A DNA stretch of 64,000 nt from a plasmid, in sequence record NZ_CP085281.1; one strand, 5' to 3'. The translations under genes and the position numbers were made by a program. Position 1 is the stretch's first letter; each line of letters opens with the position of its first letter. The notes beneath the pieces were generated by a model, which had not been told where the DNA came from, ran no database searches, and saw only the letters and a program-made list of their open reading frames with translations. Below, piece by piece: positions 1 to 64,000 of the stretch.

Positions 1-635
1 TCGATGTCCTCGGCGGCGTAGGCCTCGATGAAGTAGTCGGCGTCGTCTCCGTCGAGGGTGAGCTTGTCCGCGAGATGTTTGTCGACGTCAAGGGTCTCGG
101 GCTCGTTCTCGCTGCGCTGCCCGTGTTGCAGGTCCCCGACGACGTTGAAGTCGATGACCATGGTCTCGGAGGTGTGGATGGGGCCGCCGGAGTCACGCCA
201 TCGGCGTGCTTGGCCGGTGCTGATCTTGGCTCTGGAGGCGAACTGTTTGATACCGCCTGCGCGGTCGATGGCGGCCTGGCGGTCCAGGCGTTGTTGGTCG
301 GCTCCCTTCGGGGTGCGCCCTTTGGAGGCGTTGCGGGTAATGGTGCTTGCCGCTGGTCGTTTTCCGGTTTCCCGTTCGAGGCGCTTGGCCATCTCGTCGG
401 TGCCACGGCGGCGCGCCTCGGCTCGGCGTTTGGATTCTGAAATGCCCTGCCAGCGTTGCGTTTTGCTGAGTTCACGGAACTTGCGTTCGACGAGTGATCG
501 GAATGCTGCGCCGAAGCCCTTGCCGGCGGGCTGCTGCGGGCCCGGACCGCCCGGCGGCGTGGTGGCAGCGCTGGGCGCCGGCGACGACGGTGGGGGCGGC
601 GTCGGAGACGAGCTGGCGAAGCGTCCCTTCTTCAC
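1..635 (-). CDS. Partial hypothetical protein running off the left edge. Candidate GTG start at 635-633 overlaps the stop of the upstream Rep-like gene (GTGA).
   Basis: Manual translation of the minus frame (position mod 3 = 2) gives a stop-free, high-GC3 reading with a Pro/Ser-rich N-terminus and a sensible C-terminal part (…ETMVIDFNVVGDLQHGQRSENEPETLDVDKHLADKLTLDGDDADYFIEAYAAEDI…). The ORF track omits it because it is partial. The opposing + ORFs 58..696 and 75..440 are Arg/Ser/Cys-rich junk. Confidence 0.45.
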   Translation of the reverse strand, partial: MKKGRFASSSPTPPPPSSPAPSAATTPPGGPGPQQPAGKGFGAAFRSLVERKFRELSKTQRWQGISESKRRAEARRRGTDEMAKRLERETGKRPAASTITRNASKGRTPKGADQQRLDRQAAIDRAGGIKQFASRAKISTGQARRWRDSGGPIHTSETMVIDFNVVGDLQHGQRSENEPETLDVDKHLADKLTLDGDDADYFIEAYAAEDI

Positions 636-2449
636 TGGTCGTCTCTTTGCGCCTCGGTGCCGTCCGTGGCGGGCTGATCGGCGCTGGTCCATTTGATCCG
701 GTATTTGCCGTTGGCAGTGGACTTCTCGTCGAGGATCGCGGGGTCGGTTCCTGCTGGGACGCGGTAGATCCAGGCGTCGAGTTCGGCGGCGATCGGGTAG
801 AGGCCGTGTGTCGAGGCGATGCCGGCCGCGTAGCGCAGGGCCCGGAATCGTGTGTCGGCGCGGATCGCGGCGTACCAGGCCGGTTGCTGGTGTTCACGTT
901 GGTAGGGCGCCCATTTGTCGCTGGCCATTCGCCCGAGGTAGGTCGTGTAGATCGCCTTGATCATCTGCTGGTAGTCCAGTCGGTCGGCGTCTCGGGCTTC
1001 CTGGAGCTTGCTGCGCAGGGCGTCGGCCCATCCCCGGAGCAGTCGGGACTGCTCCGGCCAGACCCATGCGCTGGTGATGTCGAGTTCCTCGACGGCCAGG
1101 CCCGCGCCGCCGGATTCCACGGGCGCGGTGAGGTGCTGGATGCTGCGGGTGGTGACCCACAAGGTGGTGGGCTCCTTCCAGTGCATGCCCGGATGTGGCA
1201 GCGGCAGCTTTGTGGTCAGTCCGTCCATCTGCTCTGCCGGGGGCAGGTTGAGTCGCCAGAGGCCGAACGGGGGGCGTTGTTCGTGGAAGACGTCGACCTT
1301 GACTCGGTGCATCTCCTTGGGCTTGCCGAAGCCGAGTTCGACCTGCCCGGCGGAAGCGAGGTAGGCCGCTCGTTGATCGACCTGGACGTCGATGGCGTCT
1401 TCACGCCCGCGGTGCGGACGGTTGTCCCACTTGACCGGGAGGGTGGGTTCCAGATCGGCGCCAGCCTCCACGGTGACTTCGGTGGGCAGCGGGCAAGCCT
1501 CGATCGCCTTGGTTCGCCCTGACTGTCGTTTGCGGTCGAGGAGCTGGGCTCCCACGGTGGCCCATCTTGACGCCGGGACGAGGCCGGCGTCACCGATGCC
1601 GGCGAGCCAGGCGATGCGGTCGGCCAGGATCCTGACGGCCTCGGATTCATCCTCGGGCAATTCCGTCGGGGTTCCCTCGATCCCGGCCACGCCCATGTCG
1701 CCGGGGCGTTGCGGCGGCTGGTCCAGATAGAGCAGCGGCACCAAGACGATCTGTGCTTTGCGCGTGGTTCCGTCATGGTCGGTGAATCGACATGTGAACC
1801 AACCCGATTGGCTCCAGGTCACCTCACATCCGAAGGTCTGGGCAACCAGTGCCGCCACGTCGTCGGGCAGGTTGTCCATCGGCACGCCCAGTGCGGCGAG
1901 CGCCTCGTAGGTGAACCACACCTGCGGTTGGTCCTTGGGCTTGGGTCCCCAGTTCCAGACCAGGAACTTGTGCAGCGCGTCGCCGTTGGGCATGGGCCCG
2001 GCCACGACCACACCTGAGGGCTTGACGATGCCCCTACTGGTGGCGATCGCGACGCGGCCGTCGGCGATGATCGGGGTGTTGGTCCACTGCCGACTCTTCG
2101 GCTCCCATGGGGACGTGCCGTCATCGCTGGTCTCTGCCTGCCCTTGGTTCGTGGCCTCGGGCTCGGGGGTGGTGTCGAGGACGCGCTCTTCGTACTCCCG
2201 GACGGTCTCCTCGAACCAGCCTCTCCAGAAACCGTTCTCTCGCGAACGGTCCCCGATCGTCATATCGGAGTCGGGGAAGTCGGTGGGAAGGGCGCTGCGG
2301 CCGATCCGGGCCACCACCTGTTGACGGGACAGGCCCACCAAATCCTCTGGCGTGCCCTTGGTTTCGATATACCACTGGAGGATGTCGTTGGTTTCGTCGT
2401 CGGCGTCCAGACGGTATGTGCGACCGCCTACGGTCAGTCGATAGAGCAT
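632..2449 (-). CDS. Large conserved protein, possibly a plasmid/ICE replication initiator (RepSA/RepAM-like); speculative.
   Basis: 627-aa ORF with a likely ATG at 2449 (MLYRLTVGGRTYRL…). Codon bias is consistent. It sits downstream of a small HTH gene, as in actinomycete integrative elements. Assignment rests on architecture and size only. Confidence 0.5.
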   Translation of the reverse strand: MLYRLTVGGRTYRLDADDETNDILQWYIETKGTPEDLVGLSRQQVVARIGRSALPTDFPDSDMTIGDRSRENGFWRGWFEETVREYEERVLDTTPEPEATNQGQAETSDDGTSPWEPKSRQWTNTPIIADGRVAIATSRGIVKPSGVVVAGPMPNGDALHKFLVWNWGPKPKDQPQVWFTYEALAALGVPMDNLPDDVAALVAQTFGCEVTWSQSGWFTCRFTDHDGTTRKAQIVLVPLLYLDQPPQRPGDMGVAGIEGTPTELPEDESEAVRILADRIAWLAGIGDAGLVPASRWATVGAQLLDRKRQSGRTKAIEACPLPTEVTVEAGADLEPTLPVKWDNRPHRGREDAIDVQVDQRAAYLASAGQVELGFGKPKEMHRVKVDVFHEQRPPFGLWRLNLPPAEQMDGLTTKLPLPHPGMHWKEPTTLWVTTRSIQHLTAPVESGGAGLAVEELDITSAWVWPEQSRLLRGWADALRSKLQEARDADRLDYQQMIKAIYTTYLGRMASDKWAPYQREHQQPAWYAAIRADTRFRALRYAAGIASTHGLYPIAAELDAWIYRVPAGTDPAILDEKSTANGKYRIKWTSADQPATDGTEAQRDDQ

Positions 2450-2468
2450 GGGGTCTCCCCGTTCTGGT

Positions 2469-2789
2469 TCAGCGTTGGTCTTTGCGTGGCGGCGGGATGT
2501 GGATGGCGAGTGCATCCGGTAGACGTCCTTGGCGCCATCGCAGGCGCAGCGATTCCACCGCGCTGGCGGTGCGTCCGACCCGAAGGGCGGCTTCGGGAAC
2601 GGACAGGGTCAGGTCCAGGGCCGTTTTGGCGTCATCGACGTTCCACGGTTTTTTGACGTTCTGCGGGCGTCCCGGCACAGCGGTTCGCCTGGCGCGCCGT
2701 TCGACGTAGCGGCGGCGTTCCTCACGGCGTCCCTCGGCGAAGCCGGCTCCGTCGTAATCCATGGCTACACCGTAACACCCCTCAGGCAT
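2469..2789 (-). CDS. Small HTH DNA-binding protein (excisionase/MerR-AlpA-like).
   Basis: 106-aa ORF (alternative start at 2762, MDYDGAG…). The motif …WNVDDAKTALDLTLSVPEAALRVGRTASAVESLRLRW… resembles an HTH. It is divergent from the helicase gene, and its stop overlaps the Rep-like start region. Confidence 0.45.
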   Translation of the reverse strand: MPEGCYGVAMDYDGAGFAEGRREERRRYVERRARRTAVPGRPQNVKKPWNVDDAKTALDLTLSVPEAALRVGRTASAVESLRLRWRQGRLPDALAIHIPPPRKDQR

Positions 2790-2886
2790 TACGGTCGGAA
2801 TACCTGAGTAGTATGTTGATACGAGCGTGGCGCCAGTCGCTGCCGGCCGAAGTTGTCAGAGGTCGTCGCTACAGTGCCCAACGAAC

Positions 2887-2904
2887 GCCGGAACACGTTC
2901 CGGC
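2887..2904. promoter_or_regulatory. Near-perfect palindrome GCCGGAAC-AC-GTTCCGGC in the divergent promoter region; candidate operator.
   Basis: Read directly. 8-bp arms with a 2-bp centre, located ~55 bp upstream of the ATG at 2959. Its CACGT core resembles the recurring window motif. Confidence 0.35.
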
Positions 2905-2958
2905 GCTACTGAACCGGCCAGCCCCGAGGGGTTGGTCACCGAACCGAAAGGTGCTCCG

Positions 2959-5900
2959 ATGGCTCCTACTCTTTCCGCTGCCCGCGCCGCGCTCCACGCT
3001 GTTCACGCCCTACATGATCTGCGCCCTGGCGCCTCCCCCACCCCGCAACAGCGCGCCGTTCTGCTGCGCTTCCCCGGCTGGGGTACTGCTGCACCCTTGT
3101 TTGATTCGCAACCGGCCAAGTCGTGGGCTGCGCTGGCCGATGAACTCGAGGATCTGGATCCCTCTGCGATGAAGGCCGCCGCGCGGGTGGTCGATACGTC
3201 GTTCTACACCCCGCCGGTCTTGATCGAGCACATCTACCGACTGTTGCAGCACGCCGGCTTCCACGGGGGCGAGGTCCTGGATTTGGGCTGCGGTACCGGC
3301 CGCTTCCTGAGCCATGCCCCGACCGATCTGCCGATCGCCTACACCGGTGTCGACGTCGATCCGGTCGCCGCCCGCATCGGCGCCGTGTTGCATCCCGAGG
3401 CAACGATTCTCGCCGAGCGTCTCCAGAACGTCTCGTTGCCCAGCAACCGCTTTGACGCGGCCGTGGGCAATGTGCCGTTTTCGGCTGCCAACGTCTCTGA
3501 CCCGGGTATCGACTTCCACGGGCCGCTGCATGAGTACTTCCTGGTGCGCGCGGCGCGGGCGGTGCGCCCAGGCGGTTACGTGGTGATGGTGACCTCGCGG
3601 CACACCTTGGATGCGGCGGCCGGGTTGTCGTACTCGCTGCGGGCGCACGCCGACCTACTGGCGGCCATTCGTCTACCGGCGGGCTACTTCGCCGCCGAGG
3701 GCACCGATGTGGTCGCTGACGTGTTGGTGCTGCGGGCCCGCGACGTCGACGAGCCGCGCCAGGGGTGGGACCCCCGACAACCCGGGGAGTTGCTGAGCGG
3801 CACCGATGGCCAGGGGCGCTCCGCTTCGGCTCGCGTGAGCGCATTCTGGTCGGCCCACCCGGAGCTGGTCGCCGGGACGATGCGGCTGACGGGGTTTCAT
3901 CAGAACCCGGTCACGGTTGAGGCTGATGATCCGCACGGCTCGGTCGCTGAAGCCTTCGGCGCCGCCCGCCGCTTGCTGGTGCCGTATCCGACCGGCAACG
4001 CGGTCAGCAGCACGTTCTCCGATGTCGTGCTCACCGATGCCGAGGGACGCAAGGAGGGCTCGTTTCACCTCGTCGACGGGAAGATGGCGCGTGTCGTCGA
4101 GGGCCAGCTGCAGCCCGTTGTGCGGCCTAGCAAGGAGCTGCACGCCCTCGTCGCGCTGCGGGACGCCACGGTCGCCCTGGTCACCGCTGAGGCCGATTGG
4201 GACACCCAGGATTCGGCTCTGGATTCGTTGCGCACCACGTGCCGCGAGGCCTACCTGGCCTACGTGGAGCGCTTCGGTCCCCTCAACCGCGGCACGCTGA
4301 TCGAGGGCAAGATTGACCCTGACACCGGTCTACCCAAGCTGAGCTGGCGCGTCCCCACCATGTCGGGTTTCCGTGGAGATCCTGACGCCGCGCTGGTGTT
4401 CGCCTTGGAACGTTTCGACCAGGAGACCGGTGATGCCGCGCCGGCGGCCATCCTGCAGCGCCGGGTCAACCGGCGCCCCGTTCCCGTCACCCGTGTGGAC
4501 ACTGCCGGTGAGGCGATGGCCGTCTCCCTGGGCGAAGGCCGTGGCCTCGACCTGAGTCGCGTCGCCGAACTGTTGGGATTGCCCACCACAGAGGCCGCGT
4601 TCGCCGCGCTCGGGGATCTGGCCTACCGAGATCCCGCCACCGGTGCCGTGTGCACGGCCCGCGACTACTTGTGCGGCGATGTCCGCACCAAGTTGCAGGA
4701 CGCTCTGGCTGCTGCCGCGACCGACCCCTCCTATGAGCGCAATGTGACGGCGTTGCAAGAGGTTCAGCCGCGCTGGCTGGGCCGCGACGAGGTGCGTATC
4801 GAGCTGGGCTCACCATGGGTGACCGCTGGCGACATCGAGGACTTCTGCCGCGAGGTGTTCGGCGCGAAATGGGTCAAGGTCCATCACATTGCACCGCTGG
4901 CGGCGTGGGAAATTCAGGGAAACGCCCGTGAGATCAACCCCGAGGCGAAGATCACCTACACCACCACCCGCAAGTCGGCGTTCGACCTGCTGCAGGCCGG
5001 GCTGAATAGCACCTCCCCGACCGTGTACGACGAGGTTTACGACCCCATCGCCCGCAGCACCCGACGGGTCCGCAACGCCGATGAGACCGAGGCGGCGCAA
5101 GCCGCTCTGACCGCGATCGAGCAGCGCTTCTCGTTGTGGGTCTGGGAGTCACCACAACGCGAGCAGCGTCTCCTCGATCGCTACAACCACGCGATGAACT
5201 CCCACGTTCTGCGTCGCGATGATGGCTCCTACCTGACGTTCCCTGGACTCGCCGACGACTTGGAACTGTGGTGGTGGCAGCGCGATTTCGTCGACCGCGC
5301 ACTATCCATCCCCGCCGCCTTCAATGCCCACGAAGTCGGCTTAGGGAAAACGCGTACAGCTATTGCGTTGTGTATGACGTTGCGCCAGTTCGGAATTGCC
5401 AACCGCCCTCTCTACATTGTGCCGAATCACCTTATCGAACAGGCACAAAGAGAGACCTTGCAATCCGCCCCGGCGGGCAAGATCCTGGTGGTCACCCGCG
5501 AGGACCTGACCCGCTACGGCCGGCGCCTGTTCGCCGCGCGCTGCGCCACCGGCGACTGGGACATGGTGATCATGACGCACGAAACGTTCGCATCCATGCC
5601 GGTGCCGGCCGAGGTGGAGCGTGAATGGCTCGACGATCAACTCGCCGAGCTGGAGGACTACAAACGCAGCCAAGGCGACAACGGTAAGCGCATCGCCGCG
5701 GCTGTGCGTTCGCTGGAGGGCCGCATCGAGCGGCTGCGCGATGTCGCCACCGACGCCGATGCAATCACCTTCGACATGCTGGGCATCGACTATCTGGCGG
5801 TCGACGAGGCCGACCGCTTCCGCCGGCTGCCGATTACGACGCGAGCGGAAGGGTTCAGCCTGGGCGCCAGTAAGCGGGCCACCGATCTGTTGCTGAAGCT

Positions 5901-7635
5901 GTCGATGCTGCGCCGCGCCAATCCCACGCGGCCTTACGCGAGCCTTTTCACGGGCACCCCCTACACCAACACGCTGGCGGAAGCATATGTGTGGCAACGC
6001 TTTTGCGACCCCGGCCGACTGGTAGAGTCCGGCCTGGGCCACTTCGATGCATGGGCTGCACAGTTCGTCCGCTACGAAACCCTCGTCGAGGTCAGCCCGG
6101 ACGGTTCGGGCTTCCGCAGCCGCCGCCGCCCGGTGGTCATCCAGAACGTTCCCGAGCTGCGAACGATGATCGGCTCGTTCATGTCCATGGTGCGTAGCTC
6201 GATGACAGACCTGAAGCTGCCGACACCGCATCAGCACACCCTCGTCGTGCAGCCCACGGACAACACGCGCGCCTTCATGACCAATTTGGTCAAGCGCGCC
6301 GATGACCTGCGGGCCCGCCGAGTGCAGCCGGACAAGGACAACATGCTGGCGATCTGCGGCGATGGCCGCAAGGTGGCGTTGGATCCCAACCTGGTCGGCT
6401 TCGCCGAGGTGGCCCCGAAGCTGGAGGCGGTCGCCGAGAACGTGGCGGCGATCTACCACCGGACACGGCACTCGGTGTATCCGAATTCGCCTGTGCCGGG
6501 CGCTTTCCAGTTGGTGCTGTGCGATCTGGGCACTCCCCATCCCGGCGACGCGCAGAGCTACGGGCGGATCCGCAGCGGACTCATCGCGCGCGGTGTGCCG
6601 GCCGAGCGGATCCGATTCATCCACGAGGCGACCAATTCGAAAGCCAGAGAGGCGCTATTTGCAGCGTGCCGTGACGGTCGTGTGTCGGTGTTGTTCGGCT
6701 CGACGCCGAAAGTTGGTGTAGGAACCAACATTCAGAACAGGATGGTTGCTCTGCACCATGTCGATCCGACTTGGACGGCACGCGACTGGGATCAGCGCAA
6801 CGGCCGCGGTGTGCGCAACGGTAATCTGCACGATGACATCGACATCTACTGCTACGCCGTCGAGGGGTCGTTCGACGCCTACATGTTCCAGTTGGCCGAG
6901 CGCAAGAGCCGCGGCTTCGAGCAGCTCTACCGCACCGATTCCGAGGTCAGGGAGATCGAGGATTTGGGCGACGGGACACTGAGCTTCGGGGAGCTGAAGG
7001 CCGCCGCCGCGGGCAACACACTGCTGCTGCGCCAGCACGAACTGCAGGTCCTTGTCCGCAAGCTGCGCCTCAAGCATGTGACTGCCCGCCAGAACGTCAA
7101 CGCCGCGTTGAATGCCGCGGCCGAGGCCGAGCGGCACGCCGACGCCCTGCTGTCGCGGGCGCGACGGCTGGCCGAACTCGTCGACTACCGGAGCCAGCTG
7201 GCGCCGCTGGACTTGTCCCGGTGCGCGGAGAACGCCGTGTCGGGCAATGGCCATCGCGCCCGGTGGTCTAGTGGCCCGCTGGTGGTGCAGATCGCGGAGG
7301 AGCGCGGTGATCATCACGTGAAGGTCAGCTTCGGGTACCGCACGCTGTGGAGCCAGGTGTTGCCGGCCAAGGTCCGGCGTCAGGGAGCCGAGGCTGTCGC
7401 GGCATGGACGCGGGCCTGGGTCAGCGGATGCCTCGACGGCGCGGCCGCCGAGCACGCCGAGATCATCGGCCGCGCCAGCGCCGCCCAGGACCGGGCCGCG
7501 CAGTCCCGTGCGGCCGCGGCCGGCACGGATCTATCCGCACCGCAGGAGTTGATCGCCGCCGAGACGGAGCTGGCCGAGATCAGCGCCCGGATCAAAGACG
7601 AGATCCTCGACGCCCGCGGCGAGGAGGCCGCCTGA
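2959..7635 (+). CDS. Fusion protein: N6-adenine DNA methyltransferase domain + SNF2/DEAD-like helicase domains (anti-restriction / DNA-processing type, as often seen on conjugative elements).
   Basis: 1558 aa from an ATG at 2959 preceded by GAAAGG. The N-terminus has a SAM-MTase glycine loop (VLDLGCGTGRF) and an NPPF-like motif IV (VGNVPFS). The middle has helicase motifs (AVDEADRFRRL, Walker-like GLGKTRTAIAL) and a C-terminal helicase domain (HHVDPTWTARDWDQRNGRGVRNGN). Confidence 0.85.
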   Translation: MAPTLSAARAALHAVHALHDLRPGASPTPQQRAVLLRFPGWGTAAPLFDSQPAKSWAALADELEDLDPSAMKAAARVVDTSFYTPPVLIEHIYRLLQHAGFHGGEVLDLGCGTGRFLSHAPTDLPIAYTGVDVDPVAARIGAVLHPEATILAERLQNVSLPSNRFDAAVGNVPFSAANVSDPGIDFHGPLHEYFLVRAARAVRPGGYVVMVTSRHTLDAAAGLSYSLRAHADLLAAIRLPAGYFAAEGTDVVADVLVLRARDVDEPRQGWDPRQPGELLSGTDGQGRSASARVSAFWSAHPELVAGTMRLTGFHQNPVTVEADDPHGSVAEAFGAARRLLVPYPTGNAVSSTFSDVVLTDAEGRKEGSFHLVDGKMARVVEGQLQPVVRPSKELHALVALRDATVALVTAEADWDTQDSALDSLRTTCREAYLAYVERFGPLNRGTLIEGKIDPDTGLPKLSWRVPTMSGFRGDPDAALVFALERFDQETGDAAPAAILQRRVNRRPVPVTRVDTAGEAMAVSLGEGRGLDLSRVAELLGLPTTEAAFAALGDLAYRDPATGAVCTARDYLCGDVRTKLQDALAAAATDPSYERNVTALQEVQPRWLGRDEVRIELGSPWVTAGDIEDFCREVFGAKWVKVHHIAPLAAWEIQGNAREINPEAKITYTTTRKSAFDLLQAGLNSTSPTVYDEVYDPIARSTRRVRNADETEAAQAALTAIEQRFSLWVWESPQREQRLLDRYNHAMNSHVLRRDDGSYLTFPGLADDLELWWWQRDFVDRALSIPAAFNAHEVGLGKTRTAIALCMTLRQFGIANRPLYIVPNHLIEQAQRETLQSAPAGKILVVTREDLTRYGRRLFAARCATGDWDMVIMTHETFASMPVPAEVEREWLDDQLAELEDYKRSQGDNGKRIAAAVRSLEGRIERLRDVATDADAITFDMLGIDYLAVDEADRFRRLPITTRAEGFSLGASKRATDLLLKLSMLRRANPTRPYASLFTGTPYTNTLAEAYVWQRFCDPGRLVESGLGHFDAWAAQFVRYETLVEVSPDGSGFRSRRRPVVIQNVPELRTMIGSFMSMVRSSMTDLKLPTPHQHTLVVQPTDNTRAFMTNLVKRADDLRARRVQPDKDNMLAICGDGRKVALDPNLVGFAEVAPKLEAVAENVAAIYHRTRHSVYPNSPVPGAFQLVLCDLGTPHPGDAQSYGRIRSGLIARGVPAERIRFIHEATNSKAREALFAACRDGRVSVLFGSTPKVGVGTNIQNRMVALHHVDPTWTARDWDQRNGRGVRNGNLHDDIDIYCYAVEGSFDAYMFQLAERKSRGFEQLYRTDSEVREIEDLGDGTLSFGELKAAAAGNTLLLRQHELQVLVRKLRLKHVTARQNVNAALNAAAEAERHADALLSRARRLAELVDYRSQLAPLDLSRCAENAVSGNGHRARWSSGPLVVQIAEERGDHHVKVSFGYRTLWSQVLPAKVRRQGAEAVAAWTRAWVSGCLDGAAAEHAEIIGRASAAQDRAAQSRAAAAGTDLSAPQELIAAETELAEISARIKDEILDARGEEAA

Positions 7636-7647
7636 CGCGGTAGCGCC

Positions 7648-7692
7648 GATGCCACGTCCCCGCCGCCCGCCTCGATGCGGGGACGTGGCATC
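7648..7692. terminator. 14-bp perfect inverted repeat GATGCCACGTCCCC-N17-GGGGACGTGGCATC immediately after the helicase stop; terminator and/or operator.
   Basis: Read directly. The arms are copies of the recurring window motif. There is no T-tract, which is common in mycobacteria. Confidence 0.4.
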
Positions 7693-7765
7693 ACCCCTGG
7701 TCGGCGGCCTAACGGGATACGCTCGCTGCTGTGATCCGCTCAGCACTGCACCCAGGCCCCGCGCG

Positions 7766-8716
7766 ATGGTGAAACGCAGAGCTGCCCCGTGGGCCCCCAC
7801 CAGTGTGCCCGACATGCGCCGCCAGTGGTGCAAGGCTCTGGACACCCTGGTCGATCGCCAATCGTCAGCCCTGCATGAGCCGTCCGGCGCCCCAGCAGAG
7901 GGCGGTCGGCGCCTGCAGCGCATGCAGGCCAAGCTGGCCGAATCGCTGACCCAGATGAGCACCGAGACGGATGCGATCCGCCGCGCGGAGCTGTACTGGG
8001 TCTCGCGCGACATGGTCGACGTCGCTCTGGACGCCGCCGACTCGCTACCGGAGTGGACGCCGGCGATCGCCGCCCCCGCGCCCACAGGGGTGTTGTGCTG
8101 GGCCAAGCCGGCCGGCGACGTTCCCTGGAACGCGTTGAGCTCAACAGACCCCACCGAAGTGTCCTGGGACGGCTTGTGGTGGTGGTCGCGACCCGATGGC
8201 AAACTCCAGCTTCAACCGCTCTCACGGCTCGCCAAGAACCGCGAGCTGCTCGCCCCCTACGAGGTGTCCTCACCGCTGTGGGCGACGAACCCGACACTGC
8301 TGCTCGAACCGCTGGTTCCCCGTACCGCCGAGGTGGCCCGCTCCGCTGAGTCCTCCCCCTTGGTGAGCGTGGTCGGCGCGGCGTGGCTACTGATGGGCCA
8401 GCCCACCGTTGCGGCCACCAGGCCCCTCGAATCGTCGACGCGCGCTCGCGCCGACGGCGACTCGGATACGCGCCACCCAGATCCCGACCGGGTCAGCATC
8501 ATCGAACTGCGACGTCCAATGAGCCCTCCCCGCGAGCACGACGGCACCAGCTCCGAGCGGACATATCAGCGCCGATGGTGGGTGGGCGGGCACTGGCGTC
8601 AACAAGCGTGCGGACCCAACCATGCTGACCGACGTCCGAAGTGGATCGCACCATACGTCAAGGGCCCTGAAGGAGCCCCGTTGACCAAAGACCGCGTTCA
8701 CGTGTGGCGCCGCTGA
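7766..8716 (+). CDS. Hypothetical protein.
   Basis: ORF 7649..8716 has strong GC3 bias. The upstream 7649 start lies inside the hairpin, so the ATG at 7766 (MVKRRAAPW…) is preferred. No recognisable domains (Trp-rich). Confidence 0.45.
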   Translation: MVKRRAAPWAPTSVPDMRRQWCKALDTLVDRQSSALHEPSGAPAEGGRRLQRMQAKLAESLTQMSTETDAIRRAELYWVSRDMVDVALDAADSLPEWTPAIAAPAPTGVLCWAKPAGDVPWNALSSTDPTEVSWDGLWWWSRPDGKLQLQPLSRLAKNRELLAPYEVSSPLWATNPTLLLEPLVPRTAEVARSAESSPLVSVVGAAWLLMGQPTVAATRPLESSTRARADGDSDTRHPDPDRVSIIELRRPMSPPREHDGTSSERTYQRRWWVGGHWRQQACGPNHADRRPKWIAPYVKGPEGAPLTKDRVHVWRR

Positions 8717-9948
8717 GCGCGCCTGTCAGGAGGGACTCGGTGACCACACCCCGCCACGACCCGCAGCTGTCCGCGATCCTCGACCATTTCGCATTGGTGA
8801 AGCGCGAAGGAAACTGCTCGGGGCCGGCAGCGCACCAACTCCGCAACCTGATTCTCGAGGAGTACCAGGAAAGACAGGCCCCGCCACGGCGGCTGGATGC
8901 CATCCGATTGATGACCAACCTGCGCGCCTACCGGGGGTGGAGCCCGCTGCCGTGTTCGACCGTGGCTCTCACCGATACCGACACCGAGGCCTATCTGGAC
9001 GACAGAGACGGCTCAATCATCCGCTGGATTCGCCGGATCGAGATGACCATGCTGCTGTACGCCGACGAGTTCGTCGAGCAAGATCCGCTGTCCTTTGAAC
9101 AGCACTACGCGGGCCCCTTCGATCCTGAAAGCGCCCCGGAAGGCCTCGCGTGGCGCTGCATGACAAGCCTTGACCGCCTCTCGAAGGTGAAGCCACTCAT
9201 CGACGCCGGGATCCTCATCATGGCTCCCATCGCCGATGATCCCGACGATTCGATGGACAGCACAGACACCGAGTTCGAGCAGTACTTGCGTGCAAGGGGA
9301 TTCACTGCTGGCGAGATCCGAGACCTCAGTCCTTTTGAGCCTTGGTATCTGCGCGACGCGCGCAGGAACGCGCTCCTTAATGACGCGACGCTCATACCCA
9401 CACAATCGTTTCACTGGCACTATCTCGCTTTTCTGGATGCTCGGGAGGCTGGCCGGCACCGCGCCCCGGAACCGCCGGCCGCCACCACTGCTGAGCAGGT
9501 GGCGTCGAGCCTTCTCACCCTCGATCTACCGATCTTTGCCGGCGCACCCGTCGACACCTTGGTGAAGATCCATCAGAACGAAGAGGCGTTCGCGGAGTGG
9601 AGGGCGGCGCTACGCGGGGCCGCTCGACAGATCAACGCAACATGCACTGACAGCGGGTTTCAGGACGACGCGAGAGAGGTCTATGAGGACATGCTGCTCC
9701 CCATAACCGCCGCCGTCGACCGTGCCACGAAACGTTCTCGCGTGCTCAAGAACCTTGCCCTGGAGCAGGCTGCGCGCGTCTCGTTGGGAGCGACCCTTGG
9801 GTATGCCAGCAGCACCATGCTCGGGTTGCCCCCGACTGGTGCGGTGTCCGGTGCCGTCGTCGGCGGATTGACCAGCGCCGCCTACGGCGTCATGCGACCC
9901 GAGAAGCCGAAGGGTGCGGCCGCCATCATCTCCATGCTCAAGCGATGA
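8704..9948 (+). CDS. Hypothetical protein with a Gly/Ala-rich hydrophobic C-terminal segment.
   Basis: 414-aa ORF whose start overlaps the stop of the upstream gene. Codon bias fits. C-terminus …GAVSGAVVGGLTSAAYGVM…. Confidence 0.5.
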   Translation: MAPLSAPVRRDSVTTPRHDPQLSAILDHFALVKREGNCSGPAAHQLRNLILEEYQERQAPPRRLDAIRLMTNLRAYRGWSPLPCSTVALTDTDTEAYLDDRDGSIIRWIRRIEMTMLLYADEFVEQDPLSFEQHYAGPFDPESAPEGLAWRCMTSLDRLSKVKPLIDAGILIMAPIADDPDDSMDSTDTEFEQYLRARGFTAGEIRDLSPFEPWYLRDARRNALLNDATLIPTQSFHWHYLAFLDAREAGRHRAPEPPAATTAEQVASSLLTLDLPIFAGAPVDTLVKIHQNEEAFAEWRAALRGAARQINATCTDSGFQDDAREVYEDMLLPITAAVDRATKRSRVLKNLALEQAARVSLGATLGYASSTMLGLPPTGAVSGAVVGGLTSAAYGVMRPEKPKGAAAIISMLKR

Positions 9949-10023
9949 CCTTGCCCCCGGTCAGCGCTGCTGCGCTGCTGTCGCTTACGTGCCCACCCGA
10001 GGAATTGGACTTCTGTACCGCTG

Positions 10024-10323
10024 TCATGACATCTCGGCGGGCGCGATGGTGATGGTCACCTTGTAGTCCTCCGGGACGACCAGGACCGCGGCGGCGGGAT
10101 GCAGGGCCACGTCGAAGTCGCCCAGCCGGCAGACCAACAGCGGCTTGGTCATCGACGGGGCGGGCTTGTAGCTCAGCGGCCCGGTCACGGTGTAGCGGCC
10201 CCGACGCACGGCGATCGTCAGCCCCACATGTCGAGACGTCAGCGCTCCGACGTTGATCTCGTAGGGGCCGAGTTCCGGAACGGGTTGCAGGCGTCGCGGC
10301 GCAGTTAGTTGCTTCAAACGCAT
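10024..10323 (-). CDS. Hypothetical protein (99 aa), last gene of the whiB-dnaB operon.
   Basis: Its ATG at 10323-10321 is adjacent to the stop of the upstream gene at 10326-10328 (coupled). Confidence 0.5.
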   Translation of the reverse strand: MRLKQLTAPRRLQPVPELGPYEINVGALTSRHVGLTIAVRRGRYTVTGPLSYKPAPSMTKPLLVCRLGDFDVALHPAAAVLVVPEDYKVTITIAPAEMS

Positions 10324-10325
10324 TC

Positions 10326-11072
10326 TCAGTCAACCCTTCTCACGTACTCGTCCAGGGCCCGTTGCATTCGTTCGTCATGGCGGTAGTCGTCGCGGGCGAC
10401 CTCGACGAAGTGGCGGATCTGTTCGGCGTTGAACTGGCCACCGACACCGCGGGGGTAACGCTGCAGTCGCTCTCCGGGCGGTGCCCACTGCAACGCCGGC
10501 TCGGCTCTGATGAAGTCGGACACCGCGGCGAGCTGCTCCAGCGGCTCCACCAGATGGTTGAGCCGTCGGTCATAGATCTCGGTGGCGACGACCGCGCCGG
10601 CGCCGAAGGCGACCTCCACCAACTCCTCGCGCGGGATCCTTCGGCCGCGGCACAGCGCGTCCCAGACTGGTTGGGCGATCAGCGTGAACACCACGGGGTG
10701 TCCGTCGAGCACGGTGCATGGTGGGTAGAGCCCGCCGTAGAGGTCGGCGCACGTGGTTGTCCGCTCGACGAGATAGAGCAGGGATTCGATCGCAATGTCG
10801 GGGTCGAACCAGTCTGGGTCTCCACGGTGGGTGTGATCGTGGGCGATGAATCGGCCCTGGCGGTACGCGTGGGAGAAGAACGCCGTGAGGGCGGCGGTGT
10901 TCGCATCGGTTGCGACGCCGTCGATGCACCCGAATCCGTCGTAGGTGCCATGGATTCCGAGCGCGATCGGGTGATACCGCCCGTCATCGGCGCGTTGCAG
11001 GAGTACGGCGGTAGCCTCGACCCCGCTGAGGCTCACCCCGCTGATGAGGCACGCCGCGTCATAGAATCCCAC
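10326..11072 (-). CDS. Hypothetical protein (248 aa).
   Basis: Long ORF with good GC3, downstream of dnaB on the same strand. Confidence 0.55.
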   Translation of the reverse strand: MGFYDAACLISGVSLSGVEATAVLLQRADDGRYHPIALGIHGTYDGFGCIDGVATDANTAALTAFFSHAYRQGRFIAHDHTHRGDPDWFDPDIAIESLLYLVERTTTCADLYGGLYPPCTVLDGHPVVFTLIAQPVWDALCRGRRIPREELVEVAFGAGAVVATEIYDRRLNHLVEPLEQLAAVSDFIRAEPALQWAPPGERLQRYPRGVGGQFNAEQIRHFVEVARDDYRHDERMQRALDEYVRRVD

Positions 11073-11133
11073 GCCGGGTGGCCGTCCTTCCTTGTTTACT
11101 TAGCGTCGACAGTGTCAGTCGCCGCTACTGCTC

Positions 11134-13262
11134 TCACCAATTCGCGCCGGTGTCAACGCTTTCTGCGCCGCCATACCCGCCTCGCGCCATGTTCGAGAAG
11201 CGACTGAGGTGAAGTTGGCTGGCGACGGTGATCGTCCGGCATGGTCCCGCCCTGTGCTTGCCGATGATGATCTCGGCTTCGCCTGCCTGGGGATGGTCTC
11301 GGTCGAACGCATCGGGTCGGTGCAGCAGCATGACGACGTCGCTATCCTGCTCGATGCTTCCCGACTCGCGAAGGTCAGATATCAGGGGGCGCTTGTCTGT
11401 TCGCTGCTCCGGCCCTCGGTTGAGCTGGCTGATCGCCACCACGGGCACGTCGAGTTCCTTGGCCATGAGCTTGAGCGTCCGGGAGAACTCCGAGACTTCC
11501 TGTTGACGGCTTTCGAAGCGCTTCCCTGAGGTCATCAGTTGCATGTAGTCGACCACGATCAGTTTCAAGGGGGTCTTCTGCGCCAGACGCCGCGCTTTGG
11601 CGCGGATCTCCATCATGGTGAGGTTCGGTGAGTCGTCGATGAACAGCGGGGCCTCGCTGATCTCACTCATCTTCTTGGCTAGCCGCGTCCAGTCGTCGTC
11701 GCTCATCTTCCCTGACCGCATGCTGGCCAACTTGATCTTGGCCTCCGCCGACAACAGACGCATGACGATCTCGGACTTGCTCATTTCCAAGGAGAAGATG
11801 ACGCTGGCCATTCGGTGCCGGATCGAGCATGACCGCATGAAATCCAGTGCGAGCGTGGAATTGTGGGTGGGCACCATGCCACCCCCGGCGAGGTAGAGGT
11901 GGTCGTCGTTGTCCACCTGGACGCAGCGCACGGCCACGCTGTGCCGCGGCTGCACCGCGGTCACGGTGCGCTCTCCTGCCACCACGCGGATCGGCTCCCC
12001 GGGCCACCCGGGGGCCAGCACGTAGCCCAGAGAGGCGAGCAGGTCGGTCGCCAGTGTGCGGTCTTCGGGCAGCCGCCACCGGGCGGTGATGGTGAAGCTG
12101 TCGCCCTGGCCGCCGTGGACCTGGCTGGCATCGAGCAGTCCCCGCAGCATGGCGCGCCGCTGCCGCAGCGATCCGCGCAGGTACCGCGAGACCACGGTGT
12201 CGTAGCCGCGCAGCTGTACGGCGGTGTCTCCGGCTAGGTAACGGCCCACGGTGTACGGGTCGTCCCCGTGCTCGCCGACCTCGGGTAGCTCTACGGGCGC
12301 GGCGGTGGGGATCAAGTCACCGGCTACCAGTTCGGCGGTGACCAGGATTCCGCGGCGAGTCGGCCACTGGTGGCGTTCATCGGCGGTGATGACCGTGCCA
12401 TCGGAGAAGGACACGTCGTAGCAGGGCCGGCCGTAGAGTACGGCGGTCGTGGCCACGACCCGTGTGGGGCGGCCGTCGGCGCCGAGTAGGTAGTCCCCGA
12501 CGTTGACGTCGCCCATCGTGGTCCAGCCTGTTGGTGTGGGCAGGATGGTGTTGAGCGCCAGGGCTTTTCCGACGCCGGGCCGCGCGGCCACGGTGATCAT
12601 CTGCCCGGGATGGAGGCCGTTGGTCAGTTCGTCGAGGTCGTGGAAGCCGGTGGGCACACCGCGGGCGAGGCCGCCGTGAGTGGATAGGTCGTCGAGTTCG
12701 TCCATCGTTGCTTGCAGCAGATCCGACAGCGATGCGTAGTCCTCGCGCCGGTCGCGGTTGTTGACGTTGTAGATCTCGGCTTGAGCCCGGTCCACGATGT
12801 CGCTGACCTCGGCACCCTCGGCGCCGGCGTATCCGTACTGAACCACGCGGGTGCCGGCCTCGACGAGGCGTCGTAACACGGCCTTCTCGGCGACGATGCG
12901 CGCGTAGTAGGAGGCGTTGGCCGCGGTGGGCACCGCCGCGAGCAGGGTATGGAGATAGGGGCCAGCACCGATGCGTCGCAGCTGGCCCCTGCGGTCGAGT
13001 TCGGCGGCGACGGTGACACCGTCTGCCGGTTCTCCTCGCCCGAAGAGATCCAAGATGGCGTCGAAGATCATCTGGTGCCGCGGCTTGTAGAAGTCACCTG
13101 GCTCAACGATTTCCAGGACGTCGGCGATCGCATCCTTGCTCAGCATCATGGCGCCCAGCACCGACTGCTCGGCAGTGTCGTCGTGTGGGGGGAGCCGACC
13201 GAAGTCTCCCTCGGAGACTGGCTCCTCGACTCTGGCGGGGCGGTGCTCGACGGCGGTCATGC
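11134..13262 (-). CDS. dnaB: Replicative DNA helicase DnaB (accessory copy) interrupted by a 235-aa intein at the Walker A P-loop.
   Basis: N-terminal DnaB domain (SVLGAMMLSKDAIADVLEIV…). P-loop ITVAARPGVGK|ALALNT…VPTHN|STLALDFMRSCSIRHR. C-terminal RecA-like domain (IVVDYMQLM, ISQLNRGPEQR, SDLRESGSIEQDSDVVMLLHR). ATG at 13262 (MTAVEHRP); the longer GTG ORF to 13488 is unlikely. Confidence 0.9.
11860..12564 (-). other. Intein (235 aa) in the DnaB P-loop. It begins with Ala and ends HN before the +1 Ser, which fits a class-3-type intein with a block-F Cys (…VAVRCVQVD…). It contains a degenerate LAGLIDADG-like segment (RYLAGDTAV).
   Basis: Extein junctions read directly (GVGK / A…HN / STLALDF). 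Compared with the known P-loop DnaB inteins of M. smegmatis and mycobacteriophage Bethlehem (established knowledge). Confidence 0.7.
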
Positions 13263-13553
13263 CAGCCTGCCTGGGTGTGGGGGCCGCACCGCCGGCGCCC
13301 GGTTGGCCTCGCGTACCTGGCGCTGCAGTGCCAGCGCCAGCTGCACGCCGCTGTCGCGTTCGGCGATCTGCTGCTGAGTCAAGGCGGGCGCTCCGGTGGA
13401 ACGCAGGTGGGGCCCGAAGTCGTCGAGGCATTCGCCGCAGGTGGCGCCCCACCGGTGCACCTCGTTGATGCAGCCGGGGATCACACACAGCGGGACAGCG
13501 CCGGATTGAGGTTCGGCATTCCGCTTCGAGGTTGATCGCTTGATGCGTTCCAT
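13257..13553 (-). CDS. Small Cys-rich (zinc-ribbon-like) protein.
   Basis: 98-aa ORF with CVIPGCINEVHRWGATCGEC. It overlaps the dnaB start and lies within the operon. Confidence 0.4.
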   Translation of the reverse strand: MERIKRSTSKRNAEPQSGAVPLCVIPGCINEVHRWGATCGECLDDFGPHLRSTGAPALTQQQIAERDSGVQLALALQRQVREANRAPAVRPPHPGRLA

Positions 13554-13699
13554 CGCCGCTGTCCCTTTCTCGTTCGCTTCCTAATTGGTGAAGTACCTGC
13601 GCGGCGGCCGGTTTCCGTCGCCGCGCCCCGATTTGCCTTCGATGACCTGGCCCGATGGCAGGTCCCCCGTGCGCGCCTGACCGTCCGGCTGGCCTTGCG

Positions 13700-14563
13700 T
13701 TAGGCGGCGGCCCGGCGCGGCTCGGGCGCGCACGGGCGCAGCACGCCTCGAAAGCCCGTCGGCATGGCCAGCCGGCCCCCGGCCGGCCGGCGCAGGTTGT
13801 AGCGCTCGTGGAACGTGATCGCGACGAACTTCGGCAGCGCCCCGCCGCCGTGCTTGCCGCCGGCCTTCTTGGCCTTGGCGAAGAAGCCGACCCGTTCGGG
13901 GGTCAAGTCGATCAGCGCATCGACGAGAGTGTCGCAGTCGAAGTTCTCGTCGGCGCCGAAAGCGTCGAGGAACACCGCCATGCCACCGACGAGGCCCGAG
14001 TCGTAGGCGCCCAGTTGCGCACCCCACGTGTCATGCAGTAGCCGCAGGGCATCGCGCAGCAGTGCGTGCCCGCCGCGGCTGCCGGCAATCTTCTCCAGCA
14101 TCGCGGTGCAGCGCAGGTGTCCATCCTTGGGCGCGTCGTCGACCCGCAGTCCCAGACGGGCCACCGTTTCTTCGATGGCGATCACGTCAGGGTCGAGCTG
14201 TGCGCGCCGCGCCTTCCACCGGTCCCATGTCGTCAGGCGGCGACGTTGCACGTCAATGCCGACGAACAGTTGCGCTTCCTCGGCGAGGGTCAGGCCGCTG
14301 TGCACGCGGGCGGCAATCGCTGCGCCCGGGTCCCGTAACGCTACTGCCGCCCAACGGTGTTGGCCCTCGACCACGGCATACCGCGGGTGATGCTCACACC
14401 CACGATCGGAGACCTCGATGACTCCCAGAAGACGCTGATCGAAGTTGTCGGCCATAGCTTGGGCCCGCCGAGGGTCAAGGGGCCGCTGGTAGCTGTGGTC
14501 GGCGAAGATGTCGGCGACGGAAATCGCCAGGACGTAGGGCTCGCTGGCCTGCGGTGTGGTCAT
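13700..14563 (-). CDS. ParB-like nuclease (ParB/Srx) domain protein.
   Basis: ATG at 14563 preceded by GGAGG. The motif …RYAVVEGQHRWAAVAL… resembles the ParB N-terminal domain. Its start overlaps the upstream stop (ATGA). Confidence 0.65.
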   Translation of the reverse strand: MTTPQASEPYVLAISVADIFADHSYQRPLDPRRAQAMADNFDQRLLGVIEVSDRGCEHHPRYAVVEGQHRWAAVALRDPGAAIAARVHSGLTLAEEAQLFVGIDVQRRRLTTWDRWKARRAQLDPDVIAIEETVARLGLRVDDAPKDGHLRCTAMLEKIAGSRGGHALLRDALRLLHDTWGAQLGAYDSGLVGGMAVFLDAFGADENFDCDTLVDALIDLTPERVGFFAKAKKAGGKHGGGALPKFVAITFHERYNLRRPAGGRLAMPTGFRGVLRPCAPEPRRAAA

Positions 14564-14835
14564 CGGTCGTGACCTCCTGTGTGCGGGTTGGCCGTGTCGT
14601 TGGTGGTCGCGATCGACCAGGCGACGTGGCGGCGTCCCGGCAGCCGGACGCGACGGACCTCGCTGCGGTGTTCCAGGACGACCAGGTTGCGGTAGACGAT
14701 TTCGTTGACGAGCGCCGGCGCCCATGGCGAGAGCCGCTGACGAAGCTCCGCGGTGGTCAACTCAGCGCCGGCGCGGGTCAACTCGTCGAGCAGGTGCTTG
14801 CGTACGAGTTCCGGATCCAGGCGGATGGCGCTCAT
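14560..14835 (-). CDS. Hypothetical protein (91 aa).
   Basis: MSAIRLDPELVRKHLLDELTRAG…. ATGA overlaps on both sides. The 276-aa ORF 14560..15390 as listed is a frame artefact. Confidence 0.5.
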   Translation of the reverse strand: MSAIRLDPELVRKHLLDELTRAGAELTTAELRQRLSPWAPALVNEIVYRNLVVLEHRSEVRRVRLPGRRHVAWSIATTNDTANPHTGGHDR

Positions 14836-15176
14836 CGCATTCGCACCGAGTCGCCGCGGTGGTTGAAGGCTTCGACCTGCTCGACGGGCGGGTGGGCGAT
14901 GGCCGCGCAGGCGGGGCATAGTGGGGCGCCGTCTTGCAGAAGTGCCGTCGGCGCCGACTGCACCAGGCGAACGCCGCATCGCGACCGTGGGGCCCGGCCC
15001 AGCCCGACGTCGAGCAGGTGCTGCAGCCGTCCGACGCAGTGGATCACCTGATCGCCGTCGTAGTGTCGGCGCGGGCACGCGCATGGCAATTGGTCTGCCT
15101 GCCAGTGCTTCAGCGACCCGTGCAGGTAGTCGGGCACCCACGCCGCGGGTGCCAGGACGACCCCGGCGACGGTCAT
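14832..15176 (-). CDS. Cys-rich small protein (114 aa).
   Basis: MTVAGVV…CACPRRHYDGDQVIHC…CPACAAIAHP. ATGA overlaps at both ends. Confidence 0.45.
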   Translation of the reverse strand: MTVAGVVLAPAAWVPDYLHGSLKHWQADQLPCACPRRHYDGDQVIHCVGRLQHLLDVGLGRAPRSRCGVRLVQSAPTALLQDGAPLCPACAAIAHPPVEQVEAFNHRGDSVRMR

Positions 15177-15907
15177 GATCGGCCTCCAACACCACGCCCT
15201 GCCGCCCACAGCGCCCGGTAGTCCAGGTCCTGCAGCAAGGACAGGTCCTGGCGCTGCAACGTCGGCAGCATCCGCGCCAGCGCCGCCGCCGCAGTCCCGT
15301 CGTACTCCATGGCGGCCGGAAAGATCGCCTGCACATCACCGGGGATGTCGGCGACGAACCCGCCACAGGCGACGTCTTCACCGAGATCACTGATGTGCCA
15401 GCCGTATTCGCCGACCAACCGTGCGATCAGCCACGCCGCGCAGCGTCCCCTCCTCATGGGCTGCTCCTGCGCCGGCAGGATCGGAAGTGGCTCGCCGCAA
15501 CGCCAATGGTCTTGGTGGCGGTGCGGGGTGCGCACGTGCCACTGCGCCAACCAGCACAGCTGGGTGAGCCACTCGTCGCCGGTTTCGGCATCGTTTTGTC
15601 CCAGGCTTGCCACCGCACGCGCCAGCGCGATCAACCGGTGCGACACGTCGCGGCCGGGAACCTGTTGGCGTGCTGCACGATTGCCGCGCAGATCCCAGCT
15701 CACGGTGACGGTGCGCTGGGTGGGCGCCGCGGCGGTGACGAAGGCGGTGGCGGTGTGTGCGTCGAATGCGAGGCGCTTGGGTAGCCAACCGTAGGCGGCC
15801 AGGTCGACGATCATCCAGTAGGCGTCGATCACCTCGGCCGGGGGTTGCTCATCACCGAGACCGGGGATGCGTTCGCGGCCGGCGGACCGCTCGGCGGGCC
15901 GCGTCAT
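15173..15907 (-). CDS. Hypothetical protein (244 aa).
   Basis: ORF with GC3 bias. Its start overlaps the whiB stop (ATGA). Confidence 0.5.
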   Translation of the reverse strand: MTRPAERSAGRERIPGLGDEQPPAEVIDAYWMIVDLAAYGWLPKRLAFDAHTATAFVTAAAPTQRTVTVSWDLRGNRAARQQVPGRDVSHRLIALARAVASLGQNDAETGDEWLTQLCWLAQWHVRTPHRHQDHWRCGEPLPILPAQEQPMRRGRCAAWLIARLVGEYGWHISDLGEDVACGGFVADIPGDVQAIFPAAMEYDGTAAAALARMLPTLQRQDLSLLQDLDYRALWAAGRGVGGRS

Positions 15908-16275
15908 CCGGCCAGCCTCACGTCCTGCTCGGCGGGGAGTGCGGCGGCCACGATGTGGGTGAGGTGGCGCAGCTCGTCGTGGTCCGCCGCCTCGCCGGGG
16001 TGGATACCGCGCTTGAGGCGCCGGCGCTCCCGCTCGGAGAGCCCGCCCCAGACCCCGAAGCGCTCGTCATTGTCGAGCGCCCACTGCAGGCACTGCTTCT
16101 GGACAGGGCATTCACGGCAGATCCTCTTGGCCTCCTTGGTCGAGCCGCCCTTCTCCGGATAGAACGCCTCCGGGTCGGTCTGGGGGCAAATCGCTCGGCT
16201 TGACCAGTCCTCATCGGATGGCTGCGGTTGCGCCTCCAACATGCCGATCAGCTCGATCACTGCCGCTTCAGACAT
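15904..16275 (-). CDS. whiB: WhiB-family Fe-S transcriptional regulator; first gene of the long operon.
   Basis: C-x-C…CRECPVQKQC plus GVWGG and a basic tail. Confidence 0.9.
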   Translation of the reverse strand: MSEAAVIELIGMLEAQPQPSDEDWSSRAICPQTDPEAFYPEKGGSTKEAKRICRECPVQKQCLQWALDNDERFGVWGGLSERERRRLKRGIHPGEAADHDELRHLTHIVAAALPAEQDVRLAG

Positions 16276-16490
16276 CGCATCTACCTCCCCAAGTCAGTCG
16301 CCCTAATCGGCGCGAATCTGCAAATCCAACCAGTTACGATTTGCATATCGGTAGGGGCAAGATTAGCGGCTGACTACGCCATATCCGGTTCCCCGAAAAG
16401 GTAAATTTCTCCGTGATGGTTAACTTGGCGACACCGTTCCGAGTGCACCTGGACCTTCACATCAGCCGGCACGCCCCAGCCAGGGAAAAC

Positions 16491-16507
16491 GACACGTCCC
16501 CGCCGCC
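16491..16507. promoter_or_regulatory. Copy of the recurring motif (GACACGTCCCCGCCGCC) in the whiB-operon upstream region.
   Basis: Read directly. It shares CACGTCCCCGCCGCC with the copy at 7648. Confidence 0.4.
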
Positions 16508-16582
16508 GAGTGCGGTTATCGGGTACCGGCGCCGCCGGGCAGGCCCCGTGGGTGGGGCTCTGCCATTTGCGCAGGCAGGCGA

Positions 16583-17611
16583 CTAATACGCGGTATGCCG
16601 CGCTACGGAGCCGACCTGGTCATAGCCGTCCACCATGGCCAATAGGTCGGTGTTCAGATCACCCAGCGCGGCGGCGGCCAACTCATTCTCCGCACCGGCC
16701 ACGAACAGCGAGCCGTCACCGGTGTCTATCGCGTCGGCATGGAGCCGGCGCGCGCGCTGCTGCACCTCGTCGAGCGTTGCCACACAGCGGTGTAGCACCG
16801 TCAACCGGTCGAGCAGGGCGTTAGTCAAGATGCGACGTTCGGAGCGCACCGCGGTCCGCGCAAGTCCCCTCAGCGTCACCATCTGCGCCAGCTGCGCCGT
16901 CTGGTCATCGTGCCGATCGAGGCTGTAGGCCGCGCGGGCGATCTGGAAGATCTCCTCGTCGGCATCGAAACGCGTTCGCAGCACGTCGACCCCGGGAAGC
17001 GTCCATGCTGGGCTGCCGGCCAGCTCATCCACCACCGAAATGCCTTCGAGCAGATAGGCGCCGCCGGCCGTGATCGATCCTTCGCCAGCCAGCGGATTCC
17101 AGTCCAAGACGCGCCGCGCAGCGTTGACTTCCCGCCGCTGGGCCGGGGCGAGCCTGAGCGGGTCCCGCACCGCCCAAACCAGGAGGGCGGCAATGGCCGA
17201 GGCCACGGTGATGCATGCGAGGGCACCCCAGCCCGCCAGGACGCCGACTCGAGCCCGATCGTCGGCTGCCCGAGCGCAGATCAATCCAGTGAGCGCCAGC
17301 AAGACCGAGGCGATCGCCCAGCAGGTGGCGCTACGCGGTGTGGCCCAGCGTGGGAGCCGGTGTTGCCGCGGCCCGGCCACACCGAACAGGGTTGCTGCGG
17401 GCATGCCGGCCGAACGGCGACCGGCGATCAGTTCCGCGGTGGTGGCGCTGAGGTCTGCCAGGCGCAAGGGTGCCACGTGCGGCCCACGCCACAACCACGT
17501 CGGGCCGGTGGTGATGCTGCGACGGTCCTGGGCCTGCCAGAACGCCAGTCGCATGCGGACGCGGGCCCGCAGCTCGTCGCCGTCGCTGTCCGCCTCTGGT
17601 TCGCCGCCCAC
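16583..17611 (-). CDS. Hypothetical membrane protein.
   Basis: 342-aa ORF with hydrophobic stretches (AIASVLLALTGLICA, ALACITVASAIAALLVWAV). Confidence 0.5.
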   Translation of the reverse strand: MGGEPEADSDGDELRARVRMRLAFWQAQDRRSITTGPTWLWRGPHVAPLRLADLSATTAELIAGRRSAGMPAATLFGVAGPRQHRLPRWATPRSATCWAIASVLLALTGLICARAADDRARVGVLAGWGALACITVASAIAALLVWAVRDPLRLAPAQRREVNAARRVLDWNPLAGEGSITAGGAYLLEGISVVDELAGSPAWTLPGVDVLRTRFDADEEIFQIARAAYSLDRHDDQTAQLAQMVTLRGLARTAVRSERRILTNALLDRLTVLHRCVATLDEVQQRARRLHADAIDTGDGSLFVAGAENELAAAALGDLNTDLLAMVDGYDQVGSVARHTAY

Positions 17612-17835
17612 GCTTCTGGCCTCTTTTCACGGTCCAGAGAACGAAATCCCCTGGAGGATAAAGCAACTCCGACATGGGGCGCGTTGCCGCACCGCTACCG
17701 GGAAACCCTTTGCCAAAGACCCCTGTGACCATGCCGGAGTTGCGAGCCTCAGTCTATGGCGTGGATGCCGGCCAACCGCCTGCCGCGCAGGGGTTGCTTT
17801 TCGCAACATCGCAGCCGTCCCGAGACCGGCGCGAC

Positions 17836-18588
17836 CTACTCGGACTCGGGCAGGAACTCGTCGGGGACGAAGTACGCCGGGGGCACACTGAAGAGCCGGG
17901 CCAGCTCGTGGACCACGTCCAGGCGGGGCGGTGCCTCGCCGTGGAAGTAGCGGTAGATCTGGGTCTGCGACACCGGCAGATCCGGGGCCTGCTCCTTGAG
18001 CATCCGCTGAATCCGCAACGGCGTGAGCTTGCGGACCCGATCGGTGTCGAGCATGCGCACGTTCATGCTGGCGGCCAGCGCCTGGAAACGCGTGGCGAAG
18101 TACTCCGTCGCAACGTGTGGCGGATCGATGGCCGTCTTGTCACGCTGTCCGCTGCGCGCCGATTCGAGATCCACGCCACTGAAGCTGGGGATCTCGTCGT
18201 CGGTGCCCTCGACGAAGTAGGTGGGCGTCACTCCGAAGAGCCGCGCCAGCTCGTAGACGACGTCCAGTCGGGGCGGCGCCTCGCCGTGGAAGTAGCGATA
18301 GATCTGGGTCTGCGACACCGGCAAATCCGGGGCCTGCTCCTTGAGCATCCGCTGAATCCGCAACGGCGTGAGCTTGCGGACCCGATCGGTGTCCAGCATC
18401 CGCACCTTCATGCTGCCAGCTAATTCTTGAAACTTCTTCGAGAAGAATTCGGTGGCGACATGCGGCGGATCAATCACCGCCCGCGCCTGCGCTGGCACCG
18501 CAGGAACCAACTGGTGCGATGCCACTTCCTGCCTTCCGCCAGCACGATCGGTGTCAACGTCGGAGGCGTTGTCCACGTGGTTGGTCAT
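17836..18588 (-). CDS. Protein with two tandem XRE/EspR-like HTH repeats.
   Basis: Two ~115-aa repeats (IDPPHVATE[FY]F…RMLDTDRVRKLTPLRIQRMLKEQAPDLPVSQTQIYRYFHGEAPPRLDVV.ELARLF). The DNA shows a matching 345-bp tandem direct repeat. Confidence 0.7.
   Translation of the reverse strand: MTNHVDNASDVDTDRAGGRQEVASHQLVPAVPAQARAVIDPPHVATEFFSKKFQELAGSMKVRMLDTDRVRKLTPLRIQRMLKEQAPDLPVSQTQIYRYFHGEAPPRLDVVYELARLFGVTPTYFVEGTDDEIPSFSGVDLESARSGQRDKTAIDPPHVATEYFATRFQALAASMNVRMLDTDRVRKLTPLRIQRMLKEQAPDLPVSQTQIYRYFHGEAPPRLDVVHELARLFSVPPAYFVPDEFLPESE
17880..18569. repeat. 345-bp tandem direct repeat (2 units) inside the HTH gene. The ~125-bp core is ~97% identical.
   Basis: Compared directly: 17934-18059 versus 18279-18404. 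Confidence 0.8.
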
Positions 18589-18656
18589 CGGTCATCCAAT
18601 TCTGCGTCGATCCCACTCGGACAACCCCCCGGCCTCATGTGATTTCAGCAACTACC

Positions 18657-19079
18657 CTAGCCGCCCACACCCGATTCGCCACTCTGGTCCGTCATATTCG
18701 GGACAGCCGTGACCGGCGGCGGCAGGACACGCGCGACACCGGGGATCTGAACCCCACGTCGTTCGAGAAATTCCTGGATCGCCAGGGACGTCGCATCACC
18801 CTTGGGCAATTCGTACTCGTCGATGAACGCGGCAAAGGCGGTGTGCACCTGAGAGTTGATGTGCACGTTCAAGCCTGTGCGTTTGACCTTGCGGCTGCGC
18901 AGCTGCTCCAGGGCGGGATCATGGGCAACCAGATCGGCCACCGCGCTGCCTGCAGGTCCTGGCTGCGCGGCCGGTGCGGCCGCTGCCGCACCCGAGGGCA
19001 CACCACGAACCCGGGCGGCATCCGGTGACACCGCACGGCCACGGGCATTGGGCAGCGGCATGGCAGCGTCCTTAGCCAT
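18657..19079 (-). CDS. Putative ParB/ParG-like partition protein.
   Basis: 140-aa ORF. Its start overlaps the parA stop. Basic/Ala-rich N-terminus. Confidence 0.45.
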   Translation of the reverse strand: MAKDAAMPLPNARGRAVSPDAARVRGVPSGAAAAAPAAQPGPAGSAVADLVAHDPALEQLRSRKVKRTGLNVHINSQVHTAFAAFIDEYELPKGDATSLAIQEFLERRGVQIPGVARVLPPPVTAVPNMTDQSGESGVGG

Positions 19080-19947
19080 TGGTCATCAGTCCTTCCTCGG
19101 CGATGCGCACCGCGAGCCGCTGATAGTCCTCGGCTGCAGTGCAATGCGGGTCGTACACCGAGATGGGCTGGCAGTGCGCCTTGGCCTCGGTAACACGGAT
19201 CGTGCGAGAGATGTAGCCCAGGTACTCCTTGGGCCAGGCCTGTTCGACAGCACGGCGAATGGCCTTGGTAGCCCGAGAGCCGCCCAGGTAGTTGGTGAGC
19301 AACACGTGGGTGATCTTGATGCCGGGATTGTTGAGGTCGACGTTCTCGACCGCAGCGTCCAGCGACGCGAGGGCCCCGACCTCGTCGGGACCGGTCCCTA
19401 CGGTGGCCAGAACCCACGTCGCTGCCGACAATGCCGCTGAGGCAAGCTCATTCAGCGTAGGACGGCAGTCGATGATGATGAAGTCGTAGGCGGGCAGGGT
19501 CTCCACCTCGCGGCGCAGACGCATCTGACCGCCGGGCCCCAGCCCCTTGTCGAGTTCATCGAGCGCTTCGCGTGACGGCGCGACGTCGACGCCGTAGTCG
19601 GTGCCCTGGATGACGTCGTTGAGCGGCAGCCGGCGGTGCTTCTCGGGGTTGAGGACGTTGAACATGGTGGGCGTGGGGTCGCCGTCCGGGGGGATCTGCA
19701 ATCCCAGTCCGGTCGTCGCGTTGCCTTGCGGGTCCATGTCGATCAACAGCACACGGATCGGACGCGTCTGACCTTCGGCCTCGTCGAAGACCTCCAGTCG
19801 AGTCAGCTCATAACTCAGGTTGACCGCGGTGGTCGTCTTACCCACACCGCCCTTGCGCATGGCCACCGCAATGACCACGGGCGGCGAATTCAGGGCCCGG
19901 ACCAGCTTCGGAGTCTTTGGCATGCGCAAATCATAACCTTCCGGCAC
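19072..19947 (-). CDS. parA: ParA/Soj-family partition ATPase.
   Basis: Deviant Walker A (AMRKGGVGKTTTAVNLS) plus DMDPQGNAT. Confidence 0.9.
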   Translation of the reverse strand: MPEGYDLRMPKTPKLVRALNSPPVVIAVAMRKGGVGKTTTAVNLSYELTRLEVFDEAEGQTRPIRVLLIDMDPQGNATTGLGLQIPPDGDPTPTMFNVLNPEKHRRLPLNDVIQGTDYGVDVAPSREALDELDKGLGPGGQMRLRREVETLPAYDFIIIDCRPTLNELASAALSAATWVLATVGTGPDEVGALASLDAAVENVDLNNPGIKITHVLLTNYLGGSRATKAIRRAVEQAWPKEYLGYISRTIRVTEAKAHCQPISVYDPHCTAAEDYQRLAVRIAEEGLMTNG

Positions 19948-20021
19948 CGGGTGAGTGCCTCTGCTGCGCCAAAAAACCGGCAGTCATCAGGGGCCATACT
20001 GTCTTCGCAGGTCACAGCATA

Positions 20022-20121
20022 ATTCACACGCATTGTGCGCGACACGCGGGGACACATTCACGAACCATTGACGACAGATTCACGGATGGATCACGTGCCG
20101 CGTGCACAGAATGTGCACGCG
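20022..20121. promoter_or_regulatory. parA upstream region with three ATTCAC(A/G) direct repeats (20022, 20056, 20078) and a perfect 10-bp palindrome CGCGTGCACA-GAA-TGTGCACGCG (20099-20121). Candidate centromere (parS) or operator.
   Basis: Read directly. Confidence 0.4.
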
Positions 20122-20275
20122 AGGCCGATTCCGAACCGGGCCTCACCCGCTGTTCATCTCACCGCCCCGTCGCGGTTCCCTTCCGGCGACACGCCGAGCC
20201 ACCGTCCAATCCGCTCCAAATTGGCCCTGCTCGGGCCCCGTATACGCCCTGGATACGGCCATACCATTGGACGAT

Positions 20276-20530
20276 GAGCCCCCGCGCCGATGACCTGACC
20301 TCACCGGCCGGCGCCCTCAGCGCCGCCTTGGCTGCACTGTGCGAGGCCTCCACCGCGGATGAACAGTGGCGACGCTGGCAGTACGCACGCACGGCCGCCG
20401 ACTACGCCGCCGAAGCCTGGTGGCACCCCGACAGCACCGCCGAACAACGGGCAGAAGCCTCCCGCTGCCTCAAGCTGAGCGATGACCTCGACGAGGAGAG
20501 CAAGGCCCGACGCGACCGGGAGCGTCCCGG
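20276..20530 (+). pseudogene. 5' part of a small gene whose 3' end is replaced by the IS left end.
   Basis: The ORF (MSPRADDLTSPAGALSAALAAL…) ends GEWCK-stop, and those codons are encoded by the IS terminal inverted repeat GGAGTGGTGTAAGTGA. Confidence 0.3.
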
Positions 20531-21925
20531 GGAGTGGTGTAAGTGATGGCGGCGTGTCGGTCCCTGACGTAAGAGGGCCATCGCGTGAGTCTCTGTGGTG
20601 AAACGACCAAGAATCACTACCGAGAGGAACATCGCGATGGCCCTGGACCAGTCTGCCTTGCTGGAGGTGCTCGACGCACTGCGCACCGCCGATGCCGGTG
20701 AGCGGATCACTCAAGCCGCCGAAACGATCTACCAAGCCTTGATCGACGCGGAGTTGACCGCGTTCATCGGGGCTTCTCCCCATGAGCGCACCGAGACCCG
20801 CTCCAATCAGCGCAACGGCTCGCGTCCGCGCACGCTGTCCACGGTCGCAGGGGACCTGGAACTGCGGATTCCCAAGCTGCGCACCGGGTCATTTTTCCCG
20901 GCGTTGTTGGAGCGGCGTCGCCGGGTCGATCAGTGCTTGTTCGCGGTGGTGATGGAGGCCTACCTGCACGGCACCTCCACCCGCAAGGTCGACGATCTGG
21001 TCAAGGCACTGGGTACCGATACCGGGATCTCCAAAAGCGAGGTCAGCCGGATCTGCAAAGACCTCGACACCGAGGTCGCGGCCTTCCGGGACCGGCCGTT
21101 GGGTGATCAGCGCTTTCCGTATGTCTTCCTCGACGCCACCTACTGCAAGGCCCGGGTGAATCATCGGGTGGTGTCGCAGGCGGTGGTCATCGCCACCGGG
21201 GTGGCCGCTGACGGGCGCCGCGAGGTACTGGGCTTTGAGGTCGGAGACTCCGAGGACGGGGCGTTCTGGACCGCGTTTTTGCGGTCGTTGAAATCCCGCG
21301 GTCTGGCCGGAGTCCAACTGGTCATCTCCGATGCCCATGCCGGACTGCGCAGTGCCATTGACGCCGTGCTGATCGGGGCCGCCTGGCAGCGGTGTCGAGT
21401 GCACTTCCTGCGCAACGTGCTCGCCCAAGTGCCCAAGGGCTCCGCAGAGATGGTCGCCGCCGCGATCCGCACCGTCTTCGCCCAGCCAGACGCCGAGCAC
21501 GTGCGCGAACAACTCGACACCATCGCCGGCATGCTCGGCCGCCAGTTCCCCAAGGTCGAAACCATGTTGCGCGAGGCCGCCGCCGACATCACCGCCTTCG
21601 CCGACTTCCCGGTGGCCCACTGGAAAAAGATCTGGTCAACCAACCCACTGGAGCGATTGAACAAGGAAATCAAACGCCGCACCGACGTCGTCGGCGTGTT
21701 CCCCAACCCCGCCGCGCTGTTACGGCTGGCCGGCTCGGTACTCGTTGAGGCCCACGACGAATGGCAGGTCGCCGACAAGCGCTACCTCTCCGAGACCAGC
21801 CTCGCTCTGCTCGACGTCAGTGACCAAAGTGCCGAAACCATTGCCCCCACAGCCGCTCTCACGGCATAGTGGCTACCACAGAGCCACACGCGGACACGCG
21901 ACCGCTCTTACACCACTCCACGGGA
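20526..21925 (+). mobile_element. IS256-family insertion sequence (IS1081-like), ~1.4 kb, with imperfect terminal inverted repeats.
   Basis: The left end CCCGGGGAGTGGTGTAAG… and the right end …CTTACACCACTCCACGGG are reverse complements. Internal CTCTGTGGT blocks are also inverted. Confidence 0.8.
20595..21869 (+). CDS. IS256/mutator-family transposase (IS1081-like).
   Basis: SNQRNGSRPRTLSTVAGDLELRIPKLRTGSFFPALLERRRR…, DAHAGL and CRVHFLRN resemble the IS1081 transposase. Confidence 0.9.
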   Translation: MVKRPRITTERNIAMALDQSALLEVLDALRTADAGERITQAAETIYQALIDAELTAFIGASPHERTETRSNQRNGSRPRTLSTVAGDLELRIPKLRTGSFFPALLERRRRVDQCLFAVVMEAYLHGTSTRKVDDLVKALGTDTGISKSEVSRICKDLDTEVAAFRDRPLGDQRFPYVFLDATYCKARVNHRVVSQAVVIATGVAADGRREVLGFEVGDSEDGAFWTAFLRSLKSRGLAGVQLVISDAHAGLRSAIDAVLIGAAWQRCRVHFLRNVLAQVPKGSAEMVAAAIRTVFAQPDAEHVREQLDTIAGMLGRQFPKVETMLREAAADITAFADFPVAHWKKIWSTNPLERLNKEIKRRTDVVGVFPNPAALLRLAGSVLVEAHDEWQVADKRYLSETSLALLDVSDQSAETIAPTAALTA

Positions 21926-21993
21926 CGTGACCACGCGACCGACTGCGCGCAGGCATCCGTCGGCCGCGGCCGACAGCCAAATAACCCTCGGCC

Positions 21994-22818
21994 ATGGAAC
22001 GCCACCGGCGGCGGCCAGGCGATTCAGAACGGCGATCAGTGGAGCCACATACGTTGTCCAGCAACAGCATTCAATTGGCGTCGACGCCGGCCACCAATGC
22101 ACTCACGCACGCCCGGCTACAGATTCACCACGGTGGTCGAGGTGTCGCAGCCCGACGTGCGGTGACCGCGTCCCTGCTGCTGGTCCTCGCGGGGTGCGCC
22201 GCCACGGTCACCGGCCATCAGGAGCCTGGTGCGGCCGCTCGTCACGCGTCAGACCTCAACACGGTCCTACTGACTCCCGAAGAGGTCGACACCTCGATCG
22301 CGGCCGCCGGCGTACAGATCGACACCACCCAGAGCACTCTCGTCGACGACAGCCCCTACACCACACCGCTGACGTGCCTCGCGGTCAGCAGCATGGGCCA
22401 GGAGCATGTCTACGACCGAACCCAGTGGACGTCTGCGCGCATGCAGAGCATGCACGAACCCGGCGACAGCTACGCCCATCTGGTGCACCAGGCCGTCGTC
22501 GAGCTTCCCGACGCGGGCGCCGCCAACGCCTTCTACGCCAGGTCCGCCCGCGACTGGGCGGCGTGCGCGCCCGGCCGCTACACCTACAGCGCCGAGGCCG
22601 ACCAGGACGCCGCCGTATGGGATGTCGGGCCAGTCGCTGACCTCAATCACGTTCTCACAGCGACGATCACAGAGTCAGACAGCGACGATTGGTCGTGTCA
22701 ACGAGCCTTGACCACATCTCTCAACGTCGTGGTCGACGTGCTGAGTTGTTCAGCGACACCCGCTCAGTCGGCGGCAACGGTCGCGCAGAAGATCGCCGCG
22801 AAGATCACCGACGACTAG
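21994..22818 (+). CDS. Putative lipoprotein with a secreted sensor-like domain. Start uncertain (possibly a GTG near 22160).
   Basis: Lipobox LLLVLAGCAATV, followed by a Cys-containing extracytoplasmic domain. Confidence 0.55.
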   Translation: MERHRRRPGDSERRSVEPHTLSSNSIQLASTPATNALTHARLQIHHGGRGVAARRAVTASLLLVLAGCAATVTGHQEPGAAARHASDLNTVLLTPEEVDTSIAAAGVQIDTTQSTLVDDSPYTTPLTCLAVSSMGQEHVYDRTQWTSARMQSMHEPGDSYAHLVHQAVVELPDAGAANAFYARSARDWAACAPGRYTYSAEADQDAAVWDVGPVADLNHVLTATITESDSDDWSCQRALTTSLNVVVDVLSCSATPAQSAATVAQKIAAKITDD

Positions 22819-22868
22819 CGGCGTCAATCCCCTGGCCGCCGGGCGGTCTCGCGCGGGAACCCACAGCA

Positions 22869-22906
22869 CACGAAGAGGCCCCTCCCCCGAGGGGGGCTCC
22901 TTCGTG
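22869..22906. terminator. GC-rich hairpin between the convergent lipoprotein and eccE genes; candidate bidirectional terminator.
   Basis: CACGAAGAGGCCCCTCCCCCGAGGGGGGCTCCTTCGTG. Confidence 0.45.
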
Positions 22907-22920
22907 CCGTGTTTCAGACG

Positions 22921-24867
22921 CTATTCGGCCGGCGGGGGCCGGTAGTTGCGCGGTGGGCGTCGCGGCGCCGGCGGCGGCGGAGTCTCCGAGATCCGCTGGC
23001 TGCGCGGAACACGTTGAGGTCCACCGAGATCGCGGTGGCGACCGTTGCCGTTCGATCCCGTCGCGGCCTGTCCGGATCCAGACGGCACGGGCGGGGCCGG
23101 CGCAGGGGTGGGAGCCCACGCCACCTGCTCGGCCGGAGCCGCCGGCGCAGGTGCAGGGGCGGACCTGCGTGGGCTGGGCGGCGGGGCAGCATGGCGGCGT
23201 GGTGTGCGAGTCAAGACCGGAGCGGTGGAGACCACCCGCCGCGGCTGCCCGATGTTCTCCGAGCCCAAGCCCAGGTAGCGGTCTTCCTCACGCGTCCGGA
23301 TCGTCCACAGGGTGATCGGTTCGGCACCCTCGATCGACACCTCCAACACCTGACCGGGGCCCTCCACCAAGGTCATGTCCGCTCCTCCGGCGACGGTATC
23401 GGGGCCCAGCAGGCGCAGCACGGTGCGGGCGGGCACCGTAGTAACGGTGCGGCCATCGAAGACCGCGACGTCGCAGGTGCGGGCGCCAGCGGTCGCGTAG
23501 AACAGTCGCTGATCGTCGTTGACGGTGGCGACCAGTCCCTCCCAGCGCTGCCGGTCATCGGTGTGGATGGCCACCACCGCGCCGGTCACCACCGCACGCA
23601 GCACCAGCTGACGTGCCACCTCCACACCGACCCGGGCGTCGATGCGACGGCGCTTGGGGGCGCCCGATTGATCCCACAGCGGAACTGCGGCCAAGGTCCC
23701 TTCGTCGAGCTGCCCGAGGATCTGTCCCGACGGCCCGATCGGCACCCGCACGTCGCGCACGACACCGAAGTCCACCGTCGGCATCTTCGCCGCGAGTGCG
23801 CGATCGCCACCGGGCAATCCGGCGTCGAGCATTTGCCGCTGAATTCCGGTGGGGCGGGACAGTTTTGCCTCGGCCAGCGGTTTGTAGGCCTTGCCGTGGT
23901 GGACGTAGCGGATGAGAACCCCGACCTGGACGTCGGCGACGCTAGTGGCTCGGGTCAACCGGATGACGGTGACCGTCTCCTCGGTGCGCCACGACCACCA
24001 TCGATCGAACTGACCCTGCGCCAGCAGTTCTGGGTTACCGACGTAGGTGGTGATGAAGTTGGGCCCAGACCGGATGTAGGACCACTTCTCCTGGTTGTCG
24101 ACCGGTCCGACCGGCGCCAATAGCACGTCCCTCATGGCGTCGAGGTCCTCGGCGGACAGTGCGTGGGCGCGGATCTGCTCCTGCTGCAGGCGCTGCACCG
24201 CACGGTGAGCCGCCGCGGCCAGCGCCTTGGGGCCGGCGCTGCGCGAGGGTCCACGCTCGACGATGCGGTCCAAGTTGTCCAACGAGTTGAGCCGCAGCAC
24301 CAGCCAGGTCCGCCGCTGGCCGACCAATGGCCGGGGCCCCACCGATTGCGCATACACCGTCCGATAGGCGGTGCCTGGCGGCACGTGACAGCCGGCCTCG
24401 ACGACGTCGATATCGATGTCGAGCCCGTACTGACTCATCAAGGACACCACCAACGACAACGGCAACTCACTGCCGCTGACGGTCCGGCCGCCCGACTCGG
24501 TGGTCAACGCCAGGTTCGGGCCCACTTCCACGGCGGCGACCAACGTATGTCCATCCCACCGCACGCCGGCATTACCGGAGATGACATTGATCTCGGTCGC
24601 CGGCGTCAACTCCGGCGGTAGTGGTTGGCGACGGTGCCGCAGGAAGGACCACACCACCGCGAGCCACTCGACGAGCACCACACGTCCCCGGATCGGGATG
24701 AACAGTGCGACTGCGCCAACGAGCAGGATCAGCACCGCCGCCCACACGGGCAGCACTTTGGCCAACGTGAAGGCGACGGTGATCCACACACCGATCCCGT
24801 AGACCAGCGCCGAGACCATGGGGATGCGGATCCACCGTCCCCGCGGCCGGGTCGTCTTCGCCATCAT
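22921..24867 (-). CDS. eccE: ESX secretion system protein EccE, with a Pro-rich C-terminal tail.
   Basis: Two N-terminal TM helices. QRRTWLVLRLNSLDN resembles the EccE1 HRRTWLVLRLNPQ motif. ATGA overlap with the mycP stop. Confidence 0.8.
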   Translation of the reverse strand: MMAKTTRPRGRWIRIPMVSALVYGIGVWITVAFTLAKVLPVWAAVLILLVGAVALFIPIRGRVVLVEWLAVVWSFLRHRRQPLPPELTPATEINVISGNAGVRWDGHTLVAAVEVGPNLALTTESGGRTVSGSELPLSLVVSLMSQYGLDIDIDVVEAGCHVPPGTAYRTVYAQSVGPRPLVGQRRTWLVLRLNSLDNLDRIVERGPSRSAGPKALAAAAHRAVQRLQQEQIRAHALSAEDLDAMRDVLLAPVGPVDNQEKWSYIRSGPNFITTYVGNPELLAQGQFDRWWSWRTEETVTVIRLTRATSVADVQVGVLIRYVHHGKAYKPLAEAKLSRPTGIQRQMLDAGLPGGDRALAAKMPTVDFGVVRDVRVPIGPSGQILGQLDEGTLAAVPLWDQSGAPKRRRIDARVGVEVARQLVLRAVVTGAVVAIHTDDRQRWEGLVATVNDDQRLFYATAGARTCDVAVFDGRTVTTVPARTVLRLLGPDTVAGGADMTLVEGPGQVLEVSIEGAEPITLWTIRTREEDRYLGLGSENIGQPRRVVSTAPVLTRTPRRHAAPPPSPRRSAPAPAPAAPAEQVAWAPTPAPAPPVPSGSGQAATGSNGNGRHRDLGGPQRVPRSQRISETPPPPAPRRPPRNYRPPPAE

Positions 24868-26303
24868 TGCCTCCCTCGCCGAGCGCCGGTAGCGGCCACG
24901 ATGATGAAGACCACGATCACCGCGGCCGCGATCCCGCCGACCGTGATCGCGGCAGTCCACTTGGGCGCGGTGTCCGGCGGCGGGGGCGGTTTGGGCAGGG
25001 ACAGTTCAGCGGCCTGCACGGTCACTGCGGGTGCCCCCTGGACGGGGATCTCATAGGTCAGGGCTGCAACGGGGTCGATCAGCCCGCGACCAACGACGTT
25101 GTCCACGCCACGTGCCGGCGCGTGAGCGGTCGTGATGATCCTGGTGGCCACCTCGCGAGCGGTCATCTGCGGGAACCGGGAGCGCAGCAGCGCAGCCAAA
25201 CCGGAGACGTAGGCCGCGGCATACGACGTGCCGGCAATGGGCACCAGGCCGCCCTGATCGCCGGGCACGGCGTTGATCACCCCGGCGTTGTCGCCGTTGG
25301 ACAGCGACACGATGCCCGAGCCGGGAGCGGCAACATCCACCCAGGGCCCGGCCATCGAGTTCTCGGCCCGCACGCCATCGGGTGACACGAAGCCCACCGA
25401 GAGCACCAGGTCGTCGAACCATGATGGGGTCGACACCACGGTGACGCCGTCCCAGTTACGCGGGTCCTGCGGACGCGACGGGTCGGCCTCGGGGTTGCTC
25501 TTGCAACTCTGATTGCCCGCACCCGCGTCGACGGAGGCGTTGACGTTGCCGGCTGCCGCCACGACGAGGGCGTCTTTGACCTCGACGGCGTATTTGAGCG
25601 CGCCACCGAGCATGGCTTGATCGATCGGGTTGGACACCTTCACGCACGACACCACCGAGATGTTGATGACGCGCGCGCCCATGTTGGCGGCGTGCACGAT
25701 CGCCCGCGCCAAGGTGCGGATGTCGCCGGCGGTCCGAGAGTTGTTGGGATCGTCGGGATTCGCCGACTGGTTCTCGGGCATGTACGCGATCGACGTCTGC
25801 CGGATCGCCAGGATTTGGGCGTTGGGAGCTACCCCGACGAGACCATCGGTCGGCGCGGGGGCTGCACCTATGATCCCCGCGACGATCGTGCCGTGACCCT
25901 CACAATCGTCGAATCCGTTACTGCCAGAAGCGGGATCGACGTAGTCGCCACCGGCGATCATTCCAGGCAACCGGGGCTGGGGGCGTACACCGGTGTCGAT
26001 GACGGCCACGATCACCCCGGCTCCGGTGGAGAACTTGTGCGCTTGCGCGATCTGCAGTGCCGTCAGCGGAGGCGGCGGCTTGGCCAGATCGGAGTTGGGC
26101 AGTACTCCCCCGACCACGCAGGCACCGTTCTTGCGCATCGGCCCGTCAGGTCCTGGAGGACCATCGGGCGGGGCGGCCGCGACGTCGGGATTGGGTGGGG
26201 TGACGGCGCCGGCGCTGCCCAGTGGCGCCACCGCAACCAGCGCGGTCACCGCGGTCAGGACCGCCGCGGTGCGGGCGGCCGCGAGTAGGGCCCGGCGGGT
26301 CAT
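24864..26303 (-). CDS. mycP: Mycosin (subtilisin-like serine protease MycP).
   Basis: Signal peptide. Catalytic motifs VIDTG, HGT, GTSYAA. C-terminal TM anchor. Confidence 0.95.
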   Translation of the reverse strand: MTRRALLAAARTAAVLTAVTALVAVAPLGSAGAVTPPNPDVAAAPPDGPPGPDGPMRKNGACVVGGVLPNSDLAKPPPPLTALQIAQAHKFSTGAGVIVAVIDTGVRPQPRLPGMIAGGDYVDPASGSNGFDDCEGHGTIVAGIIGAAPAPTDGLVGVAPNAQILAIRQTSIAYMPENQSANPDDPNNSRTAGDIRTLARAIVHAANMGARVINISVVSCVKVSNPIDQAMLGGALKYAVEVKDALVVAAAGNVNASVDAGAGNQSCKSNPEADPSRPQDPRNWDGVTVVSTPSWFDDLVLSVGFVSPDGVRAENSMAGPWVDVAAPGSGIVSLSNGDNAGVINAVPGDQGGLVPIAGTSYAAAYVSGLAALLRSRFPQMTAREVATRIITTAHAPARGVDNVVGRGLIDPVAALTYEIPVQGAPAVTVQAAELSLPKPPPPPDTAPKWTAAITVGGIAAAVIVVFIIVAATGARRGRQ

Positions 26304-27859
26304 AACAGGTTCCGGAAGAACGCGAAGGCCCCCACGATCCAGAAGGCCAGCAGCGCCACCGAGAGGTTCATCAGGAATTCGATGTTCTCGATGCGGCGCA
26401 GGGTGATTGGTGACATCTTCGTGCCGGGCAGCCGCAAACCAGCCAACGCCGCCAGGACCGTCACCACCGCCACCCCTCCGAGCACGCTGATCTCAGCGAC
26501 CGGGTTGGAGGTGCTGGTGATGATGGTCAGGGTGAAACCGACCAGCAGCACGAACCCGGCGACGAAGAACGTGATGGCGTGCACCCGGTCGGGTAGCGAG
26601 CGGCCGCGCAGCACCAGAACGAAGATCGACAGGATCGCCACGGCGACTTCGCCCCAGAAGTAGTGGGTGCCCGGTTCGACGGCCGCCACCGCTCCGCTCA
26701 CGATGATCGCGACCGCGGCCACGAACAGACCCGTGAGGTACTTGTTGGACACCCGGGAGCGACTCTCGAGTTGGGTGTCCTCGTCATCGGACAGCGCCAC
26801 GGTTCGGACGTCGTTGCCGTCGTCGAACACCTCGACCACCATGGCGGCTTCGTCGAGTTCGTTGCGGTCGATGTCTTCACCGGGCACCGGCAGGCTCGGC
26901 GGTCTCACCCCCGCCAGCAGCAGTGCCGTCCCTTGGGCGAGGGCGACGATGCCCATGCCGACGACGACGGCCACCGTGCCGATCTGACGCATGTCGAAGT
27001 CGGTGAAGGTGCGGACGCCCGCCGCGATCGCTCCGACCACCGCGACGGTGACCACGGCGGTGTGTACGGTGATGCCAATCTTGGTCAGCCACAACACCAT
27101 CAGTGAGACCGCTCCCGCGGCGAAGGCGCCGGCCAGCACGTTGGCTGCCGTCCAATGCCCAGGAGTGTTCTCATAGGCTGGCACCGCCACCCATCCCAGC
27201 GCGAACGCCAGGACGCCGGCTGCCATGCCGCTGGCATAGGACAGTGCCAGCGCGCCGCGGCGCCCAGCCACGACCGCGGCAGCGATCGCCAACAGGGTCA
27301 GCGCGCCGCTGGGCGGTGCCCACCACAGGTTCGACGGCGTTGACCACCACGCGGCGATCGTCACCGCCGTGGTCAAGGCGGCACCTCCCACGATGGCGAT
27401 CAGCCCGAGCGTGCGCGCCGTGTCGGCGGTGAAGGAGGCGAACTTGACGGCATTGAATTCGGCCAGCGCATCGGCGCCGTCTTCGATGATCGGCTTGAAC
27501 ACCTCCGTGGAGTGCACCTCGCGCAGCAGCAGCCGGGCACCGTCGAGGACGCCGGCTTCGGCCAGGGTCATCGTGCGCGCGAACGGCATGCCACCTTCGA
27601 CGGCCAGGGTGTAGACGCCCGTGGTCGAGAAGTCGACGCTCAAGCCTTCCGCGCGCAGGGTGTCGGCCAGGAACGGCACCAGCCCCTCCATGACGATCGA
27701 CAGTGGGGCGTGCGCGGCCAGCGAGGAGTCGACGTTGTAGTTGCCGACGTGGATCGCCACCCGGATCTGCTCGGGCACCGCCGCGACGGATGTGCCGTTG
27801 CTTTCTGGTTGCCCACCTGGCTCGGCAGGCAGTGAGTCGACCGGCAGAACGACTGACAT
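26300..27859 (-). CDS. eccD: ESX membrane component EccD.
   Basis: ATG at 27859 preceded by GGAGG. Ubiquitin-like N-terminal domain followed by ~11 TM segments. Confidence 0.9.
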   Translation of the reverse strand: MSVVLPVDSLPAEPGGQPESNGTSVAAVPEQIRVAIHVGNYNVDSSLAAHAPLSIVMEGLVPFLADTLRAEGLSVDFSTTGVYTLAVEGGMPFARTMTLAEAGVLDGARLLLREVHSTEVFKPIIEDGADALAEFNAVKFASFTADTARTLGLIAIVGGAALTTAVTIAAWWSTPSNLWWAPPSGALTLLAIAAAVVAGRRGALALSYASGMAAGVLAFALGWVAVPAYENTPGHWTAANVLAGAFAAGAVSLMVLWLTKIGITVHTAVVTVAVVGAIAAGVRTFTDFDMRQIGTVAVVVGMGIVALAQGTALLLAGVRPPSLPVPGEDIDRNELDEAAMVVEVFDDGNDVRTVALSDDEDTQLESRSRVSNKYLTGLFVAAVAIIVSGAVAAVEPGTHYFWGEVAVAILSIFVLVLRGRSLPDRVHAITFFVAGFVLLVGFTLTIITSTSNPVAEISVLGGVAVVTVLAALAGLRLPGTKMSPITLRRIENIEFLMNLSVALLAFWIVGAFAFFRNLL

Positions 27860-27878
27860 TGGTTGCCTCCCTTGGCGT

Positions 27879-29441
27879 TTAGCTTGCGGCGGCGACCGGA
27901 GTCGGGGGTTGCGGCACGGAGAAGTCGTCGGCGAGCATGGCCGCCAGGTCCTCGAATGCACGCCGCGTCTTCTTCTTGAGCTTGTCCAGGTCGACCGTCA
28001 GGCCCTCGTCGAGGTGCGCGTCGAAAGGAATGCGGTGCAGCTTGAGTTGCTGACGAGCCAACACCGTCGTCAGCTTCTGCATGTCCGGGCGGGTGTTGGC
28101 GGTTCTTTCGTTGACCACCAGCACCGTGCGGGCCAACAGCCCCTCATAGCCGTGGTTACGCAGCCAGTCGATGGCCTGACCGGCCTTGAGGGCACCGGGA
28201 TGCGACGCTTCCACCAGCAGCACAAGGGCATTGGACTTGTCCAGCATCTCGCGCACCACCGCAGTGTTCAGCGCCTTATCCCCGTCCCACAGCAGCATGC
28301 TGTAGTAATGCGAGGCGATCTCGTAGACATCGCGGATGTCTTCGGGCACCAGGACCCGATCGCTGTCAGAACGCCAGCCATTGGCCAGCACGTGCAGGTC
28401 GGTGTCGGTAGTCGACAGGAATCGCTGCACCTGGTCGTGCTGGCGCAGATCGTCGGGCTCGGTGTCGAGCATCTCCATCATCGACAACCCGTTGGGATGC
28501 TGGGCTGTCCGCAGGGGCAGATCACCGGCATCGGGATCGGCGTCCACCGCGATGACCCCATCGGCCCGGATCGAAGCAAAGACCTGACCCAACGTGGCCG
28601 TCACTGTCGTCTTGCCGGCACCGCCCTTGAGGGTCAGCACCGTGATCGCGTACATGGTGTCCTTGGGGGCGCGGATGCGCCGATACACCTCGCGCCGGCG
28701 CTGTTCCTTCTTGCCGGGCTTGAGCTTCAACCCGGACTTATTCGCCGCGCCGCGCCATCCGGTGTTGGCCACCGGAGCGCGCTCCTCGTTCACCGTGGAG
28801 ATCAGCTCCTGGGCGATACCGGCTGATGCTGCCTGGATCGGCGCGCTCGGACGGCGGTACTGATCGGATTCGACGGCCCGACCGACGGCTTGCTGCCGGT
28901 CCGGCACCGCCTGGCGGCCGCGTTGTTCCGGATCGGCGGGGACGGCGGGGATCTGCTGAGTCACGTCGGGGCGGAACTGCTCGGGTGCGTGGGGCCTGCG
29001 CGGCGCCACGGCAGGGCCCTGGCGCTGCGCTTGCGGCGCGGCATGGGGTTGACCCCACTGCTGACCGGGCGATGGCGGCGGTGCACCCCACCGCTGCGGT
29101 TGCTGGCCGTTGGTCGTGCGCTGCTCGGGCTGTTGGGGCACCCCGTTGGTGCGCGGCGCGGCGGGCTGGCCCCACGCCGGCGGCTGCGTGGGGTACGGGG
29201 TCGTGGTGCCCTCGTCGGGGGCGGCCTGCTCGCGCTCCTGGCGGCTGGGTGCACTGGCCGCAGTGGGGGTGCCCCAGCCTGCGGTGCCGGCCGGGGCGAT
29301 CGTCGTCGGCGGGGGCCCCGGAAGGGCCGACGACGCGGCGTCGAGTTCCGATGGTCCGGACTGCGGGTCCTCCGCAGGACGCTCCGGTTCCGACCAGTGC
29401 CGTCCGCTGCCCGTGTCGACATCTTCAGCCATTCGGTTCAC
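27879..29441 (-). CDS. ESX-associated MinD/ParA-type P-loop ATPase with a long Pro/Gln-rich N-terminal region (EspI-like).
   Basis: ATG at 29441 preceded by GGGAGAGG. Walker A LTLKGGAGKTTVTATLG. Position between espG and eccD. Confidence 0.75.
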   Translation of the reverse strand: MNRMAEDVDTGSGRHWSEPERPAEDPQSGPSELDAASSALPGPPPTTIAPAGTAGWGTPTAASAPSRQEREQAAPDEGTTTPYPTQPPAWGQPAAPRTNGVPQQPEQRTTNGQQPQRWGAPPPSPGQQWGQPHAAPQAQRQGPAVAPRRPHAPEQFRPDVTQQIPAVPADPEQRGRQAVPDRQQAVGRAVESDQYRRPSAPIQAASAGIAQELISTVNEERAPVANTGWRGAANKSGLKLKPGKKEQRRREVYRRIRAPKDTMYAITVLTLKGGAGKTTVTATLGQVFASIRADGVIAVDADPDAGDLPLRTAQHPNGLSMMEMLDTEPDDLRQHDQVQRFLSTTDTDLHVLANGWRSDSDRVLVPEDIRDVYEIASHYYSMLLWDGDKALNTAVVREMLDKSNALVLLVEASHPGALKAGQAIDWLRNHGYEGLLARTVLVVNERTANTRPDMQKLTTVLARQQLKLHRIPFDAHLDEGLTVDLDKLKKKTRRAFEDLAAMLADDFSVPQPPTPVAAAS

Positions 29442-29596
29442 CTCTCCCCGCAAAATCAGAAGGCATGATCGGCCTGTTATCCGATCGCCTGTCAGCTGTC
29501 GCTTCGGGCATTCCCCGAAGCCATTCTCCCAGCGTTCACCAGCACACTAGCGCACGATTTTGGCCAAACTCGGCGCCGATTACTGCCCGTTTTCCA

Positions 29597-29614
29597 GCAC
29601 CGATGCCACGTCCC
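29597..29614. promoter_or_regulatory. Copy of the recurring motif (GCACCGATGCCACGTCCC) upstream of the EspI-like gene.
   Basis: Read directly. Confidence 0.4.
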
Positions 29615-29615
29615 G

Positions 29616-30464
29616 TCACCGTTGGCCACCGTGGGTAGCGAACCAGTTGCGGCTGGGGGTCAGTTGCACCAGATCGGCCATCGCGGCCCGGAAGCGAGCG
29701 AAGGTGCCCGGCCCGAAAGTCACCCACAGGCGGGAACCCTGCCGCCCGACCGCCGACAGGACCCGGCCGTAGGAGGTGTCGGCGACGAAGACTCCGGCCT
29801 TGGTGTCGACGGTTTCGATGCCGCGGTTCTCGCGCATGACGATCTCGCATCGCTGACCCGAGTAGGACGACACCTCGTTGAGGATCTTGGCGGTCTGCAC
29901 ATCGACGCCCAGCTCTCCGCGCAACGCCCGCAGCATGTCCCCCGGCGTCGTGGCCGCCGAGAGTTCGGCGACTTGCTCCAGGGGGAAGGTCACCGATTCG
30001 AACTCCGCCGGCGGCGGCGCGAGCACCTCGGGCGATTCACGCATCGCCGACCAGATGGGCGTGGACACGACGTCGTCGAGGGATTGGGTCGTCGACCACA
30101 CGGCCTGGATGAGGACCTCATCGTTGCGCCGCAACGCCATCACGTGCGTCTCGCCCTGGCGGGCGACCACCGCGCGCCGCATGCGGTCTTCCTGCATTCC
30201 TCGCAAGGTCACCTCGATGTCGGGGCGTTCGAGCACCCGCATCCAGGAAGCGAGGGTGGGATCGACGTTGGCGTCGATGTCGATCAGTCCCGCGTCGATG
30301 AGCAGCGGAACGGTTTCGTCGTCGACGAGGACTTGGTCTTGGGGGTAGTACACGTTGTTCATCAGCGCCAGCACTGGTGGCAGGCTGTCGATGTCCATCA
30401 GCCGCTTGATGAACAGCGCAGAGTCCACGCTCAGATGCGCAGCTGCCAGGATGTCTCGTGCCAT
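29616..30464 (-). CDS. espG: EspG-family ESX secretion-associated (PPE chaperone) protein.
   Basis: 282 aa, positioned between esxA-like and eccD as in ESX-3/ESX-5. Size and composition fit EspG. Confidence 0.7.
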   Translation of the reverse strand: MARDILAAAHLSVDSALFIKRLMDIDSLPPVLALMNNVYYPQDQVLVDDETVPLLIDAGLIDIDANVDPTLASWMRVLERPDIEVTLRGMQEDRMRRAVVARQGETHVMALRRNDEVLIQAVWSTTQSLDDVVSTPIWSAMRESPEVLAPPPAEFESVTFPLEQVAELSAATTPGDMLRALRGELGVDVQTAKILNEVSSYSGQRCEIVMRENRGIETVDTKAGVFVADTSYGRVLSAVGRQGSRLWVTFGPGTFARFRAAMADLVQLTPSRNWFATHGGQR

Positions 30465-30548
30465 AGCGGCGATGCTACCTGCGCGGACAGGTCATTTTGG
30501 TTGCGCCTCAACACTTTTCACAAAGCCACACGGGACGGTGCACGCAGG

Positions 30549-30590
30549 AAGGCGCCCCGACCCATCGGCGAACGTGGATCGGGGCGCCTT
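30549..30590 (-). terminator. 12-bp perfect stem AAGGCGCCCCGA-N18-TCGGGGCGCCTT just downstream of esxA-like.
   Basis: Read directly. Confidence 0.5.
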
Positions 30591-30612
30591 GCCCGAGAGT
30601 GCATGGGCCGGG

Positions 30613-30912
30613 TCAGCCCGGGAAGTAGCCCATCATCTGCTTCTCGTTGGTGCCCATTCCCTGGGTACCGCTGTGGTAGGCGTTCACCCCACGCTGGACG
30701 ACCTCGATGGTGTCCTGCTGCGCGTGCTCGAACTTGGTGAAGCAGTCCTGGAACGTGGTGGCCGTGTCGCCGTGGAAGCTGGCCAGCAGGGTCTGCTTGT
30801 TGGCCCGAGCGGAGTCGAGCAGTCCCTGCGCGGTGGTGCCGCAGTGCTGCAGCTGGCTGGCGATGCCCTCCATGAGCGGGTAGTTGTAGTGAACGTCTTC
30901 CGAAGTGGCCAT
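30613..30912 (-). CDS. WXG100/ESAT-6-family protein (second of the pair, esxA-like).
   Basis: 99 aa, helical. RBS AAGGAGAC. Paired with the upstream 109-aa WXG100 gene. Confidence 0.8.
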   Translation of the reverse strand: MATSEDVHYNYPLMEGIASQLQHCGTTAQGLLDSARANKQTLLASFHGDTATTFQDCFTKFEHAQQDTIEVVQRGVNAYHSGTQGMGTNEKQMMGYFPG

Positions 30913-30972
30913 GGTGTCAAGTCTCCTTGTGAGTCAGTGGATTTGGGCGGCTGCGGTATCGACTGTCGAGGC

Positions 30973-31302
30973 TTAGTGGAACGGGCTGACGACGCCGGTG
31001 ATGTTGTGGAAGTCGCCGGCGGCCGCGGCCTCCTGCGCGTCGGTCGATCCGATGCCGAAGTGCAGCGCCTCACGGATCTGGTCGAAGGTCGTGTTGTTGG
31101 TGACGGCGGTCGTGTGGATGTCGTCGAGCCAGCTCTGGAAGGCGTTCGACATCTGACCGCGGTTGGCGGCCTGGGCGCTGTCGGCGATGACCAACATCTG
31201 CTTGTTGTTGGCCGACGCCGCGTCGACGATGCCCTGGAAGCTGGCGGTCTGGGCCTGCTGGACTGCCATATCCATGTTGAATGGCATGCCACTGCTGCTC
31301 AT
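30973..31302 (-). CDS. WXG100/CFP-10-family protein (first of the pair, esxB-like).
   Basis: 109 aa from ATG 31302-31300 (MSSSGMPFNMDMAVQQAQ…). RBS GGAGAC. The 253-aa ORF 30973..31734 is an over-extension. Confidence 0.8.
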   Translation of the reverse strand: MSSSGMPFNMDMAVQQAQTASFQGIVDAASANNKQMLVIADSAQAANRGQMSNAFQSWLDDIHTTAVTNNTTFDQIREALHFGIGSTDAQEAAAAGDFHNITGVVSPFH

Positions 31303-31420
31303 GAGTGTCTCCGTTTCTCTGAAATGGTGGTGGTGATGCCGCTCCTGGATGGACACGCCAGCATGGCGCGCTGCGCTCCGAACAGCCTTGAGCGCAAGTT
31401 GGTGTGGTCGCCCGCTGTCA

Positions 31421-32779
31421 TCAGCTGGCCTCCTTGGCGTCGGTCTGACGCTCGGTGACCAGAGCACCAGCCGACACGGTTTCTTCCTCGTCGGGAGTAT
31501 GTCCCCAGATCGGAATGAGTTCGGTGTCAGGGCGTTTGACAGTGGCAGCCTTGTCCTCGTCGCGGCGGCGGGACCCGTGCAGCGGCATGCCCGAACCGCC
31601 GGGACGCATCGCCGGGGCGCCGGACGGGGAGGCGGGCACCGAGGGCGGCGCCGATCCTGGAAGGGGTCCGTCCCATCCGCCCGGAAAGCGGAATCCCGTT
31701 GACGCGCCGGACAACCCAGCGAGGCTGGGCACACGGATGGCCGCGGTGATCCCGGTCCCGCCGGAACTGCCCGCCAGTCGGTCCAGCGTCGGCGAGGACG
31801 GCTGGGTGTCGAAGAAGCCGGGGTTGTCCAGCCGGTGCTCGGGGGATACCTGCTTCATCAGGTTACTGATCTGCGACCCGAACTGCTGACCGACTTGTTG
31901 GCCGACCTGCTGGACCTGCTGGACGGCCTGTTGCGGCATCTGCGCAGCCTGCTGGGCTCCCGAGGCGATCTGCTGGGGAAGCTGCTGGATCAGCTGCTTG
32001 CCCATGTTCTGCTCGGTCGTCCGGTCGGACTCACGTTGAATGCTGTTCTCGCGGTAGCGAGCCACTGCGGCCTGCGCTTCGGCCTTCTGGGCGCCGTCGG
32101 CAGTACGTTGGGCCATCCAGCTGGCCATGGAGGCCAGGCCGCCCACCCTGCCCTTGAGTTGCGCGGCCATGTTCTGGGCTTTGATCGCCTGCAGCTGCAC
32201 GCGGTCGGTGGCCGCCATGGCGGCGTTGATGGCTTGGGTGATCAGCGGGGGGAAGCTAGTGACACCGGTCAGCGGCGGCAGTTTGGTGAACGGTTCGAAG
32301 GTGGTGTTGGCGACCGTCTGGGCCAGGTAGTTGGTCTGCACGGCGATGTCCTGCATCCACATCTCCTGGTACTGACCTTCCCGGACACCGATGGGGATGG
32401 CGTTCATGCCGAGGAAGTTGGTCATGTACAGCACTGCCGTGGTGACCCGGTTCTCCACGATTTCGACCATTTGGGCCATCGTGGTGTAGGCCTCGGTGAA
32501 GGCTGCGGCTTGCGCGCCGGTGCGGGCGGCGGAGGTGAGGATCTGGGCCTGCAGCATCCGGTTGACCATGATGAACCGCACGACGGTGCGTTGCATGGCC
32601 ATCGCCGCTTCGCCCTGCCATGAGGCCGCCAGGTAGGCCAGCATCGCGGTGAGGCGATCGATGGAGACTTCGTAAGCCGTTGCCGCGGCGGTGAATTCGG
32701 TGGACGCTGCGGTCATCGGGGCCGCGCCGGCACCGGACATCAGGCGCCCGGTGATGACTTCGGGAGGACCGAACACCAT
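31421..32779 (-). CDS. PPE-family protein.
   Basis: PPE-like N-terminus MVFGPPEVITGRLMSGAGAAPM…, ~180-aa PPE domain. RBS GGAGGGG. Confidence 0.9.
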   Translation of the reverse strand: MVFGPPEVITGRLMSGAGAAPMTAASTEFTAAATAYEVSIDRLTAMLAYLAASWQGEAAMAMQRTVVRFIMVNRMLQAQILTSAARTGAQAAAFTEAYTTMAQMVEIVENRVTTAVLYMTNFLGMNAIPIGVREGQYQEMWMQDIAVQTNYLAQTVANTTFEPFTKLPPLTGVTSFPPLITQAINAAMAATDRVQLQAIKAQNMAAQLKGRVGGLASMASWMAQRTADGAQKAEAQAAVARYRENSIQRESDRTTEQNMGKQLIQQLPQQIASGAQQAAQMPQQAVQQVQQVGQQVGQQFGSQISNLMKQVSPEHRLDNPGFFDTQPSSPTLDRLAGSSGGTGITAAIRVPSLAGLSGASTGFRFPGGWDGPLPGSAPPSVPASPSGAPAMRPGGSGMPLHGSRRRDEDKAATVKRPDTELIPIWGHTPDEEETVSAGALVTERQTDAKEAS

Positions 32780-32899
32780 CAGTGGTTCCCCTCCGCTAGG
32801 CCGTCCCGCAACGTGGTCCCCGGTATCGACGTCGTGTCGATACCGGCCCCCCGCCGCTGCTGTCGGTCCGCAGTCATGATCGTGTGGTGTGGTTCCCGG

Positions 32900-33196
32900 T
32901 TACAGGAACTGGGTCGCGTTGGCGTCGTCGACCATCGAGTAGTTGGCGTCGGCGACGCCGAGCGTTCCGGCGAAGCGGGCCAACTCCAAGAACCCCATGG
33001 CCGAGGTGCCGAGCATGTCCGCCGAGTGTGCGCTGGTGTTGGCGGTGGCCAGGGCTGATGCCTCGTCGGTGCCCGCCGGTGCCGGCGCCATGATGACCGG
33101 GGCGCCGCCGTCGATGACGGCGGCCGTGGTGGCCACGTTGCTGGCCGTTTCGGCGACGCTGGACAACATGACCGGTGATACGACGTTGGTGATCAC
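32900..33196 (-). CDS. PE-family protein.
   Basis: ~99 aa, Ala-rich PE-like domain. GTG at 33196 with GAGG 7 nt upstream. The track's TTG at 33202 is less likely. Confidence 0.7.
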   Translation of the reverse strand: MITNVVSPVMLSSVAETASNVATTAAVIDGGAPVIMAPAPAGTDEASALATANTSAHSADMLGTSAMGFLELARFAGTLGVADANYSMVDDANATQFL

Positions 33197-33342
33197 TAGC
33201 AAACCTCATTCCCCTTGAGCCAAGGATACCGATCCCACGGCAATGTTACCTGTGATGGTAAAACTCGTCACCAGCATACCGCTACCGCAGAGGGGCGGTG
33301 TCGCACTTTTTCCTGCTCCAGGCAGTCCCAGCAGGCGCCGCA

Positions 33343-36300
33343 TCAGTCGCCCAGAGTGTCGTCGTCGCTGTAACGGATACCCGACCAGGCGCTCTGAACT
33401 CGGCCCTTCCGCGCGAAGCCGGGCTCGATGTATCGGGCCCGCCCCGGGATCCCGAAGTTCTCGAACTTGTCGTCGCCGATCTGGCCGTCGAACTTGTTCC
33501 CCGACAGCATCACCGTCGGGACGGCGTCGCCGAGCATTCGCCGCAGCACAGGGTCTCTGTTGATCGCCATGAACAGCTCTTCGGCTGCGCGGGCGATCAC
33601 GAAGTGCATACCGCGGGCCAGCGGCTCGTGGGCCATGGTGTCGTGCAGCTTGAAGAACGCGGGCTGCTCACCCATGGTTCGGGGGTTGGCGAACAGGTGG
33701 TAGTCGTCGACGACGAAGAAGATCTCCGGGCCGGTCCACCACGACCTGGCTGCACGCGTCTCGGCGTCGACGTTGGGCGGCAGGTCACGCTGATCGATCC
33801 TGAAGCGCTCCCACAGCTTCATCACCGATTCCCGCAGCTCGTCGTCGTTGGTGACGTAGGCGAACAGGTTCTTCTCGCTGATCTTGCCCAGGTGCCGGCG
33901 CCGGGGGTCGATGAAGATGACCGCCGCCTCGTCCAGGCCGCCGGGGAACCGACGCGTAATGCTGTCGTACACCGCCCCGATGGCCTCGCTCTTGCCCGAT
34001 TTGGCGTTGCCGGCGATGAGCAGGTGCGGTTCGCGCCACATCTCGGCGTAGGCCGGGGTGAGACGCTCCTCCTGAATACCGAAGGCGATGCGCAAGCGCC
34101 GCCGCGGGTCCCATCGTCCTTCGCGCTCGATCGCCTTCTCGTCGGCCTCCTTGACCATGACCGCGAGCTGCTCGTAGGTCAGCGACGTCGGCAGGGTCCG
34201 CAGGCGTTCGGCGGAGCTGGCGGCGAACTGCTGGGCGATTTGGCCCACCAGGGCGGTCATGCCTTCGTTGGTGGTGCTCGGGTCGTAGATGCCGTCGATG
34301 CGGGGCAGGGCAACCAGACCCTGGAGTTCGCTTCCCTTCGCCAAGGCGTGCCCGGGCGCGTTGCGGCGCTTCTTGGCCAAGGCGTTGTCGATGCGCGAGA
34401 ACTCCGTATCGGAGTGCAGCTCGATGATGCTGTTCATGTGCGGTTCGATGTCGCGCATTTCCACGACACGGGAGGTGGACAGCACCAGGTGCACGCCGTA
34501 GTTGAGGGCACCCACGATGAGCGATCCGACCTCGCTACCGCGGTACTGCAGGACCTGCCCTTCGCCCACGGCCGCATCCCACCCGTCAATCATGATGTAG
34601 ACGTCGCCGTAGCGGTCCTCGTTGAGCAGCGGATAGTCGGGGTTGGTGCGCAACCGCCGGTAGTCGGCCATGGTGCTGATCTTGTGATCGCGGAAGAGCC
34701 GTTCCCGGTCGGTGATCATGGTGCGGATCTGCAGGAGCATCCGGTTGATGGCGTCGGGCTCGGCGCGGGTGGCAACGCCGCCAACGTGCGGGAGATCGGC
34801 CAAGGGGCCCAGGCCGCCGCCGGCGTAGTCCACCAGGTACATCTGCACCTGCTCGGGGGTGTTGTGCAACGCCAGCGAGCACGCCAGAGTCTTGATCGCC
34901 GTGGACTTGCCCTTCTGCGCGCCGCCGATGATCAAGACGTTCTGATCGGTGGTGTCGACCGTCCAGACGGGCTGGGCATGCTTGATCGGATCGTCGAACA
35001 GCCCCATCGGTACCTTGAGCTTGGGTAGCGCAGTGTTGGCGGGCACCGCCCAGTTCCTCAACGCGGGCTCGGTCTGATCGAGGGTCTTGACCTCCAGCGG
35101 TGGCAGCCACATCCGGTACGGCGGCGGGAAGTCCGCCGAGCGCAGACGGTCGACCACGGTGGTGAAGATGGTCGGGGCGTTCTCGAGTTCCTCTTCGGTG
35201 TGTTCCAGTTCGCTGACCACCTCGACCGAATCGTCGGCGGTCTTGGGCAGCGGCGCCTCGATCGCCGTGAACGCCTGCGGGCCTACGAAACCACCTTCAT
35301 CGGAGCGGGTTTGGGCACGCTCGACGATGGCCTCCGAGGCCGGCGGGAAGTACGCCGCACCGGTGAAGCCGGCGTAGAACTGCGTTAGCTCACCGACCCG
35401 GTCACCGGCACTTGGGAGCAGGATGCCGTGCCCGGGGGTGCCCGGCAGGCGGTAGGCGGCATCGGAGCTGTCCAGCAGGGCCCGCGATTCCTGCGGAGTT
35501 TGGGTCTTCAGGCCGATCTTGTAGCCGATGTTGGACTCCAGCCCGCTGGTGCGGCCCGAGATGTCGAGGTTCTGCGAGGCGAACAGCAGATAGATGCCCA
35601 GCGAGCGGCCGACGCGGCCGATGCGCTTGAACAGCGGGCCGAAGTCGGGGTGCGCGGCGAGCAGCTCGGCGAACTCGTCGATGATCACGAACAGCGACGG
35701 CAGCGGAGGCAGGTCGACACCACGTTCACGCAGCTGCTCGTAGTCGCGAATGTCCTTGACGTCGTAGCGGTTACTCAGCTCATCGGCACCGCGCAGAACC
35801 GCGAACCGGCGGGCGATCTCGCCGTCGATCATCTCCGCCATACGAGACACCAGGTGAGCTTCTTGCTCCATGTTGGTAATGACCGCCGTCACGTGCGGCA
35901 GATCGCCCATGCCCAGGAACGTCGGGCCGCCCTTGAAGTCCACCAGTAGCAAGTTGAGCATGTCCGGCGAATGCGAGACGCACGCATTGATCACCAAGTT
36001 GCGCAGGAACTCCGACTTACCCGACCCGGTGGTGCCCAGCAGCTGCCCATGCGGCCCGGTACCGCCGTCGGCGGCCTGCTTGATGTCCAAATCGAGCCGG
36101 TCACCGTTGGACAGGAACCCAATGGGGATGCGCAGCCGGCGCTTGTCGCCGTAGCGGCTGATCGCACTCCAGATTTCGATCGGATCCAGCGCACCCGGAT
36201 CCCGCACCCTCATCAGGGTCTGCCAATCACGGCCGCGCTCGGACTGCTTGGCTTGGCGTCCAAGGCTGGTCAGCGAGGCCACCTCGTATTTGGCCAGCTG

Positions 36301-37521
36301 CCGCGCGGTCGTGCGCGCATCGGTCAGCGACACCTGGTCGGCCACAGCGACTTTGGTGGGTTCAGCCAGCGGCTTGTCGGCTTCAGTGCGCCACACCGTG
36401 CGGTCAGCGTCGCATCGCAGCACGATGCCTTCACTGGAAGTCAGGGCGTTGTCCGGCGGATTGACCATCAGCCAGGTCACCGCCGCTCTCGGCGCGATGA
36501 CCGAGTCGATCAGCTTGTCGGTCACCGTCGAGTCGACGACCACCAGGACGTGGCGGTACTTGTCATTGGTGAATTCGACGTGGGGATCGAAGTTCAGCGT
36601 GAAGTCGATGATCTTGGCGGGATCATCGTCATCCTCGCCGCCAACCCCGGCCGTCAGCGTCGACCAGTCCGAGTACATCATTCGCGCGCTGCCGAGTCGG
36701 TCGAGCTTGAGCGGATGCTGGGTGTGGGGCAGCCATTTCATCCACGACCATTGCGGGCCGTCGGGATCGTCGGTGAGCACGACCATGGCCAGGTTGTCTG
36801 GGCCGTGGGTGACCGCGGCGTGCAGCAGCATCGCGCGCAGCATGCCCAGCGCCACCTCGCGCTCACCAGAGAACCCGATGATCGGGAAGCGGGCAGTCGC
36901 CAGCGCCAACGGCATCGACGACACGGTGGAGTGGTGTCGCAGGAAGCGGACGGTCTGGACCCAGCCGACCGGCTCCAGGAACTCCCCCGGAGGGGCTTCG
37001 GGGGCCACGATCCGCGCCGCCAACTCCACCTCACCGAGCCCGTAGCGCAGCGCGGTGTATGCGTCGTTGGTGGGGGTGACTTCCCACATGCGTTCGGTCC
37101 CAATGAGACTGGGCAGGATGACTGGGTCCGGAAAGGTGTGCTGGAGTCCTTCGTGCATGCTCAGGCCGCGGTCGAACACCTTCTCGCGGGTGACGCCCAG
37201 GCCGCGGGTTTGCGCCTTGCGATCGGCCAGCAGTTGGGCCCGTGAGGTACCGCCGCCGCTTTGGCCCGACATCATGCCACCCATGCTGGCGATGATCATC
37301 AGCGGGAACAGGACCATCATGGGGTTGAAGCGCCCCGAGCGCAGCATCAGCGCGACCATGCCGGCTACTGCCACCAGCATGAACAGCGGCATGCCGATCG
37401 TTTTCAGCTTGGATGCCGGCTCGCCTTCCTCGATTTCCTTGGGCGGCGGCACGGCAACCTCGTCACGGGAGATCCGCGGCGGCGCAACCGGTGTGAACGG
37501 TCTGTTGAAGCTGATACGCAC
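33343..37521 (-). CDS. eccC: ESX FtsK/SpoIIIE-family ATPase EccC (three P-loop domains).
   Basis: 1392 aa. N-terminal TM helices. Three NTPase domains (GTTGSGKSEFL, GGAQKGKST, AGNAKSGKSE). Confidence 0.95.
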   Translation of the reverse strand: MRISFNRPFTPVAPPRISRDEVAVPPPKEIEEGEPASKLKTIGMPLFMLVAVAGMVALMLRSGRFNPMMVLFPLMIIASMGGMMSGQSGGGTSRAQLLADRKAQTRGLGVTREKVFDRGLSMHEGLQHTFPDPVILPSLIGTERMWEVTPTNDAYTALRYGLGEVELAARIVAPEAPPGEFLEPVGWVQTVRFLRHHSTVSSMPLALATARFPIIGFSGEREVALGMLRAMLLHAAVTHGPDNLAMVVLTDDPDGPQWSWMKWLPHTQHPLKLDRLGSARMMYSDWSTLTAGVGGEDDDDPAKIIDFTLNFDPHVEFTNDKYRHVLVVVDSTVTDKLIDSVIAPRAAVTWLMVNPPDNALTSSEGIVLRCDADRTVWRTEADKPLAEPTKVAVADQVSLTDARTTARQLAKYEVASLTSLGRQAKQSERGRDWQTLMRVRDPGALDPIEIWSAISRYGDKRRLRIPIGFLSNGDRLDLDIKQAADGGTGPHGQLLGTTGSGKSEFLRNLVINACVSHSPDMLNLLLVDFKGGPTFLGMGDLPHVTAVITNMEQEAHLVSRMAEMIDGEIARRFAVLRGADELSNRYDVKDIRDYEQLRERGVDLPPLPSLFVIIDEFAELLAAHPDFGPLFKRIGRVGRSLGIYLLFASQNLDISGRTSGLESNIGYKIGLKTQTPQESRALLDSSDAAYRLPGTPGHGILLPSAGDRVGELTQFYAGFTGAAYFPPASEAIVERAQTRSDEGGFVGPQAFTAIEAPLPKTADDSVEVVSELEHTEEELENAPTIFTTVVDRLRSADFPPPYRMWLPPLEVKTLDQTEPALRNWAVPANTALPKLKVPMGLFDDPIKHAQPVWTVDTTDQNVLIIGGAQKGKSTAIKTLACSLALHNTPEQVQMYLVDYAGGGLGPLADLPHVGGVATRAEPDAINRMLLQIRTMITDRERLFRDHKISTMADYRRLRTNPDYPLLNEDRYGDVYIMIDGWDAAVGEGQVLQYRGSEVGSLIVGALNYGVHLVLSTSRVVEMRDIEPHMNSIIELHSDTEFSRIDNALAKKRRNAPGHALAKGSELQGLVALPRIDGIYDPSTTNEGMTALVGQIAQQFAASSAERLRTLPTSLTYEQLAVMVKEADEKAIEREGRWDPRRRLRIAFGIQEERLTPAYAEMWREPHLLIAGNAKSGKSEAIGAVYDSITRRFPGGLDEAAVIFIDPRRRHLGKISEKNLFAYVTNDDELRESVMKLWERFRIDQRDLPPNVDAETRAARSWWTGPEIFFVVDDYHLFANPRTMGEQPAFFKLHDTMAHEPLARGMHFVIARAAEELFMAINRDPVLRRMLGDAVPTVMLSGNKFDGQIGDDKFENFGIPGRARYIEPGFARKGRVQSAWSGIRYSDDDTLGD

Positions 37522-37522
37522 C

Positions 37523-39106
37523 CTACTTCACTTCCTTCTTGTCCAGGCCGGCGACGATCGGGTTAGGTGGCATACCGTCGTGGCGGATGAGCGCGTCCTT
37601 CTGCGACAGCGTCGGGCCCGGGGCGAACAGTGAGACCACCACCCACGGAGCGGGTACCGGATAGTGCAGTTTCAGCGCGGTCAGGGTGACGTCCCCGGAT
37701 TCCCTGTCGGAGGTGTCCAGCCCGAACCGCACACCCGTGTCGGCGATCCAGAAGTAGGACTCACGCAGCCGTGAATCCGTTGCCGCACTGGTCACTTGGA
37801 CGAACCGACCGGTTGTCGATGGCATGTACACCTGGTCGGCGGTCATGCCCTCCGACGATGGCGCGGAGACCATCGGCACCAACGCCTTGACCTGCTGCGG
37901 TGTGAGCGGCAGGGTGCGCCCGGTGATGACTTCGGTGCGGGAGGTGGGGTCGTCTCCGTAGTGCGACCACGACCAGCAGGTGACCGGCTCGTTGTCGGCG
38001 TCGACCAGCTGCACCGCGTCCTGCGGGTAGAACGACACCGCCAGCTGCGTGGACTTCGGGAACGCGGCCAATGCGTCGGGCCCGACCTCGATGGGGGCGG
38101 TGCTGACTTGGGGATTGGCTGCCCGGATCATCGTCGCCGCGGTCAGGCTCACTTGCTGCACACCGTCGGGCAGCGTGGCGTAGTAGGTCTTCTGACCAGC
38201 CAAGTCACGCGCGGTCAAGATGGACCCCACCGTCAGCGGCTTGTCCCCGGCGAACGCCGGGCGGTCACCAACACCGGCGATGGCTGGGGCCACCAGTGGC
38301 GGTTCGGCCGGGATCGCGTTGAACAGGCCCTGCGAGATCGGCAGCACCAGATCGCTGGCCTTGAGTCCGAGCGCATCAGCGACGATGGGGTCGGTGATGT
38401 TGACCGTCGAGCGCACCACCACCCCGTCGGGTCGCGAGTAGATCAGCCAGGTGCGGTTGTCGTAACCCACCAGCCGCGCCTGGTTGCCACCCATCGTCGC
38501 GGTGTCGGCGCCCTTGGTGAGCGGGCCGCCGATCGCGGTGGTGGTGACCGGGGATCGCGCCGTGGTCGGCAAACCCGAAACCGGATCCAGCGGCACCGCG
38601 GCACCGGTCATCGTGGTGTCGCACACTGTCCAGATCGACGACGAATCCTGCACGTCACGAATATCGTTGGGGGCGCCGGGAATTCCAACAAGAGAGCCGC
38701 GCGGGTACTTGTCGATCTCGGCGGCACTGGCTTTCACCGGATTGTCTGGTTGGCCGACGATCAGCCGCGCGGAGGTCAGGTTGGTCACTGGATCGAGGCG
38801 GTCACCGACACGGATGTAGAGCGCCCCGGTGTCCTTGTCGGCGACGATCTTGGCGTCCTTGACCTGACCGGCCGGGGAGAACAGACCCCACACCACCGCG
38901 CCGATGCACACCACGATCCCGAGTGCGATACCCAGCACCAGGGGTGAAGCTTGCTGACGCTGAGGGTCGTCGATCATGCGGGTGTCGCGGCGGACCAGAG
39001 CATGCTGCAGGCGGCGGTAGAGGAATCGCCACCCGGTGACCTGATACTTCGCCGTGAGCCGGAAGCCACGGCGGCGACGCTGCTCGGGCCCTTCCAGTTC
39101 AGCCAC
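37523..39106 (-). CDS. eccB: ESX membrane protein EccB.
   Basis: N-terminus …GFRLTAKYQVTGWRFLYRRLQHALVRRD…, single TM, large periplasmic domain. Confidence 0.9.
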   Translation of the reverse strand: MAELEGPEQRRRRGFRLTAKYQVTGWRFLYRRLQHALVRRDTRMIDDPQRQQASPLVLGIALGIVVCIGAVVWGLFSPAGQVKDAKIVADKDTGALYIRVGDRLDPVTNLTSARLIVGQPDNPVKASAAEIDKYPRGSLVGIPGAPNDIRDVQDSSSIWTVCDTTMTGAAVPLDPVSGLPTTARSPVTTTAIGGPLTKGADTATMGGNQARLVGYDNRTWLIYSRPDGVVVRSTVNITDPIVADALGLKASDLVLPISQGLFNAIPAEPPLVAPAIAGVGDRPAFAGDKPLTVGSILTARDLAGQKTYYATLPDGVQQVSLTAATMIRAANPQVSTAPIEVGPDALAAFPKSTQLAVSFYPQDAVQLVDADNEPVTCWSWSHYGDDPTSRTEVITGRTLPLTPQQVKALVPMVSAPSSEGMTADQVYMPSTTGRFVQVTSAATDSRLRESYFWIADTGVRFGLDTSDRESGDVTLTALKLHYPVPAPWVVVSLFAPGPTLSQKDALIRHDGMPPNPIVAGLDKKEVK

Positions 39107-39120
39107 AGCTGCTCTCCCGA

Positions 39121-48732: not shown

Positions 48733-49618
48733 CCATTGCGGTACAGCCTTTTTCGCTGCCCGCGGCCCCTGCAGCCGTCACGCCGTCGAGGGCGTCCGAC
48801 AGGTCGGCGATCGCCTTGCGCGCAGCCTCCGCTGGATTCGCATAGCCCTCGGTGATGCGGTAAGCCACCCGCGCGAGGTTCCCGTGCGCGGTGACCATCC
48901 CGGCGATCTCGCGTAGCGCCTGCAAGCCGATCGCCCCATGCCGGGGCGGCTTGTCCGCGGAGTTCCAGTCGATCGGCGCGCCGCCCAGCGCCTCACGGAC
49001 GAGCGCGAGCTGGTGCTGCAGCTCGGTCACATCGGGCAGCTCGGCGATGCGCGCCGCCAGCGTCGCGGCGGCTTCCTTCTTGGCCTCCTGCTGAGCTTTG
49101 GCCCGCGCGGCCGCCGCCTCGGCGTCCACGGCTTCAGCACGCAGGGTGTCGTAGCGGGCGAACACCGACCGCACCGCATCCCAGGACGGCTGGTGATCGG
49201 CCTTGGCCACCGCGGGGTGATGCACGTTCATCCGGGTCACCGAGCGGCCCGGCGACATCAGACCCCACCCGGTGGGCAGCTCCCCGTCGCGCACGATGGC
49301 GGGGTCGGAGACGACCAACCACCACTGGTGGCACTCGTCGGCCCATGCATCGGCTTTGCCGTTCTTGCGACCCATCTCGGCCACCCAGTCCGAGCGCGAC
49401 ACCTTGATTTCGTGGCCAATCATCTGACGCCCGCTGGTGGTGGTGAACCCCACGTACACGGCGTCACACCGGCGCCCTGCCCCGTACCCGCCATTCATCC
49501 CGACCTCGGGGACGAAGATCCCGCCCGGCAGGCGCCGGGACGGCTCGATGTAGTGGCGACGGAGCCGACCCAGCAGGTCGGTAGCCGTCATCGTCGAGGT
49601 GTCGCGCGTCGCGGTCAT
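48713..49618 (-). CDS. Hypothetical protein with a PD-(D/E)xK-like N-terminal motif (MmcB-like?).
   Basis: …RRCDAVYVGFTTTSGRQMIGHEIKVSRSDW… (D…E-x-K spacing). Ala/coiled-coil-rich C-terminus. Confidence 0.5.
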   Translation of the reverse strand: MTATRDTSTMTATDLLGRLRRHYIEPSRRLPGGIFVPEVGMNGGYGAGRRCDAVYVGFTTTSGRQMIGHEIKVSRSDWVAEMGRKNGKADAWADECHQWWLVVSDPAIVRDGELPTGWGLMSPGRSVTRMNVHHPAVAKADHQPSWDAVRSVFARYDTLRAEAVDAEAAAARAKAQQEAKKEAAATLAARIAELPDVTELQHQLALVREALGGAPIDWNSADKPPRHGAIGLQALREIAGMVTAHGNLARVAYRITEGYANPAEAARKAIADLSDALDGVTAAGAAGSEKGCTAMDVSQSA

Positions 49619-49625
49619 CGCGGCC

Positions 49626-50012
49626 CTACTTCACGTCGGTCACGACGATCGGGAGCCAGTTGCGCACCGACACCGACCATTTGCCCTCCTGGACGAGGTC
49701 GGCCAGCTCCTGGCACTGCTCGTCGGTGGTGACGTCCCAGCCTTGCCCGATCACATTGACCGGGCCGCGCACACCCGCACGCCAATCGAGCACGGAGTAC
49801 TCCAAGGCGCCGCGCCGCCGAAACGGCGCCTGTCGGGTGAGCACGACGACGTCCTGCCCGGCCACCGCCCGTATCGTCCACCACCCCCGCTCGGCGTCGA
49901 GCCTGACCCGCTGACCGACTGCCATGGCCACCGGCGTCATCGGCTCGACCTGGTAGTACCGGCGCTGCTGCGATCGTTCGGCATTGGTGAGCGTGTCCGT
50001 AGTGGTCATGAC
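49626..50012 (-). CDS. Hypothetical protein (~128 aa).
   Basis: MTTTDTLTNAERSQQRRYYQVEPMTPVAMAVGQRVRL…. Confidence 0.4.
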   Translation of the reverse strand, partial: VMTTTDTLTNAERSQQRRYYQVEPMTPVAMAVGQRVRLDAERGWWTIRAVAGQDVVVLTRQAPFRRRGALEYSVLDWRAGVRGPVNVIGQGWDVTTDEQCQELADLVQEGKWSVSVRNWLPIVVTDVK

Positions 50013-50584
50013 CGTGCCTCCTGAACTGTGGTGGATGCTCCTACCTGGTAAGTACCGCCGCGGGCGGGCGTTTCCGTCATTGCGGACGGATATTGATCCC
50101 AGGTCCACCCGTCCAGGACTCGCCCGGCGCGATGCTTGCCGACGCGGACAGCGATCGTGTCGCGGTCGAGTAGCACGGTGTTGGTGGTGCGCTCGCCCAC
50201 CTCCATCAGCCGCTCATGCCCGCCCCGCAGGGTGGTTGCCCCCGGCGCGGGCACGCGGATCACCGGCGAGCGCCGGCCTCCCAGGGGGTGGTCGTAGGCG
50301 CGCCCGAAGCGGAAGTCCTCGTCATCGGTGACCGCGACGGGCAGGTACTCACCGAATTGCTTGAAGTAGAACGCGATGCCTGCTTGCACGCATTCGTCGC
50401 GGATGCCGCGCACCCAGTCCGGATGCAGGGGGCGTGCCTGGGGGCCCGATTCGCCGCCGGCGATGACCCAGTGCAGCACCTCCCGCACGTTCAGACGTTG
50501 CCCGTCCCAGGTCGGATGATCTTGTGGTGGCGTCCATTTCCGCAGAGCCTGACGCAACGCGACGTATTCGAGCAACGGCTCCAT
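50006..50584 (-). pseudogene. C-terminal fragment of a Gp37/Gp68 (DUF5131) phage-family gene, separated from its N-terminal part by a ~7.5 kb insertion.
   Basis: …EPLLEYV…HWVIAGGESGPQARPLHPDWVRGIRDECVQAGIAFYFKQFGEY matches the family C-terminus. It continues exactly where the N-terminal fragment at 58116..58703 ends. Confidence 0.7.
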
Positions 50585-50638
50585 CGACAGGTAGCTTCTC
50601 CGAACTTCCCGAGTCGGGCTCGGGACGATGTTCTGGGT

Positions 50639-50900
50639 TCACGTACGCCCCGGAGGTTCCTCCGTGTGCCGGGCACCAGGGAGCCCAAGTGTGACAATCT
50701 TCTGCATTCTCTGCAGCTTCTGCTCGGCTGCCGCAATACTAATTGCAAGCCCTTCTATTTCACCGAGCCATCCTTGTGCCTTCGCTTCTTTTGTGCGCTC
50801 TTGGAGATTGTCGATTATTTCGATCAGTCGACTCTGCTGGGCTGGGTCCGGCTGAAGCATCGCGCAGCGGATGCAAGCTTCTCTGAACTTAGCTGGGGCA
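50639..50900 (-). pseudogene. C-terminal remnant (~80 aa) of a third large tyrosine recombinase.
   Basis: …CAATMNGSLSAPAKFREACIRCAMLQPDPAQQSRLIEIIDNLQERTKEAKAQGWLGEIEGLAISIAAAEQKL aligns with the C-termini of the two large recombinases (…CGRAFGTPCFHEHACVRCSLLRPDPAQRPRLEEIRSNLEDRIEEAKLHGWLGEVEGLQVSLAGVKDKL). Confidence 0.5.
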
Positions 50901-50913
50901 CTTAGCGATCCGT

Positions 50914-53217
50914 TCATCGTGGCCGCGCATTTGTTGGTAGGGAGGGGGTTCCGAGGTCGACCGCGAGGCGACGGCTCGTGTCGATCTGAGTGAGTTTGTC
51001 TTTCACCCCGGCGAGGCTGACTTGGAGTCCCTCGACTTCGCCGAGCCAGCCGTGAAGTTTGGCCTCCTCGATTCGGTCCTCGAGGTTGCTGCGGATCTCT
51101 TCCAGGCGTGGTCGTTGCGCTGGGTCCGGCCGGAGAAGCGAACATCGGACGCAAGCGTGCTCGTGAAAACACGGCGTTCCAAACGCGCGGCCGCACGTCC
51201 CGACCGACACCTTGCGCTTCTCGAAGTGGGCGAGGAAGTCGTCCCACTCGTCCTCGGTCGGGGTCCGGTACTCCTCGCTGGGTCGGGTTGCCCGTCGGCG
51301 AGCGATGAACGCTCGGTGGGCTTCGATCGCTTCCATGGGGTAGACGGCTTTGTATCCCATGGTTGTGTCAATTGTCTTGTGCCCGCAGATGATTTGGGCG
51401 ATGTGCGGTGGTAGCCCGCTCATGATTGCGTCGGTGACGAAGATCCTTCTGAAGTCGTGGGGCGAGAAAATCAGCGGTTCGCCGGTGGCGTCGGTGAGCC
51501 CGCTGGCGGCGAGTGCGTCGATGAGCAGTTTGCGGATCGCACTGGGTGTGAAGGGGCGGTGCTCGTTGCCGATGGCGCGTTGGAACAGCAGCGGCATCGG
51601 CGGGTTCCAGACTCGCTCTCGGGTGTCGTAGGACGGCACCAGGGGTATCGCACCGCTTGGTGCGCGGAGGCGGGTGATGATGGCGCTGAGCACGTCGGCG
51701 AGTTCGGGGCTGACGAGCAGCAGGCGTTCGGTGTCGGTCTTGGAGGGGGCGATCTGCAGCAGCGGCACCACTTCGCCGCTGGAGGGCAGGCGGTATTCGG
51801 TGATGCTGTGGTGGCTGAGTTCAAGCAGTTCCTCACAGCGGATGCCGGTCAGTCGCAATACTTCAATCGTCGCGAACGCCCAGAACGCCTCGTCGTCCTC
51901 GTAGGACAGGTTGCGCCGTTTGCCCGTGGCCGTGTCGTCGGCCCAGACGTGGCGGCCTATGGCTTTGGGGACGTGCGCTTTCCGTAATTTGGCGTCGGTG
52001 CCGGGGATCAGGGTTCCAGACACCGTCTGGTCAGCGGCCTGCAAGAACTGTTGTGCGGTGCGGCGGCGCTCGTTCGCGGTGCGCACCAGCACCGGCAGCA
52101 CAGGCAGTCGTTCGCGGGTGCGCTGGTCCATCCGAGCCTTGCGGTGTTTGCGTTCCTTGGCTCGTCGGATCTCGGCGTCGCCAATCGGGCAGGGAGCCGC
52201 CCACCGGGCCCATCGGGCGGGATCGTCGACGGCCCATTGAGCGATGTCGAGGTAGAACGCTCGCACCCGGAGTAGTTCGTCTTTGGCGTTGAGTCGCGGG
52301 GTTGCGACCTCGATCTGCTCACCGGCGGCGTTGGTGATCGTTCGCTTCTTGGTGGCCAGGTCGTCCTTCCAGGTCCGGATGACGTCCTGGGGCAGCTGCA
52401 GGGTGTCGATGCCCGGTGCGATGGCTTCGATGCGGGCCCAGAACAGCCCGGCCAGGCTGCGGGAGATCGCGTCGATGCTGGCGAAGTCCAGCGACGGCTG
52501 ACGTTCCCGCAGGTAGTCGACAAGCAGGTCGCGAATGGGTCGGCAACGCAACGGATATCGATCCACTAATTCTTCGATCGTGAGTCGCCCGGTGGCTTGC
52601 CCGAATGCGCGAATCGTGTGCGGCGCATCGTCGGGGAAGATGCCAATCGCACGCAGGCGTAGGTAGAAGTCGACCTTCTTTTGTCCGCCGCGAGCGTGTA
52701 CCTGGCGCAGGGTGTCGACCAGTTCGACACAGTCGCCGACAGTGATGTCGGCGACACGTCCGCCCTTGCACGCGAGGATGGTCGCGATCCTGGTCGCCGC
52801 GACCCGCGCGTCGACGGCGGAGCTGGCCGGTTGGGTCTCGGCGAGTCGCCGCAGCTGGGCGAACCCTTGCGGGTCTCTGATGTGCGCCATCGCACCGGCC
52901 AGCCGGGCGTGGGTGCGGGTAAGCATCCACGGCACACCCGGACGGATGACGTCGCCGCAGATCAACACGAGCAGGCCCGAGGCCAGATCGTCGACGTCGT
53001 ACGACGCGTCCTGACCGCGCTCCTGCAGCCACCTCAGTGAGAGCCCGGTCCAGGTCTTGCCGGGATGCTGCTCGACGCCACTGAGTTCCCAACGCTGTTG
53101 CCAGGTGTCGCCCGGAAACGTCGCCAGCCAGTCCAGCAGCTTGGTCACACCGCGTCGTCGACCCGCCTGGGTCCCCTTGACATCCGAGGTAAACAATCCG
53201 GAGGTCAGCCTGACCAT
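50914..53217 (-). CDS. Large tyrosine recombinase (second copy, TnpB-like).
   Basis: Catalytic region …FSPHDFRRIFVTDAI…GHKTIDTTMGY…. C-terminal Cys4/His cluster. Probable ATG at 53217; the 990-aa listed ORF is over-extended. Confidence 0.75.
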   Translation of the reverse strand: MVRLTSGLFTSDVKGTQAGRRRGVTKLLDWLATFPGDTWQQRWELSGVEQHPGKTWTGLSLRWLQERGQDASYDVDDLASGLLVLICGDVIRPGVPWMLTRTHARLAGAMAHIRDPQGFAQLRRLAETQPASSAVDARVAATRIATILACKGGRVADITVGDCVELVDTLRQVHARGGQKKVDFYLRLRAIGIFPDDAPHTIRAFGQATGRLTIEELVDRYPLRCRPIRDLLVDYLRERQPSLDFASIDAISRSLAGLFWARIEAIAPGIDTLQLPQDVIRTWKDDLATKKRTITNAAGEQIEVATPRLNAKDELLRVRAFYLDIAQWAVDDPARWARWAAPCPIGDAEIRRAKERKHRKARMDQRTRERLPVLPVLVRTANERRRTAQQFLQAADQTVSGTLIPGTDAKLRKAHVPKAIGRHVWADDTATGKRRNLSYEDDEAFWAFATIEVLRLTGIRCEELLELSHHSITEYRLPSSGEVVPLLQIAPSKTDTERLLLVSPELADVLSAIITRLRAPSGAIPLVPSYDTRERVWNPPMPLLFQRAIGNEHRPFTPSAIRKLLIDALAASGLTDATGEPLIFSPHDFRRIFVTDAIMSGLPPHIAQIICGHKTIDTTMGYKAVYPMEAIEAHRAFIARRRATRPSEEYRTPTEDEWDDFLAHFEKRKVSVGTCGRAFGTPCFHEHACVRCSLLRPDPAQRPRLEEIRSNLEDRIEEAKLHGWLGEVEGLQVSLAGVKDKLTQIDTSRRLAVDLGTPSLPTNARPR

Positions 53218-53372
53218 GGTGTCCTGGGCGGTTCCGGCCGTGGCTGCCCCACAATGCTCGGGCTGACGGGCGGGGAACCGTTCGCGCAGCTGCTTGTTCC
53301 GCCCGCTGATCTGAGTCTTGGTCGCATTCGCCACGGCAAGTGGTTTGCGCGCAACGTGTTTGGCGATCGTGG

Positions 53373-54626
53373 TCACATCGACCTCCCGAACAGGACGCTC
53401 AGCGACTGCGGGTCGTAGCCCGGCGCCGGCGGCGGTGGAACCGGATCTTCGCGCCGCGCCGCTTGCCGCGCGTGGTGAGCCAGCACACTCGCTACGACCT
53501 CCTCTTTGGAGGGCGTCAAATACAACTCGGTGGTGGTCAAGTGGGCGTGGCCCATCACCCACTGCACGTCGCTCAACGTCATCTGCGGATCCCGCGCCAT
53601 CCGCATCGCGGCGCTGTGCCGCAGGTCGTGCAACGTCCAATCCGAGCCCAGGCAGGCATTGGCCCGCTCGAACATCCTGTGCGCGGCGTGATAGGTCAGC
53701 GGACGGTGTGGTCGGCGTAGTGTCCACCACAGCGGCCGGGTCCGGCCACGCGGCAACTTGGCCTGCAGGTCTTGCTGATACAGGCGGAGCCACACAAATG
53801 CGTCCGCCGCCGCGGGCAGTTGCTGTATGGCGCGGGAACCCTTGCGCACCACGGTGATCAGTTGTTGGCCTGGGTCGACATCGCACTGGCGAACCCCCAG
53901 CAGCTCGGACGCGCGGGCTCCCGTTGAGATCCAGAATGCAACCATTGCTCGGTCCCGATTCGACGGCAGCGCGGTGAACAGCGTGTTGAACCGATCGTCG
54001 GGTATCGCCCGCGGAATCCGCTGCGGCATTTTGGGGCGATAGCGCCCTACACGGTCGTGCTTCCAGGCCTCCATCGGGTTGTGGTGGGCATTCGCCCGCT
54101 CCGACCGACGTGCGATATCGAGGGGAAACGGATTCAAGATCGGTCCGGCACCGAGGTCACGCTGGAAGTCGTAGAAGCCGCGTAGCACCGTCTCGCTGTG
54201 AGCGATCGTCGCCGGGGCATACCCGGGGCCGAGGGCGGCCTTGCCCGTTACGGGGTTCGGCGGCCCAACCGACTCCACGGTTGCAACCACTTGGTCCGAC
54301 GATGGCCTTCTCCGGTGTTTGACCGTCAGCTGAATCCAACAGCTGAAATCGCGCGCTTCGATCCGCGTCGCGCGGCGCCAATCGACATCGACCGCGCCGA
54401 GGAATCTCCACCACCGCAGCAAGTCCATGCCGTAGGAACGCAGCGTCGCTGGAGAACGCCCAGCCGCGAGCAGCTCCCGTAGAAACGCGGCCACTGATTC
54501 CACGACGGCGCCCTCGGCGTCGATCAACCGGTAAGGCTCACCCAGATCGCCGGTTGAGGCGAGCTCCCCACAGCGAGAAACAACAAGACGGGCTACATCC
54601 CTGGTTTGTACTGGCTCTTGGTTCAT
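53373..54626 (-). CDS. Tyrosine recombinase (second copy, TnpA-like).
   Basis: R…HxxR…Y motifs (LHDLRHSAAMRMA, MGHAHLTTTELY). Paralog of 56830..58056. Confidence 0.85.
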   Translation of the reverse strand: MNQEPVQTRDVARLVVSRCGELASTGDLGEPYRLIDAEGAVVESVAAFLRELLAAGRSPATLRSYGMDLLRWWRFLGAVDVDWRRATRIEARDFSCWIQLTVKHRRRPSSDQVVATVESVGPPNPVTGKAALGPGYAPATIAHSETVLRGFYDFQRDLGAGPILNPFPLDIARRSERANAHHNPMEAWKHDRVGRYRPKMPQRIPRAIPDDRFNTLFTALPSNRDRAMVAFWISTGARASELLGVRQCDVDPGQQLITVVRKGSRAIQQLPAAADAFVWLRLYQQDLQAKLPRGRTRPLWWTLRRPHRPLTYHAAHRMFERANACLGSDWTLHDLRHSAAMRMARDPQMTLSDVQWVMGHAHLTTTELYLTPSKEEVVASVLAHHARQAARREDPVPPPPAPGYDPQSLSVLFGRSM

Positions 54627-54652
54627 GGCCGAAAGCTATCGGGGCCGGCGCA

Positions 54653-56751
54653 TTACGCCGCGCCACGCCACGCGGCTGGGCCAGTTAGTTCAGTCAACGG
54701 TGCGTGTTCGTGTGCGCAAGGAGTGCCGTAAGCGCGGCCGCAGACTCCCAATTCGACTTTCCTCTTGGTGAAATGTTGATGGAATTCATCGAGTTCATCT
54801 TCGGTTGGCTCTCGATACTCTTCGGATGGCCGCATGGATCGTCTGCTCTCAACGAACTTGCGGTAGTGGTTAATGACGTCTTCTTGGTAAATCGCTGTGT
54901 AGCCCTGGGTTGTGTTGATGTTCTCGTGACCCATGAGCCTCGCGAGGATGTGCACGGGCAGCCCGCCCGCCAGCGCGTCTGTCGCAAACACTCGCCTGAA
55001 GTCATGCGGCGACACCTTCAGGGGCTGTCCCGCCGCGTCGGTCAGGCCGCTCTGCGTGATCGCGTTCGAGATCATCGTGGTCATGTGGCCGGCGGACATT
55101 ATTCGCCTCTGGGTCCCGTGAACACGCTGGAATAGATAGGGCAACGGCACCGTGGTCACTCGCTCGTAGGGGTCGTACCGTGGAACGCAGGGAACTTGGG
55201 CGCTGCCAGCCCGCACACGGTGGCGGACTTGAGCCAGGACGTGGGCCAGTTCGGGGGGCACCATCAAGATGCGTTCCTTGTCGGACTTCGATGGGGCGAT
55301 CTGTAGTAGCGGGATCACGCCTCCGTCTGGTAGCCGATAGGTGAAGAGGGCAGTCGCGGTGATCTCCGAAAGTTCCTCCAGCCGAACTCCGGTGTAGTAG
55401 AACGTGTTGACGACCGCCCACGTCCAGAACGCAAGATCCTCGGATCGATCGAGGTCAACGCGTTCACCGGTATCAACTTTCGTGGCCCAGGTTCGTCCGG
55501 TCGGCTTATAGGACCCCATACTGGCGGAGGTGAGTTCAGTTCGTTCGTAGACATTGCCATCGAAGGTGAACCGCTGTCCCGCTGAATGTCTCAGCGCCAA
55601 CGCTAAGAAGTCGCGCTGGGACTGGCGCTGCTCATCGACGGCGGCGAGCAACTTCGGCATCGCAGGCAAGATCTGCCGGGTCTTTTGCTGCAGTCGGGCC
55701 TGGACCTGGCGCTTGTGCTTAGCCGCTCCGCGTGTGTCATCACGCGTGAGGAAACACGGTGCAGCCCAATGAGCCCATTCTGCATCTTGGGTAGCCCAGT
55801 GCGCGATGTCGAGGTAGAACGCTCTGACCGCGATGAGCATTGGGTACGGATCCGTGCCGGCTGCATGGTTAGCCTGCTTCCACCGACGACCGACCTCTGC
55901 CGGCAGAGCGAAGGTCGTTAGCCCAGGATTCTCGTCCTGGATCACTCTCCAAAACCGTCCGCAGAGCTTGTAGGCAAGTGAGCGCAGCGTCACGTAGTCC
56001 GTCACTGCCGCCCGCTCGTGGAGGTACCGGACGAAGACGTCCCGTTGTGGTTGCGCGATCTCGTAGAAGTCAACCATCTCTTCAACGGTGTACTGCCCTC
56101 GGCGGGCGATCTGGCGCAGCGGAAGAGCGTCCGCTGGGATGGCTCCGTGCATCTGAAGCAGATCCCAGGCGTAGTCGACCCCGTCGTTCTTCCCCTTCGT
56201 GCGCAGAATCTCCTGGCGGTAGAACAGGACATCATCTGCCTTCAGGTCTCGAATAGCCTTGCCGGTAAACAGCATCATCCGCTCAATCGCTGTCACAGCC
56301 TGGTGGAATTGCCTTGAAGCGGTTCCTTTTTCATCGTCGAAAGTCTTGGCCTTCGTATAGAAGTCGGGATCCCTGAGCTTGCCGGCGACTGTCGGTGCTG
56401 TGTTGAGCCTCGCGAACCTGAGCCAGTAGTAGGACGGTCGGATCGCGTCGAGGATCAGCAGTACGCCCACAGCAATCTTGGATTCCTGGGACTGTGAGAC
56501 GGCGGACAGATGGCTCCACGGATCTCCCAATCGCTGCATCCAGTCGGCGCCCTCCTCGTCACAGCCGGCATTAATCCACCGCTGCTGCCAAGAGTCTCCT
56601 TCGAAGGCCTGCAACGCAACGCAGAGTACGCGTAGCCCACGCTTCACCGTATCCGGGCGGGCCTTGTGAATCGGAAGCCGAAGAGCTTGCTCAGTTAGGC
56701 TGTCCACATCCAATCTGGTTGCAGGCCAGCTTGTGTCACGGCGAGGCGGCA
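54653..56751 (-). CDS. Large tyrosine recombinase (first copy, TnpB-like).
   Basis: …SPHDFRRVFATDAL…LMGHENINTTQGY…. Cys/His cluster at the C-terminus. Probable ATG at 56751. Confidence 0.75.
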
Positions 56752-56829
56752 TGACGGCGGCTCTCATACCCAGTGGTACGGGGGCCTGCGGAGCGACGGG
56801 CCCGATCGCGGGTGCGGCGCCAAGTCTCG

Positions 56830-58056
56830 TCACTGTGCACCGCCGAACAGCTCGTCCATGTCGGCCGCCGAGTAATCCGCGGCGAGGGTGGCCGAGATTG
56901 CGCTGTCGATCTGCGGGCCCGCAGCCATTCGCTCTCTGAGCCACTTGTAGTGGGTTTGGGCATGAGTGAAGACGTCGGCTTCTCTAGGCCGGAGGTACTT
57001 CTGGGTCGTTACGAGCGACGAATGCCCGAGAATCGTCTGAATATCGGTGAGGGTCATGTTCGGGTCCTCCTGCATCCGCATCGCTGCGGTGTGGCGCAAA
57101 TCGTGCAGCGACCAGTTGGCCCCGAGTGTGTCGTTGACGCGACGCAGGACTGCTCTCAACGCGTCGTATCCGAGTGGTCGATAGGGTTTGCGAATGGTCC
57201 ACCACGCCATCGACTCTGGTTGCGTCAGTTCCGTCGGCAGGGTCGCTTGGTAGAGGTTGAACCAGACAAAAGCGTCAGGCGATGCTGGGATACGCTGCAA
57301 CACGCGAGTGCCCTTCCTCAGGACCGTTATCGTCTGCTCGTCCCACCGCACCATCCCGTTAGTGAGGCCGAGCAGCTCAGCTGGCCGGGCAGCACTTGAT
57401 AGGTAGAAGGCGATCAGCGCACGGTCGCGATGAGACGAGAGGCCACGAAACACATTGTCTACGTCTGCGTCTGAGAGATGGCGTGGTGTCAGTGATGGGG
57501 CCTTCTGGCGGTAGTCGCCGCGCCGCTCCGTAGGGAGCAGGCGCATCGGGTTGTGGTGAGCTGCATAGCGGTCACCGTCGCGAGCCACCCTGGTCGGCAC
57601 TGGGTTCACCAACGGCCCCGTTCGTGCGTGCACGTGGAAGTCGTAGAACGCGGCCACCACCGAAAGGTTGTGATTGATGGTGGTGGGCGCGTAACCGTCG
57701 CCCGCGTACCGTTTTCCCGTCACCGAATTCACAGAGCCTGGAATGTGCTTCTTGGCGACGCGACGACGGTACTTGACGGCAACCTTCATCCACGCCACGA
57801 AATCTCGCACATCCTCGCGTGTGGCCGCCGCCCATGGACGATCGATATGCCAGAGAAAGCGAAACCAGCGGAGTAGCGCCTGGGAATACGACTTCGCGCT
57901 TGAATTGCTGTTATCGCGAATTGTGAAATCGAGCAGGAACTCACTGCAGCATTGAACCGCATCGCCGGAACCGTCGAGCACAATCCAGGAAGGGATCCCG
58001 CTCGGCTGAGCGATTATTCGACCAATCCTACAAATTTCGTATATCGGCATTGGCAA
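56830..58056 (-). CDS. Tyrosine recombinase (first copy, TnpA-like).
   Basis: LHDLRHTAAMRMQ, LGHSSLVTTQKY. Confidence 0.85.
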   Translation of the reverse strand: MPMPIYEICRIGRIIAQPSGIPSWIVLDGSGDAVQCCSEFLLDFTIRDNSNSSAKSYSQALLRWFRFLWHIDRPWAAATREDVRDFVAWMKVAVKYRRRVAKKHIPGSVNSVTGKRYAGDGYAPTTINHNLSVVAAFYDFHVHARTGPLVNPVPTRVARDGDRYAAHHNPMRLLPTERRGDYRQKAPSLTPRHLSDADVDNVFRGLSSHRDRALIAFYLSSAARPAELLGLTNGMVRWDEQTITVLRKGTRVLQRIPASPDAFVWFNLYQATLPTELTQPESMAWWTIRKPYRPLGYDALRAVLRRVNDTLGANWSLHDLRHTAAMRMQEDPNMTLTDIQTILGHSSLVTTQKYLRPREADVFTHAQTHYKWLRERMAAGPQIDSAISATLAADYSAADMDELFGGAQ

Positions 58057-58115
58057 TTGGTCCTTCCGTGCGGCGAGAGAAGCCGACTCCAGTCGACCAG
58101 CCTCAGGCCCCTTCG

Positions 58116-58703
58116 CTAAGCCGACACACCGGTAGTTCGGTCAACATGTCGAACGGCGGCCGGAGTGTCCAGCAGCGCCGGGATCCGCCTGTCGGCCCAG
58201 TACTGACTCTCCACGCTGACACCCAGCCACACGTTCGGCAGAAACCCCTGCAGTTGCCCGTGATTGGGCCAGTACTGCTCGCGTGACGGCCGCTGCGCCA
58301 TGACGTGCTCACCGAAATCGGTGACCGCCGCCCAGAACCGAGCACTCCTGAGCAGGGAGCGCATCCGACCGTGCCGCTTGGTCAACACCTGAAAGGTGTG
58401 GGTGGCGCAGCTCTGCATCACCGCGAACACGTGCGCGATGTACTCGTCGGGCACCTTCTCGTGGAACAAGTCACCGGTGGAACACACGAACACCTTGCGC
58501 GGCGCCCGCCAACGCATCGGCTGATCGAGCCGCTCCGGCCACAACGTGACATCAAACCCGTTGGGCCACGCCTTGGTTCCCGCAAATCGGCGAGCATTCC
58601 TGGCGGCGTAGCAGTTGTCGCATCCCGGCGAGATTGGGGTGCACCCGGTGACCACCGGCCACGTCGAATTGGTCCATTCGATCTTGCTGCGAGCCCCCAT
58701 CAC
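58116..58703 (-). pseudogene. N-terminal fragment of the Gp37/Gp68 (DUF5131) gene.
   Basis: …SKIEWTNSTWPVVTGCTPISPGCDNCYAARNARRF… Authentic sequence ends at …PAAVRHV, followed by 8 insertion-derived codons and a stop. Confidence 0.7.
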
Positions 58704-58981
58704 AGCACCCCGTCATCGGGCCGCCACGTCTCGGGCTTGCCTTCAGCCTGCACCAGCGGGTAGGCCGGAACACACCCGCGGTTGCGTGCGTGACTCAGCG
58801 CGTCGACGACAGCCGCCTTCGGCAGCAGCCACCGTCGCGGCCCTTCCCAGCCGCAGCTGCACACGGCCTGGCGGCGCCGGCGCCCGGGCGCGGCCAGCAC
58901 GCCGACCACCGCTGCGCGCGGCGTGTCCGGATCTGTTGGCACCGGCCTCGTTTCGGTACGCACTGCGTCAACGTTGATCAT
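58700..58981 (-). CDS. Small hypothetical protein (~93 aa).
   Basis: MINVDAVRTETRPV…. Its stop overlaps the Gp37 start (ATGA). Weak call. Confidence 0.3.
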   Translation of the reverse strand: MINVDAVRTETRPVPTDPDTPRAAVVGVLAAPGRRRRQAVCSCGWEGPRRWLLPKAAVVDALSHARNRGCVPAYPLVQAEGKPETWRPDDGVL

Positions 58982-59703
58982 CGCGATTCTCCTGTCGCAC
59001 TGGTGATGTCGATGCCGTGATGCGTCGCCACGGCGGTCAGCACCGAACACGGGGACCGCACGATGCACTCGCACGACCCGATGGTGTCTTCGAACTCTCC
59101 GGCCCACGAACCAGCAATGAACGTGCACGCCCAGCACGCCACGATCGCCTCAGGGCAGTGCTTCGCTCCGACGCCGTGCGTGTCCTCGATCCCGCCGTCC
59201 CAGCAGCCCTCGCACACCACCCCAACCGGGCGATGCCGAGTGATGTGGGCCAGCAGCTCGGACACCGCACCGGGCTCCAGCCGCCCGGACACCGCGTCGT
59301 TGTGGGCGGCCAGGACCGCACGCACGATGACGGCCAACAGATCGGGATCGTGCCCGGTGTTCTCGATCAATCCCCGCTCGACTGGATCTGGTGCGTAGGA
59401 GCCGATTTCGTCTTCCACTGTGTTCAGGTGCAGAGCGACGATCCAGCCGCACCGCTCACAGCGGCGCGTACTCAAATGCGGGTTGGCGTAGTCGTAGCGA
59501 CCCCATTTACGGGCCAGCGTGACCCGTTCCCCGCACACCCCGTGCAGCTCGGCGTCACGGGCCGCTCGCCCCCTGCGCCGGCCTTCGTCGATCAGGGGCA
59601 CGGCCTCCAGCAGGTCCACCGCGTGGCGGCGATGCCGTCCGGGCCCAACGCCGAATCGGTCAGCCGGCGTCATCACCGCGGCACCGACACCGTCGGCGTT
59701 CAC
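58978..59703 (-). CDS. Cys-rich hypothetical protein.
   Basis: Candidate GTG start at 59703 overlaps the ASCH stop (GTGA). Multiple CxxC pairs (CERCGW, CEGCWDG, CWAC). Confidence 0.4.
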   Translation of the reverse strand: MNADGVGAAVMTPADRFGVGPGRHRRHAVDLLEAVPLIDEGRRRGRAARDAELHGVCGERVTLARKWGRYDYANPHLSTRRCERCGWIVALHLNTVEDEIGSYAPDPVERGLIENTGHDPDLLAVIVRAVLAAHNDAVSGRLEPGAVSELLAHITRHRPVGVVCEGCWDGGIEDTHGVGAKHCPEAIVACWACTFIAGSWAGEFEDTIGSCECIVRSPCSVLTAVATHHGIDITSATGESR

Positions 59704-60215
59704 CGCGTCACCCCGGCGCGCTCGACGACATCGACGGGCGGAATCCAGAGCCCAAGTGCGCCTGGACATGGGATGGGCTCCGCCAGCGGCGTGCGGTCTT
59801 CGAGCACCAGATGCACCACGCGCCGCCGCTGCCGCCCGCCGTGTTCGACATAGCTCGATTCCCCCCACGGCTTGCAGCAGCCGGCGTCGAGATGGCAGTC
59901 GACGAGGACCGCGGCCCCGATGACGGCCGACATGTCCAGAGCGCCGGCCAGCGAGCGCCCGTGGGCGGCCTGTTGAATCAACGGCGACTCATCGCCGCGC
60001 TGTGACCACCGCGCCCCCGCGTGGATGAGTAGCGGGCCCCGATGAGCCCACGCCTGCGAGCGGTTTTCCACGTCCTTGCCGGCCGACACAATCGCCCACG
60101 CCCACGGCTGCTGAATGGTGATCGCCCGCACGCCGAGGTCGGCGACACGGGCACCCCGCCGCGGTTGGCGCGTCGACGGCGTGGCCCCCGAGATCACGGT
60201 GGACGGGTGTGGCAT
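59700..60215 (-). CDS. ASCH (PUA-like) domain protein.
   Basis: …RAITIQQPWAWAIVSAGKDVENRSQ…GPLLIHAG…. ATG at 60215. Confidence 0.6.
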   Translation of the reverse strand: MPHPSTVISGATPSTRQPRRGARVADLGVRAITIQQPWAWAIVSAGKDVENRSQAWAHRGPLLIHAGARWSQRGDESPLIQQAAHGRSLAGALDMSAVIGAAVLVDCHLDAGCCKPWGESSYVEHGGRQRRRVVHLVLEDRTPLAEPIPCPGALGLWIPPVDVVERAGVTR

Positions 60216-60367
60216 CGGCAATCCTCTCCTGGAGTTGCTGCAGATCGTAACGCCAGATTCCGCGCACTCATGGGCTCGCTGCCTGCGAGTTTCACGGCAC
60301 AAGGGCCATTGTTTTCCACCTACGGTGACTATTTGCGGCTTGGGCTGGCCGAGTCGCACCGCCACAC

Positions 60368-60389
60368 CAGCGGCGATGCCACGTCCCCC
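60368..60389. promoter_or_regulatory. Motif copy CAGCGGCGATGCCACGTCCCCC upstream of the ASCH gene.
   Basis: Read directly. Confidence 0.45.
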
Positions 60390-60482
60390 GACTCCGACCG
60401 AACTGATCGACCGCCTGAACCGCCCGACGGCGCCCGAGGCGCTTCGTGAGTAGGGGAACGCTGAGGGACGGAGCGCGGCGGC

Positions 60483-61877
60483 CTACCGCACCGAGGTGCG
60501 GTGCAGCCGCGGATGGGTGGGATCGTCGTTGTCGATCACGAAGTCTGCGCTCTGGAGCGGGTTGATCTCGTCGATGTACATGTGCGATGCCGCGTGATAG
60601 CGCTGGGCGTATCGCTGCTCGGCCGCCGCATGTCCACCGAATTGTGCTGCGTCACGGTTGATTCCCCGTCGCAAGGCTTCATCGAAGCTGGTGTTGACGA
60701 CGACCACGACATCCCAACTGCTGCGATGGTGACGTTGCATGAAGCTGCCATCGGCGATCAGGATGCTCTCCGGAGCGGCGCGCTCGGGGGGTTCGTCGAT
60801 GACGGTGTCCGAGGCGAGGTCGATGACGCGGCGGCTGAACAGGCGATCGCCGCCGGGGCTGAGGGGCTGCAGGACGCGCTCATTGAGTGCTTCGAAGTCG
60901 TAGGCGTCGTCGTAGTAGCCCCGGGCGGAGTCTTTGCCCTGGCGGTAGCGGTGCTCACGGCGGTGGTGGAAATCGTCCATCCGGATCCGGACTACCGGGT
61001 GGCCTCGCTCGGCGATCGCCTCGGCCAGCTCGTCGGCGAGGGTCGTCTTGCCTGAGGCGGTGATGCCGTCGATGGCCACCCGCAGCGGGTGCGCGGATTG
61101 CCGTTCGATCAGCAATCCGGCCAAGCTGCGCAGCACGTCGGCGCGTGCCGCGCGGTCGTCACTGGTGGCGGCGTAGAGCAGCGAGTCCCGCCAGGTCCCG
61201 CGTTTGAGGCGATGGCTGCGCATGCGGCCTTCGAAGAGCAGGCCTGCCTTCTGCAGCACCTTCGCCGAACCGTGGTTGTCGGGATCGCATGTGGCGCTGA
61301 TTCTGCGGAGGCCCAGGTGGTCGAACCCGAACCGCAAGAGAAGGCGCGCGGCTTCGGTGGCGATCCCTCTTCCCCAGAACTCTGGATGGACGATGTAGCC
61401 GATCTCGGCTCGCCGGTGCTCGGCGCTGGTCACCGACAGCACGGCGCCGCCGACGAGCGTCTTCGATGCGATGTCGACGATCGCGAGGTCGAAGACGGTG
61501 CGAGGAGTTCGGCCCGCTTGCTCGGCCGCGCGCCGCAGGAAGCTGCGGGTGTCCTCGATGCTGTTGGGTCCCCATTCCAGGAATCGGGTGACCACGGGGT
61601 CGCAGGCGTAGGACTGCACGCCGTCCAGGTCGGCATCGTCGAACTCGCGCAGGATCAGGGTGTCGCCGACCAGTTCGGTTCCGGCATCGCTCGTATGACC
61701 ATGCGTACCCGGCACGGGCTTGCCGTCCGGGCTCTCTATGGGCGGCGGACGGTGGGCACCCGGTGACCCTGCAAGCGCTCCTTGGCGACGTCGGCCTTCT
61801 TGCTGTCCTGCAGGATCAGCCGGACTAGTTGAGCGCGAGCGTCGGCGTTGAAGGGGTCGTCGTGCAGTTCGTCGCAC
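60483..61877 (-). CDS. Bifunctional-looking protein: GNAT N-acetyltransferase (RimJ/RimL-like) fused to a P-loop kinase (uridine-kinase/AAA_18-like) domain. Start uncertain (GTG at 61877 or downstream).
   Basis: GNAT motifs …EIGYIVHPEFWGRGIATEAARLLLRFGF…. Walker A VAIDGITASGKTTLADEL. Confidence 0.65.
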   Translation of the reverse strand: MRRTARRPLQRRRSRSTSPADPAGQQEGRRRQGALAGSPGAHRPPPIESPDGKPVPGTHGHTSDAGTELVGDTLILREFDDADLDGVQSYACDPVVTRFLEWGPNSIEDTRSFLRRAAEQAGRTPRTVFDLAIVDIASKTLVGGAVLSVTSAEHRRAEIGYIVHPEFWGRGIATEAARLLLRFGFDHLGLRRISATCDPDNHGSAKVLQKAGLLFEGRMRSHRLKRGTWRDSLLYAATSDDRAARADVLRSLAGLLIERQSAHPLRVAIDGITASGKTTLADELAEAIAERGHPVVRIRMDDFHHRREHRYRQGKDSARGYYDDAYDFEALNERVLQPLSPGGDRLFSRRVIDLASDTVIDEPPERAAPESILIADGSFMQRHHRSSWDVVVVVNTSFDEALRRGINRDAAQFGGHAAAEQRYAQRYHAASHMYIDEINPLQSADFVIDNDDPTHPRLHRTSVR

Positions 61878-62214
61878 GCGATCTTCAACTCGCGGGAGTA
61901 GCTCCGGACCAGGGCGAGGTCAGAGTCGGCCGTGGGGAGGGGAATGCACGTCCCGATTGTCCTGAGGTCGCGGTGCGATGCTGCTGTCAGTGATGGGTGC
62001 GGCGACTTACTGACCATGACGTCGTTTATAGCCATAAATTTTCGACGGTGCAATGTGTACCCATGTAAATATGGCAGGCTGATTACGTGCTTGACGCCCG
62101 TCCAATCTCGCCCGGCAGACCCCGATGCAGTCCTTCTACCTGCAACGATAGCGGAACAGGACCCTGTAGTAACATCAGTACACGACCGGGCCCGACACGT
62201 GAAACGAGAGTACT

Positions 62215-62670
62215 TTGAGCGAATCGACGCCCGACACCGCACAACCCTCCGAGCTGTCGATCAAGCTCAACAAGCTCTTCGAAACCATGCGCAAACCCTC
62301 GCAGCCACCGCTGTCCAACGCCGCGGCCGCCGAGGCCATCACCCGCAAAACCGGCGTGTCCATCAGCGCGGCCTACCTCTGGCAGCTACGCCAGGGCATG
62401 AAGAACAACCCCACCGTCGCCCACCTGCGCGCGATCGCCGAATTCTTCGGCGTCACCCCCTCCTACCTGATCGACCCCGGTATCGACCCCAAGATCGACG
62501 AGCAGCTCAACCTGCTGGCTGCCCTGCGCGACGCCGGCGTGCGCGACCTCGCGATGCGGGCCAGCGGCCTCACCCCCCAAGCCATCAGCAGCCTGCGCGC
62601 TATGGTCGATCATGCGCGGCAACTCGAGCAATTGCCGCCTGTGGACGTGGCCGGGGGCAGGGAGCCGTAA
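62215..62670 (+). CDS. EspR-like XRE-family nucleoid-associated regulator.
   Basis: …LNKLFETMRKP…ISAAYLWQLRQGMKNNPTVAHLRAIAEFFGVTPSYLID…, plus a C-terminal dimerisation-like region, parallel to M. tuberculosis EspR (recalled). Putative TTG start. Confidence 0.7.
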   Translation: MSESTPDTAQPSELSIKLNKLFETMRKPSQPPLSNAAAAEAITRKTGVSISAAYLWQLRQGMKNNPTVAHLRAIAEFFGVTPSYLIDPGIDPKIDEQLNLLAALRDAGVRDLAMRASGLTPQAISSLRAMVDHARQLEQLPPVDVAGGREP

Positions 62671-63171
62671 ATGGCGATCTCGAATGAAGACATGCTCGCG
62701 ATGGCTCGCGAGCTGCCCATTCCTGTCCCCTGGGACAGGGACCTGTTCATCCAGAACATCGCCGAGATGCGCGGCCGCCCCATCACCCTGATCCCCACCG
62801 AGACCGCCGCCCTGGCCGACAGCCCCTGCGGCCTGTGGCTCACCCGCGACGACGACGACCTGATCCTGCATGAAATCGGCACCTCCGAGTACCACATCGA
62901 CCAGATCGTCTGCCACGAGATCGGCCACATGGTGCTCGGCCATGGACGCACCCGCGCCTTCGGCGCCGACCGCGACCGCGAGATTGAGATGTGCCGCCTG
63001 GTCATGCCCGACATCGACCCCGCAGCGGTCAACGCCGTCCTAGGCCGCACCGACTTCGCCAGCGACCAGGAACGCGACGCCGAGATGTTCGCCAGCATCC
63101 TGATGATCGCGGCCGCCGAACGTGCCGACCACCAGTCGATGATGCGCAGCGTGTTCTTCCGGTCGAGGTGA
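62671..63171 (+). CDS. ImmA/IrrE-family zinc metallopeptidase (COG2856-like).
   Basis: HEIGHMVLGH (HExxH). ATG immediately follows the upstream TAA (coupled). Confidence 0.8.
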   Translation: MAISNEDMLAMARELPIPVPWDRDLFIQNIAEMRGRPITLIPTETAALADSPCGLWLTRDDDDLILHEIGTSEYHIDQIVCHEIGHMVLGHGRTRAFGADRDREIEMCRLVMPDIDPAAVNAVLGRTDFASDQERDAEMFASILMIAAAERADHQSMMRSVFFRSR

Positions 63172-64000
63172 CCACCTCAGTCCCGGCCTACCTCACCTGG
63201 CCGCTACTGGTCTTCATGGTCATCGTCGTCGCCACCCGCTACCTGTTCTTCAACAGCAGCGCCTACGAGACCTACCTCAACCACACCCTCGCGCTCATGG
63301 TGGCCTCCAACCTGCTGCGCGAACACGCCATCGAAACCGCCCTCGCCGACCGCGGCATCCTGTCGATCACTGCCGCCCAACAGCTTTCACTGGCAGTCAT
63401 GATCTTCGCCGCCGCCGAGTTCCTGGGCTTCGTCACCCTCTGGTCGGCCCTGTCGCCGGAACACACGCGCCGGCGACACCGCTACCACCGCGCGGCCGCC
63501 GCCGCACTGGCCGTCGGATTCCTGCTGGCCGCCACTCCCGCCCGCCGCGCCGGCCAAACCCTCGAAGAGTTCGGCGGTTGGTCCAGCGTCCTGGCCTGGG
63601 CCCTGCTGACGAGCATCTTCATCGCCCTGGCCTACCGGCTGCTGCGCATGGCGATCAACGAACTGCTGCGACCCGACGCCAAACCCCGCGAACGCCTCCT
63701 GGCCGCCGGCGGCTTCGTCATCGGCATCGCCGTCGGCAGCACCAGCATCGACGCCGTCATCCTCTCCGCCCTCCAACAACTCGGCTGGCTCGACACCGTC
63801 GCCTTCCGCCTGAACCTGCACGGCTCCAACATCTTCTGGGAAACCGTCGGCGTCAGCATCATCGCCGCCGTCCCGGCCGCCAAGGCCCTCACCGCACGCA
63901 TCGGCCTCGACGCCACCAGCCGACACTGGCGCCAGCTGCAACCCCTACGCGCCGCCATGACCGACGCCGTTCCGGCCAGCGCATTCGAACTGCGCCACCC
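63168..64000 (+). CDS. Polytopic membrane protein, partial at the right edge.
   Basis: Candidate GTG start overlaps the ImmA stop (GTGA). Stop-free frame with very high GC3 and several hydrophobic helices. Absent from the ORF track because it runs off the window. Confidence 0.55.
   Translation, partial: MTTSVPAYLTWPLLVFMVIVVATRYLFFNSSAYETYLNHTLALMVASNLLREHAIETALADRGILSITAAQQLSLAVMIFAAAEFLGFVTLWSALSPEHTRRRHRYHRAAAAALAVGFLLAATPARRAGQTLEEFGGWSSVLAWALLTSIFIALAYRLLRMAINELLRPDAKPRERLLAAGGFVIGIAVGSTSIDAVILSALQQLGWLDTVAFRLNLHGSNIFWETVGVSIIAAVPAAKALTARIGLDATSRHWRQLQPLRAAMTDAVPASAFELRH

Follow-up and report, generated by a model that had tools for sequence, protein, structure and literature searches.

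A dispersed asymmetric DNA motif as a putative recognition sequence of invertron plasmids in Mycobacteriales

A 20-bp sequence that recurs in the window, i.e., the whole 64-kb plasmid stretch analysed here, forms the core of a longer DNA motif (23-36 bp) borne by linear plasmids. The motif is found every few kilobases (1 per 3-6 kb) on protein-capped linear, or invertron, plasmids of Mycobacterium, Rhodococcus and Nocardia. It is over-represented, plasmid-specific, conserved in position and under selection at the DNA level, and apparently it has not been described before. We read it as a putative asymmetric recognition sequence in double-stranded DNA. Our preferred explanation, to which we give a probability of only about 0.35, is that it belongs to the backbone of Mycobacteriales invertron plasmids, where it would be bound replicon-wide and its copy number selected. 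The motif is not a promoter and not an operon-specific switch.

Definition and specificity of the motif

Read on the minus strand, the consensus is GGGGACGTG[T/G/C]CATC-N4-CTGGT(CA), frequently with GTTTC about 9 nt beyond. The core, GGGGACGTGKCATC-N4-CTGGT(CA), is 23-25 bp long and the motif reaches about 36 bp when a third block is counted. The first-pass annotation had described a motif of about 20 bp with at least eight copies. All eight are present at or within a few bases of where it placed them, and those it located at 45086 and 46232 do have 25 identical bases in common. Recurrence is confirmed, though the true length is greater and the window has 15 copies by weight-matrix scanning, with 0 expected (Table 1), including unlisted ones at 2109, 13645, 18784, 24110, 42501 and 42768. 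The weakest, at 18784, could be a chance match. With up to 2 mismatches, GATGCCACGTCCCC gives 11 matches in the window where 1.6 are expected, a count reached by none of 100 shuffles, and if up to 3 mismatches are allowed the 20-mer has 6 matches against 0.06.

In 596 Gb of genomes the exact 23-mer pattern occurs at only 42 loci; 38 belong to Mycobacteriales, and one contig often has several. Viral contigs have no motif matches. As controls, two other GC-rich mycobacterial plasmids (91 kb in total) were scanned with the weight matrix and hold no copies. The earlier proposal of an element-specific repeat is borne out in this respect, with specificity for a plasmid lineage and matching positions in the related plasmid p1-JPH1.

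Other sequence features had been linked to the motif. A perfect hairpin exists as an inverted pair of copies with a 14-bp stem (7648-7661/7679-7692) and a 17-nt loop, but hairpin formation is not a general feature, as the sites fold no more strongly than control windows do (z = -0.24 vs -0.27). The insertion once called "IS1081-like" is an IS1245 copy (20517-21936; 9-bp target duplication ACGCGACCG), and the strings beside it that were taken as a split copy are its own terminal inverted repeats. The palindrome of the helicase promoter at 2886-2905 (CGCCGGAACACGTTCCGGCG), thought to be similar, is unrelated.

Table 1. Motif copies in the window, with their gene context and related positions on other replicons
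Position	Strand	Score (bits)	Context	Related positions
2109..2131	+	22.5	Inside minus-strand gene 632-2515; gene strand encodes T-S-D-D-G-T-S-P	p1-JPH1 45746, 21/23 identical
7639..7661	-		Left arm of inverted pair; 3 nt past stop of 1602-aa methyltransferase/helicase gene	p1-JPH1 51408; M. rhodesiae L005 7420
7679..7701	+	35.0	Right arm of inverted pair	p1-JPH1 similarity ends at 7702, directly beyond the copy
13645..13667	-	20.4	32 nt past stop of DUF6551 gene (Pfam); 156 nt ahead of dnaB start	p1-JPH1 55757
16479..16501	-	21.8	Upstream of whiB operon; 81 nt past preceding stop	p1-JPH1, 19/23 identical, flanks 33/50 and 27/50 (conserved island amid divergence)
18784..18806	+	12.8	Weak; within 140-aa gene downstream of parA, antisense	
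24110..24132	-	15.7	Weak; within eccE, sense strand	p1-JPH1 63655
29593..29615	-	26.4	Abuts espG stop codon; 139 nt ahead of EspI-like ParA/MinD gene (Pfam)	p1-JPH1 position degenerate, length unchanged
42501..42523	-	21.7	Convergent gap, genes 42028-42501 (+) and 42540-42767 (-)	p1-JPH1 82134
42768..42790	+	18.1	Between ADP-ribosyltransferase gene and small downstream ORF	Kept across genera: p1-JPH1 82399; Rhodococcus L010 1224; pVAPN 52073; R. ruber 35272
45088..45110	-	32.7	104 nt upstream of ADP-ribosyltransferase gene	Borders segment missing from p1-JPH1
46234..46256	-	30.3	Within window-specific segment	
46333..46355	-	30.9	Overlaps stop codon of gene 46355-46684	
46985..47007	+	29.8	Overlaps stop codon of XRE-like gene 47007-47375	p1-JPH1 90731
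60366..60388	-	32.0	94 nt past stop of GNAT-kinase fusion gene	p1-JPH1 95672, 21/23 identical, flanks 27/50 and 26/50

Spread over linear plasmids and selection on the DNA

The closest relative of the window, M. avium p1-JPH1, has 29 copies against 0.2 expected by weight matrix, and it bears 364-bp inverted ends, as linear plasmids do. The R. equi linear plasmid pVAPN has 33 copies and a linear plasmid of R. ruber 23. A consensus search of plasmid records is headed by Rhodococcus and Prescottella entries, and its top records include the classic linear plasmids pRHL1-3, pROB01/02, pBD2, pNSL1 and pVAPN. The motif-bearing plasmids of Rhodococcus and Nocardia have almost no genes in common with the window. 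About ten window copies lie at matching positions in p1-JPH1, and over all nine sites that were matched, identity is 81% in the motif compared with 69% in the flanks.

In the window, neither the IS1245 copy nor the low-GC insertion contains a site, and the ESX core has only two. In pVAPN, the interval 53.4-77.6 kb, which holds the vap genes, is free of sites. We count the absence of the motif from foreign DNA in favour of a backbone sequence. Sites are also missing from the transfer-gene region of pVAPN (15-31 kb), which counts against our preferred explanation. Rhodococcus plasmids have a copy at both ends, some 510-570 nt in, where the terminal inverted repeat has its inner edge. The ends of p1-JPH1 have no nearby copy, so a link to telomeres is not universal.

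Selection acts on the DNA, as judged from the uniform codons of coding copies. Those p1-JPH1 coding copies that keep the aspartate all encode it by the rare codon GAT and never by GAC, and they have identical ACG TCC CC codons; two reading frames are equally likely by codon usage, and one nonetheless dominates. In Rhodococcus ADP-ribosylglycohydrolase genes the motif was built by point changes (GDVSSxLV) at the place where mycobacterial orthologues read S/T/K-DV-xxx-L-A/E. Sites arise and decay in place without insertion or deletion.

Position relative to genes and alternative explanations

The copies had been described as all intergenic, but those at 2109, 18784 and 24110 are within coding sequence. 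Several do lie upstream of minus-strand operons, as was claimed; equally often, copies are just downstream of the stop of the preceding gene. In the window the distances to a stop codon include 0, 0, 0, 3, 16, 30 and 32 nt, and overall 38 sites are within 40 nt of one. By hand counts on the annotations of three plasmids, convergent gaps hold 12 sites and divergent gaps 4, the latter being about threefold poorer. Copies face both ways relative to genes (about 62:38), though within genes one orientation is preferred by roughly 2:1 to 9:1. No -10 element is found at a fixed spacing on either side of the copies, and the first-pass idea of a regulator site at minus-strand operon promoters is not supported in that form.

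These positions bear on the idea that the copies are ordinary operator or activator sites for a plasmid regulator (WhiB, XRE or EspR-like) at a few minus-strand operon promoters. This promoter-operator reading is only partly supported, and we consider it improbable. Several window copies are indeed 100-200 nt upstream of operon starts in the same direction (whiB, EspI-eccD, the ADP-ribosyltransferase gene and dnaB), and a conserved promoter-like block follows the espG/EspI copy at 29593. However, that copy has decayed in p1-JPH1 while the block is 100% identical. Copies also lie within genes and in convergent gaps, in both orientations, there is no core promoter at a fixed spacing, and plasmids with unrelated genes carry the same motif. 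Among the sequences compared, tblastn with the WhiB-adjacent tandem-HTH and "EspR-like" XRE proteins as queries gave no homologues outside the window and p1-JPH1. Even harder to sustain is a promoter for a plasmid-encoded alternative sigma factor or dedicated RNA polymerase, which we regard as very unlikely. Though the conserved block is long and contiguous, its spacing matches no -35/-10 rule. p1-JPH1 and pVAPN each encode one sigma-70 family protein, but the two are unrelated to each other. The TGGCAT-N5-CTGC spacing in two window copies resembles a sigma-54 -24/-12 promoter, yet the dominant T variant loses the GG of the -24 element. Copies also point both ways, half of them would drive antisense transcription into a gene's 3' end, and some lie within genes or have a start codon 0-12 nt away. 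A site for recombination or mobile elements (an attC-like cassette boundary, a miniature transposon end or a hotspot of arm exchange between linear plasmids) is also an improbable explanation. Where synteny between the window and p1-JPH1 breaks, copies are adjacent in four or five cases, the inner boundary of the terminal repeat is 1 nt (pVAPN) or 18 nt (pROB02) past a copy, a Nocardia locus (L031) has single-gene units divided by copies beside a tyrosine recombinase, and another locus (L009) has a 103-bp inverted pair. Nevertheless, similarity end-points show only an approximately twofold excess near sites, with no sharp peak (2.8% vs 1.4% within 10 nt), there is no hairpin signal, and sites come and go without indels. 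Copies are mostly solitary, and the 6 kb of small genes that replace the cassette-like segment of the window in p1-JPH1 are without any.

A rather doubtful but more serious alternative, built on analogy with phages, is that the copies are plasmid-wide operators at which a global repressor keeps the backbone silent by obstructing RNA polymerase; when bound at the ends of genes and within transfer genes, it would halt elongation until its removal. Its models are the "stoperators" of cluster A mycobacteriophages (L5 gp71 sites) and the dispersed C1 operators of phage P1, which are asymmetric, element-wide and often in short intergenic gaps; stoperators also have an actinobacterial host, as the motif plasmids do. 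The motif, too, is scattered and lacks symmetry; many copies overlap stops or lie in short intergenic gaps, and genes of the transfer region hold clusters of 2-3 sites 78-160 bp apart that are conserved between species. A polar block would account for the orientation preference within genes, the window encodes an ImmR/ImmA-like repressor/protease pair at 62215-63171, and the inward-pointing copy at each terminal repeat could keep transcription away from the telomere. On the other hand, stoperators, which are 13 bp long, run nearly all in one direction relative to transcription, whereas the motif is split as given above, is located on a linear plasmid and has no viral matches. The distance to the next start codon shows no difference by orientation (a hand comparison on annotations), divergent gaps, which contain promoters, are poor in sites, and no repressor common to all motif-bearing plasmids was found among those compared.

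Candidate binding proteins and related systems

Under the preferred explanation, a plasmid-wide backbone sequence, a plasmid-encoded or plasmid-used protein would bind the motif at many places on the replicon, and the selected quantity would be copies per plasmid and not the control of any single neighbouring gene. Since copy number would be selected, copies would gather where they do least harm. Such places would be just after or overlapping stop codons, where the motif supplies its own TGA, in convergent gaps, and in genic stretches that tolerate the peptide T-S-x-D-D-T-S-P. The tolerated peptide accounts only indirectly for the orientation bias within genes. We read the putative binder as a backbone DNA-handling or silencing protein. 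Among DNA-binding families, only that of an XRE-like protein (47007-47375 in the window, also encoded by pVAPN and the R. ruber plasmid) was seen on each of the four motif-bearing replicons scanned in full; it is missing from pBD2, pRHL1-3 and pROB02, all of which bear the motif, and this counts against the explanation. As to mechanism, our best guess, by analogy, is a cis-acting "self" signal, which some DNA-handling machine of the plasmid may recognise. Candidates are the FtsK/SpoIIIE-type translocase that serves transfer, a protein of segregation and one associated with telomeres, and the signal would then follow the logic of uptake sequences (USS/DUS) or Streptomyces clt/TRS sites.

The uptake sequences of Haemophilus (USS) and Neisseria (DUS) are also short lineage-specific words far above chance on both strands, located after genes and at times in inverted pairs, like that at 7639-7701. 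They too have a preferred reading frame within genes and arise in place by point mutation. They differ in length (9-12 bp plus flanks) and in being chromosomal, while the motif is on plasmids and is 5-10 times sparser, a density that counts against a self signal. REP/BIME elements share the preference for gene 3' ends and the poverty in promoter regions, but they are palindromic hairpins, whereas motif folding is at control level.

Streptomyces clt/TRS sites (TraB), FtsK KOPS and SpoIIIE SRS are cis words read by a DNA pump of the FtsK family. The likeness to clt/TRS lies in the actinobacterial conjugative setting: motif-bearing plasmids encode FtsK/SpoIIIE-domain proteins, and M. avium linear plasmids of this kind are without a relaxase (PMC12803027); against this, pVAPN carries a MobF relaxase. 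The clt and KOPS words are 8 bp and either clustered (clt) or strand-polar (KOPS), whereas the motif is long, dispersed and of no consistent polarity. The strand split in p1-JPH1 is 16+/13-, so there is no replicon-wide polarity, although in the left arm of pVAPN 16 of 16 sites share one orientation.

Sequence and replicon range of the motif

The eight copies listed in the first-pass annotation are all present in the window where it had placed them. GATGCCACGTCCCC at up to two mismatches has 11 matches in the window versus 1.6 expected, a count that no shuffle reaches, and the 20-mer at up to three mismatches has 6 versus 0.06 expected. The conserved part is longer than had been reported. On the strand of the surrounding minus-strand genes it reads GGGGACGTG[T/G/C]CATC, four loosely kept bases, CTGGT and usually CA. 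In many copies a third block, GTTTC, follows about 9 nt farther on; it is enriched at +29 to +34 and stands at a constant distance in the copies of the R. equi linear plasmid pVAPN. An example of the 36-bp form is CCCGAAAC-N8-ACCAGCGGCGATGACACGTCCCC. With a weight matrix built on 89 non-redundant instances, the window has 15 sites and shuffles have 0, and three of the added sites fall in coding sequence. The information content reaches ~30 bits at most: the seeding of the instances on the 14-mer makes this figure an upper bound.

The window comes from a GC-rich mycobacterial plasmid and carries an ESX locus in which eccA is upstream of eccB, dnaB, whiB and parA, and a gene for a secreted ADP-ribosyltransferase. 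Its sole close relative among plasmid records is the M. avium plasmid p1-JPH1 (~82% identity). Since the ends of p1-JPH1 are imperfect 364-bp inverted repeats (76% identity), this plasmid is probably linear with protein-capped termini. M. avium carries linear plasmids of a related kind that are protein-capped; in their ESX locus, too, eccA lies upstream of eccB, and they lack a relaxase. The motif is absent from the text of the 2026 paper that describes them (PMC12803027).

Scanned with the weight matrix, four replicons are rich in sites and two controls have none:

Weight-matrix sites on six replicons, over the lengths scanned
Replicon	Length scanned (kb)	Sites
Window	64	15
M. avium p1-JPH1	191	29 (0.2 expected)
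R. equi pVAPN1571	120	33
R. ruber linear plasmid	75	23
M. dioxanotrophicus plasmid (control)	50	0
M. arabiense plasmid region (control)	41	0

Searched exactly in one genome per species (596 Gb), GGGGACGTGKCATCNNNNCTGGT gives 42 loci, 38 of which belong to Mycobacterium, Mycolicibacterium, Rhodococcus, Nocardia or Actinomycetota genome bins, often with several on one contig; a search of viral contigs gives no match. Additional copies with one mismatch, as many as nine to a locus, lie in the 8-kb loci around the exact matches. Among plasmid records, the 30-nt consensus matches many Rhodococcus and Prescottella plasmids, including the classic linear plasmids pRHL1-3, pROB01/02, pBD2, pNSL1 and pVAPN. 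The word is found on such plasmids in at least five genera. The Rhodococcus and Nocardia loci have almost no genes in common with the window beyond a module of ADP-ribosyltransferase, small ORF and glycohydrolase.

At each end of Rhodococcus plasmids there is one copy ~510-570 nt in from the terminus. In pVAPN and pROB02, whose terminal inverted repeats measure 569 bp and 584 bp, the repeat stops 1 nt and 18 nt, respectively, past a motif copy. These repeat-edge copies are of a special variant, (C/G)GGGACATG(C/T)CA(T/C)CAC(C/A)CCAG, which is also close to an end in pBD2 and in the R. ruber plasmid. A search of the p1-JPH1 ends gave no near-terminal copy.

Conservation and origin of the copies

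For about 10 window sites, p1-JPH1 has a copy at the corresponding position. Over nine matched pairs, both coding pairs included, the 23-bp site is 81% identical versus 69% in the 50-bp flanks, and the site upstream of whiB is a conserved island amid diverged sequence. Sites can decay as well: in p1-JPH1 the counterpart of the espG copy is degenerate, with unchanged length and point changes only, and the promoter-like block adjoining it is 100% conserved.

Copies within genes almost always read ACC AGC xxx GAT GAC ACG TCC CC on the gene strand, which encodes T-S-x-D-D-T-S-P. The plasmid p1-JPH1 was reached through homology and not via the motif; seven of its copies keep the first aspartate, and every one of them encodes it by GAT, never by the usual GAC. 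Under a codon-usage model the opposite-strand frame, G-D-V-S-x-x-L-V, has equal prior probability, yet it is rare. Codon choice is invariant and extends to the rare GAT, so we rejected the TSxDDTSP peptide repeat as the primary target. Selection acts on the DNA. In Rhodococcus glycohydrolase genes a perfect motif encodes GDVSSxLV, whereas the mycobacterial orthologues have S/T/K-D-V-x-x-x-L-A/E and their DNA lacks the motif. Thus, this copy arose in place, by point changes where the protein permitted them.

Placement and possible functions

The orientation of the motif relative to neighbouring genes is mixed, with about 53 sites in one sense and 33 in the other (hand counts covering three annotated plasmids and the window). 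A stop codon is no more than 40 nt away from 38 sites, and many of these overlap it by way of the TGA that the motif contains. By hand count, convergent gaps hold about three times as many sites (12) as divergent gaps (4), and some sites are 0-12 nt from a start codon or within genes. Recently acquired DNA has no sites. None is found in the IS1245 copy or the 7.5-kb low-GC insertion of the window, none in the stretch of pVAPN bearing the vap genes, and only two in the ESX core of the window. The two strands of p1-JPH1 are balanced (16 plus, 13 minus). In the 39-kb arm of pVAPN left of rep, all 16 sites share a strand irrespective of gene direction; the right arm is mixed (10 of 17), and the long arm of the R. 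ruber plasmid gives 7 of 16. Replication-arm polarity, as known from strand-polar motifs such as KOPS, Chi or Ter, is seen only in the conserved arm of pVAPN-type plasmids and is doubtful as a general rule. A parS centromere is a 16-bp palindrome clustered near parAB, whereas the motif is asymmetric and dispersed, and the weight-matrix scan gives no cluster beside parA.

Several structural readings were rejected. The Rfam scan of the window has 0 matches at gathering score. Over 133 sites the mean folding z-score is -0.24 versus -0.27 in control windows, and this lack of excess stem-loops rules out a hairpin-type element such as an intrinsic terminator, REP or integron attC; a single pair of copies forms a hairpin. 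A start codon in GATGAC was considered, and the ORFs that begin there are not conserved; the one at the M. rhodesiae locus stops after 10 codons. Integron-like cassettes, suggested by a Nocardia locus, were rejected since the boundaries are not sharp. Miniature transposons or transposon ends were rejected as well: most copies are solitary, the espG copy has decayed by point changes and the glycohydrolase-gene copy was made in place. What had been taken for a split copy at an insertion sequence is actually the inverted repeat of IS1245 with its 9-bp target duplication.

Because the motif carries up to ~30 bits, is found on plasmid-type contigs, is mixed in orientation, sits where it is tolerated and was made in place, we favor a plasmid-wide, putative protein-binding site, with a probability of about 0.7. 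It would seem to be selected for many copies per replicon, as uptake sequences are, and not for control of one neighbour. Like USS, DUS and clt-type sequences, it shows a lineage-specific excess, occurrence on both strands, tolerated in-gene frames and origin in place. The operon-specific regulator site proposed in the first-pass annotation is improbable. Tentatively, the motif could be a signal for a DNA-handling machine, i.e., a transfer translocase or a segregation or telomere factor. A bolder version, which we consider unlikely, is a transfer signal of 'self', the plasmid counterpart of uptake sequences, by which the FtsK-type/type VII-type IV transfer apparatus of relaxase-free linear plasmids of Mycobacteriales would take hold of these plasmids and translocate them as duplex DNA. 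A repeat-edge copy at each terminus would tie such a signal to telomere handling.

Other explanations of the binding-site pattern have to be weighed against these. A global silencer or roadblock is somewhat less likely than the DNA-handling signal; the motif resembles phage stoperators in being asymmetric, in its many copies across the element and in its preference for short gaps between genes, but it lacks their single orientation relative to transcription. For a recombination or mobile-element site, one can point to the four or five breaks between the window and p1-JPH1 that adjoin copies, but similarity end-points are only about twice as common within 10 nt of a site as at random positions (2.8% versus 1.4%), and we regard this reading as hardly probable. 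The promoter of a plasmid sigma factor is very improbable, since the sigma factors of p1-JPH1 and pVAPN are unrelated; the annotation of the R. ruber plasmid has no sigma gene. A sigma-70/ECF-type promoter in either direction is ruled out by the misfitting block spacings of 23-25 nt, the lack of a fixed -10 (no TANNNT at a fixed offset on either side of the motif), the mixed orientation and the copies in genes and convergent gaps. A sigma-54-like reading (TGGCAT-N5-CTGC) was dropped because the dominant variant lacks GG and because Actinobacteria are not known to have RpoN.

The search for the binding protein found no family common to all motif-bearing plasmids examined. An XRE-like family is present on all four motif-bearing replicons scanned and in 48 plasmid records in total, and was set aside since many motif-bearing plasmids lack it, e.g., pBD2, pRHL1-3 and pROB02. 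The WhiA paralogue of p1-JPH1, suggested by GACAC within the T variant, has no counterpart on pVAPN, the R. ruber plasmid or the window. Plasmid sigma factors were rejected as binders since they share no homology, and so was the WhiB-adjacent HTH protein, since it is not common to motif-bearing replicons. Small conserved proteins beside sites gave no informative Pfam matches, and the comparison of DUF6551 and tandem-HTH proteins with solved structures gave nothing useful.

In Mycobacterium avium, Rhodococcus equi and environmental rhodococci, linear plasmids bear genes for virulence, catabolism and type VII secretion. The motif would offer a handle on how such plasmids of pathogenic and environmental Mycobacteriales are moved or kept. 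Dispersed recognition words are already known as a kind; what is new here is the sequence, its length, its host elements and its distribution. No description of the motif came up in literature searches, whether by its sequence, which returned unrelated papers, or by linear plasmids of mycobacteria and Rhodococcus. The motif points to a conserved, putative protein-DNA interaction that the literature searched does not describe. It also serves as a simple sequence marker by which fragments of this plasmid group can be recognized in draft assemblies, and as a ready pull-down bait for finding the binding protein.

Other features of the window

Coordinates of the features discussed, in the window and on other plasmids
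Replicon	Position	Feature	Remarks
Window	2109, 18784, 24110	Added weight-matrix sites in coding sequence
Window	2886-2905	Perfect 20-bp palindrome CGCCGGAACACGTTCCGGCG	Start of methyltransferase/helicase ORF
Window	7639-7701	Hairpin-forming pair of copies
Window	7766-8716, 8704-9948 (together 7766-9948)	Two plus-strand genes	Missing from p1-JPH1
Window	~16319-16345	Inverted repeat TGCAAATC-N11-GATTTGCA	Upstream of whiB
Window	17836-18588	HTH regulator gene, two HTH_3 domains	17867-18129 and 18212-18474 cross-align
Window	19072-19947	parA
Window	20517-21936	IS1245 (IS256 family)	Target duplication ACGCGACCG
Window	~29500-29560	53-bp block (GAGTTTGGCCAAAATCGTGCGCTAGTGTGCTGGTGAACGCTGGGAGAATGGCT)	Between espG and EspI-like gene; TAGTGT -10-like hexamer
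Window	42540-44983	ADP-ribosyltransferase / small ORF / ADP-ribosylglycohydrolase module
Window	47007-47375	XRE-like family gene
Window	50006-50584, 58116-58703	Split DUF5131 (phage Gp37/Gp68) gene	C-terminal and N-terminal parts
Window	50594-58149	7.5-kb insertion	GC 0.61-0.64; ORFs of 990, 763, 417 and 408 aa
p1-JPH1	L001 1-364, L004 end	Terminal inverted repeats	L001, L004: its end loci
p1-JPH1	near 183 kb	Rep-like ORF
pVAPN	L049 1-569, L051 end	Terminal inverted repeats
pVAPN	49787-53367 (L049/L050)	ADP-ribosyltransferase module
pVAPN	53.4-77.6 kb	Stretch bearing vap genes
pROB02	L056 1-584, L057 end	Terminal inverted repeats

Three short elements of the window may concern regulation. The palindrome has no relation to the motif and could be an operator. 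The inverted repeat upstream of whiB belongs to a highly conserved block, also present in p1-JPH1, and looks like an operator. The 53-bp block is 100% identical in p1-JPH1 and is probably the real promoter of the EspI-eccD-mycP-eccE unit. Among the sequences compared, only the window and p1-JPH1 have the HTH regulator, whose gene contains an internal duplication of DNA, as seen by BLAST against p1-JPH1.

IS1245 is 99.9-100% identical to copies on M. avium plasmids, and p1-JPH1 has no insertion at that position. The insertion that interrupts the DUF5131 gene is of lower GC content and is also not in p1-JPH1. Linear plasmids of Mycobacterium and of Rhodococcus both have the ADP-ribosyltransferase module, at 61% protein identity; the glycohydrolase gene stands apart from the other two in the window and p1-JPH1. 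Homologues of the first of the two plus-strand genes follow the same methyltransferase gene in M. rhodesiae JS60 (L005) and in a Mycobacteriaceae genome bin (L036).
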